Assembly: GCA_964247055.1 (NCBI GenBank)
Contig: OZ176050.1
Location: forward strand, 11,098,001 to 11,162,000
From: Paragordius varius
Lineage: Eukaryota; Animalia; Nematomorpha
DNA length: 64,000 bases
Reading direction: 5' to 3'
Shown here piece by piece: positions 1 through 64,000 of this stretch (positions are counted from its first letter, which is position 1; the number at the start of each line of letters is the position of its first letter). Both the position numbers and the translations under genes were made by a program. The notes beneath the pieces were generated by a model. It searched no databases. It saw nothing but the letters and a program-made list of their open reading frames with translations, and was not told the DNA's origin.

Positions 1-185
1 AAAATTCACAATCATAATAATCAACAAATATGTATTAATAAAAGCGCGTATACCAATTTTATCAATTTAATTGTTTTAAATATTATAAAATTCCCAACAC
101 AGCCCATTTGGGACTAACATTAAATTTATCATTATAAATGAACCCCAAAAATAACGTGGCATTAGTTTACGCGTTGAACACCCTT

Positions 186-2147
186 TTATTTTTGGAGAAT
201 AGTGGGATCGGATTTTAGTCTAACATATTCATTGAATCGTATTTTGGCATATGCAAAAAAATCAAACGTTTTATCACTGACTTGACTTTGTAAAAGGGCC
301 CAAACACCCCAATACAAATGTGGTCCTAGGATGAAAGCATCTAATTGACGCATTAACAAATCCACACCGCATTTCATCTCATGCGAATCGAATTTGGAAT
401 CATCGAAAAAAGTTTCAATATTCACATCATTAATTTTAGATAATGAAGTGGTCTTTTCGTTTGTAATATTTTTATTATCATTATTATTGGATTCTTCTTT
501 ATGAGATGGAGGGTGTCTTTGATAAAAGTCCCAAGCTTTCCAGTAAAACGTTAACCAGAGACGTCGGAAAGCGCTACTGGGAAATAAATCGTAATTCACT
601 GTTTCCAAACCTATGATAAAGATATTAATAGGAAAAAAAATTAGCTGGATACTATTTTTTATGTATTTTAAATTTATAAAACAATAAAACTGTTGCTCAT
701 GGAAAAATAATTTAAATTAAAAAATAATTTATAAGATGTTCACGTTAAAAATATATTTATTGAATAAAATTGTTATTATGGAAAAAACAAAAATAATAAC
801 TTATCTCATTCAGTTATCTAAAATGAACAGCTTTGTTGACGAATAAAATTATAGCTTTATAAATCTTTGTAAACGCTATAACACATAAATTATATCAACA
901 AGAGCAAATCATTAAAAAATATTTGTAAAAAAATTTTTCACATGACGCATAAAATGTCATTATTTCAAACAATATTTGGCAAAATATAAAGATTAAAGTC
1001 GTCATGTTTACCACAAAATTCGCAAAAAAATTGAGCAATATCAAAGGCCTGAAAATTGAAATCTCCATACTCCAAATCGATAAATGTGACATCCTTATTG
1101 CAAGGATCAAACACTATATTGTCCAAGAGTAAATCATTGTGGCAAAAAACTATAGGCGATTTCAATGGAATAAATAGGGATTCTAAATAATCAATTTCTT
1201 TCCAGGGATCGATAGGGAGTTTGGACAATAGGTGTGATCTACGACAAAAAATAAAATTATTGCTACATTAGTTAAATCATGATAAAATATTGTTTATTAT
1301 AATCATAAAAAAATACAAACATTTAATTAAAGATTGGATTGATAAGTATTTATTACTTATCAAAGTTATTAACTTGCTTTTGGATCGAAATATCTGTTTT
1401 GACGGGAATATTGTTGTTGCTAGTAGGATTATTTGTGAAGAATGGTAAAATAAGTGAGGCCCATTTTTTGATAGTTGGAAAAAAACATGGTTCTTTGATA
1501 AAACTGTTTTTGATTTGGGAATTAAGCATATCCAAGCAAGCCATATCTTCCAAATGCTGGGATATTTTTCTTATGGTAGGTTTATTTATGCGAACAGTGG
1601 GAAGATAACTAGGATCTGGAAATGATGAATGCATTAAAGCCATTTGTTTGGCAATTAAAGGATAATAAGCTGGATTTTTAACATTTGAAGTATTTATAAT
1701 GATTCCCGGGGCATAATGATAACATAAGCCATTATCAAAAACACCATACAATTCTTTACCACATCCAATGCTCCACATAGCCACCAAATTTTCAATTTCT
1801 TTACGACGATCAATTATTACTTCAGTTTTATTACCAAAAAGCCGTATTAATACAACGTCAACATTGGATGTACCCTTTTCTAAATTATTTATTTCGCTTA
1901 ATGGTAGTAAAGATGCGCTATAAATTGTATTAGTAGTTCCTATAAATATAAAAATTAACATACCCTTATCAAACTGCTTTATAATGATATCTTCTTGTTT
2001 CCATTTTGGCCGTATATGTTTGAGTAACTCCAAAAATTTGTCCTTAACATTATTTTGTAAAATTTCTATGTCGAAAAATGGAATTTGGTAGAAATTTTTA
2101 GTCATCTCAATGATCCATGTGTTCGACACTTTTTTGTTTGTTCTCAT
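186..2147 (-). CDS. ETNK: Ethanolamine kinase (choline/ethanolamine kinase family), 4 exons
   Basis: Spliced exons about 2147-1964, 1939-1357, 1238-~1003 and ~610-186 give FDKGTTN, VLIRLFG, IDRRKE, Brenner motif VFCHNDLL, FIDLEYG..N..AFDIA..F.EFCG and HLYWGVWALLQ, all typical of ETNK1/easily shocked. GT-AG junctions keep the frame. Confidence 0.88.
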
Positions 2148-3433
2148 ATTTCGTACAGACCTTAAAATAGCATAGTTCCTATTTTTTGATTATAAAAAAG
2201 GGTCTTTCAATGACAGCGTGTTATTTTTTACATTTATTATCTCATTCGTTATATGGCATTTATATTTCCACTGGTTATAACAACCCTATCCCCGACGCAA
2301 CTAGGCGGCTGTCACTGAAACATCATTCACTGGAGTATGGAAGGGCGGCAAAGGACGCCTTCTGTGCGATGTGGGCCTGCTAGATCCTTTTCTTGATACA
2401 CCTTGCTACTAAGTCATATTTCACTAAATCAAGTTTTTTAGTGAGAATTTGTTTTATGTGTTTTGAAGAATTATCCCAAATAATGAATTAACCCTAATAT
2501 TAAGACGATTGTTGATTGGGCCTAATTATTGAATAATAAAAATATAATATAAGGTTGTGCTGGTCAAAAAAATTGCCCAACTGACGGCTTAATAATGCAG
2601 TCTTTTATTATCGGTCAATAACGGGTAAGATCGAATTTTATTAGTTACGAATTAATATTATTTGATTCTTTAAAAATGGAAAGTAGAAAAACCACTTCAA
2701 ACCTTTTACTCATTCGGTTTGGTGATAGCTCCGATAATTTTTATAATTTATCATATAAAATCCTAAAATGTTGACACTTATACCGTGATAGCATAATTTA
2801 TTTTATGGATATGAATTTAAGACTCGTTGACATTTGTCATATGGACGTCGGGCGCTTTATTTTTAACAGCAACAGCATATTGAGTAGATCGAGGTCATGA
2901 TGCATCGGGCGCCATAGTTGAGGGGGCGCCGGATTTTAAAAAATTTTATTTAATTAAAAAATAGATATTTAAAAGTTATTTATTATTTTAAATATAATAT
3001 ACACAAAAAATCACCCATTTTTTAGTGGTCATGACCTTTAATCTTGTAAAATATCTCCTTTAGTATTTTTACTTTTTAAATCTAACCAACGGTTTCATAT
3101 CCTTAATTATTGTATCTCTTCACTTTATCTTCAAGCGCCTACCTTTCTCAACCTCAGTCGTTTCACATTCATGTACCTACCTTAAAATATTTGCCACCAA
3201 AGTGCAGATAGGATAAGATTTTTTATGTTAGTATTTTTTTAAAATTATATATATTATTATTGCAATTTAATTCAGGCAAAATTGAATGAATTTATTAGGG
3301 TAGATTTTTGATTACTATAAGTAATCTTTGTCAAACGTAAAAAATAAAATTAATGCCACCCATTATGTAAAAATTCAAGATCAATTTCCAAAATAAATGT
3401 TATTTTTTTTCTAATTTAGATCTTGGTATACAC

Positions 3434-4060
3434 CAGGGTTGGCCCGGTAGACCGCGGTCGATTTTGTGCCCGCGTTCCAAAACGTGCCCGCCTGATAATT
3501 TTTTAAAAAATAAAAAATATATTTTTGCATGGAATTTTTTTCGCAAAATTATTTACTAAACCATCTAACATCTGTAAAAAAACTGTTGCACGATACTTTA
3601 TTCGCTTTGAAGAATTTACTATCTTGAAGCATATGTTCATTATTTATAACATGCATGCAGTAATCCATAAAATCTGGTAAATTATGAAGATCTTTGCCAA
3701 GAGCTACAAATTCATTTTTTACTTCAATCATCTAAACTCCGTGGCATGATGTACATTTAATTATCCATTGTTAATTAATTGAATAAATGTTTTAGTATGT
3801 GTGCTGATTGTGGCAAACAGAGGTCTTTTAAATCATCGTAATAGTATTTTGATAAAATTAAGATTCTATATAAAAGAACTACTCAAAAATAATTATTTTC
3901 ATAATATTTATTTTAAAATGGCCTTAGCTAGTCACCCTAATCCTAAATAGATAGTCTCAAGGTGATAAATGAATCTTTAAATACCTAATATTAATGCGTG
4001 CCCGGGTAATTTTTTCTCCCAAAAAAGTAGCTCGCGGGAAAAAAAGGTTGGCCACCCCTG
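3434..4060 (-). mobile_element. Internally deleted hAT (Buster/Charlie-like) DNA transposon
   Basis: Ends CAGGGTTGGCC and GGCCACCCCTG are inverted. Flanks gtatacac / gtatatac match 7 of 8 (8-bp TSD typical of hAT). Internal minus ORF 3549-3731 contains FTDVRWFSK, resembling the Buster/SPIN TEVRWLSR motif. Confidence 0.7.
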
Positions 4061-7000
4061 GTATATACATTTACATACGTTATGCTGTGTTGTTTTCCCT
4101 TTTTTCGTTTCCCTTACCATTTTTTTGGCTCAATGGCAACTTTACTATTTTTTTATTGAATTTAAATATTTATTATCCAATAGAGAGGTATCAAATATGA
4201 TAATATATTTATTTTGATACATCTATTTTCAGTATATTTTTAATATACAAAACATTGTGTGCAAAAAAGTGGGTTAATTTGATTTAACGATATTTTTTTC
4301 TCATGAGATAACTTATGACTAGCGTATTCATGCGAAAAAATTTTTATTTGTTGCAGCTTAGTTTTTGAAATATAAAGAAAAAATCGAAATCGGGCAAAAA
4401 GTGAAAATTAAGGATAATTCAAAAAATAATGACAAAATTTGAAATATTATGGTTTATTATTATTTTAGGAGATATTTTCGATATATAAATAGCCTAAAAT
4501 CATATAGTTAGGGTTTCTATAAAATTTCAGCTCAAAAGATGGCGTTTTTTTATCACACTTAAAAGAGTAAATAATTTAATGAAACTATATTGAAATAATT
4601 TTTTAATTATTTAATAGTTAAACTCAATATCAAAAACTTAACATTAATATTTTATTCAGTATGTTTGGCGGCAAATTTCAAAATTTGTATCCATATGATG
4701 GATAACTCTTCTACGCGCATTTTATATGTGGGTCTTATTTAAAAGTTTGGTTTAAATAATTTATTATCCCTGCAATTAATACCCGTAAATAATTTAGCGG
4801 CGAAAAGCTTCAGGCCTAGAAGGCTTTAGCCAAAGATCTTGAGGTTTCAATAAAATAAAAAATATCAAATCTTAAAAGATTAATTTGTGTTTTTCGGTCC
4901 ATCGTTAAATAACTTTTGCAATGGTTTCAATTTGCTTCATATTTTAGAAATATTTAGTTTTAAACATTCTTCTCCCCACCCACCCAGTTTGTATCGGAAC
5001 CGTAATGAATGTGTTATATACAAGTGTTAAAATAGTCTATATGGTTATTTTTAAAAAAAATACTGGTCTTTGTGTTAATAAATTCTATCTGTATAATTAC
5101 AATTTTTACAGTATATAATTCGCAGCTGGAGTGACTCTTGTGCTATTTGTAAAGATTTAAAAATAGCATTTTTTTACAAATAACTGGACAAATTTTAATA
5201 TTAACCAAAATTTTTTAACATATATTTCATAACGTGGCAGGCCAATCTAAATACGTTATATCTATCTGTATTTTAACCTATCTCATTTTGGAATATGTCA
5301 CGCATGTGTAAGTTTCGGGAAAACTAATAAGGGTAACCTGATTACATTTTATTATTTTTTATACTTATTTGGCTAATCTTGCCAAATCTCAATAGATTTA
5401 AGTGTTTAGATTTTTTTTTTATATTTTTTTAAATTGAAATCGGTATTGAAATGGTATTTTTAACAAGATGATGATCAAAATTGAATCGCACAAGTTTCAA
5501 ATAAAAACTGAAAATTTTTATCAAAAATTAAAATTAAACAACAATAGAAATAAATAATACCGGAATTTATTTAACACTGAAAAATATACAATATGTCCAG
5601 GGGTAAAAAAACCTGATAAAGTTTATTTACTGATACGATATCAGATTATGGTGCTTTTGGCTTTAGCCCTTACAAGTGGTTTAAGATAATTATTACACAT
5701 TTGTGGGTGCTCCATATCAGAAAATGGCAAAATTTGAGCACATATTTTGTAATAATATTTTTTTGGTGAAAGCTATATGCTTTATTCTAAAAAATATCAC
5801 TTAAATATACTATAAACTACTTAAAAAGCTCAACAATATTTTTTTAAAAAAATATTTTTATGTGTGGGCTCCGAAAGTCCCAAATTTTTTCGCTTTTCTA
5901 AAATAGGCTATCTAAAATAAACGCAAAAATCCGCGATTGCACCATAAAATTTTTAAATATATACAAAATTTTAACATAAAAATATATTTTAAAACCATAT
6001 TTTTTACAAAAATATTTTATTTCAAAATTCTGTTGAAGTGTACTTCCATTTTTAGGCATGATGGAAACGATATAAACGCTTTTAGATATTATACAAAAAC
6101 TTTTTCTATATAATTTAATGACGCTAAACATTTCTCTCGCTTCAGAATTTAAAAATGATGGTTCGTTTACCAAATTTTTTGCGAATATTTATAAAATTAC
6201 ATAATTTTTTGTATTAGGAAAAATTGCCAGTAAGATGCATCTTAAATTATTCTTCATCGATTCCGTGAACCCTCGAAAAAAACATTCGCAAAAATCATGA
6301 TAAATTTAAATGTATTTTTATAATACAAAAAATCAAGCAAACTTTTTGGTTATTAATAGTGTATAACTGTTTTTATCAAGAATTTGATTTATGTCTGTAA
6401 CATATACCGTTCAAATTTATATTCGCTTATTCGTATAAAAACATAAATTCATAAACATCTTCGATTCAATTGAGCATATTTTAGTTTGAAGGATTACAAA
6501 AAATAATTTGGAATATCATTTAACATATCATGTTGAATCAATTATATGATGATAGGTTAAATGAAATCTAGGTATATTTAACTTATAATAATTTCTTGAC
6601 TTGACTAACAATTGATTATCACTAATATTGATTAACAAAAATATTATAATTAAAGGCATATTTTTTATCTATCAAATATTAATCTTGATTAATATGATCA
6701 AATCTTCTTTTTATATAAATTAAAAAACAAAGGATATTTTATACCATTAAAACGTGTAAAAAAAATTTACTCATAAAATTTTTACAAATGTAACGTTTAA
6801 AATCCTAATATGATGTTAGATTTTATAATCTCTTGTTTGCAAATGGGCTACCAAAATGAGTAGCAAAACATGAATCAGCTTGGATAGATATATTTGGAAT
6901 TCGCTATGGACATGGAACAAACTTTTTGACTGATAAAATAGCGCAAAAAAATAACTATTTCATAATAATTGTGTATAAAATAAGAAAATAATTAATAATT

Positions 7001-7885
7001 AGTATGTATCATACCCAAAAACATTATGCTAATCTTGTGGTAAAATGTAAGATAGACGGATAGTTACTCAAATTTTGGGTAACGGACAAAATATTTAAAA
7101 AATATATAATATTATATGAACATGGGCGCCATTGAGTTTAAAAATCAATAATTCCGAATTGTATAATTGTTTTTCATGTGCATTATTTCATAAATCTTGA
7201 AATGATCAAAATAATTTCCGCAAGATTTGAATTGCGATGCAAAAAAATGTTAAATTCATAAGCAAAAGGCTTGCCTCAAGTGTTTTAACACCGATCTTCA
7301 AGTTTACGTTTGCTGAAATAAACCTAATCAACTTGCCACACTTGACTTGCAAGTCAAATTCAACCTTTTTATCACCTTACCCAATATTTAATTTTTTTCG
7401 TATGTTAAAATTATTATTTTTTAAAAAATATTTCCTTTTACCGGTAGTTTATGGTTATATTTTAGAAATATTATTTGGAATAAAGCATTTAGCTTTCACC
7501 AAAAAAATTTATAAAAATGTGCGCAATTGCCATTTTTATATGGAGAACTTACCACAAATAAATAAGTAGGGTGTATGTATAACATTGCGTTCAATGGGTT
7601 TTAAAAAATTTTTTTAGTAAAATATATATATTTAGATGGAAAAATGTATCAGGATTATCATGTATTGTTTTGACCTTATATTTTTTAAGACCCTCGTTTT
7701 GTTGATCGTCTCTATTTTAAAAATTAAGTATATTATTAACTTAAAAAAGAATTTGAAAATGTCTATTAAATATTTTTATTTAATAATTTAATAATGATGT
7801 GTTTTTTGATAATTTCAATTTATACAGCAGCGTCTACCAAAATTGTTTTATCCATGTGATATTCACCTCTCAGGTAAAACAAAGC

Positions 7886-10800
7886 ATGCTTTATGGGTTA
7901 ATTTTATTTTTGTGTTTTCTGGAAACTAAATCACAAGTTATTCCTAAAAGCGTTGACAACAACGTTGGTAATGTTTTTACATCTTCACGCTTCTCCGACC
8001 ATGTAACCGAAGATGACCGCAAACATTTTAAGATAAAGCGCAAAACGTAATTTAAATTTAAATGTTTTAACAATTTATATAATATACATAGCATAAAATC
8101 TGTACTTGTATTTATTGGATGTATTTTGTTTTTTCTATGTATTAGAAAATATGTTATCGTACACTCAACACATATTCAGCCAAACAAACCCCTAGTAATT
8201 TCCATCAATCATATCAGTGATATTGAAACATTTACCAATAATGGTCAACTTAATGAACGAACTGAACCAATTCCCAATCGATTAGTTGTAAAAGCAGCAC
8301 TTTATGGCCCCTCTAGTGAACAAATCGGTTTGTCTATGGAAAAATCAGTGGATGAAGGTTATAATTTTTGTATATGATTCATAAAAATTTAATTATAATA
8401 GGCATTTCTAATTGTCAAAAATTAATAATTATCATATTCTATCCTTAAATTTTATTGGCACTTCAATTTTTCACTTTTGTCCTAGTTTACCTTTTGGGGT
8501 AGTATATCCCAGACCTTAATTTTGCATATAAACAACAGTTTTAGAAGTTATTTTAGTCTTAATTGAATTATCAAACATTGTTCTCATGGATTAGATCAAA
8601 TATATTTTTCACAGTTTTGTGACTTCTATTGAAACAGCTCCAAAACACGATTGAATAAAACAGCTTATATTAAAATAGAAAATATCAAGTTTTTGCTGGT
8701 TAAATATAGACTAAAGGTTTTTAAAGTTAATTATACACATTTTTTAACCATATTATATATTTGTCTGTTGAATTAGCGATTTAAAAAAATTTATAGAAAA
8801 AAATGGCGGCAAAAAAGTTTGAGTACAATTTTACATTTTTTTAACAAAAAATTTTTTGTATGCGCTTAAAAAGTTAAAAAAGCATATGTTTAAATTCGGC
8901 TTATTTTTAAAATATTCAAATTTCAAATCGCTCTGAGATATCAAATTCCCCAAAAGCTAATGTGTTAGTATCATCCCATACTTCTTCCATATATTTATTA
9001 ATTTATTAAAATTTTTATTTAATTAGTTTTTAATTAGATAAAAGCCGTATTTTATGGAAAATAACCTGTAAAAATTACACTTTTTACCTTTTACACATAT
9101 TTTTTGACAATATAAAATATGTATTATACAGGTTTTTCTGACCTCATTAAAATACCAGTTCCACCTAATATTAAAGCTGGCGACTATAAAATTGGTTTAA
9201 TTGGGCATTTGATACAACACAAAACTATTTCACCCATATCTCATCCCCAACTTAACAGTTATAATGATCATGATGATGATGATTCCTCTTTAAAACACTC
9301 AGATTTATATTCTAAAGTTCTTTTCGATCAAATTATACCCGTAAAATATGATGGTCACGTTTTAGCCCTTATGATACAAATGGAAAAGCCTGTTTATAAG
9401 CAAGGACAATTAGGTATGTATATTAAAAGGATTACTCCCAATGATTTGATTAATAATATTAACTTATATCTCCGTGTATTTAGTTCGATTCCGAGTCGTC
9501 ATGTTACAGCCAAATTTTAAACCGTATTTAGATACAGCAAACATTTATATCATGGTAATATTTTAGCTTTTTCATTTGTTACGATTAATTATTTGAAATG
9601 TGTTAATATATACAGCTTACTTTTTTACATTTATGATAGGGGCACAAATTTAGTTTATAGAAAGATCAATTTTTTTGCTTTTTCATGCATTAGATCCATG
9701 TTTACTATCATAAGTGATATCTGGTAGTATAAGAATGAAAAATAAGCAATTTATAAGGTATGCTTGTTTTTGTTATAGGATCCCTATGGTAATACATTAC
9801 AAAGGTGGCTTAATCGACAAAGTAATATGGGTGCTTTAACATTGGAATATCAGTTAGGTCGAAGACCACAATTTGGTTTATGGTCCATTAATGTAACCGT
9901 TTTGGTAAGAAATATATATTTTAGGTTTTTTACTATTACTTTAGATTTTATTTTTTTCAGCCATGTACAAAGATACTATCAAGTCAAAATTTTTGACGAG
10001 TTTTTTTCAAAAAAAATTATAGAAATAATATTATATTTAAAAAAGTTTGTGATTCATTTTGATTTTATGATTTTCATCTCATGATTTTTTGGTCGTCTTA
10101 TTAAAACTATCTATTATATTTAATTATTTTTTATTTATTTAGGGTCAAACAGAGACCACAACCTTTCTAGTTGAAGAATACTGTAAGTTTTAGTTTTTTT
10201 TTAAATTTACAATTTTGATTGTTTCTAGTATTTAAATTACACTAGTCGACAAATTTGGACATTTTTAAGCACCACCACTCAAACTTTTTAAATTATGACT
10301 AATTTCAGTGTTTTAAAACCGAATTTGAAAAAATTTTTGATCCCGCCAATCAGAATTTTGAAATTTTATAGGTTTTTCAATTTTTCAAAAACAAGAGAAA
10401 ATCGAGAGAAAATTAAATATAACTTTATAATAAAATGTTATTATATTATAAACTTAATATCATTTAATAAAGCGTTTTAAACGCTATCTTTTGAATATAA
10501 ATATGTCATTTAAATATCAGAGAGAAAAAAATAGTACGGACTTAAACGTCAAAATTTAGTCTTTTTTTTAAGTGAATTTTTAACACATATAAAATTTTTT
10601 TAAAAAAATACTAAAAAAGGCATTCTATGGTTTAAACCTTCGGCTTTCAGATAGGCTATATTTTTTTTGTTAGATTTCGTTCTTTCGAGTACTTATTAGA
10701 CTTTTTCTCTTGAGTTGGTTCTTATAAAAAATCCTTTATTTATACCTAGTGGATATACCTTATTTTTTTAAAATTATTGGTTGTTTTGTATTTTGAATTT

Positions 10801-13800
10801 CAGATGGATCTTGTGAAGCCACCTTTAGTAGAATTTACTGTTATGGGGTTGGACCATTTGTATTTACCTAATTTATATTCAATTTAATTGTAGAATTTAT
10901 CTAACTTTATTCTGTAAATTGGTTAATTTGACATGTCAATTTGCATGGATTTTGCTTGAAAGTCTCTCTTATCGGGCTCTACGATTACTTATTGTTATCT
11001 TTGCAATATCTGGCATAATAATAGGATCGCTTGGGGGATTTGCCAAGCTTGTGCAGCCGCCCGGATCTATCACACTATACTAAGCCCTTTTAGATTTTTA
11101 ATACTTTGGCTCTTAGCTTGTTTAGTTAATGCCTAGAATTTGTTATCCATGCATGGAATATTACTTGTATCGACTTGCTTGTTTGAATATTTAAACATAT
11201 GTTCACGAGGAATGATTGTTATTCTTGAATTAAATACAAATTTTAAAATTTAATTTTGGAAGAATCCTATTGGTATTTTCTTTTTTGTTTTGGTCTTTCC
11301 ATGCCATTAGGTATCAGAAAATGCAAAAATAATGGGGTGTTGCAAAACCTTGTTGAACAGTGTTATTGATATATACGGGAATTATCAGAAAGCTTTTTTA
11401 TATAGTTTTTTTATTAATTATTTAATTTTATTTATTAATATGTATACTAAAAATAGATGAGAACCAATTCGAAGTTAATGTTACCACCGTTAATCTTTTA
11501 TCCGATCAAACAGATCATTTTGATATCACGATAGAGGCTAAGTATATTATATTATAATTTATATATATTTTTACTTAAATTATTAGAACAATTTTACATA
11601 AATGTAGGAATATATTCAATTATACCGTTAATTAGTTGATTAACTTCATTAATTATTATAATGACATTTAAAATATAAAATCTATATATATATATATATA
11701 TATATATAGTTACACATATCAAGAAGGTGTTTATGGCAAGGCACAACTAGAGTTAATCCTTTTAACTCCGATGGAATATATAAATTTCATTGTGTACAAT
11801 GATTTACCCCTTACACATAATACGTATGTTGATACAAAATCTGTTCAAAATATCCTTACCACTCATAACCCAATACATGGACAATTGGATAATTTTGCTA
11901 GATATCGTGTCAACATAGAAACGGTATTTTATATAATTTATTGTCCTCAGATATTTGTACATGTATTTGAGTTATATCTTTTTAATGCTAAAAAATATTT
12001 ATTAAATCAAAGAAAACATGGTATTCTTTCAAACATTTTCCTATGATTTCATTTTAATCTTGGGGATATCTTTGGATAAAAGTCATTTATCTCAAATATG
12101 TTTTTTATAAATATAAAGCGATTCATTTTTTATCTTTATAGTTTATAAGATTGATAATAATTTCATAGGTATGCTCTTTAATTACCACCAAATCATGCTA
12201 AATATATATATTATATAATATGTTCTGTGTTTTGATGCGCATTTGTGAAATTTTTATTCAAAATAACTTAAGTGTATTATTATTCAATATAATGGACGAA
12301 TTATTAAATATGTTAAAGTATATTACAGTAATATAAGTAATTATAAACGTAACTAAAAGACACATTTTCGTTATAAAGAACAACTATATCTTTTTAAACC
12401 TAAATTTTTTGATGTAACCTTTTGTTTTAGATACAATAAGGAATAAAGAATTTCGAATAAATATTCTTTGCATTATGGATTAGGCTGAAACAGTATGTTT
12501 TAAAATGATATAATGTAATATCAGCAAATTAATAATAAATTTATTAATGAATTTTCGTTTGATTCATCTAACTTCTTCGGATTAACATAAAAATAAAATT
12601 AAAATAAAGATACAAAATAAAATTATAAAATATTTTTTAAAAATAAAGATGTGTATTTTATGAAGAAATCCGTTACTGGGTTAATACGATTAATTTCTTT
12701 TTGTCTGTTTATCAAAAAGTACACAAAGCCGCAGAAAGAAGAAACAAAGTAAATGTGTCGGCACTTGCATATCATGCACACAAGTACAGACACAAAATTG
12801 ATTGGGAGAACGTTGAGATTTTAGATAACGAAGAAAAAGACGCTAGAAGATTATTAAAAGAAAACTATATAAATAATGAAGATAAATTGATAAACAGACA
12901 AAAAGTAATTAATCGTATTAACCCAGTAACGGATTTCTTTATAAATAGATACACATCTTTATTTTTATAAAATATTTTATAAATTTATTTTGTATCATTT
13001 TAATTTTATTTTTATGTTAATCCGAAGAAGTTAGATGAATCTAACGATTAAAAAATTTATTATTAATTTGCTGATATTACATTATATCATTCTAAAAGGA
13101 ATAAAGAAGTGAATTGATAAAACATACATTTTACAATTGTTTTCAATCTTTTTACATAGATAAAAATTATAGCTGTTAAATAAAATGTTAGTTTTTAAAT
13201 TTTACGTTTTATCTCTATTTTAATATTATCTGTATGTCTAGTTTCGGGGTCGATATGTTCATCGCATTTCCCTTAATGATATCAATGTCCTTAATCAACT
13301 TTCAATGATGTTTGACTCTAAGAGTTTAAACTCAAATAAAAAAGCAAGTACGGAACATAGTGTTAAACGCTTAAGACAAAACATGATTGGTAAATTATTG
13401 TTTATTAATGCATCAATCTTTGACCCTAAACTCAATAAAAGTGTTATGGGATGGACGAAGGTACCTATACATAACTCATTACTGGAATTACAATGCCAAC
13501 TTTTGAATGGAAATCAAAAGTATGTTTTTTAATATTTTTTTGCGGCTAAAAATTTTTCTTTGTGCCTTTTATGGATTAGTTTTATGCAGTAGTTAGGTTA
13601 TATAATTTATAGAGGCTAACTTGCGTTTTTCATAAATGTCTTAGTTAAATGATTTCAGTTGATTAAGTTTTTTATTATGGATGTATCATTTATGCATATA
13701 TATTGGTTACTGCTAATTTATCAATATAATTTATAGAAAATACCAAGATAACAGTCCTAATAACCCGATTATTAATGATTGGATCACGTATAAATCCGGA

Positions 13801-16800
13801 TTTAATATTACACTTAATGTAAGAATTATTATGTATATTTTTTGGATAATTTTATTAATCTTTTAATTAATTTTGTAATTATAAAAATTAAATAATATTT
13901 TTTATATTAATATGGTGAATATATAGTTTTATAAAATTTGGTACATATTTTATCAATTAGGTGTATTGTGTACATAATGATGGTACACCCTATGATGTTA
14001 AGTATATGGATGGGAATGGTATAGCGTTTCAAACAAGCATTAGAGAAAAATCATCCACTGCCCAATCTTATACATCTAATAATATAAACTCCAAACAAAA
14101 TTTTATCTTTTTCTCGGGACCTAAAGGTGAAATACAGTATGTAATTTAATGGTTGCTTATTTCACATTATAGTAGGGCAATAAGCAACACAGTAGCTTAT
14201 TGATGAAAGAAAGAGAAAAATTGTTTATTAAATATTTTGTTGTCTTTTCCATACTATACTGTGTTGCGAATTGCTCAACTATAGTCTGAAATAAGCAACC
14301 ATGCATACTGTAATATAATAGTTTGCTTTTAATTAGTTATTTTATTGCAATTTTCATAGGACTAAAGTAAAACAGAAATTATAAAGCCAAATTTTCTTAT
14401 AAAAACACAAATATTTTAACTTAGGATATTTTAACTATCGTTTTGGGAAACCGGAACATGAGTTAATTGGTAACACACTCAAGTATATTCCAAATCGTAA
14501 TAGATCAAAAAATATTGTTTCTAAAAAAATATTTGATATTATTTTTTTATATTATTTTTTTTACTGTATAAATTATATCGTGGTAATTAATTAATAGCTC
14601 TAGCATATGTTAAAGTTTTTCAAATATTTTTTTACTGTTTTTGCTTTAAATCTCTATTTTATATACCATTATACACATTTAAAATAAATGTTTATATATT
14701 ATATAAAGCATCAAGTCTAACTTCATTCAATGGTTTATACGTTTTACATTTGAAACCACCACCCTATTCAACGCAATTTTCTTCGTCCCACACAAGCGCA
14801 TTGTCAATCCGCGTCGATATATCTTTATTTAAACATGATAAACAACTTAATATCATATCTATGAATGGGCATAGAAATAATAAGCAACGCAAAAATTATG
14901 ATACAAATTTGGGTTTTTACCGATATCTCGATAGATTTGAATTAGTGGCAATGCCTTATTCATCTTTTCCCCCGATCGGAAATGATAAAAATTTTAAAGT
15001 AGTAGATTTTTTTATGATTGATGCAATTTTTTTTTATTTTGGCAATGAATTTTAAATCACATTTCAATTTGTAGAAAACCTATATGACGACACTACCCGA
15101 TATTAAAGTGGAATTACTCCTTAATCTTAATGAACGACTTACTGTAAACACATTTGCCGTATTTCAATGTAAATCTAATTTTCCGTTGGATGGACACACG
15201 CTATATTACATTGTAAGTTAATTATTTGCAATCAAAAAGCAATTATATATAATACTTTAGGGTTATATTACTTGGATGACTTTTAGGTGGTAATAAAATT
15301 TTTATCAAATGAATTTTATTATGATGTAATACCACTAAAATTTGAAAACAAACAAGTAATATTTTCTATGTGATTGCATTTTCTTACATTAAATTTTCCC
15401 ACAAATGGTTTTATAATTAAGTATCGCATTTTAACCAAATCTTTTCCCTCTCAATTTCAACAAAAGATTGTTTAAAAAATATTACACTTAACAGGTTATA
15501 TGTTTATTCTACTAAATTTTAACTTTTAATTTCATTAAATTTATCGTAATCTGCCAATTTTTATAATTAACCGAAACAAAAAAAAGTTGGTTTATTACAA
15601 ATTGTTGTTTTATATTTTGTACCAGGTTTCATCCAAAGGATCAATCATTCACACTGAATCTATAATGCTTTCTGGCCAGGATTCTACTTTATCATCACCA
15701 TCATCCGGTTATAGCTCTTTTAGCACTACATTTGGGTTTGTCCTTACGCCCGATATGGCGCCTCAATCTAATCTTGTGGCATACATTGTAACTACACATA
15801 ACGCATTGCCCGATAGCGGTATTAAAGCAAAAAATATGTTTGCAGACAACTTTTCTGACCAATATGACAATATTTTGGCCGCGGATGCGATCAGTTTTTC
15901 CCTAGATTTCCAGGAGGAACCTTCAAATCCTTCATTATTAGTAATGCCGAATTCGGTGATGAATGAAATGAATATGGGCCGGGACTTTGGCGATAATAAT
16001 AACTTGAAAGATGTATGTTTATATCAATTGAATTTTTACAACCAAAATTGGAAATCTAAGTCGTATAAATGTAAAAGTTTTGTAAGGTAAAACTGTTAAA
16101 TTAAAAATTTGAAGACTTCAAGCCATTTTTTTATTAATCTACCATATCTTGAAACCTAAATCTATGTATATGGCCCACATGATTAGTGTTGATAAAACCC
16201 TATTAAGCCATTCAAAATTAAAGATTAAAAATGGGTGAATTTATGTAAGTAATTGTCAGTTGCAATTAGTTTGCTGACCTAAAGTTAGTGCATAATAAGA
16301 AGGGTATTTTACTTTTCCCGCTTTTAGCTATAAATATTTCTCTTTAAAATAAATGCTATTTGGCAATACCCTTTGATAAGCAATGAATTTTTACATATTA
16401 TTTATATGCATGTTTATTAGTTTTCCGTCTTTCTAAATGGGGCAAAAGATCCACAAGGCTACACGTTAGAAATTGTGTGTCGAGGTTCACCAGGAGCTTA
16501 TGTTGGCCTTTCAGCTTTACATTCCATTTATTACGATAATAGTTTAGCTACTCATAATGATGAATACAACAAAATTCACCATAACAATGTGATTGTTTGG
16601 GAAAGAGTATGTTTCTTAATTACTTACAGTTTTGTTCAATTAGTATTATAATGCAGAAAAATTTGGCGACAATTATTCTTTAAACCACATATAAACGGTG
16701 AATTATATTATAATGATATCGGTAAAATACAGCTAAATTCTTTAAATTTAAAAAAAAGGCATTGAAATTTTCAATATTTTACCGTATAAAGTTTACCAAT

Positions 16801-19800
16801 CCTGTTTAATCAATGTTTGTCATATTTTATTTACATAATAAACACAGCTAATACCTTAGAAACAATAATTTGAAAACTGAATTTTCCATTGAATTACATT
16901 TTAATCTATCACCAACACTGACTTAGTTTAGTAATTTAAGATTAGAAAATGTGTTTAAATTACTTTATGTCATTATAAAAGTATATTCTATTAACACGCT
17001 AAATATATAGATTAATCATGCAATGTACAAACAACCCTATTCTATCGACACCTACACCGATTGGCTAACATCTTCTGCGGATCCCAATATGGATATTACA
17101 AAATTTCAAAGTTCTTTGTTGCAAGAAATAGTTTTAAAACAAAAAACTTCTTTACCACATTTGAATGCTCAACCAATAAAGCCAATGGCATTAGATACCC
17201 AAAGCTTGTTCAAAGGCGCTGGTCTTAATATTATTACTGATGCGAGTTTTTCAGATTTTGCTGCTATAAATTACATTCCAAATTCTTTGAATGAAATACC
17301 TTATGTTTCAAATACCTTAAGTATAAAAAGTGGTGGAAATCCGTGTATCTATGATCACAATAATAGGTAGCTTTTATTTTTTAAGTTTGCAATTTAAACA
17401 GTTTTTTTGTTCTAAAGTCTTTCGGGTAACATAATTAAAATTTTCAATTATCACGCACTCGATCAAAATAGCATTTTAATTTTTTCACAATTTTATTTTG
17501 ACATTAAAAAGATTTTAAAGGGTATGTTTTTAATAAAAATATTTTTCTCATTTATATTAAACAGCTCAAATATTAATTTTGGAAGTGATCATTCTGATTC
17601 AGCACCACAAAATCGGAAAACATCCAAAATCACCTATCCCATTCCCTGTTTAAATGCTTTAAATTTTGAATGGACATGCTTAAATGTCAATGTAGATACC
17701 TCAATTTCACAACAATCGCTTAAAAATTTTATTTTCACACAATTACAAAAGCAAAGAGCCAATTGCTTAAATTTTGACCAGATTTTAACTAACCATCCAG
17801 GGGATAATATTTATAATATGAACCATGAGAAATTTTCTCAAATTACAGCTTTTAAACAGGTTTGCTTTACAAATGATTTTACAAAATAAAATATATTTCG
17901 AATATAAATCACATTTTTTCGTTGTAATGTTTAGTTTATAAAAACACTACAAATCGCTGCTCAATTTGATCGCATAACGGAAGTTTATCAAGGTTCGTGG
18001 CTTTGGCACGATTTTAATATTGGCAGTGACGGATATTACATTTTTAAGTAAGTGAATTTGCGAAATATTATACAATGTTTGTTATACAAATTTTTAAATA
18101 TAACCTTTTTTTATTAAAAAATGGTGATTTTTTTAGTGTTCTAAAGTTTAATAAAATTTAATTCAATATATTATGTTTTTTCAGATGTTCATTAAAATCA
18201 GGGATGTTCAACACGCGGCCCTCCAAAATATTTCTACCTGAACGCGAGAAATATCAAATCAAAATTTTACGGAATCTATAAAAAAAATTTTAACAATTTT
18301 TTTGATAATATTTCCAATGTTTTGGCAATGAATTAGCAAATAGTTGTTTTAACATTTCAAGGTCTAAAATTTAATAAATACATGTAAATCCGATATATTT
18401 TTTAAATGCGGCCCGCGAAGCCACTTGTATTGCACACCCCTGATGTAAATGATAAGGTTCGCAAAATGATATTTTATTCTTGTTATAGTACCTGCTAAAT
18501 TTAACATGATCTAATCTATATTACTCAGTCGCCATATAAACTATAAACTAAATTATATTTCTAAAAAATAGCGATTTATATCAATTTCATATGCTTTTTT
18601 CTTCAGTTAATATTTTATGTTAATTATAAATAGTGTTAAAGTGCCAAGAAAACCTGCCTTTTGGTACATTAATGCCTTTAGTATGTCACAAGATAAATCG
18701 ATTGCTCTCCTACAAACTTCATTGCCCTTAACAACAAACAATTATTACCGGAATAAAATTCCACATTCCAATGTTATAACGTTTGATAGCACCCTTAGAT
18801 TTTATATGATTGTCGACGTACCCAATGCTATTATGGTGGGGGAACAGGTAAAATAATCTTTTTTTAATATTTCATATCAATTTGTATTGAAATTATTTTT
18901 CATTGATTCTCTACTAAGGGTCGTTTAACCGTTAAAAAAATTATGAGCTCTCTCACCCTAATTTTGTCATTTACGGACATAAAATGTAAATTTATGCCTG
19001 TAAATATATTTGGTAACTTAATAAAACTAATTAAATCAATTAATTTGCCGTTAATAATTTAATATCAATGACGATTCACCAAATTTCACAATTCTCTCTA
19101 CAATTAAAGTTATTATATCATTAATATGATTTTTGTTTTATTAATTTTTGGTTAATCCATATTTGAATGGGTTACAGTTACGGTCTTAACTGTTTATCCT
19201 GGTCAGGCCTAACTACTCTGTAATTAAAAATATTTTGGATTTAATTTTTAGTTGGGTATTCGCGTAGCTGTGTTTAATTACAATAATCGGGAAACTGAGG
19301 TCCTAATTCGATTATCCGTTTCTCCTTGTCACAAATCTATCATTATTCATGATTTGGAGGAAGGTTATATATTTTTTACTATTATGTGGTTTTATTTTTA
19401 CATGGTCAATACCAAGTAATTAAATACAAAAAATGATTTGAAAATATAATTAGGTTTAAGTAATTGATAGTATAATTATATTAAGTTAGATATGAGTAAA
19501 AACATAATCAACAACACTCAGAATTTTGTACTTGTTTGCCTTTTCATTTTCATATATTTTCAATCAAATTAGTTTATTTATAAGTTTTATTAACATTGAA
19601 ATATGCTTAAACAATAATATTCACAAAATAATTTTAGTCCCTAATTACCCCCCGAAAAGCTTTTATTTTAGCTCATAAGTTTCCAGCAAAATTGTTTTAA
19701 AAACCATTTTAATCTTTTGTTCAATATACAGGAATTGTCAGTTCGTATTCCACACCAACGGCTTCGGGCGAAAGACAGGTTTTATTGTGGTTAGAAGCCA

Positions 19801-22800
19801 GTAGTACCCAAGTAGTTTATGTTCCTATCGTTTTTACACATACAACTGATGCATGTTGGGCCGCATTTAAACAAAGTATAAAAATTAATCTTGGATGTAC
19901 TTTTTCAAAATGTTAAAGACACACACATAAAAAATGATTAATATTTTTTAAATGCATAAATTAGATTTTTTAAGAGCGATTTATTCTATATAAGTTAAAT
20001 GATTACAATTCTAAAAAATATTATTGAGTGCGCTATCAATTTACATCTCTATTTAACCTATTCTTCAGCATAAAACGATAGGCTATATTTAAAATTCAAG
20101 TTATAAAAAATATTGCTTTTCTAAAAAAAATTTGTCCATATCTATGTTTAATTTTAAAACGAACTGGATTCGAAACAATTTTAATGAAATATTTTTGTGT
20201 GTTTTAGAGACTTTTATACAAATCGAAGCCATTGCCGATATTGGACGAGATGTGTTCCGCAAGGATATTTTCGTAGACATTGGTGGTGTTAAACAAACAT
20301 TTCACACTCCATTCGTCATAGATCTCACAAATAAGGTTTGAAATATTTTAAACTAACTGCCTCTATTAAAAAAGATAATTTAAGCTAATTTTATTTAAAT
20401 GTATATATTTGATTTAGATTCATATATTATTTAATTAAGAATATGTAAATATTGCATAATTTTATTTAAATGTTTAGATTCGTTTTAGAGATATATCATT
20501 TAATCGGAAAATGTAAATTTAGTAATTATCTATTTTAAATGTAAAGCATATATGTATGATTAAACCAAGCAAAAGTAATAATAAATTTAAAATACAGTAA
20601 ATATAATAATCATATGCAAAAAACATATTAACAATATTATTTATTTAAAAATTAATTCTACCAGAAATGGTACTTTTCCATAAAAATTGAAACCCCGGAC
20701 CAAACTGTTGATTTTTTATTTCTAAATCCGTTTATTTTAAAGTACTCTATTTATTAATGATTAAATTTTTTAAAAAAATATTAAACCGATGTTATATTGT
20801 TAGGATTTTAGGCCATTAACATAACCCATGTGTTATTATTTTTTATATCTTAGGCATTACAAACCTTTAATTTATACATCAATATAACTGAAACACCCAT
20901 TATACCATTGAGCCGTGCTAGGAGTTACATATTTGGCTCTCCTAAAGCAACCATAGGAATAGTTGGTAAATAATTTAAACTTATTAATGCACTTACTATC
21001 TTTTAACAAATACATCATAAAATTTATTATAATATTTAGTTAGAGTAAAAATTTAATTGAGCACAAAACATAGAAAGTAAAAAACAACAAATATTAAGTA
21101 AAGACCAATTATTTTTTTAACCGCTAAATAAAAAGAAAAATAAATTGGTTATACACCCAATTTTATGGGATAGTAATTGATTCAGATGGTAAAAATATTA
21201 AAATACGGGTATAAAAATATAGTTTGGTTATAAAAAATCATAATGTCTTATTAATAATGTTTTATTTTATAATTTTGCTGTATATTATATAATTTTTTTT
21301 TCCATTTAGGTGATGTGGTAGGTCCCATGTTTGCTCATATACCTCTTAATGCCCGAAATATGTTAGATTTACCATATTGGAGTGGAGATCATATTGCTTT
21401 TAATTTAGGTGTAAATTTTTACACGCTGAGATATTTACAAAAAACTACCTCATCCATACACCTTTCGGCCAACGAATTTTATACCGCTATCAAATATCTC
21501 AATATATGTAATAAGATTTTGTTTTAGTACATATATATTATCTTTCAGATTTACTCTATCAAAATTTTTATCTTTTTTTGATTGAAATAAAAAAACTTGA
21601 AATGTAGTAATATAGAAAACTAACATATTAAATTTATAAGGGCAAAATGTGGAAACTAAAAGCCCTTGTTTCACAAAGAAATTCATACTTTTTTAAACCG
21701 TAATTTTTTTACCTGACATAAATTTTTTTACAATTTCTATTATAATTCGTTAAAAATTTCGCTTCAAGACAATATAAATAATAAGTTTTTCAAAAGTATG
21801 TTCAGAAAAAATATTTTTTTTAGTTTTTACCTTATTCCTTTATAATTTATTCAAAATTTACTATATATATATATATATATATTAGATTATCAAAGACTGT
21901 TGAGTCACATGAATTTAGTTGGTGGATTTTGTCAATTTCCTAAAACATTATCACCTTCGAGTCGCATAATGGATGAATTAAGTGGCAAACAACAATATTG
22001 TCCGACTGATATTATGTATATAATATGATATTTTTATACTTTTTAAAAAAAATTTCCATTCATCTAAAGAATGATATAACTTTAAAATCTGTTCACATTT
22101 TAATATATTTAAAAATTGGCTAATGTTTTATGGTGAACATGAAATATAAGGATAACGTGTGGTAAAGATTCTAAACTTTATCTAGAGCAGTCAACTTAAA
22201 AAAACGTCTATATTTTTAAACCATTTTTTAATATTTTCGCGCCCAATTTCAAATATACCCTTTTCTTCGGTTTAAAAAACTTTGTTTTGGTCATTCGTAT
22301 CATTTTTATTTTTTTGACATGGAAAACGTTTTGTTAAACTGGGAAAATGATTTAATCAAATGGGATGGCGTTTTTTCAGTAAAAGTAAGAATTAGTATTA
22401 TACCATTTCCCAGTCAATCGAAACGTTTTCCCAGTCAATCAAAACATTTTCCCAGTCAATGAACGTTTTCCCAGTCAATCGAAACATTTTCCCAATCAAT
22501 GAAAAACGTTTTCCCAGTCAATCGAAACGTTTTCCCAGTCAATAAAAACGGTTTTATTTTTGATAATAAATATCAAAACAAGATACAAAAATAACTTTTA
22601 ACCATTATCAGCGTAATTTTAGGATAATATTTTGCAAAAAAAACACAATTATTGAATGACAATTTTTCCCATATACTCCACTACACAATCTTTAACTTAT
22701 CTTTGAAAGCTATATTTTATTAGCTGGATGAGTATTTGATGGTTTGAGAGATTTTTTAAGAAAATTAATAATTTATTTATTTTATCAATCGTTCGCATTA

Positions 22801-25800
22801 ATATTCGGGGCTAACCTAAAATATCCAAAGTTTCGGATTGAATTATAAAATTTAAATGTATTTTCAACTCTTTACAATCAAAAAGGAAACTTTCAACTTT
22901 GTCCTTGATCAAAATACTGTTTTAAAAAATAATTTTACGATGAAAAAGTTGATTTTAATGAAAAAATATATTGGATATAAATACATAATATTATCGTACG
23001 CAAGTTTATGTTAATTTGAGATGTTTAAGTATTAAATTTTAATGTTTAAGGGCTAACTGAAACACAAATGGTATATAATCTGATTACCTATATACAATGC
23101 AGCGATTATAACGAGTTGTTAACCTTTTCTGTGACTATCTGGTGGTCAATAATTAAAAATATTAAACCATTATTTTCTCGTCTGCTTTGAATTTATTGGA
23201 TGAAAACCTTACGTTGTGCATACATCAAATTATCTATATAAGGTATTCATTTAATTTAGTAATATTTTAGTAATGTCAGAAACAGGAATCAAGAAAAAAT
23301 TAGTTATATCTCAACAAGATAGAAAACGATTAGTAAAACGAGTTTTTTTGATGGAGAATGGACTGTGGATGTATCAAAGGATTTAGATATAAACTATAAT
23401 ACTGCTCGTCAAATTATGTATAAATATAAAAAAAACAATAGTTCAGAAATTCTAACTCGTGAAGGCACTAAAAACAAAAAATTACGGAAGATATTATGCA
23501 TTTCATAGATAATAAACTAACTTATCAGCCGTCATTAACAATTAACCAGTTAAAAAAATTTTTGGAAGATGAAAAAAAATAAAATTATCTAAATCCTCTA
23601 TAGACCGAGTAATCAAATCTTTAAAAATAACTTTGAAGTTAGCCCATCATCATGAAAAAGTCAATGATCCTCAAATAATAGATTTAAGGAAAAAATACGC
23701 AATATGGTTTACACAATCTTTCTCCGATGACTTATCAAATATTATTTATTTGGATGAATGCGGTTATAATAACCATATTAGAAGAAGCCAAGGTCGATCC
23801 AAAAGTGGCACGAGAGCCAATATTGTGGTGCCTAGCGTAAAAGGCAGAAATATCACTTTTATTGGAGCTCTGTCATTAAGAGGTATGATTTATTACGAAA
23901 TAGAAAGCCAAAGAACAGTCAATTCCCAACGCTTTACAAGTTTTTTTGATGGACTTTGTGAATATTTAAAGCGGGACGATATTCAATATAATTTTATTAT
24001 GGACAATGCACGGATTCTTAAAAAAAATGAATTAAAAGGTAGAGCTGATTTATACAAATACAAAATTGATTTTTTGTCCCCGTACAGTTATATGTTGAAC
24101 CCAATCGAAATGGCATTTTCAAAAATGAAAAATTTTGTGTGACAAAATATTATATTAAATAATATGAATGCGAATGTGGAATTATTGAATCTGATAAAAT
24201 TGGCAGCGGGCTCCATAACATCGGAGGATAGCAGAAATTATTTTCAAAAGATAATGACAAATATGGTAAAGGCGGCAGCCGGTTTACCCTATATGTGATC
24301 TTTTTATAACATACACAATAAATGAAAATCATTTTTTAATATATTATCTCAATTTGTCTCTTTAATAAAATCAAACAATGATTGATTTATTCAGGTATAT
24401 TTGTACAGTAATAGTTCAACTTTTTAAAAATAAGTCATTAAAGATTGTGTAGTGGAGTATATGGGAAAAATTGTCATTCAATAATTGTGTTTTTTTGCAA
24501 AATATTATCCTAAAATTACGCTGATAATGGTTAAAAGTTATTTTTGTATCTTGTTTTGATATTTATTATTAAAAATAAAACCGTTTTTATTGACTGGGAA
24601 AACGTTTTTATTGTCTGGGAAAACGTTTCGATTGATTGGGAAAACGTTTCGATTGACTGGGAAAACGTTTTTATTGACTGGGAGAACGTTTCGATTGACT
24701 GGGAAAACGTTTCGATTGATTGGGAAAACGTTTCGATTGACTGGGAAAATGTTTCGATTGACTGGGAAAACGTTTCGATTGACTGGGAAAATGTTTTGAT
24801 TGACTGGGAAAACGTTTATTTAGACTGGGAAATGGTATATAATAAAATTAAAACTTTAGAGATAAAACGTAGTAAATAAAAACATTTTATGAATATACTT
24901 TTTTACCTTGTTGTCTTCTATACAACCTAAATGATTCAATCGTCCGTTTATTTGATTATGGACAAATTATGTTTTATATTACATGGCAATAATAATTAGA
25001 ATTGGACAACAAAGGGTATTGTATATAAGTTTATTCAATTAAATTTATATTGAAATATCCCATAAATATTATATTTTTGTTCAACATTTAAAAAGTCTTA
25101 ACTCATTATTAATGGTTATGCTATACACAGAAAAACACAAAAATTAATAAATCGCCTTATTTATTTTTATTGTAACGCTTTTCGCTAGAAAGCGCCAAGT
25201 CTTTAATATATATACCATTTCCCAGTCTAAATAAACGTTTTCCCAGTCAATCGAAACATTTTCCCAGTCAATCGAAACGTTTTCCCAGTCAATCAAAACG
25301 TTTTCCCAATCAATCGAAACGTTTTTCCAGTCAATCGAAACGTTTTCCCAGTCAATCGAAACGTTTTCCCAGTCAATCGAAACATTTTTCCAGTGAATCG
25401 AAACATTTTCCCAATCAATAAAAACGTTTTCCCAGTCAATAAAAACGGTTTTGTTTTTGATGATAAATATGTATCAAAACAAGAATATAAAAACAACTTT
25501 TAACCATTATTAGCGTAATATTAGGACATAATTTCATATAAAAACATATTGAGTGACAATTTTTCCAAGTATATTCCAGTGGACAATCATTAATGACTTA
25601 TTCTTTAAATGTTATATTTTTAGAATTTGAGGTAAGATAATGTTTTTTATTTTATCGATAGTTCGCATTAATATTTGCGGAACGCTTCACAATAGTTTTT
25701 AAATATGTCCGGTTTGTCGATTAAAATACTGTCGGAAAAAATATCTTAACGAAATTTTTTTTTGATAAAAATGTTTTTGATTATAAAATATTTAATAAAA

Positions 25801-28800
25801 AGGATATTTGACTAAAACAAGGGTGTCCAACTAAATGCCTTCGCAGGCGCATTTTTAACTCAAAAAGCACACGGTTCCTCATTCGAAATATATACGGGCA
25901 TTTACATAATTTTATAAGACTGCAAAATACAAACACAATATAACAATTTTTTTAATTCATTACCAATTTAATAGATTCATTCATAATAATTGCGTAAGAA
26001 ATATGAATATTACTAAGATTTTGTGGGCATATTTTTGCATATGGTTTTCCAAATTTTTTGCGGCCCGCACAAAGATACTCGGAAGGCCGCCTTAGGCCTC
26101 CGATGAACCAAATGTTAAATATTATAAAATTAGGGTCAAATTTATGTTTAAGATCCAATATTAAGTGTTAAATGACCTTTGTGATAAAAATGGTATATTT
26201 TTATAAATTTTATTTATTCCTCCGTAACTATAGATTTTTTAAGTTAGCCGCATATATTAATGCGAACCATCGATAAAATAAAAAACATTATCTTAACTCA
26301 AAATCCAAAAATATAACATTTAAAGAATAAGTCATTAATGATTGTCCACTGGAATATACTTGGAAAAATTGTCACTCAATATGTTTTTATATGAAACTAT
26401 ATCCTAATATTACGCTAATAATGGTTAAAAGTTGTTTTTATATTCTTGTTTTGATATTTATCATCAAAAATAAAACCGTTTTTATTGACTGGGAAAAAGT
26501 TTTTATTGATTGGGAAAATGTTTTTATTGACTGGGAAAATGTTTCGATTGACTGGGAAAACGTTTCGATTGACTGGAAAAATGTTTCAATTGACTGGGAA
26601 AACGTTTCGATTGACTGGGAAAACGTTTCGATTGATTGGGAAAACGTTTCGATTGACTGGGAAAACGTTTCGATTGATTGGGAAAATGTTTCGATTGACT
26701 GAGAAAACGTTTATTTAGACTGGGAAATGGTATATACCATTTCCCAGTCTAAATAAACGTTTTCTCAGTTTTCCCAGTCAATCGAAACATTTTCCCAGTC
26801 AATCGAAACATTTTCCCAGTCAATAAAAACATTTTCTTAATCAATAAAAACGTTTTCCCAGTCAATAAAAACGGTTTTATTTTTGATGAGAAATACCAAA
26901 ACAAGCATATAAAAACAACTTTTAACCATTATTATCGTAATATATGGAGATAATTTTTAAAATGACAATTTTTCCAAGTATATTCCAGTGCACAATCATT
27001 AATGACTTATTCTTCAAATGTTATATTTTTGGAATTTGAGTTAAGATAATATTTTTTATTTTACCGATGGTTTGCATTAATATTTGCGGAACGCTTCACA
27101 ATAGTTTTTAAATATGTCCGGTTTGTCAATTAAAATACTGTCGGAAAAAATATCTTAACAAATTTTTTTTTGATATAAATGTTTAAGGATTGACTAAAAC
27201 AAGGGTGTCCAACTAAATGCCTTCGCGGGCGCATTTTTAACTCAAAAAGCACACGGTTCCTCATTCGAAATATATACGGGCGTTCACATAATTTTATAAG
27301 ACTGTGATATACTAACACAATATAACAATTTTTTTTAATTCATTACCAATTTAATAGATTCATTCATAATAATTGCGTAGGAAATATGAATATTACTAAG
27401 ATTTTGTGGGCATATTTTTGCATATGGTGTTCCAAATTTTTTGAGGACGCACAAAGATACTCGGAAGGCCGCCCTAGGCCTATAAAATTAGCGTTAAATT
27501 TATGTTTAAGATCCAATATTAAGTGTTAAATGACCTTTGTGATAAAAATGGTATATTTTTATAAATTTTATTAATTCCTCCGTAACTGTAGATTTTTTAA
27601 GTTAGCCGCAAATATTAATGCGAACTATCGATAAAATAAAAAATATTATCTTAACTAAAATTCCAAAAATATAACATTTAAAGAATAAGTTATTAATGAT
27701 TGTGCACTGGAATATACTTGGAAATTGTCATTCAATAATTGTGTTTTTAATTAAAAATAATATCCTAATATTACGCTAATAATGGTTAAAAGTTGTTTTT
27801 ACATTCTTGTTTTGATATTTATCATCAAAAATAAAACCGTTTTTATTGACTGGGAAAATGTTTTTATTGACTGGTAAAATGTTTCGATTGACTGGGAAAA
27901 TGTTTTGATTGACTGGGAAACGTTTCGATTGACTGGGAAAATGTTTCGATTGACTGGGAAAACGTTTCGATTGATTGGGAAAATGTTTCGATTGACTGGG
28001 AAAACGTTTATTTAGACTGGGTGGTATACATATATATATATTTAATATTAGTTTAACTTCACACATTGTTCGTATCTTACATGCCTTGAGTCGAATGAGT
28101 GAATGGGAAGCCGACTCTGCCATTTATATTCAACCTTCAATCATTGCAAAAGCCGTGGCACAAATTGTTGAACACCTGAATAAAAATCGTAAAACTTCGG
28201 ACATATATCAATATCAAATGAATCCATCTTACAATTACAATAATAATAATGATGAAATAATGATAGATTTAAATGCGTGTTTAGCCTTACTTGAAGCGAA
28301 TGACGTTGCTGGAGAGGTATTTTTACAGTAACATTTGAAATTAACGGACAAATTGGAAAAATATAAAGATAATTTACTCTTTAAAAGATTGTTTTTCTTT
28401 TTTTAAACTTGATTTTTATAATTATAAATTAGAATTATAAATTGCTAAGTATGAAGTAGAAATGTATATTGATGTTACAATTAAATCTGTATTTTCGATT
28501 GCTCTAAACAAAAACAAAAAAATGGCTGTCTCTTGAAAAATGTCTTTAAATTTTAAGTTTTGTTTATATATATTAATATTTACTGTATCTAAAATTTGGT
28601 ATCTCCTTGAATAGATTGTTTGACCTGTTTGACTTTTTCTCAAATAGCTTTTGGTAACTATAAATAAAGGTTATTTTTTCTGCCGAAACTATATATTATT
28701 CATATTTTATAATCCAAAATCGTTTTTTTATAAAATAATAAAACTGCTGAATATGGTTGATAGGACAATAATAAAATATATAAGAAAAATTTGATTTTTA

Positions 28801-31800
28801 TCATCCACACAATTATCTATTTAAAATTTTATTTCATAATTGTTGTATTGATAAAATGTTTATTTTAGAACAAGCACGTTTAGCCTAAAAAACATCCTTT
28901 TCACTAATTTTTCTCATATTTTTCATTGAAAGTTTTTTTTATGCCCAACTTTATTTCGCAAAGCCTTTTTGCATTCTTGATGCCTTATTAATATTTTGTT
29001 TGATTATAAATTCTAATATTAAAGATTGGATCTAAAGCCTATTTTTGGCGACTGAGATTATTGGATCGCTTGGCAAAATACGTTTTGGAACAGATAAATG
29101 ATAACGCAATACAGAATAATATAAATAAACCCCCAAGCACCGTAGTTGACAATTATCTAAAAAACGATGCCCTATCTTCAAACAGAATACCATATCCCAT
29201 ACCTGGTAAAAAAATTAAGTAAAAATTGGGAATACAAGGAATAAAATGTTGTAAATGTTGAAGTATATTTTTTATTTAAAGGCATGACTTAAAACGTCGG
29301 TTGTGAAATATGGGTGCATGTACGTTAATCCCTAAATTTTATACTTCAAACGTTAATTAGGTTATATGTGAAAAACAGGAATTTAAAAATATTGTTGTGT
29401 TTATATAAAAATCACAGCTTTTTTTAGGTGTCTTTTTAAAAAACTTGTACTCTTTTACAAATTTTGTTTATTCCATATTTCCATTTTTATATGGGGTATT
29501 TTAATTTATCATTAAATTTTGTTATTTAAATACTTGTTATAGCAAATCAAATGGAAGCTTATGCCGCCAACAAAACTTATATTTTAGCCCTTGTGAGTTA
29601 TGCCCTCTCCCTGTCAAATCACGTTAAAAAAGATGAGGTTTTGCATTTATTACTGTCTCATGCTAGGAAAACAGGTATGTATACATAAAATTAATATACG
29701 TTTTTTAACCGATCTATATATAATAATAATTGGTTTAAAGTTTAGTTATTCATGTTTAGATATAATTAATTTATATATAAAAGGAAAAATAATTATTATT
29801 AAATGAACCAAAAGTTACCATTCAAATTGGTTAAGTAGTTCTAAAAGTGTAACAAAGTTTTTAAATTTTATAATTTCACTTTTACATTAATGTTGTTATC
29901 ATTATTATAGCAAAGATCGTTGTCGATTTATTGCTTTTTCGAAGGTATATTTTATCCAGTTTATTCGAGTGAGGGCGAGTGCTGTTAGCTGTTGTAAAGA
30001 AAGATTGGTTTCTTTGGTTAGGTTTTCGATCCAGCGCATCTTGCAGCGTCCACGTTTCCTGGATCCTTCGACCTTGCCTGTCATTAGTTGGAATTCCAAG
30101 TCATTAGCTCTGGTAATGTGACCAAAGTATAATAATTTCATTTTGAGGCACATGCCGATCAGGTGTATCTCGGGATATATTTTGTCAAGGATTACGGTGT
30201 TTTTTATTTTGTCTTTCCAGGTGATTTGCAGTATTTTCTGCCAGCACCACATTCAAAGGCGTTAATGTATCTTTCGTCATCCTTTTTTATAGTCCAACTT
30301 TTTGATGCGTAAGGCATACTAGGGAATATTAGGGATTTAACTAATCGGATTTTTGTTTTGAGTTTGATGTCATGTGACGACCATAGTTTATTGTATTTTA
30401 TCTTTTTGATTTAGCGATTCCTATTCTTCCTCTGATGTCGGGGGTGCTGTTGTTATTCGTGTTTATAAGACTGCCTATATAAGTGTATTGGGAGACTACT
30501 TCGATTTTTTGGTTGTCAAAGGATAAATTGTTGTAATGATTCTGAGCGGTTATATTCATAATTTTAGTTTTTTGTAGTTGATCGTCAGACCAATTTTTGA
30601 CATTCAGTTGAAAATTCTGTTAGAGTTTTTTTAGGTTGACACTGAATTTGACAGCAGTATAGTGTCGTCAGCATGGTGAAGTGATGATATGATATTGCCG
30701 ACGATGCTTATGCCATTAGCTTTGTCTATATTTCTTAATACGCTTTCTATGCAAACGTTAAAAAGAGTCGGTGAAAGGACGCATCCTTGTCGTAAACCAT
30801 TGTTCATTCGTATCCAATTACTTGTGCCGTGTGGGGTTTTTATGGTTAATGATGAATTGGAGTAAAGGGATTTGATGATGTTTAAAATGTGATCTGAAAC
30901 TCCAATCTGAGATAGTGCCTTTCACAGCGTGTCGTGCTTCACGCTGTCGAAGGCCTTTGAAAAATCAATGAAGCAGATATGGGTTTCTTTCTGAAATTCA
31001 ATTTGTTTTTCGAATATCCAACGTATATTGCTGATCATGTCCCTGCATCCGCGATTGGTTCTAAATCCCGCTTGGGTATTAGAAAGTTCGGCTTCAATTA
31101 TGCCTTGGATACGCCTGTTAATTATTTTGAGAAAAACTTTTGATCTTGGTTGATTAGCGCTATAGTTGTTAAATGATTTAGGATCGCCTTTTTTCAAAAT
31201 GGTAGGTCTAAAAACTACAAAGGCCCAATGAGAAAGGAAGATGGAGATATCATTACAGACAAAAAACACTGGTGGAACAATGGGAACAATATGTATTATA
31301 AAACTATATTGCACCAGCCTATCAAACGCCGATAAAAACAGTATATCTATCAATATGACCCGCAGATCATCAAAGAAGAAGTTGAATGGTCGCTCAACCA
31401 TTCCCCAAACAACAAATCTGAGGGGTACAACGATATTCCAACCGAACTCATTCGTTTTATCCCAATTCATATCCTAACTGACTTATTCCAAAAGATATTT
31501 GCTCACGCCTCATTCCCCCAAGATTGGTGCAATCAATACTCACCTTCATCTTGAAAAAAGGCGGTCCTAAATCATTTAACAACTATAGAACTATAGCGCT
31601 AATTAACCAAACCTCAAAAGTTTTCTCAAAATAATTCACAGGCGTATCCAGTAGGATTTAGAACCAATCGCGGATGCAGGGACATGATTAGCAATATACG
31701 CTGGATATTTGAAAAACAAATCGCACTTCAGAAAGAAACCCACATCTGCTTCATTGATTTTCAAAGGCCTTCGACAGCGTGAAGCACGACACGCTGTGGA

Positions 31801-34800
31801 AGGCACTTTTCAGATTGGAGTATCAGATCATATTATAAACATCATCAAATCCCTTTACTCCAATTCATGATTAATGTTAAGTTTTATACAATTTTTTTAC
31901 ATTAATATTAAACATGAGTTTTTCATTTTTTGGACTGGGAATATTTAAAAGTATTAACCTTCTCATCATGAATGCATTTATGTTAAATGCTTTTATAGCC
32001 AATTTTAACTCTATATACAGACATATATAATATATATTTTAGACAAATCTTTGTAGGTCAAAAAATACTGCGCATTAAAAATTGGATTTTTACAGTTTTT
32101 ATATTTATTTATCGCTTTTTAGATGATGGGCTTATGTATTGGTGTGTTGAAGATATCCCAGGTCTTCCTAAACGCTTTCAAAATAATCAACCTCATTACG
32201 GACCATTGCAGTACACAACATGGCAAGCTTTATGTGTTGAAACTACTTCTTACGCTCTAATGTCTATACTGCTAAATAGGTAGTAATTTTATTATATTTG
32301 GATGGATAATTTTAGGACTCCATATTCGGAGTTTTGTATCCACGAAGTAGTTTCCTCCATAAATTACGATCTTTACATTGTTCTGTGGAAAGGCTGCGTT
32401 GATTCAAGTCCATTTTTATATTATCATTATAAGAAAAGAGTCGTCCCTTTCTTCTATTGCCATCAACATTAATGTTATCAACAGTTTTTAAAGGATGGGT
32501 GGCGTCTCTTCTCTGAGTATGACCGTAGAGACGCAATCTGTTTGTTTGAATTATATAATCGATTTTATCGTTTTCTTTAATGAAAATTGGTATTTCTGGT
32601 GTACGAAAGCAGCTTTTGAGTATTCGATTCTCACTGGTTAGGAGTTTTGTTTGATTTGTTTTGTTTAATGCCCAGGTTTCAGAACTATAGGTAAGAGCAG
32701 ATCTTATTCCTGCCTTGTAAAGATACCATTTATTACGAATGTTAACATTTTTGTTTTGGAAAACATATTATAATTGATTATATTTTATCCAACCTTGATG
32801 TATTCTTCTTTTGATAGCCTTTTGTGGGCTTCCCTGAGATGATATGACATCTCCTAGGTATACGAAAGAGTCAACCAATTCGATGTCATGTCCATCAATG
32901 TTAAGTAGCTTTGGTCGATTAAAATTATTATTGTTTGGGTCTAAGCAATTTAAGCATTTAAAATTTATTACATTTGTTAACTTGTCTTTTATTTTAGAGC
33001 ACTTTTTGTGTACCCACAATTGACATGATATGCATTTAATGGAATTTGAACGTACTTCCTTACTGCAAATGGAACAGGGGTATCTGGGTGTTTCACTTTC
33101 ACCCGTTATCATTATTTTTGTTTTTGTGGCGTTTATGATCATTCCATATTGTTCAAGGCATTTCTTCCACTTGGAATATGTATTTACCAGTTGATCCCAT
33201 GATCGTGTCGTTATCACGAGGTCGTCGGCAAATAACATTTCCCAAGGGCATTCACTTCTTATGTCCTGCGTTGCCGCATCCATTATGGTTATAAAAAGGA
33301 GTGGACTTAGGACTGAACCCTGATGTAGTCCAGCGTTTGTTGGGAAATTGTTTGTATTGCCAATATTGGTTTCAACGTTGGTTGTTGTATTTTTATAGAG
33401 TAGTAATAAAATTTGTATAGTATGTTCTTCTATTCCCTTTTTACGTAGTGCCCATTGAATTGTGGAGCGTGGTATTTGGTCAAACGCACGTTCCAGATCT
33501 ACAAAGACATGGTATAGCTTTTGTTTCTTTTCCAGATATTTTTCTTGTAAGCGTCTTAGGATGAACAAGGGATCAATTGTGCTACTGTTTGGACGGAATG
33601 CAAACTGATTCGAATCTAAGTTTATAAGTTTTCTAAGCCTGTTTTCCAAAATATTTTCGAATATTTTAAGTGTGTGTTCCAGAAGTTTTAAAGGTCGGTA
33701 GGACGATGTTTTTAAACGATCGCCTTTATTTTTATAAATGGGGATTATTATGCTGTTCTTCCAATCGTTGGGAGTTTGGTTTGTAATTATTATTTGGTTA
33801 AAGAGTTTTGTCAGATACTCTGCAGTGTTTTTGATGGGTCGAATGAGGTCGACTGAAAGGCTGCTTGGGCCTGGAGCTTTGTTACTTTTTAATTTATTGA
33901 TTGCAGTTGTGACTTCATCTATGGTGATTTCTTGTATGGGACCAGCTACTGGTGAAACTATGCTAATTTGTTTGGTCGGGTTTACTTGGTTGAGTTGTTT
34001 TTCTAAGTTCGTTTTCCAAATTTCTTTGACTTTCGAGGGATTCGTTATTATATTATCATTATCATCTTTAATACATTTTATGGTTTTAACATCTTTATTA
34101 CTATTGTTAAGGTTTTTGAGTCTTTTAAAAATCGTTTGGTTTTTAAAGTCTTTTTCTAAACTTTCAGCGATTTTAACGGATTTTTCATTCATAGCGTGTC
34201 GAATGGCTTTTTGGACCTCTCGTTTTTTGTTATCATAAACTTTTTTATCATCATTATTTTTCGAGCTTTTCCACTTTTTATATGCTTCGCCTTTTTCACG
34301 CAACAATGGTTTTATTTCATTTTTCCACCACCAGCTTTTCCGTTGCCTCATTGGTTTGGTAAAGCCACAATGTATTTTAGCAGATGTTAGAATTGTGCTT
34401 TTAAAATATTTCCATAGAGTTTCAACATTGTTTTTTTCGGGAAGATGTAACTCTGTGTTTTTGGTATATTCGGTTAATAATTTTGAATCCTTTAACTTTG
34501 CTATATTTATTTTTTGGGGTTGGAAAGCGGTCTTACGGCTTTTCTCAATGATTAGAAATGCTGTTATTAGCTTGTGTTGATAGGAGGGTTGATAGTAAGT
34601 TTTGATGTTTGTTAAATGTTTCCTAATGTTTTTGGGAATTAATATGAAGTCTATCATAGATGAGTGATCACCAGAATTATAAGTTATGTGCTGGTTGCTT
34701 TTTTTTCTTAAAATGGGTATTTGCGACTATGAGTTGATTTGCAATGCAAAAGTCTAACAAACTCTCGCCCATCTTATCGAGGGTTCCGACGCCATTTCCA

Positions 34801-37800
34801 CCATGCACGCCATGGTATTCATTACTATCATTATTAATATGGCAATTAAAATCACCACCAACAAAGGTTTGTTCGCTAGAAGAAGTTTTGTTCATCAAAT
34901 CATAGAGGGCTTCCCAATATTCGTTTTTTGATGCTTCGCTTAGACCAGATTGTGGTGCGTAAGTTGAAACTATATTTATTATATTATCATTCATCAATAT
35001 TTTTATTTGAATCATTCTTGGATTATGTCTTATTACATCGATTATGTTATCACGATAGATGTTTTTAATAAAAATCGCAACACCACCTTGTCCCTTGTCA
35101 TTTCCTTTATAGAATAATGTATAATCGTCTAAGTTTTTCAATCCCTCTCCTTTCATTCTGGCCTCTTGGATGCAACATATATCTATATTGTTATGGCTAA
35201 GAGTGTTTGTTACCATTAATATTTTGTTAACTAGGGTACCCACATTCCATGTGGCAAATTTCAGAACTGTTTTATTATTATTACTAACGGTATTATTTAT
35301 TTTCATAGTTATTTATTTTGGTAATTATTATTATTCAAAGTATATATCAAAAATATATAGTATATAAAAGTGTAAATAGGAAATATTATCAAAATAATTA
35401 TTATTATAAGTTGTATTATTATTGTTATTTGAGATGTTGATAAGGTTTTAGTGTTCTTTCATATTCATATTCATATTATTATACTTCATGGTTTATTGAG
35501 GCAATTTTTTACGTAACACATGCCCTTGTGTACAACTAATGATTTTACAGATCATTAGAAAACTGGCCTTTGCCGTTAGCGCATTTTCATGCCCCAGCCA
35601 ACACCCCGGGGAGGTGGCAATAGGACTTTGTTGGCCTTTATTATATTTCTTTAAATTAATTTATTATTTCATTAAAAATGTTTTTATGGTTCTACCTATC
35701 ATAGTGACTCCTATTATGGGAAGAATCTCAACCTTAAACGATAAAATAATTTAAATAGGGCTTATTAACGTGATTAATTGGTTTATATCCCATGTTTTTT
35801 AAATAAGCTTATTTTTAGAAGTTTCATTATTAGGGGTCTGGACAGTATATGCCATTTTATATATATTATTACAAAATCTGTGTTACTTTATTTTAATAAT
35901 TCCATTAATAATAATGAATATTAGATCGCCAATGTTTGAATCTAACGTACTTTCTATCATTAAGTGGCTAAATCAGCAACGCAATCATATGACAGGATTC
36001 GAATCTACAAGGGTTTATTTTATATATTAATCACTGATACTTTTTAACTTTAATATAGCATCAAAAAATGCTTTTAATTTAGTATTTTAGATAGTATATT
36101 ATATTCATTTAGCGAATAATAAATATTTTAAAAGTTTTGGAAAAAATCATCATTATACTAGCAATCTTTTGTCTTTATTTCCTTTTCCACACATTCTAAT
36201 ATATTCTTACACTTTTTTTATAAATACCTAATTATATTTGTGTGTTGAATTTAGGATACCCTTATAGCTTTACAAGCCTTAACTAAATACTCCGAGGCAG
36301 AATTAAGTCGTCCAACGACCGAAATTAGTTTGGAGATTCAAACCACTTCAGACACCAAATTTAATCCAAACGTAAGTATAAATGCTGGCAACTTGGCTCA
36401 ACTACATGGGTACCGTTTAAAAAAGGTAATTAGCAAAATAGTTTAAAATATATTGTTTGTTTACATATTATTTTAGTCATAATTTTTCGGTGCTATATAC
36501 AGTCGTAAATATGAAAAGTTAAGGGGAAAAATTTTGTAAAACAAAATTTGTATTTTTAGAATAAAGAGCCACATAATAATATAACCATAATTTGATTTAT
36601 TAATGATGCCGATACGATTTGGGTTATTGGCGGTGCTGTATATGGATTTACAAATTTTACTTAACAAACTTATATTTTAAATTTTATTATCTTTGTTTAA
36701 TATACCATTTGCACTTCAAGAGTGTCCTTGAACACTTCAAGTTGGTCCTTGAACACTTCAAGTTTGTCCTTGAGCATTTCAAGTTGGTCCTTAAAATTTT
36801 TAAATTTTGATTTTAACCATAATTTTTGGATGTATTTTTTTGTTTTATTATTTTTTAACCTAATTTATCTATTATTTGTATATTTATTTAAAAATAAAAA
36901 AATTATTCAAAACTACTTTTTTGTTTCAAACTAATTTTTTTCCAATTTAACAAAATTATAACTTTAAAATGTTTTCATTTTAAAACTAAATAATAAACAA
37001 ACTTATATTATTTTTAATTACATGTTAAAATCTTATAAATATTTAATATAATTATAAAATATTAATAATATACGGCTCAATGATTAAATGTTGATATTTT
37101 AAAATTTATCGTAAATAATAAAAAATAGGTTAAAAACGATAAATTATATAAATGATATACGATTTGATTGATAAAAGTTAAAAACAAAACAAAAAAGTCA
37201 AAGGACCAATTTGAAGTGTGTTCAAGGATCAAATTGAAATGTTCAAGGACCAACTTAAAATGTTCAAGGACCAACTTGAAGTGTCCAAGGACCTGAAATG
37301 TTCAAGGGCACTTTTGAAGTGCAAAAGATATACCATTTCGTTGAAAAAAATAACTTGTACTTATGTTAAAAGTATTTTTACACAAACTCATAATATATTG
37401 TTATATTCTGATTGCAAAGGTGTGGGGTAGCATTAGAGTTACAGCTTCTGGTCGAGGTTTAGCATTGTTTCAACTTTCCGCCAGTAAAAGCGTAGATTGG
37501 CGCCAATATGTTAGGGTCCCGGCCGTCCCAGCTTTTGATTTAAAGCATTCCATCGCAACGAGTGGTTTCAATTCCAGTGTCATGCAATACCATATATGTA
37601 CAAGGTAATATTTACTAGTGATGAAAGATTATTGAGTTATCATTGTTTATATTACTCGTTCAAATTGCAACTAGTAGGGATAAAAATTTAAATTTGTGTG
37701 AAATCAAGTGTGATTTGTTTTCGTTTTTTCTTGCTTAAATTTTACTCATCCTAAGCCAAAAACACAAAAAATTTATACTTTCTAACGCGCTTTTAAATAT

Positions 37801-38438
37801 TTATTTCTAGTAGCAATTCAAATGACCAATATAACTAATAAAATGGCTGTTTACTGTATTCTATTTAAATATATATCAATTTGTGATTCAAAATTTTGTT
37901 TAAATCTGTGAAGTTATTTGTTACGAATATGGTTGTTGATTTTAACATTTATAAATTTTTGAGACGATTTTTTAGAAGAATTTGATTATAAAAGTATTTA
38001 TGATACTCAATTACTAACATTCATATTTTGAAATAAAATATTGATTAAAATTTTAAAATTATTTGTGTGATAATAGATGGGTACAAATTGATGTTAGTCC
38101 AATGAGTGATATGGCTATTGTAGAAATTGATATACCCACAGGTTTCACAGTGCAACAAAATGAACTGGATAGGTAAATTTTTTCAATATAAATTATATTA
38201 TCATGGTAATTTTATTTAAATGTCAATTTTATTATATTAATGTATGTAATCAATTTTTAATAGGTCTATTGAGAGGAAATATGGTAATACGTATCTGCGA
38301 AAGGGAGAATTTATACCAGAAAATTCTAAAGCCGTTTTTTACTTTGATCATGTATGTATTTACACTTAAATGAATTTTATTTATTTTTTAAACATATCAA
38401 AATTAATCATACTAAGCATTTTATCTATTGATTCTATT

Positions 38439-38476
<38 letters not shown>

Positions 38477-39110
38477 GATTAATAATCACCATTTTTTTAT
38501 ATTTTCATACAAACGGCTTAATTAACCTAGAATCCGATAGTATAATTTATACATCTTATATAGATTCCAAGTAATGAATACATTTGTTTCAATTTTGTGG
38601 CCGAAAGATGGTATCCGCTTGCTAATATGTCAGAATGGAAATCGCTCAAAGTTTACGAATATTATAATCCAAGTAATATATTTTTACGGGTATAATAAAA
38701 AAATAATTACATGTTAATTTACATATTTTAGAGTGAATTATTAAGGCACAAAATAAGAAAAAAAATAGTTTGTTGATATTTCACAACCCAGAAACAAATA
38801 ATCCTATTAATATAAACATCTTTTACTTTAATTGACGCTTTGACAGACTTTTAAAGAGTAAATATTTTTATATATTCCATATTTTATTTTACCTTGTATT
38901 TTAGCTCGATTTAATGCCACTCTGTATGAGGCATACAATTTAAAGGTGTTAGATATATGTCATGTTTGTGGATCTTTCCAATGCCCATACTGTCCTGGTT
39001 TTAATTCTGCATTTTCTAAAATCAATCATATTGCACTTTTTATTAGCATTTTATCAATAATTTATGCATTTAATTTTATAGGTTTGAACGTTATTATTAT
39101 ACATTTTTAA
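7886..39110 (+). CDS. Mcr: Macroglobulin complement-related (Mcr/TEP6-like) alpha-2-macroglobulin/CD109 family protein; signal peptide, no thioester, C-terminal Cys-rich motif and hydrophobic tail; more than 30 exons
   Basis: Signal peptide MLYGLILFLCFLETKS at 7886. Spliced exons give KPVYKQGQLVRFRV, DPYG..LQRWLNRQSNMG, GQ....FLVEEY, TFGFVLTPDMAP, GSPGAYVGLS, WLWHDFNIG, VGEQLGIRVAVFNY, NITETPIIP, GDVVGP, YQRLLS, GLMYW, VETTSYAL, IIKWLNQQR, DTLIALQAL, MAIVEIDIPTG, ERWYPLANMS, YEYYNP and CHVCGSFQCPYC, then a hydrophobic tail ending at TAA 39108-39110. These resemble arthropod Mcr as recalled; a few internal exon boundaries are approximate. Confidence 0.88.
11683..11708. repeat. (TA)13 microsatellite forming an Mcr 3' splice region
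   Basis: Its last A is the A of the acceptor AG (11708-11709). Confidence 0.85.
12504..13091 (+). mobile_element. 5'-truncated Penelope-like retroelement remnant with inverted 3' pseudo-LTR (fold-back)
   Basis: ORF 12701-12970 has SALAYHAHKYRHKIDWENVEILDNE....R.LKE..I....INR, the C-terminal half of the PLE GIY-YIG endonuclease. Arms 12504-12715 and 12887-13091 are about 210-bp inverted copies. It lies in an Mcr intron. Confidence 0.68.
12542..12587 (-). ncRNA. Candidate degenerate minimal type I hammerhead ribozyme in the Penelope pseudo-LTR
   Basis: Minus strand reads TGTTAAT CCGAAGA A GTTAGA-TGAA-TCAAAC GAAA AT TC ATTAATA: 7-bp stem I, core CYGANGA (U4 is C), stem II (perfect in the other arm, GTTAGA-TGAA-TCTAAC), GAAA, and a UC cleavage site. 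Stem III is only the palindrome AATT. Confidence 0.45.
14135..14310. mobile_element. Small Tc1/mariner-type MITE (TA|CAGT ends)
   Basis: TA-CAGTATG at the left and CATACTG-TA at the right. GGTTGCTTATTTCA (14151) is exactly inverted at 14287-14300 and the imperfect inversion continues for about 50 bp. Confidence 0.6.
18199..18442. mobile_element. hAT (Charlie-like) MITE
   Basis: Ends CAGGGATGTTCAAC and GCACACCCCTG, internal GCGGCCC motifs, flanks attaaaat / atgtaaat (6 of 8 match). Confidence 0.62.
22401..22550 (-). repeat. 21-bp tandem array (GATTGACTGGGAAAACGTTTC on minus), 7 units
   Basis: Counted directly; left TIR of the transposon. Confidence 0.9.
23273..24298 (+). pseudogene. DD34E IS630/Tc1-like transposase pseudogene (about 340 aa)
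   Basis: ATG 23273 (MSETGIKKK..). HTH-like N-terminus needs three frameshifts, all in homopolymer runs. Catalytic IYLDECG, FIMDNARI and LSPYSYMLNPIE, with 34 residues between D and E. In-frame TGA at 24140-24142 is followed by a plausible C-terminus (LIKLAAGSITSEDSRNYF) ending at TGA 24296-24298. Confidence 0.86.
24585..24837 (+). repeat. 21-bp tandem array GATTGACTGGGAAAACGTTTC, 12 units
   Basis: Counted directly (read as VSIDWEN repeats in the ORF track); right TIR of the transposon. Confidence 0.92.
25213..26732. mobile_element. Non-autonomous family A element (MITE copy 1) with about 470-bp TIRs and 21-bp arrays (11 and 12 units)
   Basis: TA|TACCATTTCCCAGTCTAAATAAACG at 25211 and the inverse ending at 26732, then TA. 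No transposase inside. Confidence 0.88.
26735..28026. mobile_element. Non-autonomous family A element (MITE copy 2), directly abutting copy 1
   Basis: Starts after a single shared TA (26733-26734). Internal sequence is a diverged direct repeat of copy 1. Arrays have about 7 and 9 units. Right end is GACTGGGTGGTA|TA (AAA deleted). Confidence 0.86.
29895..31869 (-). mobile_element. Decayed, 5'-truncated RTE-clade LINE with 5' inversion
   Basis: Minus part (29895-~31203) runs from ILKKGDPKSFNNY through QAGFR..RGCRD, ICFIDFSKAFDSVKHD to LLYFGHITR and GKVEGSRKRGR, with a TAA-like tail. Plus part (~31204-31869) is an upstream RT-linker piece in opposite orientation. Candidate TSD ATTAATGTT at 29886-29894 and 31870-31878. 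Confidence 0.8.
32312..35306 (-). pseudogene. APE endonuclease + reverse transcriptase + PHD-like zinc finger ORF of the RTE element (one frameshift, one in-frame stop)
   Basis: APE motifs ATWNVGTL, CCIQE, STYAPQ, GGDFN, IDF. RT motifs KAPGP, YRPLKLL, QFAFR, FVDLERAFD, GLHQGSVLSPLLF, LFADDLV. Then CSIC..C..C..WVHKKC..C..C and RTE C-terminal SALTYSSETW / RLYGHTQRR. Frameshift in the A-run near 34695; TAA at 32768-32770. Confidence 0.9.
35567..35636 (-). ncRNA. HDV-like self-cleaving ribozyme at the exact 5' end of the RTE element
   Basis: Minus strand: P1 GGCCAAC/GTTGGCT (G.U at the cleavage site), P2 CCT(A)TTGCC/GGCAAAGG, P3 ACC/GGT, L3 TCCCCGG, P1.1 CC/GG, P4 GCAT-GAAA-ATGC, J4/2 GCTAA(C). 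G1 (35636) is the first base inside the TSD. Confidence 0.82.
36703..37330. mobile_element. MITE family B with TACCATTT terminus and inverted 21-bp arrays (GTTGGTCCTTGAACACTTCAA)
   Basis: TA|TACCATTTGCACTTCAAG at 36701 and GAAGTGCAAAAGATA|TA at the right (2 mismatches). About 4-6 units per arm with an AT-rich core. Confidence 0.78.
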
Positions 39111-40008
39111 ATTTTTTTTATATTATTAAAAATAGTTTACTATAATTAAATTTTTAAATATTTCTATACACAAACATTCTCATGCATAAATCATCAAACA
39201 TATCTGTGATTATTACAAGGTTTTAGACTGTAAATAAATGTGATATTATCAATACAAATTAATTTATATGTATCAGATTTTTATAAAATTTTTACTTTAG
39301 ATTAAGTTTTTGAATTACATACAGTAAAAAATGAAATTATACGGACAAAGCGTAAAAATATAAAAACAAACCTTATTTATACCCATAAATTTAATATAAT
39401 TGTAAAATATATAGTTAATTGGTTACCATACATCTCTATTAGATACTTTGCAATTTAATTATATATAAACAATCAAACAGCGGTCTTTTGAAAAATTTTG
39501 ACATTTTATGTAAAAAGCGGGGCGGAATTTACGGGTAACGCTTTTTAGCGGTTTTACTTTTACGCCAATAAACAAAATAATATATAAATTTATTTTTCGG
39601 TATCGTAAATAAAGTAATTTTTAATTTACCAAAATATTAAAGTATATATGAAATATCAAAAATATAATATATATTGAGCTTAATATTAAAAATAAAATAT
39701 TAATGCATTTCACAATACTAATATAATATAATACTGGAAAATGAAAAGAAATCATCAGGTTACAAATAGTCACATGTGAATGGAAAAATATACCTAATAA
39801 TTGCACAAAAAATTTTAAACAAAATGTTTTCACGAGTAAATGGCTAAGAACCAAAGTTGTACAGTATACAGTATAAAGAGCAAAATTATAAATAAAGTTT
39901 TATTAAGTCCATAAAAAATATGTTAATTTAAGCAAGTTAGCAAGATTAATCGAATATAAATCTTATAATAATAATATTGGCTTTTGCAATAAAAATTGAA
40001 AAGCCATT

Positions 40009-42976
40009 CTATTTTTCAACAATCTCCACCAACAAATCATTCATTTCAACTTTTGATTTTTTCTTAACATAAATCTTTTTAACTCTTCCGTCCAAGGGTG
40101 CGGCTACCAACATTTCCATTTTCATGGCTGATAGGATTATCATAGGGTCACCCTTCTTAACATCACTTCCTTCTTTAACCTGTATTAAAACATATATATG
40201 AAATTGAGGATTAAAGTATTTATATCTTTGGGTATGTATTTGATTTATTTGAGGATATAATCATCAAATTTTTGCGTATAATTATGCGGTCAAATAAATA
40301 AGCTATTGGTTTATTAAAAAAAGCGCCGAACCAAAACAAATTATTTAACCAAAAAACAATACCTATCCCATTTCGTCGGTGTTTCTTAAATTTTACGGAA
40401 CTCAAACGGGTTAATGAAAAAATGACTAAGATCAAATTTCGTCATAAACAAAAACATATTGAATTTTTCATAAATTATGCTCATTTGAATAAAAAGTAAT
40501 AGATTTAAACCTAAACCCTATAAAAAGATTTTGAAATTAAACCAAATTAAAAGATACCTGAATATCGATAATTTCCCCAGGCATTGGAGAGCCTACGGAA
40601 CCTTTATTGTTCGGATCGGCTTTCTGAGATGTGACACTTTGTTTCATAGCTGATTTATCTTTAATGTAAACGCTCCGTAATTGGCCATTCAGTTCAAAAA
40701 AGACTTCTCTTTCCCCCTTATCAGTTATATCACCTTTTGCAAGTGTTTTAATATGGAGTGTTTTACCCTTTTCCAAGTTAACCTAATATATTTAGCCAAA
40801 GATAAAATTGTAAAGTATTTGTTTCAAAAGTATTCGTTCATGATTTTTTCGATACTATGAAAGATCCTAGTTGTCGAGTTAGAATCGTTTAAAGTTGGGT
40901 AAACCTTCCTACAAATGCAAATAAGTTCTGATAATTTATAAAAAGTAGTTTTTATTATTTTTATATATTTGTATTATTAAATAATAATATTTTTATTCTT
41001 ATAAAGAAAATTGATTCTCTCAAAGGGCCATCACGATCAGGATATTAAGCCATATATTTATTCCCATACAATCAGAAAGGTTCATTCTATATTATCTTAA
41101 AAAACAACTCTCAGCAGGTAATATTTTATTAATTAGTAGCTAAGTAAGTAAAAAAACCTCGACTTCTTGAGCAATCGACGGTCCAATCATAAAAGTCGGG
41201 GTATCCAATAATTCCACAGGCCCATACACAGCTTTATATTTAAGGTAATCCTTTGTTACGGCTGGATACATAGCGTAACTTAGCACTTCTTTCTCAGTTA
41301 TTTCAGAGGGGTCTATCACATCCACCAGAGATTCTGATAGTTCCGTTTTAAGTTTTGTGAAATCAACTGCTGGTAAAAATTTCCCAGCTCTTTCGGTCAA
41401 AGGTTTTCGACCCTTTAGGATCTTGGTATAATGATAAATTAATATATGATTAAATCATATAATCCAAATTTTAATTTAATTTTAATAATATTTTGAAAAA
41501 TTTCATGATATGCCAAAAATTAAAAATATACCTTCCGTGACCTTTTAGGCGCATTATTTCAAACATATTTTATAAAAAAGTTATTTTGTGAAAAAATCTT
41601 CATTTCAAACTGGTTGCCGCCAAATAGTTTTTGATTACACTAAAAAACTGTCACATAAATATACCCATAATCAATAAATTTGATTAATTTTGCACTGTAA
41701 GTTACGAATTGTAAAAAATGAAAGATCTTTATCCAATTTAGAAATATTATATGGAAAATATGTTTTTGCGAAAATATGTTTTGGCAAAAATAACATGCAA
41801 ATATTTAGTATGAGTAGAAATGCACTGTACTTATACAGCAATGAGAATTCTTATTGGCTAACAAAGCGAAAAAAATAGCCATAAGCCCATAATATAGATT
41901 TTGGAACAATTGTTTTGAAATGTTGTGTTACGCAAAAACTTTTAAAATAATAAAATAGTGAATATCATATATTATGAATTATATTATTGTATTCATACAA
42001 CAAATTTTTCAATTATAAAAGAATCATGAAATTATCCTAAAAAATGTTAATAGTTTTATTAAAAAACTAAAATTTACTCTATCTCTTACTTAATAGTATT
42101 CTCGCACAAATATTTAAGTAATAAATTAGTCAATATTTTTATTAAAAAAATCTGATATTCTCTGTTAAAATATATATGCTTAGAATATTACAATGTAATA
42201 AAGTTAAAAATTTGATAAATAAACCAAAATATAGATATACTCTATCTCTTAAAGGTTGTGGATATCCACCGTAAGGTTGTCCCAGTTCCCCCATCATAAA
42301 TTCCACGACTGATTGTGGAAACGATAAATCTTCCGCCTTATCTATAACGTCTTGCGGGCTCAAATTATTTTGTACCATAAATTGGGCTAAATCACCTACT
42401 ACTTTGGATGTTGGTGTTACCTAAATTTGAAACATTTCATTGAAAATTTTTTTATTTCATTAATTATTGTAAGATAGCATATACATTAAAGATCCTATTA
42501 ATGTATATTGGGCGAGTTTAAAAAATATGTATTTTCACCTTTTTATCCTTTTACTTAAAAACTTGCTCTTTACTGTAAATGCAACTGGGATTATTTCTGT
42601 AAAACTACCAAATGTTTTTACTCACCTGTTTATACAAGAGTAAAAATTTGCGTGAAAACGTTTTTGTTAAAATATTTATAAAAAAGCCCATAAATGATAT
42701 ATATATATATATATATATACTTTAATTAGATCACCCAATAGCTTATTGGCTTGGATATAGGCCTTCTTTACAGCCCCAAATTTATCACCTAAGCCAAGGG
42801 AGAACGATTGAAACTGCAGATTAGTGTATTGTCCACCCGGAATTTCATTATCATAAACATCGGCACTCCCACTCCGCATTGTGGTACAACATTCAAACGG
42901 TGCATATAAGTGCCGAGTTTCTTCCCAAAAAGCTGAATAACCAAATATGGCTTCAAGGTTTAAACCTAGTTAATAT

Positions 42977-43027
<51 letters not shown>

Positions 43028-46000
43028 TGAAAAACACATATTATGTTTTATAACATGTACTGGTAAGCAAAATAAAATTATATAACGTATATAAATGGTT
43101 CTTTTGTGAGTGATTTTTTTAAATATATATAGATTTAAAAAAGATAAACCATTCGTTATTTAACTGTTAAAAGGAATAAATAAAAATCATAAATTTACCA
43201 GTCGCTGATACCCGATCCAAAATTTTATTGTCCTTTGTTTTGTCGAAACCTGCAAAATATATATGGTGTATGGTGATCACTTGATAAAGAATGAATTTAA
43301 TTTATCTATTTCTAACTAATCAAATATACTAAGTTATAAAACTCACTTGCCTAGGGTTGACGATCAGGATGAAAAGTCGTTTATAAAACCACGTGATTAA
43401 TTATTTTTTCCCATTTCTTAAATCGTAGTTTTAAGTTTTTGATAATATAAATAATTGGGTATATAATATATAATTCTTGAATGCATTGAGTAAATGAGAT
43501 TTTTATATTATGTTTAGTGTAAGATAATACCCATTATTTTTTGTTTTTCCCATATAGCTTGGTATTAATAGTCATTTTTGAAATCTTTTTTTTTTGTCAA
43601 AAAATGGTGATTTTTTTACCAGCATGCAATCTCCCCCATTGTAAGGTGCGTCGTAAGACATGATTATTTTTATTGAACTTAAGTTCTAGCTTTTAGTAAA
43701 AAAAGCAAATTTTGCGTGTTTCAAATTACCTAAACAACATGCGATAGCACCCATAGATGGTTGACTCGTCAGCCCAGACATACTATCAACCGCGACATCA
43801 AAGACAGAAGCTCCAGCGGCAAAACAAGCCAAACCAGTGGCAACGCCAGAACCTGCAGTATCATGCGTGTGAACGTGGATAGGAACATGGGGGTGTCTTT
43901 GTTTCAAAGCATCAATCAACATTGTAGCAGCGCTTGGTTTTAGTAGGCCAGCCATGTCCTTTAAAATAATATACACGTATGCACATTATTTGTCATAGTT
44001 GACCAATAATTGGCTGCATAGTAGTGTATGGGTAAAAACAACAAATGATTGGTGTTAAAATTAGGCACGATTTTTCCTATCTTAAAACATTAAATACTCG
44101 TTTATTTTATTATGGACAAAATTTGGTATATATCATACGCTTCTGTATTACCGATTTTGGCCAACAATAATGTGAAATTAATTAACGATTGGGAAAAAGT
44201 ATAAAACTTTTGTTTAAAGAGGTAATTTATAATAAATCATTCGCTATTTACGCACTGGAATTATTATTTAATTTAAGATTTAAGCTGGGTGAATATTTTA
44301 AAAATAAAAAAAATAAATAGGCTTAATTTGTTAAAAACCTTTCAATTAGTTTATGATTTTATGGAAATTTTATAAATATAATAAAATTAAAGATAACTAA
44401 TAAAGACAAGACATTTCAGGGTATATCATATGGGGTAATTAATTATAAAATATATAATCAAAATATTGGTGTTACCTTAATGCATAAGATATGGGTTCCT
44501 CCCTTGATTAATTCATCTGCAAGTTTCATGTAGTAGGATAAATCATATTTGGTTCGAAGAGGGTTTGATACATCACCCGTATATGAAATGGCAGCTTCGA
44601 TAACACCTCCTATGTGTTCAATAAAAAGTGTTTTTCAGCGTAATTTAATAAATTTAAAATAAATAATTAATTACCAGCTTTTCCGACTGAATCACAGCCA
44701 ACCATGAGATTTGGTAAATAATTAAAGGAATCAAAAACACGGAAAATATCCATTCCTTCTTTCTTGGCAACTTCGCAAAACCTGAATGCATACATATATA
44801 TATAAAGTTAACGGGTAAAAATTATGGATAAATATTTAATTTTATAATTAGCTGAGCAAATAAATTTATTAGGCAATCATTAGAAACTCATTATTAAAAA
44901 AACAAAGTTAAACAATAAAAATATGTAAAAGCGTCAATATATCTTGATAATAACATTATATTGGTAAAAAAATCTAAATATTTAACTAAAAAACACAGTT
45001 TTTAATATTAGGTAAATATATCAATGAGTGCTGTCTTACTTATAAATAACGTTATCAGGGTAGTTTTTATAGCCTACAGCGTTTGCACCTCTCAACAACA
45101 TTTGAAAGGGAATGTTGGGACAAAGCTTACGCATTTCAGCCAATCTTTGCCAAGGGCATTCATGTAAAAAGCGCATTGAAACATCAAACGTGGCACCTGG
45201 AGAAGATTAAAAAAGATAAAAATGGTAGATCTTAAATTTTATAATAATTAAATATAAGAGTAGACGAATTTAACATTTTATGGATATAATCTACTAATTT
45301 TGGAAAAATAGTATTTACCAAAAACTAAAAAATGTGTTGGAAAGAATTTATTAAGTTTAACTAATTCGACGATATATCAAGTGTTATATCATAATTTCAT
45401 GTAAAAGATGTCATTCATTAAAAAGTGATAAATGAAAAAAATAAGATTAAGTTTGACGAACAAATCGTAAGAATCTACACCATCTTTACTATATCTATGC
45501 AAATGTTTAATTATAAATAACTTAGGTATATGATATATATTCTTAAATATATACCTCCCCAATTTTCAAGGCTGAATAACTGATTCATATTGTAGGTTAC
45601 AAAGGGTGTTATCTTCAAAAGATCATACGTCCGTATACGTGTAGCTAATAAACTTTGATGGGCATCACGAAAAGTGGTGTCAGTTAATAGCGGTTTTCCA
45701 TAAGAGTTTAGGGTTTTAGCGAATTTTTCGGGACCCTGTTCAAGTAATATATCACGCCATCCGGAGGGTGGAGGCTTATCTGCAAGGTTATATATTGAAA
45801 AACAATATTTATATTGTTAAAATCAAGAAAAAAATAAGTATAAATATTTATTAGAATGTACACTGTCAAACTAAAATTTCCAAGTTAGAATTAGAATATT
45901 TTATAAAAACTTTTTATTTGTTTCATTTTATATATATTGCCTATGTGATTAGATTAGTTGTTAATTTGGTTAAATGGGCTACACCTTTAATTTTATATTT

Positions 46001-49000
46001 GACAAACTATCTATATGGACTTATAAGCTAAATAAAATATTGATTATTTCAAAATAGCAATACACTTTTACGATTTGAATGTCTTTACTCTATCTAATAT
46101 AGTTATGAAATTATTGTGTAAATTGGTAATAATGTTTATATTACAGGAAAACGTGATTAAAACTTATAAAGCAAAAATGTAAATTTAATGCAAATATTAT
46201 TACGATTATGATTCGTAGGTGGCACAGTAGGGTGTATTCGTGTATCAGGTTTTAGGCCTGTTATAAGAGGTGTTGATGGTCCATTAACCATTACCTCACT
46301 CAAGTAATGTAAAAGCTTCATAGCTCTATTGCGTGAGGGAGTAAACTTAAACAGCTCGGGATGCGTATCGATAAAATCGGTGTGCGTTTTCCCCTGCAAA
46401 AATGTTTCATGCCCAATCACGTTAAGGAGGAAGGGAACATTAGTCTGCAAAATATGTGTAATTTAAAATATAATTTGCGAAAACTGAAATATTCTTCATT
46501 TAATATAGAATTGCCATAAACTCCCCAGGCATGCCTGATAGAAAAGGGAATGTTACAATCGTTAATTATAGGAAAAATGGGCTTTTAAACCTATATTTCT
46601 GTATTTTAAAAATTTCCAAATTACTTTGACTTAAAACATGGTTAATTGGTCGACAATATCAAAGATGTACCTTATTCAAAAAAATGATTTTCATTCATTT
46701 ATTTTTTGTTAAATTTAGCTGTAAACTTTACAAACATAAATAAATAATCTTTTTGAAAAAAAAAACATTTACTCTTCATTACTTTTACACCACGAATGCG
46801 TATTTCTTTGAGAGCCCGATCCATTTTACGGCAAGCGACTTCAAGACTCTGAGACGAATGAGCAATAACTTTACATAGCAAACTATCATAGTAGGGTGTT
46901 ATAATGGCTCCTTGATAAGCTGATGCACTGTCTAAACGTATACCCATACCTTCACCGCTACGAAACACCTTTAAAAAAAATAAAATTTTTAATTAAAATA
47001 ATTGAGATGGAATTAAAATAAATTAAAAAAATATTGCAGAAATTGATAAAAAAACAAGGAAATTACATAAATTAGATTTAATGTTTTTAAGAATGAAACA
47101 GTAACATATTTAAGAGCGATTAAATGGTTATGCCATCCGAAAATCAATATAATCTCTAATATATATAATTCGTTACTTTCAAAAAAAATCTTCCCAAAAA
47201 AACACAGATATATATCTATATATATATATATATATTTACATATATAAATTAACTAATTATTATCCAATAGCAACCCAATAGGAAATTAAAATTAGTGATA
47301 ATAATTTTGATTAAACGCAGTTATATTTTGATAAATAAACCTCTAATCTCCCCGAATCCGGTTGAAAGTTGCGGGCAGGGTCTTCCGTAGTAACGCGACA
47401 TTGTATAGCAGTCCCATCAATGTGGATATTTTCTTGCGTTAAATTCATCTCGGCTAAGGTTTGGCCTTCAGCTACACGGATTTGCGAAGCTACTAAATCC
47501 ACGCTATAACGCATAAAATATGGGAGTTCTTTTTGAAAAAAATGGCAATAATTTAATGTAAAAATATTTTCAATCACTGGATGATATAACAAATGGTAAG
47601 GGAATAGTTTTTATTTAATAAATTATGAAAAAAGAGCAATAATCGAATAACATAAATTATTCGATTGCGACAAGTAATTTTGGTCAAAAGTAAAAAAATT
47701 AAATAATTTGATTTATGAGTGAATTTATTCCAAATATAATGATAAGGTTTCAAGAAAATATCGTTGATTATAATGATGTTTTAACACTATTTTAATATAA
47801 AATACCAGTACAAATGTATAATTGTGTTTATCACTCAAAGCAAAAATAAAAAATAATTAAAATCAAATAATGAATTTAAAAAATATAGGTAAGATTTTTT
47901 ATAAAAGATGTATTGTTAATCAATGTAACTCATTGATTTTAATCAGTGTTTATATTATTATAATAAATTAATTCCATTACTAATATTTCACTGGTTATGA
48001 CCATACTACATTTATAGAGAGTAACCAACAATTATTCTTTTCTTACAGATTTTATCCAATAATAACTCCAAATTATTCCAATTTATAAACGAATTTTTAA
48101 AAAATTTTAGAAAAAAATACCCGGTAATTTCTTCCGTAACAGGATGTTCAACTTGCAAACGAGCATTGACTTCCATAAAATAATGCTTTCCCTGATCATC
48201 GAGTAGAAATTCGATTGTACCAGCATTGTAATAGCCTATCACAATAATCATGCAATAATGAATGTTAATAATGTATAAAAGTCAAATTTTTTGGTAAAAT
48301 CATCACATGCAATTATTAATCTATTTTGTGCCTGGTTACAATTTTTACAAAATTAAATTAAGCCAAAAATAGAAATAATACTTTAAAAACTAATATCATT
48401 TAGGTTTTAAACAAAATGGATATTCTTGGTTTAAAAAAACCATTGTTAATGTGACAAATCTTCATAATTCTCTACGTGAGATGTAAAAATTTATCAATGT
48501 AGAAAACCAAACTAAGTAGGAAAAAATTTAAAAACAAAATTAATATATGATTAACCAGCATGTCGAGCCAATTTAAGAGCATCACTACAAATGGCTTCAC
48601 GGACATGGGAAGGTAAGTTTGGGGCTGGAGCAATTTCAACAATCTTTTGATGTCGGCGTTGAACACTACAATCCCGATCGAACAAATGAATTATGTTTCC
48701 GTATTTGTCACCTGTATAAGGCATAAAATAGTAAATTGATTTTTTTTATAAGAAATCTTGGAAAATAAAAAAATGTGGCCAGGTATTATTGTTTTAGGTG
48801 GAAAAAAGAGATGAAAATCAAGGCCCACTCTATTTTGAATTTAACCATTGTAACATAGGTTATAAAGAAAAAATCAATAGGATCATAAAATATTCGTCTT
48901 TACTCTTTATGTATTACCTTTATAAAATAAATTTTACCTGAAAATGTATATATAAATTTACCTATGTATTATTAAAGCCATCATTCGGTACATGTTTAGG

Positions 49001-52000
49001 CTTATAATAAAATTTATTTCTTTTGATTATATTTTAACATATATACTTATTTTCAATGTAATGAAGAGAGAGCTTATAAAACACCATATATAAATATTGA
49101 AAATTTTACCCAAAATTTGGACTTCAATGTGTCGGGGACGTTCAATATATTTTTCCATAAACAGGGCACCATTACCGAAAGCGGCTTTGGCTTCGTGTTG
49201 TGCACGATCAAACATATCTTTTATTTCCTAAAATACAAAAATATATATAAAAAAAGTCTAAAATGAGACACTTTGAATATGAAGTTAAGGAAACTATTTT
49301 ATAAATATTTTACAAATAAATGAATTAACATTTCGTTGACAATTTTTTATGACTCATGGTTAAATGAGAACGATATAATTTTTGCAAAATTATCGATTTT
49401 CCCCATAAAAATACATATTTATATATCGAAAAAATAAATTTATCCCCAAAACAAAACAGACCAAAAAGCATGATACAGTAAACAGTCTATACGGGTCATT
49501 TCATTGGTTACTCACTTAAATTCACCATAATGGGTGACAATCAAAAACGAATTAAATAATATTTACCCCTATTAACAAATTTATTGGCCCATATAACCAA
49601 TTAGTGTAATTTCATCTGTAAATGACAAAACGTAAAACCAATAGACTAATACTTTTTTGATAAAAATAACAATAATTTTTGATCCGTGATATTTGATAAC
49701 AATTGTAATCATATAATTGAATGTGATCAATTTACATCTCATTTACGCTATTTTGCAATCCAAAACAAAACATTATTTTTCATAAAATCAAGGCTCCTGT
49801 TTTTACTGTAATTATCTATCCAAAGTTTAAATTAAATGGTTCGAAAAACAAATTTTCTTCCACCAAAGAAATAAATGTAAAAAAGTGTTTGATTAAAAAT
49901 TGCATACATTTTGTTTTCGAACAACTCTCATGCCACGACCCCCACCCCCATGAGCAGCCTTTAACATGATGGGTAATCCGTGTTGGGCGACAAAACCTTC
50001 AACTTCCTTTACATCGTGTACTTCTTGAGTCGTCCCTGGTATAATCTGGACACCTAAAAAAATATTAAAAAATATATATAAAAACCAAAGTTTACCAACT
50101 AACAAGTTTGGATTACATATAAAATTGATGTAATACGCTTGATAAAATATTTTTTATGCATTCAAAAGATTATAAATATATGGCAAAGTTAAGTTACAGA
50201 TGAGTAAGCATTGCTATTGGTCACTTTAGGAAAGTATTTATAAAGAAAATTAAAGTGATTTAATAATTTTGTGCAAATTATATAGATTTAAACATTTTTT
50301 AGCCAACAGAATAATAATGGTTGAGTTAAAGTATGAGTAAAATAACAATGCTATGTTTTCATTTTCAAATAGTAATTAGCGTAAAGAGTTATGTATTAGA
50401 GGCTTAAGACTGTGCATAGAAGAGGCATTTTCCCCCATTTTCTTGCTTTTTTGCTATTAATAATTCTCATTACTGTAAGCTATAATGGCTATATTGAATG
50501 AAAAATTAACAATGGAATATTTTTATACTGTAAAACACGATTAGATCATTTTAAGGCAAATATAATATAATCAATTTTAAATCCTACCATATTATAAATG
50601 AATGTTGTGCGTTGCCCAAAATTTGTTATAAAAATATTATAAAACATATGTATAAGTATAAAAAATTAAGATTTTTATCTTAATTTTACATAAAAACATT
50701 AAATTTTGCCGATAAAATAATATAACTCTAAAAAAACATTGACTATTTTTGTGAATTTAAATACATATATAATATACATTGCAAAATTATATAAACTCAG
50801 TTTACATACGAAATAAACATTAAAACATATCGACATTATATGACCGTTAAAGCTTTTAAATTTGGCTATCTTTAAAATTAATTTGCATGACCTTATAAAA
50901 TTATGTGGTGTATTAAGATATATAGGCTGCACATTTTTTTTTTCATTTTAATGCATAGCCTTAAATATTGTTTAATTTCAATAAAAATAAAGTTGGCCAA
51001 AGAATGTTATTGTAAAAAATGTAACTATATGTAAAAATTAATTTTTTATGATTCACTAAAATGTACTCTTTAACAAAATAACTTAATATGGAGATCAAAA
51101 CTGCAAAAAATTAATAATCTTTGGAAAAATGCCCTAAAGCATCAATCCATATCTAATATCAAACATTATAAAAAATGTTGATGGTAGATTAATCATATTA
51201 ACAAAAATAATAATTATATTATTCATTAAACCTTTTAGCAATTTATTTATAATTAGAGTATTTTAATCTAAATAATAGTAAATTGTTTCAGAAAAAGTGT
51301 ATATATTTACTCTCAAATCATATTAAACCAAATAGATGATTATCGATTCACCTCATAAATTATAAACACAAGCCAAAAAAAATTGAAGTTTAAAAAAATT
51401 TAACTAAAAAAAGAAATTAACCGGTTTCGATGGCCACCTTTTTAGCGCCAATCTTATCACCCATAACTTTCATAACTTCCGGTGAAGGGCCGATAAACTC
51501 CATACCGGCATCTCTTATGGCTTTTGCAAATTGCCAATTTTCCGATAAAAATCCGTAACCCGGGTGAATAGCATCAACTTGATGTTCCTAATATAATACA
51601 ACAAATTTTGACAAAGTGTATTCTAATTAAGATCGTATATTTAAATGCATTTTTTGGGAAAAACGCATTAGTAGGCCGCCCATTCAAAATTAATATTTTT
51701 TCTATATTATCTCGCCGATTATCAATTGGTAAGATTTAAAGTGGTAGATAAATTTATTATTAAGCTTGTGATTAAATAAACATAATTTAAATTAGATACG
51801 GTTTGATTTATTTTCACCAGATTTTAATTTTTTTGCGGAAAAAAATATTTTATCCCAATTTACAAATCATCGTTCAAAGGAAAACACAGCGTGATAGACC
51901 ACAGCTAGCATTAATAACATAATTTAAGTATCTAAATAAAATTTTGTTATTGTTAATTTAAAAAAAATTATACCAAAGCAACTTGAACAATTTCAGGGAT

Positions 52001-52344
52001 ATTGAGATAAGCTTGAACAGGGGCTAATCCTCGACCAACTAAAAAAGATTCATCAGCTTTTTGTCTATACATTTGCATCATATCCTCGGTTGAATAGATT
52101 GCAACCGATTTTATACCCAATTCATGGCATGCCCGAAAAACACGAATGGCAATTTCACCTAAAGATATTGTAAAAAAAATAAGTTAAAACCTCGGTTAGC
52201 AACTAAGATCTTGTTAATTTTCCGCCGTTTACTGGATGCATCAATTTTCTCCTTAACAGTTTTATTATTTTTAACATCTTTTGGGGTAAAAAAAGAATAG
52301 CATCTTATATACTTTGGTCGGTATTTTCCAAATAATAGAAACAT
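40009..52344 (-). CDS. PC: Pyruvate carboxylase, mitochondrial type; about 21-22 exons
   Basis: Basic N-terminal leader, then [144 protein letters not shown], biotin site SAMKME, and stop TAG 40009-40011. Confidence 0.96.
42979..43024. repeat. (AT)n microsatellite in a PC intron
   Basis: About 46 nt of pure AT repeat. Other TA runs lie at about 21862, 38449, 42697, 47212 and 62441. Confidence 0.9.
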
Positions 52345-52480
52345 CGAAATATCTACATCTGGTAAAGCAGATGTTATTTGAAATTATGGGAAAAGCGAAT
52401 ACGCACTACAAAAATATACAGTTTTTAAAAAACTTTAGGGTCTAAGGTATTTTATTAAGTTTATTAGAGTTGCTTTATAA
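52345..52480. promoter_or_regulatory. Probable compact bidirectional promoter / 5' UTR region
   Basis: Only 136 bp separate the divergent start codons of PC (52344) and VPS54 (52481). Contains the hairpin ACATCTG-GTAAAG-CAGATGT. Confidence 0.55.
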
Positions 52481-55400
52481 ATGGGAACGCATATACCAAA
52501 TATACCGGCAGCATTAAATGACCCATCACAAAGTGGAAAAAGTGATATATTTAGCAAACGTTATGGTGACAGTTTTGAAAATGCGAAATACGCCCCTGAA
52601 TCGGACGATACAGATTATGATTTCAAACCTTATTATCAATTATTAAGAAAGGTTTATAATAAAATTTTTAATATTTTAGCTTATTCACTATCGGAAAAAA
52701 CAATATCGAAATCGAACAACCAACCGAGGTTTCGTTAACGTTTTAATATTTATATAGGTCGCCCTGTGGAGAAAGTTGACATACCCGATGAATATTACCA
52801 CAAATCATTTTCACTTGATAATCCTAATGTGCAGGAAATAATTTTCCCCCAAACGCTTGGCAATAATTGGGTTGTATCGGCAAATTTTTTTCATGAAAAA
52901 GTACTCATAAATTTATTAATCATGAAATATAAATGTTTTTATTATTAACAAATTTTTTAGCTAACAAAATATTTGGATGCCATAGAAAATCAAATCGCAA
53001 TTAATGTTTCGAAAAAGTCGGGAAATTTTATCCACGCCTTAAATTACGTGTCCCATTTGCGTGATAATTTAATCAACATAAATAATGACGTAGACACTAT
53101 TAAGTATATTTACAATTTTTATTTTATGGTAAATATTAATTATTTAATTTAATTTATACTCCTTTCAACCTAAAATATTGTTAATAATATTCATGTTAGG
53201 TATTTTTTGCATAGGTTTTAATTTGTATGATATAAGTGCTAAAATTATTAAAAACAGTTTGTTATATTACGCATTATTATAATTTATATTTTTGATTTAA
53301 TCGACTGAAACAAGCAGCTGATTTTTTCAAATTATGGTTAGCTAAACAACATATCTTTATTACAACTGAATTAAAAAAATAATTTCACCCTATTACATTT
53401 TTATTTGCAAGTTTTAATGAATTTATGAAAAATTCAAAATTTTAATGGAAAAAAGTTTGACTTAATTTTTTACTATTTTTTGTGCAACGCCTAATTTAAC
53501 CCAATATTTGGTAAACAAAATATTAAAATTTAAAAACATTCCGAGATTAAAATTTAGCCTATAAAGTGTAAAGGCTTTTGTCGTTTTATCATTTATCGTT
53601 TATATATATTCTTTTTGCATTATAATAACCTAATATTCTTACTGATAAAATTCCAATTTAGGTGCAATTTGGGAAGCTATCAAAATCAATGCATAAAACA
53701 GCATATATATTTGCTCAAACTCAAAATCCGTCTTCAAAATATAATAAATTTGGTTGGCAAGGTGTTTATTTATCAAATTCCATTTTAATAAAATTTAAAT
53801 TATAATCGCTTAAAATTTTATCAAATACTTAATTTAATTTTTGCTTTTGAAAGTTATTAAATTCACAAATTTTAACAAATTGTGAAATGTTTGTTACATT
53901 TATATTCAATATATGCAATAATAAATTTGGACTAAAAAAATTTGTTTTGAAAATCCTCTCCAGTGTTGTCTTTATTACAAGTTTAACTGAATGGGAAATT
54001 AAGTTTTTAATATAATATTCAAAAATAGTCTATAATTTAATTGTAATTTTGTTTGTTTTATACCGCATTGTTGAAGTTTTTATCAACAAATCAGATTAAT
54101 ATTATCTAAATAACAGCATTTTTTAATTTAATATTAAATTGGATTTACCATAATATTAATTTTCTTTCTTAATTTTTTATCTTTTTTCGAATTTCAAAAT
54201 GTTAGCTCAAAATTATGAGTTTGTTAAGCCAATCGCAATCAACCATACAAGTGTTAATGACCAACAATGAATACATGGGCGCGTTTGACTTAATATCATC
54301 CACGCGCGACGTTATACACAAAGATTTGAATGGTGTCAAAAGTTTCAAGTATTACATAACTCCATTTTTTGCAAATCATTAATTAGAAAAATATGAATGT
54401 TTGATAAATCACAAATATGGGTTATTTTTAATTTTTTGGTACAATCTCACAGAATTGTACTTAAATTTAAGATAAATCATAAATTAATTTGTTTTTTACA
54501 AGTTTTAATATCAATAATTGTGTACTCTTAAAATATTTTTTGATGTTACAGAAGATATCATTTATACCATTAATATATATAATTGGTATCAAATCACATA
54601 ATTGATATAATAAAATTAAACATTGCTTTAAATTTGTTATTGCTTTAGACATTTAGAGGCCCAATTACTCGAAATTGAAAATGTCATATTTCGTATGTTA
54701 TGGGCCGATTATATTCAATATGTTTCCACGTTTTTTGGTTTGCAAAACAGTCCAGATACTAATGGATTACTCTTAACACAAGCTTTGAATCAATTCCTCC
54801 TAAACAACCATATTGACACTAAAGTTGATGAAAAAAATAATTTTAATACATTAAACATTCCTCTGTTCGATGATGATATTTTGGGTAAACGCATCTCGGA
54901 ATTAGCCCCAATTATCTATGGGATGTTGTATGTTAAAAATTATTCTTTCATTGAATATTTCAAGGAAGAAAGTTGTTCCAACATTGATTTGCTTATCAAT
55001 CATGTGAGAGGCAATTTTATTTTATTTCTTAACACTTGATTTTGGTAATTAAAGTATCAAATTGCAAATGAGACAAAACGTAAAAAATAAAATCTATCGT
55101 TTTGGGTTACCTTATGAGAAATGAAATTATATATAACACAGATAATGAAAAAGGCAAAACGTAAAAAGTTAAGTTATTTATATTAAGTTATAAAAACAAC
55201 CACATTTTTTAATTCATAATTTTTAATAAAATTTATCGTCGCCGGTTACGAAACGAGACATGTAAATTCTAACACATTCATTTTCTATAATTGTTGATCA
55301 CACACTTTATATCTAAAAAATATATAAAAAACATTTTCTAACTTTTTTTGACGTTTTATCTATCTTTATAAATAAATTTTTACTCAATTCTATTTTACAG

Positions 55401-58400
55401 GCAATTCGGCAAACAGATATGCCATATCCACAAGACATTAATCATCAATCGTTTGATGAAATACTCCCATCTTTTGATATTTCAAGTCTTATAGCTTATT
55501 TCCACAAGCTTTACAGGCAAATGGTTCCCTTGCTTATTAAAATTCGGGTATTAATTTAAAAAATTTTGCAATTATAATAATATTTTAAACATTATTTATG
55601 TTTGTATTGAAATATATGGATTTATATTTAATTGCTGTCTTGATCTATCTATAATCTCAGATATATAATTATTTGAACATAAGGTATCCAAATTTTCAAA
55701 AAATTAAACGATAAAACACAATCATCGATATTTTATTAACCATCCACCATCGTAAAAAGATACTCAACAAATTTTTGCGTATAGATTGATAAAAGTATGT
55801 TTATATATTTTATTATTATAGCTTCTTGCCACTATATTCCTTATATTAGCGCATAATTGTGTTAATATAACTGCTAGTCCATGTCCCAATAATAAAGTTA
55901 TGAATGGCTTGGGTCAATGGTTAAATCAACAAATTTTAACAACCACCATGAATAACATTCATAAATATCGGTAATTAACAATATTATATACATTAATAGT
56001 TAGAGATTAGTAAATTTTAGCTTGCAATTTTTTTATTTTATATAAAATACTATCTAATTATAATTAGTTATAATAATATTTCCCTTTCTTTAATGGACTT
56101 AGTCAAAAAAATATTATTTTTCGCATCATGTTTGTTAAAATCTAAAATTGAACTGTTTTGTTCAAATTAAATAGATAAATAAATATTGTTTTTTTTTTTC
56201 ATTCTTTTGGTTTAAAAAGATGTCTTTGACACTAAAAATTATTTAATTTGTAAGCGCATACATGCATTTACCTGGTATCCAAAAACTCTGGCTTTAAAAA
56301 AATTAAAAAAAGTTAACTATTTGGTATAATAATAAATATTTTGCCTAATTAATTATGGACACGTTTTAACTAATATGTATTAATATAGAACTATGTCAAG
56401 TGATAAACCTATTACCCCGCCTGAAAGTGAAATCAAAAAGGTTATGTCAAAATTGCATACGGCATATTCTAACATACACAATTATGTTCGGGAAGAATTT
56501 GTCAAAATTCTGCAAAAATGGAATCTTTCATTCGTAAGTTACAAATATTTTTTGAGTACTACATATTAATACTTTTATAATTTTTTTAATTTTTTTCATT
56601 AAATTAAGCAATTAAATGGAAACAATAGTTCATCAATGTATAGTTGGAAATATATTGTAAATTAAATAATTTGGTTAAAATTAGATTTATATATTATATT
56701 TTAATTTCAGTAATAACTGAAAAATAAAAAAATTTAATAAAATGTTTATTATTTTTAATATAACGATAAAATGTTTATGTGTTTTATCATGCCATATATC
56801 TTATTCAAAAAAGAAAATATGTAATTGATTATTTTAAAAATATTTTTATGCGATTAATTACAGCATGATTCAATTTTTGTTTTAAAAAAATTTAAAACGA
56901 TAATTATGTATATACCCTAATATATAACATATATAATACCATATACGAGTTAATTTTTTAGAAAAATAATATATTTCTTTGTATATATTGAAATATTTTC
57001 TTTAATATCTTTTTATGTATCTTAGAATCCTCTATTTCTAACGGATAAAAAATTTAATACCACATTATCATCGAATACTTTAAAATTTTGCTCCACAAAA
57101 ACAACCTCAATCAATAAAACAGATATTTACCCCGAACTTTTTGAATTGGCACAAATATTAAATGAAGAAAAAAACACTGAATTAACGCAATTATTTCTTA
57201 GTTTATCACATTTACAATCTTTTTATCAATCATCCATAAATTATATTTCAAATATTCTCTTACCTTTATCGACAATGCCTGTTTCCAGTATTGCTAATAC
57301 CCAAAATTTAGAAGAAAAATTAATTAATGGTACTTTAGAAAATATCATAGATATAGAGAATTTTGAAGAAAACAAACCTCTTAAAGATCCTAAAAATATG
57401 CCAACTAACCATATTAGTCAATTACAGTCAAACGATGAAAGTAATCTATCAAATGATAATCATAATTCAAATATAAATCCTTTTTCTGATGATGATGAAA
57501 ACACCAAAAATTTTAATGAAGCAAAATTTGTTAGTAATATAAAATTAAGCGCGGAAAATGGTGTAAATGGTCATATACCATCAGATAATCAGTCGGACAT
57601 ATCTTCAAACAGCTATATATCACATAAAAATAATAATGATATTAATAATGTCATGGAAATAAAAAATGATGATTTACCTAAAAGCAATTTCGATTACGAA
57701 AGCAAAGACTTGGCTGAAAACAAATTTTTGAAGCAAATACAAAAAATTGTTTTTGGCGTTTTGGAATATATCGTTCAAAAGATTAGGAATGATTTGAAGT
57801 TTGTATCTAAAAATTTAGTTTATTTCTTTTTAACTTTGTTTAAATTGAATTTTTAACAACTCCTGGCGATTATGCCTCTGTGCAAAAGTTTGAGATTTAA
57901 TATTTATTTTATACTTTATTTACGACGTATTTCCGAATCTTATTAATCGTTGTTACCCCGACAATGAGTGTATTGTAGTAATATAGAATTTATTTATCAA
58001 TAATAAAAGTGTATATTTATAAAAATATCATTGCATTTTTGATTTCAGATGCGTACAAAATAAAGAACGGTGGAAACCATTGGATACGATCAACCCATCT
58101 TTCATCAAAATATTTCAAAACGGTAATTACTTTTTTAAAATTATTTTTTAAACATTATGTAATTTATCGAAATATATATTTTTTATTTTTTCTTGAATGC
58201 TCACCTTTTTAATCATCTAATAGATTTCACATCTATACCTGCCACATATAATGGAGTGGATTATGATAATGACAACTTTAAGGATATAAAAACTGACAAT
58301 TTTATATTTCAAAACTTTTCATACCAATTGACAAAGTATATTTATTTAGTTGAGTTTAAATGATATAACTTTAATTTAATTAATAATGATTATATTTGTA

Positions 58401-61400
58401 TTTATATTTAGTTCTACCCTACACTTGCTACTAATTTTGACGATATTATTCCACCTATCTCGCCACATACCATATGCGAGGAAGTCATTGTTTAATACCA
58501 TAAATCATTTGCTCAAGGTTATTTGATTGGAAAAAAATTTTTTTATAAAATAAGCTTAGGATTATTATCGTTTTTGAAATTTTATTGCCTTTAAATTTAG
58601 AAAGTCCATTTTGAATGCAGTAAACTTTTATTTATCTAAACAAATCAACCGCACGAAAAAATGACATTTATATAGAGAGAGATTACCTTTAAAATTATGT
58701 AAAATATTCTTTTTTATGCGAAAAAAGCACTTAATATTTACGTTATAACTTAGCTAAAGCTGAATTTCGTCAAACCCTATTAAAATTATTATAAAGGATG
58801 AGGCGAGCCGGTTCAAAGGTTTTTTAATATTGGTTATTAGGGATAGTGAAAAAAATCGCTTAAAATAGTTTTTAGCATCTCAAAAAAAATACAGGGCATA
58901 ATTTCCCTTACAACAGAGCTAATTCTTTAAAATGTTTCATGACAACTATATTTTAATTTATATCACACAATTAGTCATTTAACCACAACTCTTATGACTC
59001 TCTCCTTGGGGCTGGTGCAATACAAACAGCCGGGTTGAAAACTATTTCAATAAAGCATTTAGGTATAAATTATTTAAAATTAAATATATATTTTAACATA
59101 TTACATGATTACATATCATTTACGATTGAAATTCACCCTCGAACAATTCAAACTTACCCTAAAAATAAATTATGTCTTTTTGGGCTAATATAACTCATCA
59201 TTAATATGAAATATATTCTCATGGCATAGTTTATTATTTTTTCAGTTAATTTTTTAAAAAAATCATTTTTTTAAAAATATAAAAAAACATAGGTAATTTT
59301 GAACTTTTAAAAACACATAATTTATTTTAGGGTGAATTTATATCGTACGAGGGTGAATTTGAACTATAAATGGTATATTAATTTAAATAATTTTTGGCAG
59401 TTATATTGCACAGTAATCTACAACTTTTAAGTCATTTTATTCCGGTGTATTACAATACATGGTCATCCCCCTCACATAGTCAAACAATGCACAAAAATGG
59501 AATCATTAACTCTAAATCAATTTGTAAATATTCTCAACAAATAATTAAAGTACGTCTTATTTTTATCCTATTATTCTTGCGCATTGAGCGCTTTTTTTGT
59601 TAGTTTTTTCCTTAGTGTAGTATATTTCTATGGTAAATTATTTGGTAATAGGAAATTAGTTTAATGTAAAGTGATTACATATGGCTTTTATATGATTGAT
59701 TTATATTTATGTCTACCATTTATTTTCGTTATAAATTTTTTAATCTGATTATAATAAATTTTCAGGAGTATCAAACCCATTCTGAACATATACAAATGAA
59801 AATCTGTGAAATTATGGAACAAAATTTTAACAAATACATTTCAGAGGTAAGAAAAGAATCTTTATTATTATATATTTGCAACATATGTACGTATATGTTT
59901 ATACATACTTGAAGAAATTTTCAGCGCAAAAAACGAAATATAGCTACTTTAATAAATTTTATCGCTTGTATGGATACCGAGATTAAATCTTGGTAAATAA
60001 GATTAAACAAAGGTTTGGCGTGGGCGTCTCTGCATCGATTTGGGTCGTCGAAGTGTGCTTGCTTTAATATATACCATTTAAAATTTAAATTCACCATTAA
60101 ACAATTCACATTTACCCTTGAACTACTCAAATTCACCCTCGAATAAAATATATGTTTTATTACCTATATTTTTATATATTTTTAAAATTTAAAATACTGA
60201 AAAAAATAACAAACTATGCCATAAAGATATATTTATATTAATAATGAGTTATATTAGTTAGAAAACACATAATTTAATTTTAGGGTGAATTTAAATTTTT
60301 CACGGGTGAATTTGAACTGTAAATGGTATATTTTTGGGACATGTTCTCTCCGTTATGCATTTGCACGATATGAGCGTACTATTGGACACGCATTTAATTT
60401 ACAATAGGATTTAATAATTGTATCCTTTGTAATCTGGGGGCTATTTATGTAGCAAACCATGAGATTTTCTGTGTTTTTGATTGATTCGGGTTTCTGTTGT
60501 TTTTGTGAGCGAGAGCGTTACAAGCATAGGTCAAAGCAAGGTGGATCCCAACTTCTTACAGGTTGACTTTGTTTTTATATGGTTATGGATTTTTTTTGTG
60601 AGCATAAACTTAATAGATATATTTTTATCCACCCATTTCTTAAAAGATGAGATAGTGTAGTGTTTAGGTTACATACATCAGTAAAAATGATCCCTAAATA
60701 GGAGAAATTCATTATTATTTCATACTTGTTATATTCAATTATTGTTCTTGGGATATTATCGTTTTTATTATGTGATTGGTTTTTGCAGGGTAAGCAATTG
60801 AAATTATTATTATTATTGATAAGTTTTAAATATATTTTGGATCAGGGCAACGCTTTGACGACCTGGATGCCCACGCCAAACTTGGTTAAATCTTATCCAT
60901 CAAGATCTAAACTCATTATCCCTACATCCTGAACACGTTCAGGACAAAGAATTATGCTCTGCTTATTTTAAATTATTCTAATTATAATGATTATCGCTTT
61001 AATAAAACTAAGCTACTAAATATTTTTTTCTTAACTTACACATTTTTTTATTACCAGTGGGAAGTCAAAGCTCCGACCCCTTCTCCGGTGTTTATGGTTT
61101 TGGTCAAGCAATTAGATGGCCTTTATGACAACCTTTTACGTTTTCTGGACGATGAATCAACAAAAGTTTATTATTTCTATATTTTTTATAACCTTATTAA
61201 TTTTATATAGTTTTGAGCCTATAAAATACCCAATTATACTCATTTATATTGACCGAGTCCCATTATTTTTGATAAATTGAATACATAGCTGAGTAAAACT
61301 ACAAATGGTTGAAATTCAACAATTTGTATCTATCATACAGTTCATTTAATTATGTACAAAATTTGTTTTATACATTCGCTTCTGTATTACCAATTTTCAA

Positions 61401-62096
61401 ACAATTGGGTTCTGTATATTTTTATTGGCCTATCTTAACCCAATAGTTTTATATAAATTATACATGTTTTTGGCATTTAAGCAATTTATAGCGTGTATCT
61501 GCAACAAAATAAAATTTATAAACATAACATTATACATGCTATTTCATTATATTTTTACAGTATATTATTTACAATTCAATATCACCCTCGAACAATTCAA
61601 ATTTACCCTCAAATAAAATATATGTTTTTTAATTTAAAATTTTCTAAATTTTTATATATTTTTGAAAAATAAAAATTTTGTTTAAATTAAATTAATATTG
61701 AAAAAATAATTAACTATGACATTAATATATATTTTTTATTAATAATGAGTTATATTGGTTCGATAACACATAATTATTGTTAGGGTGAATTTGAATTGTT
61801 CAAGGGGGAATTTGTTCGAGGGTGAATTTGAATTGTTCAGGGGGGAATTTGAATTGTTCAAGGGTGAATTTGAACAATAAATGGTATATATATTATATTA
61901 CAAACAGGCTTTGATGGAGTCAACAAACTTGACAATCAAAAATTTGTTGAAATCAAAAGTCCAACAACTCGGCATAAAGAATGATGGGGGTCCCAGGTGT
62001 GGCGTTTTAATATCCGAACTGCTATATTATTACAAACATATATCACGTTTTGGGTTAAATACCAATTTGAATGATTACGATTTTTTGTGGGAATGA
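52481..62096 (+). CDS. VPS54: Vacuolar protein sorting 54 (GARP complex subunit)
   Basis: N-terminal NIPAALNDP and HEKLTKYLDAIENQIAINVS. C-terminal LLGAGAIQTAGLKTIS, NLQLLSHFIP, EYQTHSEHIQMKI, WEVKAPTPS and GIKNDGGPRCG..W, stop at 62096. All resemble metazoan Vps54; some internal exon edges are approximate. Confidence 0.87.
59114..59375. mobile_element. MITE family C copy 1 (TACCATTT-type terminus; 21-bp unit GGGTGAATTTGAATTGTTCGA)
   Basis: Right end GGGTGAATTTGAACTATAAATGGTA|TA; degenerate left end TATCATTT; inverted repeat units; homologous to 60072-60328 and 61563-61886. Confidence 0.72.
59930..61000. mobile_element. Two decayed, oppositely oriented LINE (CR1/L2-like) C-terminal fragments
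   Basis: Minus 59930-60068 reads HFDD..DAHAKPLFNLIYQDL and plus about 60850-60960 reads RFDDLDAHAKLG*ILSIK, resembling the post-RT 'AHTEPLFK.L.IL' motif. The two share TTTGGCGTGGGC.TC in inverted orientation. Confidence 0.35.
60072..60328. mobile_element. MITE family C copy 2
   Basis: TA|TACCATTT at 60070 and AAATGGTA|TA ending at 60330, with inverted 21-bp units. Confidence 0.8.
61563..61886. mobile_element. MITE family C copy 3
   Basis: Right arm has several GGGTGAATTTGAATTGTTC units ending AAATGGTA|TA; left end is degenerate (TATTATTT). Confidence 0.75.
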
Positions 62097-63812
62097 AAAT
62101 TAATTTATAGTTAAAAATGTGTGCAAATCAATATATGCATCATGCTACAACATCATTCCATTTATATTTTATATAAAACAAATTAAATGCGTTATATTAT
62201 ATAAATTTATATTATTCATAAAAATAAATATTTTTTACATTTATTTTTGAATATTGATAAAACATATTCTTTTGGAATCTGAGAAGCGGTTTACATGTCG
62301 ATTAATTATGGTAAATAATTGAAGCAAATCATCCGAATTATTGAAATTACTTGGGTTATTTGGAAATGTGATGGAATCATATTTTGAGTCTCAGCCAAAA
62401 TTCGCACAAGCCCCTTTAAAAAAAGTGGAATTGCGCAAGAGATATATATATATATATATATTTGTATATTATAAAATAAAATTCCTATGTCGTGAAAACT
62501 ATACTTCACATGTCTTCAGATTATGGCTCATTCGGTGTAAAATTTTGAATACTTGTTTACGGTTTTTATAATGAGCTTCATCGGTTTCCTCCGTTACAAA
62601 CATATAATATATACCGCTGTTCTTTAACAACCTTCTGACAATTAAAAACAGATTGTGTTGCATTACTTTGATACCCCTAGTCCATTAATCACTTCTCTAA
62701 TACTTCTATTTTAGCATGCCAAAAGCTGTTAGGTTTAGGAGCCGGGCATATCAAGAAAAAAATGGCAATATTATGGTCATTTTTAAAATTATTAAAAACC
62801 GAATGAAAGTGCCCCTGATATTTAATTTTAAAAAACCATTTGTGCAAATATAACTAAATTTTTAAGCTCCCTATGGTTTTGTTGTAAGGATTTGGAATGC
62901 CCTTGCAGTACATAATTTTAAGCCAAAAAAATTTGAGGGTCGCGTTCCACATAAGGAATATTGACCCAACTTAATGATTTTAAACAGTGAGCTGTTTTTA
63001 AAGAATTTTTGTTGTAAATTTATTTATTATCAAAATGGCTAATTTCAATAATACATAAATGTACGAGCTTGTTTTGAGATTAATCAAAGACCAAATGTAA
63101 AAAATAGGAGTTTTGATCAAAAGTTATTGGAAAATTCCGTAAAATTTTTTTAGCGAGTTTGAAAATTTTTTTTTAAATAAATAACAGATTTGTCAGAAGA
63201 GTTATACACTAAATAACTTTAAAAACATATTATATACCCGTTCGGTACTCGAAAATGTTAATCTTTTTAATTATTTTAAACCTCAAATGGATAATTAACC
63301 TTAATTTTACATTTATGAAACAAAATTTTTTTTATTTTGCATTATATACTTACAAAGCTAAATTTATCAGGCACTTAACGGGTTACTATACTGGCAGCAA
63401 TCTATTTCGTAGATATGGAAGCTGGTTCAAAAAAACGACCTGGTTAGAAGAGATTGGGACATTGATACTCAAACCGAGGCCCTTAAAGATCTTTTTATGG
63501 CCCCGAATTAAATTTTTATTACTTTTATTATTTAATTGCTTAAAAATAATAATTTTAAATTTTTTACAATAATCATTTCAATGCTTAAAATATGTTTTTT
63601 AATCAATTATGGAATTTTGATGAATATAATTTCTGGTTTTTTCTTTGAAACTCATCTTCTGTTTTGATCATACGCATCGTGTTAAAGAATTTATCGATCA
63701 TAATGATTTTAGTTTAGGAGAAATATGTAAAGATAGCAAAGGACAAGGGTGTATTGAGTTTAATAAAGATAATATGTTTTAGTATATATTCATTGTTTTT
63801 TTCTCAACTTAC

Positions 63813-63890
63813 CTGGAGGCGGCCTATTTTAAAGGAGATATGATAAAAGACATAGGTATATGGTGGATTGGTCTGTTTTAATAACCAGAT
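63813..63890 (-). CDS. Probable internal exon of an unidentified gene extending beyond the window
   Basis: TTTTTTACAG acceptor, 78-nt open phase-0 exon (IWLLKQTNPPYTYVFYHISFKIGRLQ) and CAG|GTAAGT donor. No recognisable family. Confidence 0.35.
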
Positions 63891-64000
63891 CTGTAAAAAA
63901 TTATTAGTTTATATTAGGTTAAGTTTATTAGAAAATGTTAAATATTTGCATAAACTGCAAAATATTTTGGTGCACCGATTTAAGTTATAAGTGTCCACAT

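Follow-up and report, generated by a model that had tools for sequence, protein, structure and literature searches.

Which kind of transposon ends in tandem 21-bp units, and what do the units do? The 64-kb window of Paragordius varius DNA analyzed here poses this question seven times: three elements of family A, one of family B and three of family C have a TACCATTT-type terminus, TA flanks and inverted repeats that each carry 21-bp units in tandem, with some ends degenerate (Table 1). A sequence-only reading of the window had proposed this common architecture, and we recovered all seven elements to within a few bases.

Anatomy and abundance of the elements

Each element follows the same layout: a TA insertion site, the four bases TACC and then a head-to-tail 21-bp array, inverted at the opposite end. 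Unit 1 always occupies nucleotides 5–25 of the element and is a slightly altered copy of the unit. In the window, 48 of 53 unit-to-unit spacings are exactly 21 bp and the inverted repeats are 88–97% complementary. A2 and A3 adjoin with a single TA between them.

Table 1. Elements with 21-bp arrays, and their parts, in the 64-kb window
Feature	Coordinates	Strand	Description
A1	22401..24838	+	Family A with transposase gene; TA flanks, TACCATTTCCCAGTC termini; inverted repeats (I20) ~290 bp, 97% complementary
A1 left array	22405..22555	+	6–7 units, small deletions; period 21, 7.1 copies
A1 transposase gene, degenerate	23273..24300	+	Family A; DDE_3, DD34E; frameshifts and one in-frame TGA
A1 right array	24578..24833	-	12 units, every spacing 21 bp
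A2	25213..26732	.	Non-autonomous family A; inverted repeats ~470 bp (I1, I3, I5); units 11 left / 12 right
A2 nested end	26188-26197		TACCATTT-type, array-less
A3	26735..28026	.	Non-autonomous family A; inverted repeat I16; units 6 left / 8 right; right terminus without AAA
B element	36703..37330	.	MITE, 628 bp; units 3–4 left / 3–5 right; left terminus TACCATTTGCACTTCAAGAGTGTCC, right terminus degenerate (AGATA in place of TGGTA)
C1	59113..59375	.	Family C MITE; units 2 left / 2 right; left end mutated to TATCATTT, flank CA
C2	60072..60328	.	Family C MITE; units 2–3 left / 2 right; TA|TACCATTT intact at both ends
C3	61563..61886	.	Family C MITE; units 2 left / 3–5 right; left end mutated to TATTATTT

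Allowing at most one mismatch, we counted 41 instances of TATACCATTT in the window; shuffles gave 24.3 ± 4.7, and none of 100 reached 41. Genome-wide, the exact 10-mer was found at 9,805 sites, compared with 2,090 for the reversed control, which predicts a background of ~21%. Among the first 100 listed sites, 68 lay in families A–D (a fourth family, D, having been found in the genome-wide search), 5 in an array-less MITE and 27 in other sequence. Family-specific termini numbered 450 for A, 1,497 for B, 5,627 for C and 231 for D, whereas the reversed-pattern control gave 0 for each. Together they make ~7,800 termini, equivalent to roughly 3,900 elements, and account for a large share of the genome's short repeats. 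The ends of families A–D are preceded by TA save in a few degenerate copies (C1 in the window, with CA, and L035:1775), and the two bases ahead of the flanking TA vary. No empty insertion site was recovered, so the TA duplication is deduced from these flanks. With TA flanks, inverted repeats and hundreds to thousands of copies, the earlier identification of the elements as transposons held.

In the window, families B and C are represented by MITEs of the Stowaway-like, Tc1/mariner-derived kind: short (257–628 bp; C copies 257–324 bp), devoid of ORFs, TA-flanked, high in copy number and with ends in common with a coding relative (their ends match the coding elements L034 and L032). Stowaway-like MITEs have a single short repeat, whereas these have phased 21-bp units, and the MITEs examined carry at least two units at each end.

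Transposases of the IS630/Tc1/mariner superfamily

A transposase partner is present for each of families A, B, C and D. The partners previously sought for B and C therefore exist, and they encode related transposases (49–62% identity). The main-exon reading frame is uninterrupted in copies of C and in one copy of D, and is intact in none of B; family A copies elsewhere in the genome are 75–93% identical and mostly broken. Because B is without an intact transposase gene and D has one, the present-day activity of both families is uncertain.

The transposases of A–D all belong to IS630/Tc1/mariner and combine a paired-like DNA-binding domain with a DD34E catalytic triad. Their mutual identity is 44–59%, the family B protein for these values being pieced together from three frames with an X at each junction. 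Protein searches, which used the main exon (the spliced first exons of B, C and D were read in scripts only), matched Pfam DDE_3 (E = 1e-22) and, weakly, HTH_32, PAX and HTH_Tnp_1, with the Tc3-type HTH PF01498 absent from the Pfam matches. The NCBIfam model NF033545 (IS630 family transposase; cut-off 100 bits) scored 108–116 bits for families A, C, D, E and F, the last two being more distant families described below. Residues D161, D245 and E280 are invariant, and the 34 residues between D245 and E280 substantiate the DD34E transposase first noticed in one family A element.

Searched against the PDB, residues 21–126 of the family profile match the paired domains of Pax6, Pax5, Pax8 and Prd (E to 7.6e-7), and the catalytic domains of SB100X and Mos1 were matched both by profile and by fold. 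The AlphaFold model (pLDDT 79) contains three-helix bundles at residues 14–55 and 71–115 followed by an RNase H-like domain, and the structure that it matches best in fold is that of full-length Mos1 transposase (E = 8e-12). Its helices are placed like those in the PAI and RED subdomains of Sleeping Beauty (PMC7827188), whose GRRR AT-hook has a counterpart in the invariant G62-G63 linker. The DDE RNase H-like domain, bipartite HTH, TA with inverted repeats and family model score together place A–D in the IS630/Tc1/mariner superfamily.

We compared A–D with the known elements that have repeated binding sites at their ends. With IR/DR Tc1-like elements (Sleeping Beauty, Minos, Paris, S and Bari) they share the superfamily, the TA target, a PAI/RED paired-like domain, an AT-hook-like linker and DD34E. 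In IR/DR elements, transposase has at least two binding sites (direct repeats) in each inverted repeat, and in Sleeping Beauty these are needed for ordered synapsis (PMC7827188, PMC8834629). However, IR/DR elements have two spacer-separated direct repeats per end (three in Bari), whereas A–D have 2–27 contiguous units in strict 21-bp phase from nucleotide 5. The terminus is TACC in A–D and CAGT in IR/DR Tc1-like elements, and the A–D proteins are instead IS630-like (HTH_32, PAX, DDE_3). With contiguous units, A–D fall outside the IR/DR subgroup, defined by two or three spaced direct repeats; ending in TACCATTT and lacking PF01498, they also fall outside Tc1 in the strict sense, defined by CAGT/TACAGT termini and PF01498.

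Galileo and Foldback-like elements of Drosophila resemble A–D in that their inverted repeats are long and repetitive internally; in A–D the arrays reach 27 units, and family C even forms a palindrome. Several THAP-domain binding sites lie inside the tandem repeats of Galileo, suggesting a higher-order multimeric synaptic complex (PMC3688188). Yet Galileo is a P-superfamily element: its transposase is of the THAP type, its first binding site lies ~70 bp from the end and its target duplication is 7–9 bp, whereas A–D have a DDE_3 Tc1/IS630-type transposase, TA flanks pointing to a TA duplication and units that start 4 nt off the end.

Bacterial IS630 members, 25–35% identical to the A–D-type transposases, also target TA, and families A, C and D pass the cut-off of the NCBI IS630 model. 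In contrast to A–D, 80 bacterial IS630 loci yielded no period-21 arrays; A–D are eukaryotic, and three families have a spliceosomal-type intron of 22–24 nt. These introns and a GC content of ~27% led us to consider a ciliate genetic code. We rejected it: reading TAA/TAG as sense barely lengthens ORFs relative to a shuffled control. Transposase frames of 341 codons contain neither TAA nor TAG.

Unit and transposase diverge together while the period is conserved

When units were compared in the register anchored at the terminus, B and C were identical at 17 of 21 positions, A and D at 14 of 21 (shuffle P = 4e-4), and the other pairs at 7–10 of 21. Consensus units therefore bring B and C closer than the 15 of 21 matches first given. 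Family A, initially described as not alignable to B or C, aligns weakly with them (9–10 of 21) and clearly with D. The transposase tree, ((A,D),(B,C)), agrees with these similarities, a comparison of transposase and repeat phylogenies having been proposed as a check. Support was 100/98 for all four families, 100/99 for B with C and 94/90 for A with D; the last grouping is moderately supported, and the DNA-binding half barely shows it (40% against 36–38% identity). Between families the DNA-binding half is 36–49% identical and the catalytic half 46–65%; the DNA-binding half thus diverges faster. The matching trees and this faster divergence support the co-evolution of the units with the DNA-binding domain that had been suggested.

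Outside this genome, 80 metagenome loci encode relatives at 27–46% identity, and 39 of the 56 arrays found there have a period of exactly 21; the absence of an array from a locus means little, because many contigs end inside their repeats. The unit differs in each of these period-21 arrays, which are present in most deep branches of the tree, and shuffled controls for the loci gave zero arrays. Where external elements have readable ends, the array begins ~4 nt from the end. The proposal that the period is conserved while the sequence turns over is thereby extended to distant relatives. The period is largely uniform without being invariant: one 20-bp array (L061) and two 22-bp arrays make up 3 of the 56, and of the two more distant families in this genome, both with TACAGT ends, family E has a 20-bp array ~110 bp inside its ends and family F has no array.

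Named relatives include those of Strongyloides papillosus, microsporidia and Hermetia illucens. IMG/VR viral contigs yielded no relatives with the patterns used; giant-virus clusters were among the look-alikes in the protein atlas. Searches of the literature, Repbase and Dfam being outside their scope, brought up no account of Tc1/IS630 ends that contain 21-bp arrays.

What the arrays may do

We consider A–D to be four sister families of one IS630/Tc1/mariner cut-and-paste lineage, accompanied by far commoner non-coding MITEs, whose arrays would act by phased multi-site binding of transposase; we give this reading a probability of roughly two in three, and phased binding is the likeliest mechanism. 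Twenty-one base pairs are two helical turns, which would line up one transposase after another along a single face of the DNA and cover the end with a phased multimer. The outermost unit, beside TACC, would alone be positioned for cleavage, whereas the inner units may recruit and concentrate transposase, assist the pairing of ends and confer specificity. The analysis establishes the anatomy and copy numbers of the elements, the family and fold of their transposases, the congruent divergence and the persistence of the period across a deep clade; that the units are bound, at what stoichiometry, and what the inner ones do, we infer. From family to family, unit and cognate transposase have diverged in step, so cross-mobilization between families is improbable.

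A simpler possibility is that transposase binds the terminal unit only, and that the inner units are neutral by-products of slippage and unequal exchange, kept uniform by concerted evolution, with a period that is inherited rather than selected. A single site per end suffices for Tc3 and Mos1 (PMC7827188), array-less MITEs with TACCATTT-type ends exist, and array length varies widely (2 to 27 units), both from copy to copy and within a copy, as in L014 with 9 units at one end and 18 at the other. Moreover, tandem duplication of a 21-bp unit keeps the period automatically, so that conservation within a family is uninformative and the argument from the period concerns its conservation across families with unrelated units. 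There, however, the period of 21 has been kept while units became near-random (7–10 of 21) and transposases diverged to 27–30% identity. Concerted evolution should also have spread indels that change the period, and yet 20- and 22-bp arrays are as rare as reported above. The abundant C MITEs, though shrunk to ~260 bp, retain 2–3 units per end in every copy examined, and the two arrays of one element are often equal in unit count (11/11, 10/10, 9/9). We regard binding at the terminal unit alone as rather unlikely.

Less probable still, the arrays could be mainly regulatory rather than synaptic, serving as a transposase sink (overproduction inhibition) or as a source of hairpins and small RNAs that silence the family. 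The long inverted repeats could fold back, family C being a palindrome over the whole element (3.2 kb, with arms of 1,583 bp). Some 4–5 coding C elements stand against the 5,627 C termini, and because non-coding copies so vastly outnumber coding ones, most putative binding sites lie on the former. A pure sink or hairpin would nevertheless leave unexplained the fixed register, with the array starting 4 nt from the cleavage site, and a period of exactly two helical turns across the clade. The reading of the arrays as chance inverted satellites or assembly artefacts, for which nothing speaks beyond the AT-rich and repetitive character of the window in general, is already refuted: copies with defined ends number in the thousands where the controls gave zero matches, the flanks are TA, inverted ends come in pairs separated by the length of an element, and cognate transposase genes exist.

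Phased multi-site binding may have a wider, more speculative consequence. The transpososomes of Mos1 and Sleeping Beauty are known as a dimer or tetramer. A tentative reading, less likely than not, is that the arrays mark a deep, so far unnamed clade of eukaryotic IS630/Tc1-like transposons in which transposases, one for every two turns, would assemble along each end into a phased filament. The footprint of the paired-like domain would set the unit length while the recognition code drifts, possibly leaving dozens of naturally orthogonal pairs of transposase and site, from which the code of paired-like DNA recognition could be read.

Vertebrate transgenesis relies mainly on Tc1/mariner transposons, and what is understood of how their ends are recognized comes from elements that have one to three binding sites at each end. 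The ends of the A–D lineage consist of nothing but binding-site-sized units in strict helical phase, and across transposases down to 27–30% identity the unit length is conserved and the unit sequence free to change. Should the units be bound, the four families and more than 25 metagenomic lineages would form a co-varying protein/DNA data set on how paired-like domains read DNA, provide candidates for mutually orthogonal transposon systems and represent a higher-order synaptic architecture so far undescribed in the superfamily.

Scans of the window for tRNAs and Rfam families found nothing. A bacterial origin of the window was rejected in view of its very low coding density, a LINE, and kinase and A2M-like exons. 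The LINE encodes an endonuclease and a reverse transcriptase, and the 264-aa ethanolamine/choline kinase exon had one match, at 39%, in the hairworm Gordionus.

Elements and transposases of four sister families

All seven TA-flanked elements proposed in an earlier sequence-only reading of the window are real and lie within a few bases of where it had placed them (see table), and the degenerate termini it had noticed at some ends were seen at the right ends of B and A3 and the left ends of C1 and C3. Spacing between neighboring copies of the tandem unit was exactly 21 bp in 48 of 53 unit-to-unit intervals in the window. A2 and A3 adjoin, separated by a single TA. A perfect TATACCATTT directly adjoins the degenerate right end of B (37329-37338), with no array in the sequence beyond; it may have arisen by chance or be what is left of the end of another element.

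Genome searches with the window's transposase piece, followed by reading of the flanks of the matches, yielded a transposase for each array type. Partners for B and C, for which a search had been proposed, were thereby located, together with a new family, D (unit TTTTTTCAAGCAAACGCAACA, end TACCATTTTTCATGC). The A transposase is present in ~15 copies (75-93% identity to the window copy), mostly broken, although L042 retains a 335-codon open frame that diverges from the other A copies in its final part. Open 341-codon main exons occur at four C loci and an open 341-codon frame in one D copy; the three B copies are all broken. As read from DNA, the A gene has no intron, and in those of B, C, and D a predicted GT...AG intron of 22-24 nt lies a few codons past the ATG; the frame is restored when it is taken out. 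Such introns are unusually short for an animal.

The coding element of family C is a near-perfect palindrome of 3.2 kb (arms 2 x 1,583 bp with one mismatched base between them, spacer ~80 bp), each arm carrying one complete transposase gene reading outwards. Its copies are 98.7-99.5% identical between loci, suggesting that the palindromic form has spread recently. Most coding A copies examined have, ~670 bp from the left end, a lone array-less end of TACCATTT type (window 23066-23075). In the non-coding A copies examined there is an end of another TACCATTT-type sequence that also has no array (window 26188-26197 and 27546-27555), found elsewhere as a ~455-bp pair of inverted ends (contig C1:2050106-2050560). 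These array-less ends look like old nested insertions that later spread with the host element.

The transposase matches Pfam DDE_3 and passes the NCBIfam IS630 cut-off, and the DD34E triad claimed for it was recovered as invariant D161, D245, and E280. A profile built from 16 members of the family hits paired domains over residues 21-126 (Pax6, E = 7.6e-7) and, over the remainder, the catalytic domains of Sleeping Beauty and Mos1. In an AlphaFold model (pLDDT 79), two predicted three-helix bundles (residues 14-55 and 71-115) flank a disordered linker that bears an invariant GG motif, and an RNase H-like domain comes after them. By structure the model most resembles full-length Mos1 transposase (E = 8e-12) and the catalytic domain of SB100X. 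Its helices are placed very similarly to those of the PAI and RED subdomains of Sleeping Beauty, whose GRRR AT-hook has a parallel in the linker (PMC7827188).

Features of the window and related loci (window coordinates unless a locus, L, or a contig of assembly G000 is named)
Feature	Position	Strand	Details
Element A1	22401-24838		units left/right 6-7 / 12
A1 transposase gene	23273-24300		frameshifted
Element A2	25213-26732		units left/right 11 / 12
Element A3	26735-28026		units left/right 6 / 8
LINE retrotransposon	30922-35306	minus	endonuclease and reverse-transcriptase ORFs
Second, partial reverse-transcriptase ORF	30922-31470	minus
LINE reverse-transcriptase ORF	32768-34657	minus	RVT_1 E = 1e-33
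LINE endonuclease ORF	34677-35306	minus
Element B	36703-37330		units left/right 3-4 / 3-5
Element C1	59113-59375		units left/right 2 / 2
Element C2	60072-60328		units left/right 2-3 / 2
Element C3	61563-61886		units left/right 2 / 3-5
Intron near ATG	L035:3146-3172		predicted from DNA
Intron near ATG	L032:2770-2791		predicted from DNA
Intron near ATG	L033 upstream of 3685	minus	predicted from DNA
C palindrome	L032:1022-4266		G000:C9
C palindrome	G000:C2:4375639-4378831
C palindrome	G000:C1 near 8.655 Mb
C palindrome	G000:C1 near 13.996 Mb
E palindrome	L036		G000:C8 near 0.317 Mb
E palindrome	L037		G000:C11 near 1.385 Mb
E palindrome	L038		G000:C3 near 7.59 Mb

Unit register, co-divergence, and the wider clade

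In all four families the array begins at the extreme element end: TACC is followed by unit 1 at nt 5-25, a slightly altered copy starting ATTT, and units 2 and 3 start at nt 26 and 47, and so on inward. The Tc1 transposase binding site was mapped to about nt 5-26 of the Tc1 inverted repeat, which is where unit 1 lies. Anchored on the terminus, the consensus units are TTTTCCCAGTCAATCGAAACG (A), TTTTTTCAAGCAAACGCAACA (D), TTGAACAATTCAAGTTGGTCC (B), and TTGAACAATTCAAATTCACCC (C). Identical positions number 14/21 between A and D (shuffle P = 4e-4), 17/21 between B and C, and 7-10/21 for the other pairs. The anchored register was the best of 21 rotations for five of the six family pairs, the exception being the weakest, B-D, where another rotation scores 8 vs. 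7.

Full-length transposase identity is 49% for A-D, 59% for B-C, and 44-45% for the remaining pairs, and between families the DNA-binding half is 36-49% identical vs. 46-65% for the catalytic half. The maximum-likelihood transposase tree resolves (A,D) at 94/90 and (B,C) at 100/99, with all four together at 100/98. The comparison of unit and transposase phylogenies suggested by the sequence-only reading thus returns the same grouping, with strong support for B-C and moderate support for A-D.

The closest database proteins (only 38-43% identity) come from Strongyloides papillosus, microsporidia, and Hermetia illucens, or are unnamed proteins from metagenomes. The family alignment, scanned against metagenome contigs from JGI, gave 80 loci (20-43% identity to C); those placed on the tree share 27-46% with the nearest of A-D. 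These contigs are short, many ending inside arrays. TRF found a period of exactly 21 in 39 of 56 non-redundant tandem arrays, others being 20 or 22 (three) and ~41, 42, or 62 (three). Period-21 arrays are carried by 27 of these 80 loci, in many cases at the two ends and inverted; shuffled controls gave no arrays. Array-bearing loci fall in most deep branches of the tree. The units are different sequences in nearly all lineages, and GC spans 26-49%. Termini in this wider clade are variable (TACCATTT, TAGCATTT, TACAGG, CTACACC), and the array again starts a few bases from the element end. None of 80 bacterial IS630 loci (24-35% identity) has a period-21 array. Over 40 different AT-rich contigs of the clade, from many lineages, come from the single metagenome sample Ga0307474 (L059-L092), and presumably from one eukaryote very rich in these elements.

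Two more distant families share the P. varius genome. In family E (34% identity), twin transposase genes lie in 8.4-kb palindromes that have classical TA|TACAGT ends; ~110 bp in from either end, a 20-bp unit, CGGACAAATTTTTTTTTATA, is present in five copies. No array was found in family F (28% identity).

Candidate function of the arrays

Judged from sequence, the anatomy of A-D is of Tc1/IS630 type, with a putative transposase binding site repeated in head-to-tail order. At 21 bp, one unit spans two helical turns and agrees with the footprint that a bipartite paired-like domain would be expected to leave. Under the main rival explanation, slippage produced the inner units and they are neutral. 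However, unit length has stayed constant while the sequence turned over, and MITEs (short non-coding derivatives) shrunk to ~260 bp keep 2-3 units per end, which favors phased multi-site binding. We consider it probable (about 0.65) that the transposase would bind the units in this phased manner.

IR/DR elements carry two direct repeats per end and Bari three, a number described by its reviewers as almost peculiar (PMC8834629), whereas A-D join an enzyme of Tc1/IS630 type and insertion at TA to contiguous phased arrays from nt 5. No account of this combination turned up in the searchable literature, Repbase and Dfam lying outside the search, and the novelty of the element type is provisional. 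New here are the B and C partners, family D itself, the register anchored on the terminus, the agreement between unit and transposase, and the conservation of the 21-bp period across the metagenome-sampled clade.

Genomic abundance and other contents of the window

The exact 10-mer TATACCATTT occurs 9,805 times genome-wide vs. 2,090 for its reversed control. Termini of A (450), B (1,497), C (5,627), and D (231), each with a control of 0, amount to ~7,800, in agreement with this excess. The first 100 listed sites comprised C 37, B 16, A 8, D 7, an array-less MITE type 5, and others 27; since the control predicts ~21% background, no further large array family is hidden among them. The first 1.8 Mb of contig C1 (1-1830000) hold only four TATACCATTT sites vs. 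~89 per Mb genome-wide, a rate below that of the control, which sets this end of the chromosome apart in composition or content. Four identical B termini on the same contig (2598792, 2604384, 2609977, and 2615577) are spaced 5,592-5,600 bp apart, a regularity by which a B element seems embedded in a ~5.6-kb tandem repeat.

The window (G000:C1:11098001-11162000 of a 110.6-Mb assembly in 44 contigs) has a GC content of 23-37%, exceeding 34% only along the LINE. Its DNA is eukaryotic, in all likelihood from an animal, and no part of it resembles human sequence. Long ORFs are very scarce under the standard code; a ciliate code was tested and rejected. Scans of the window for tRNA and Rfam families gave no matches. 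Besides the LINE, it contains an A2M-like exon and a choline/ethanolamine kinase exon, whose only named relative is a hairworm protein (39%).
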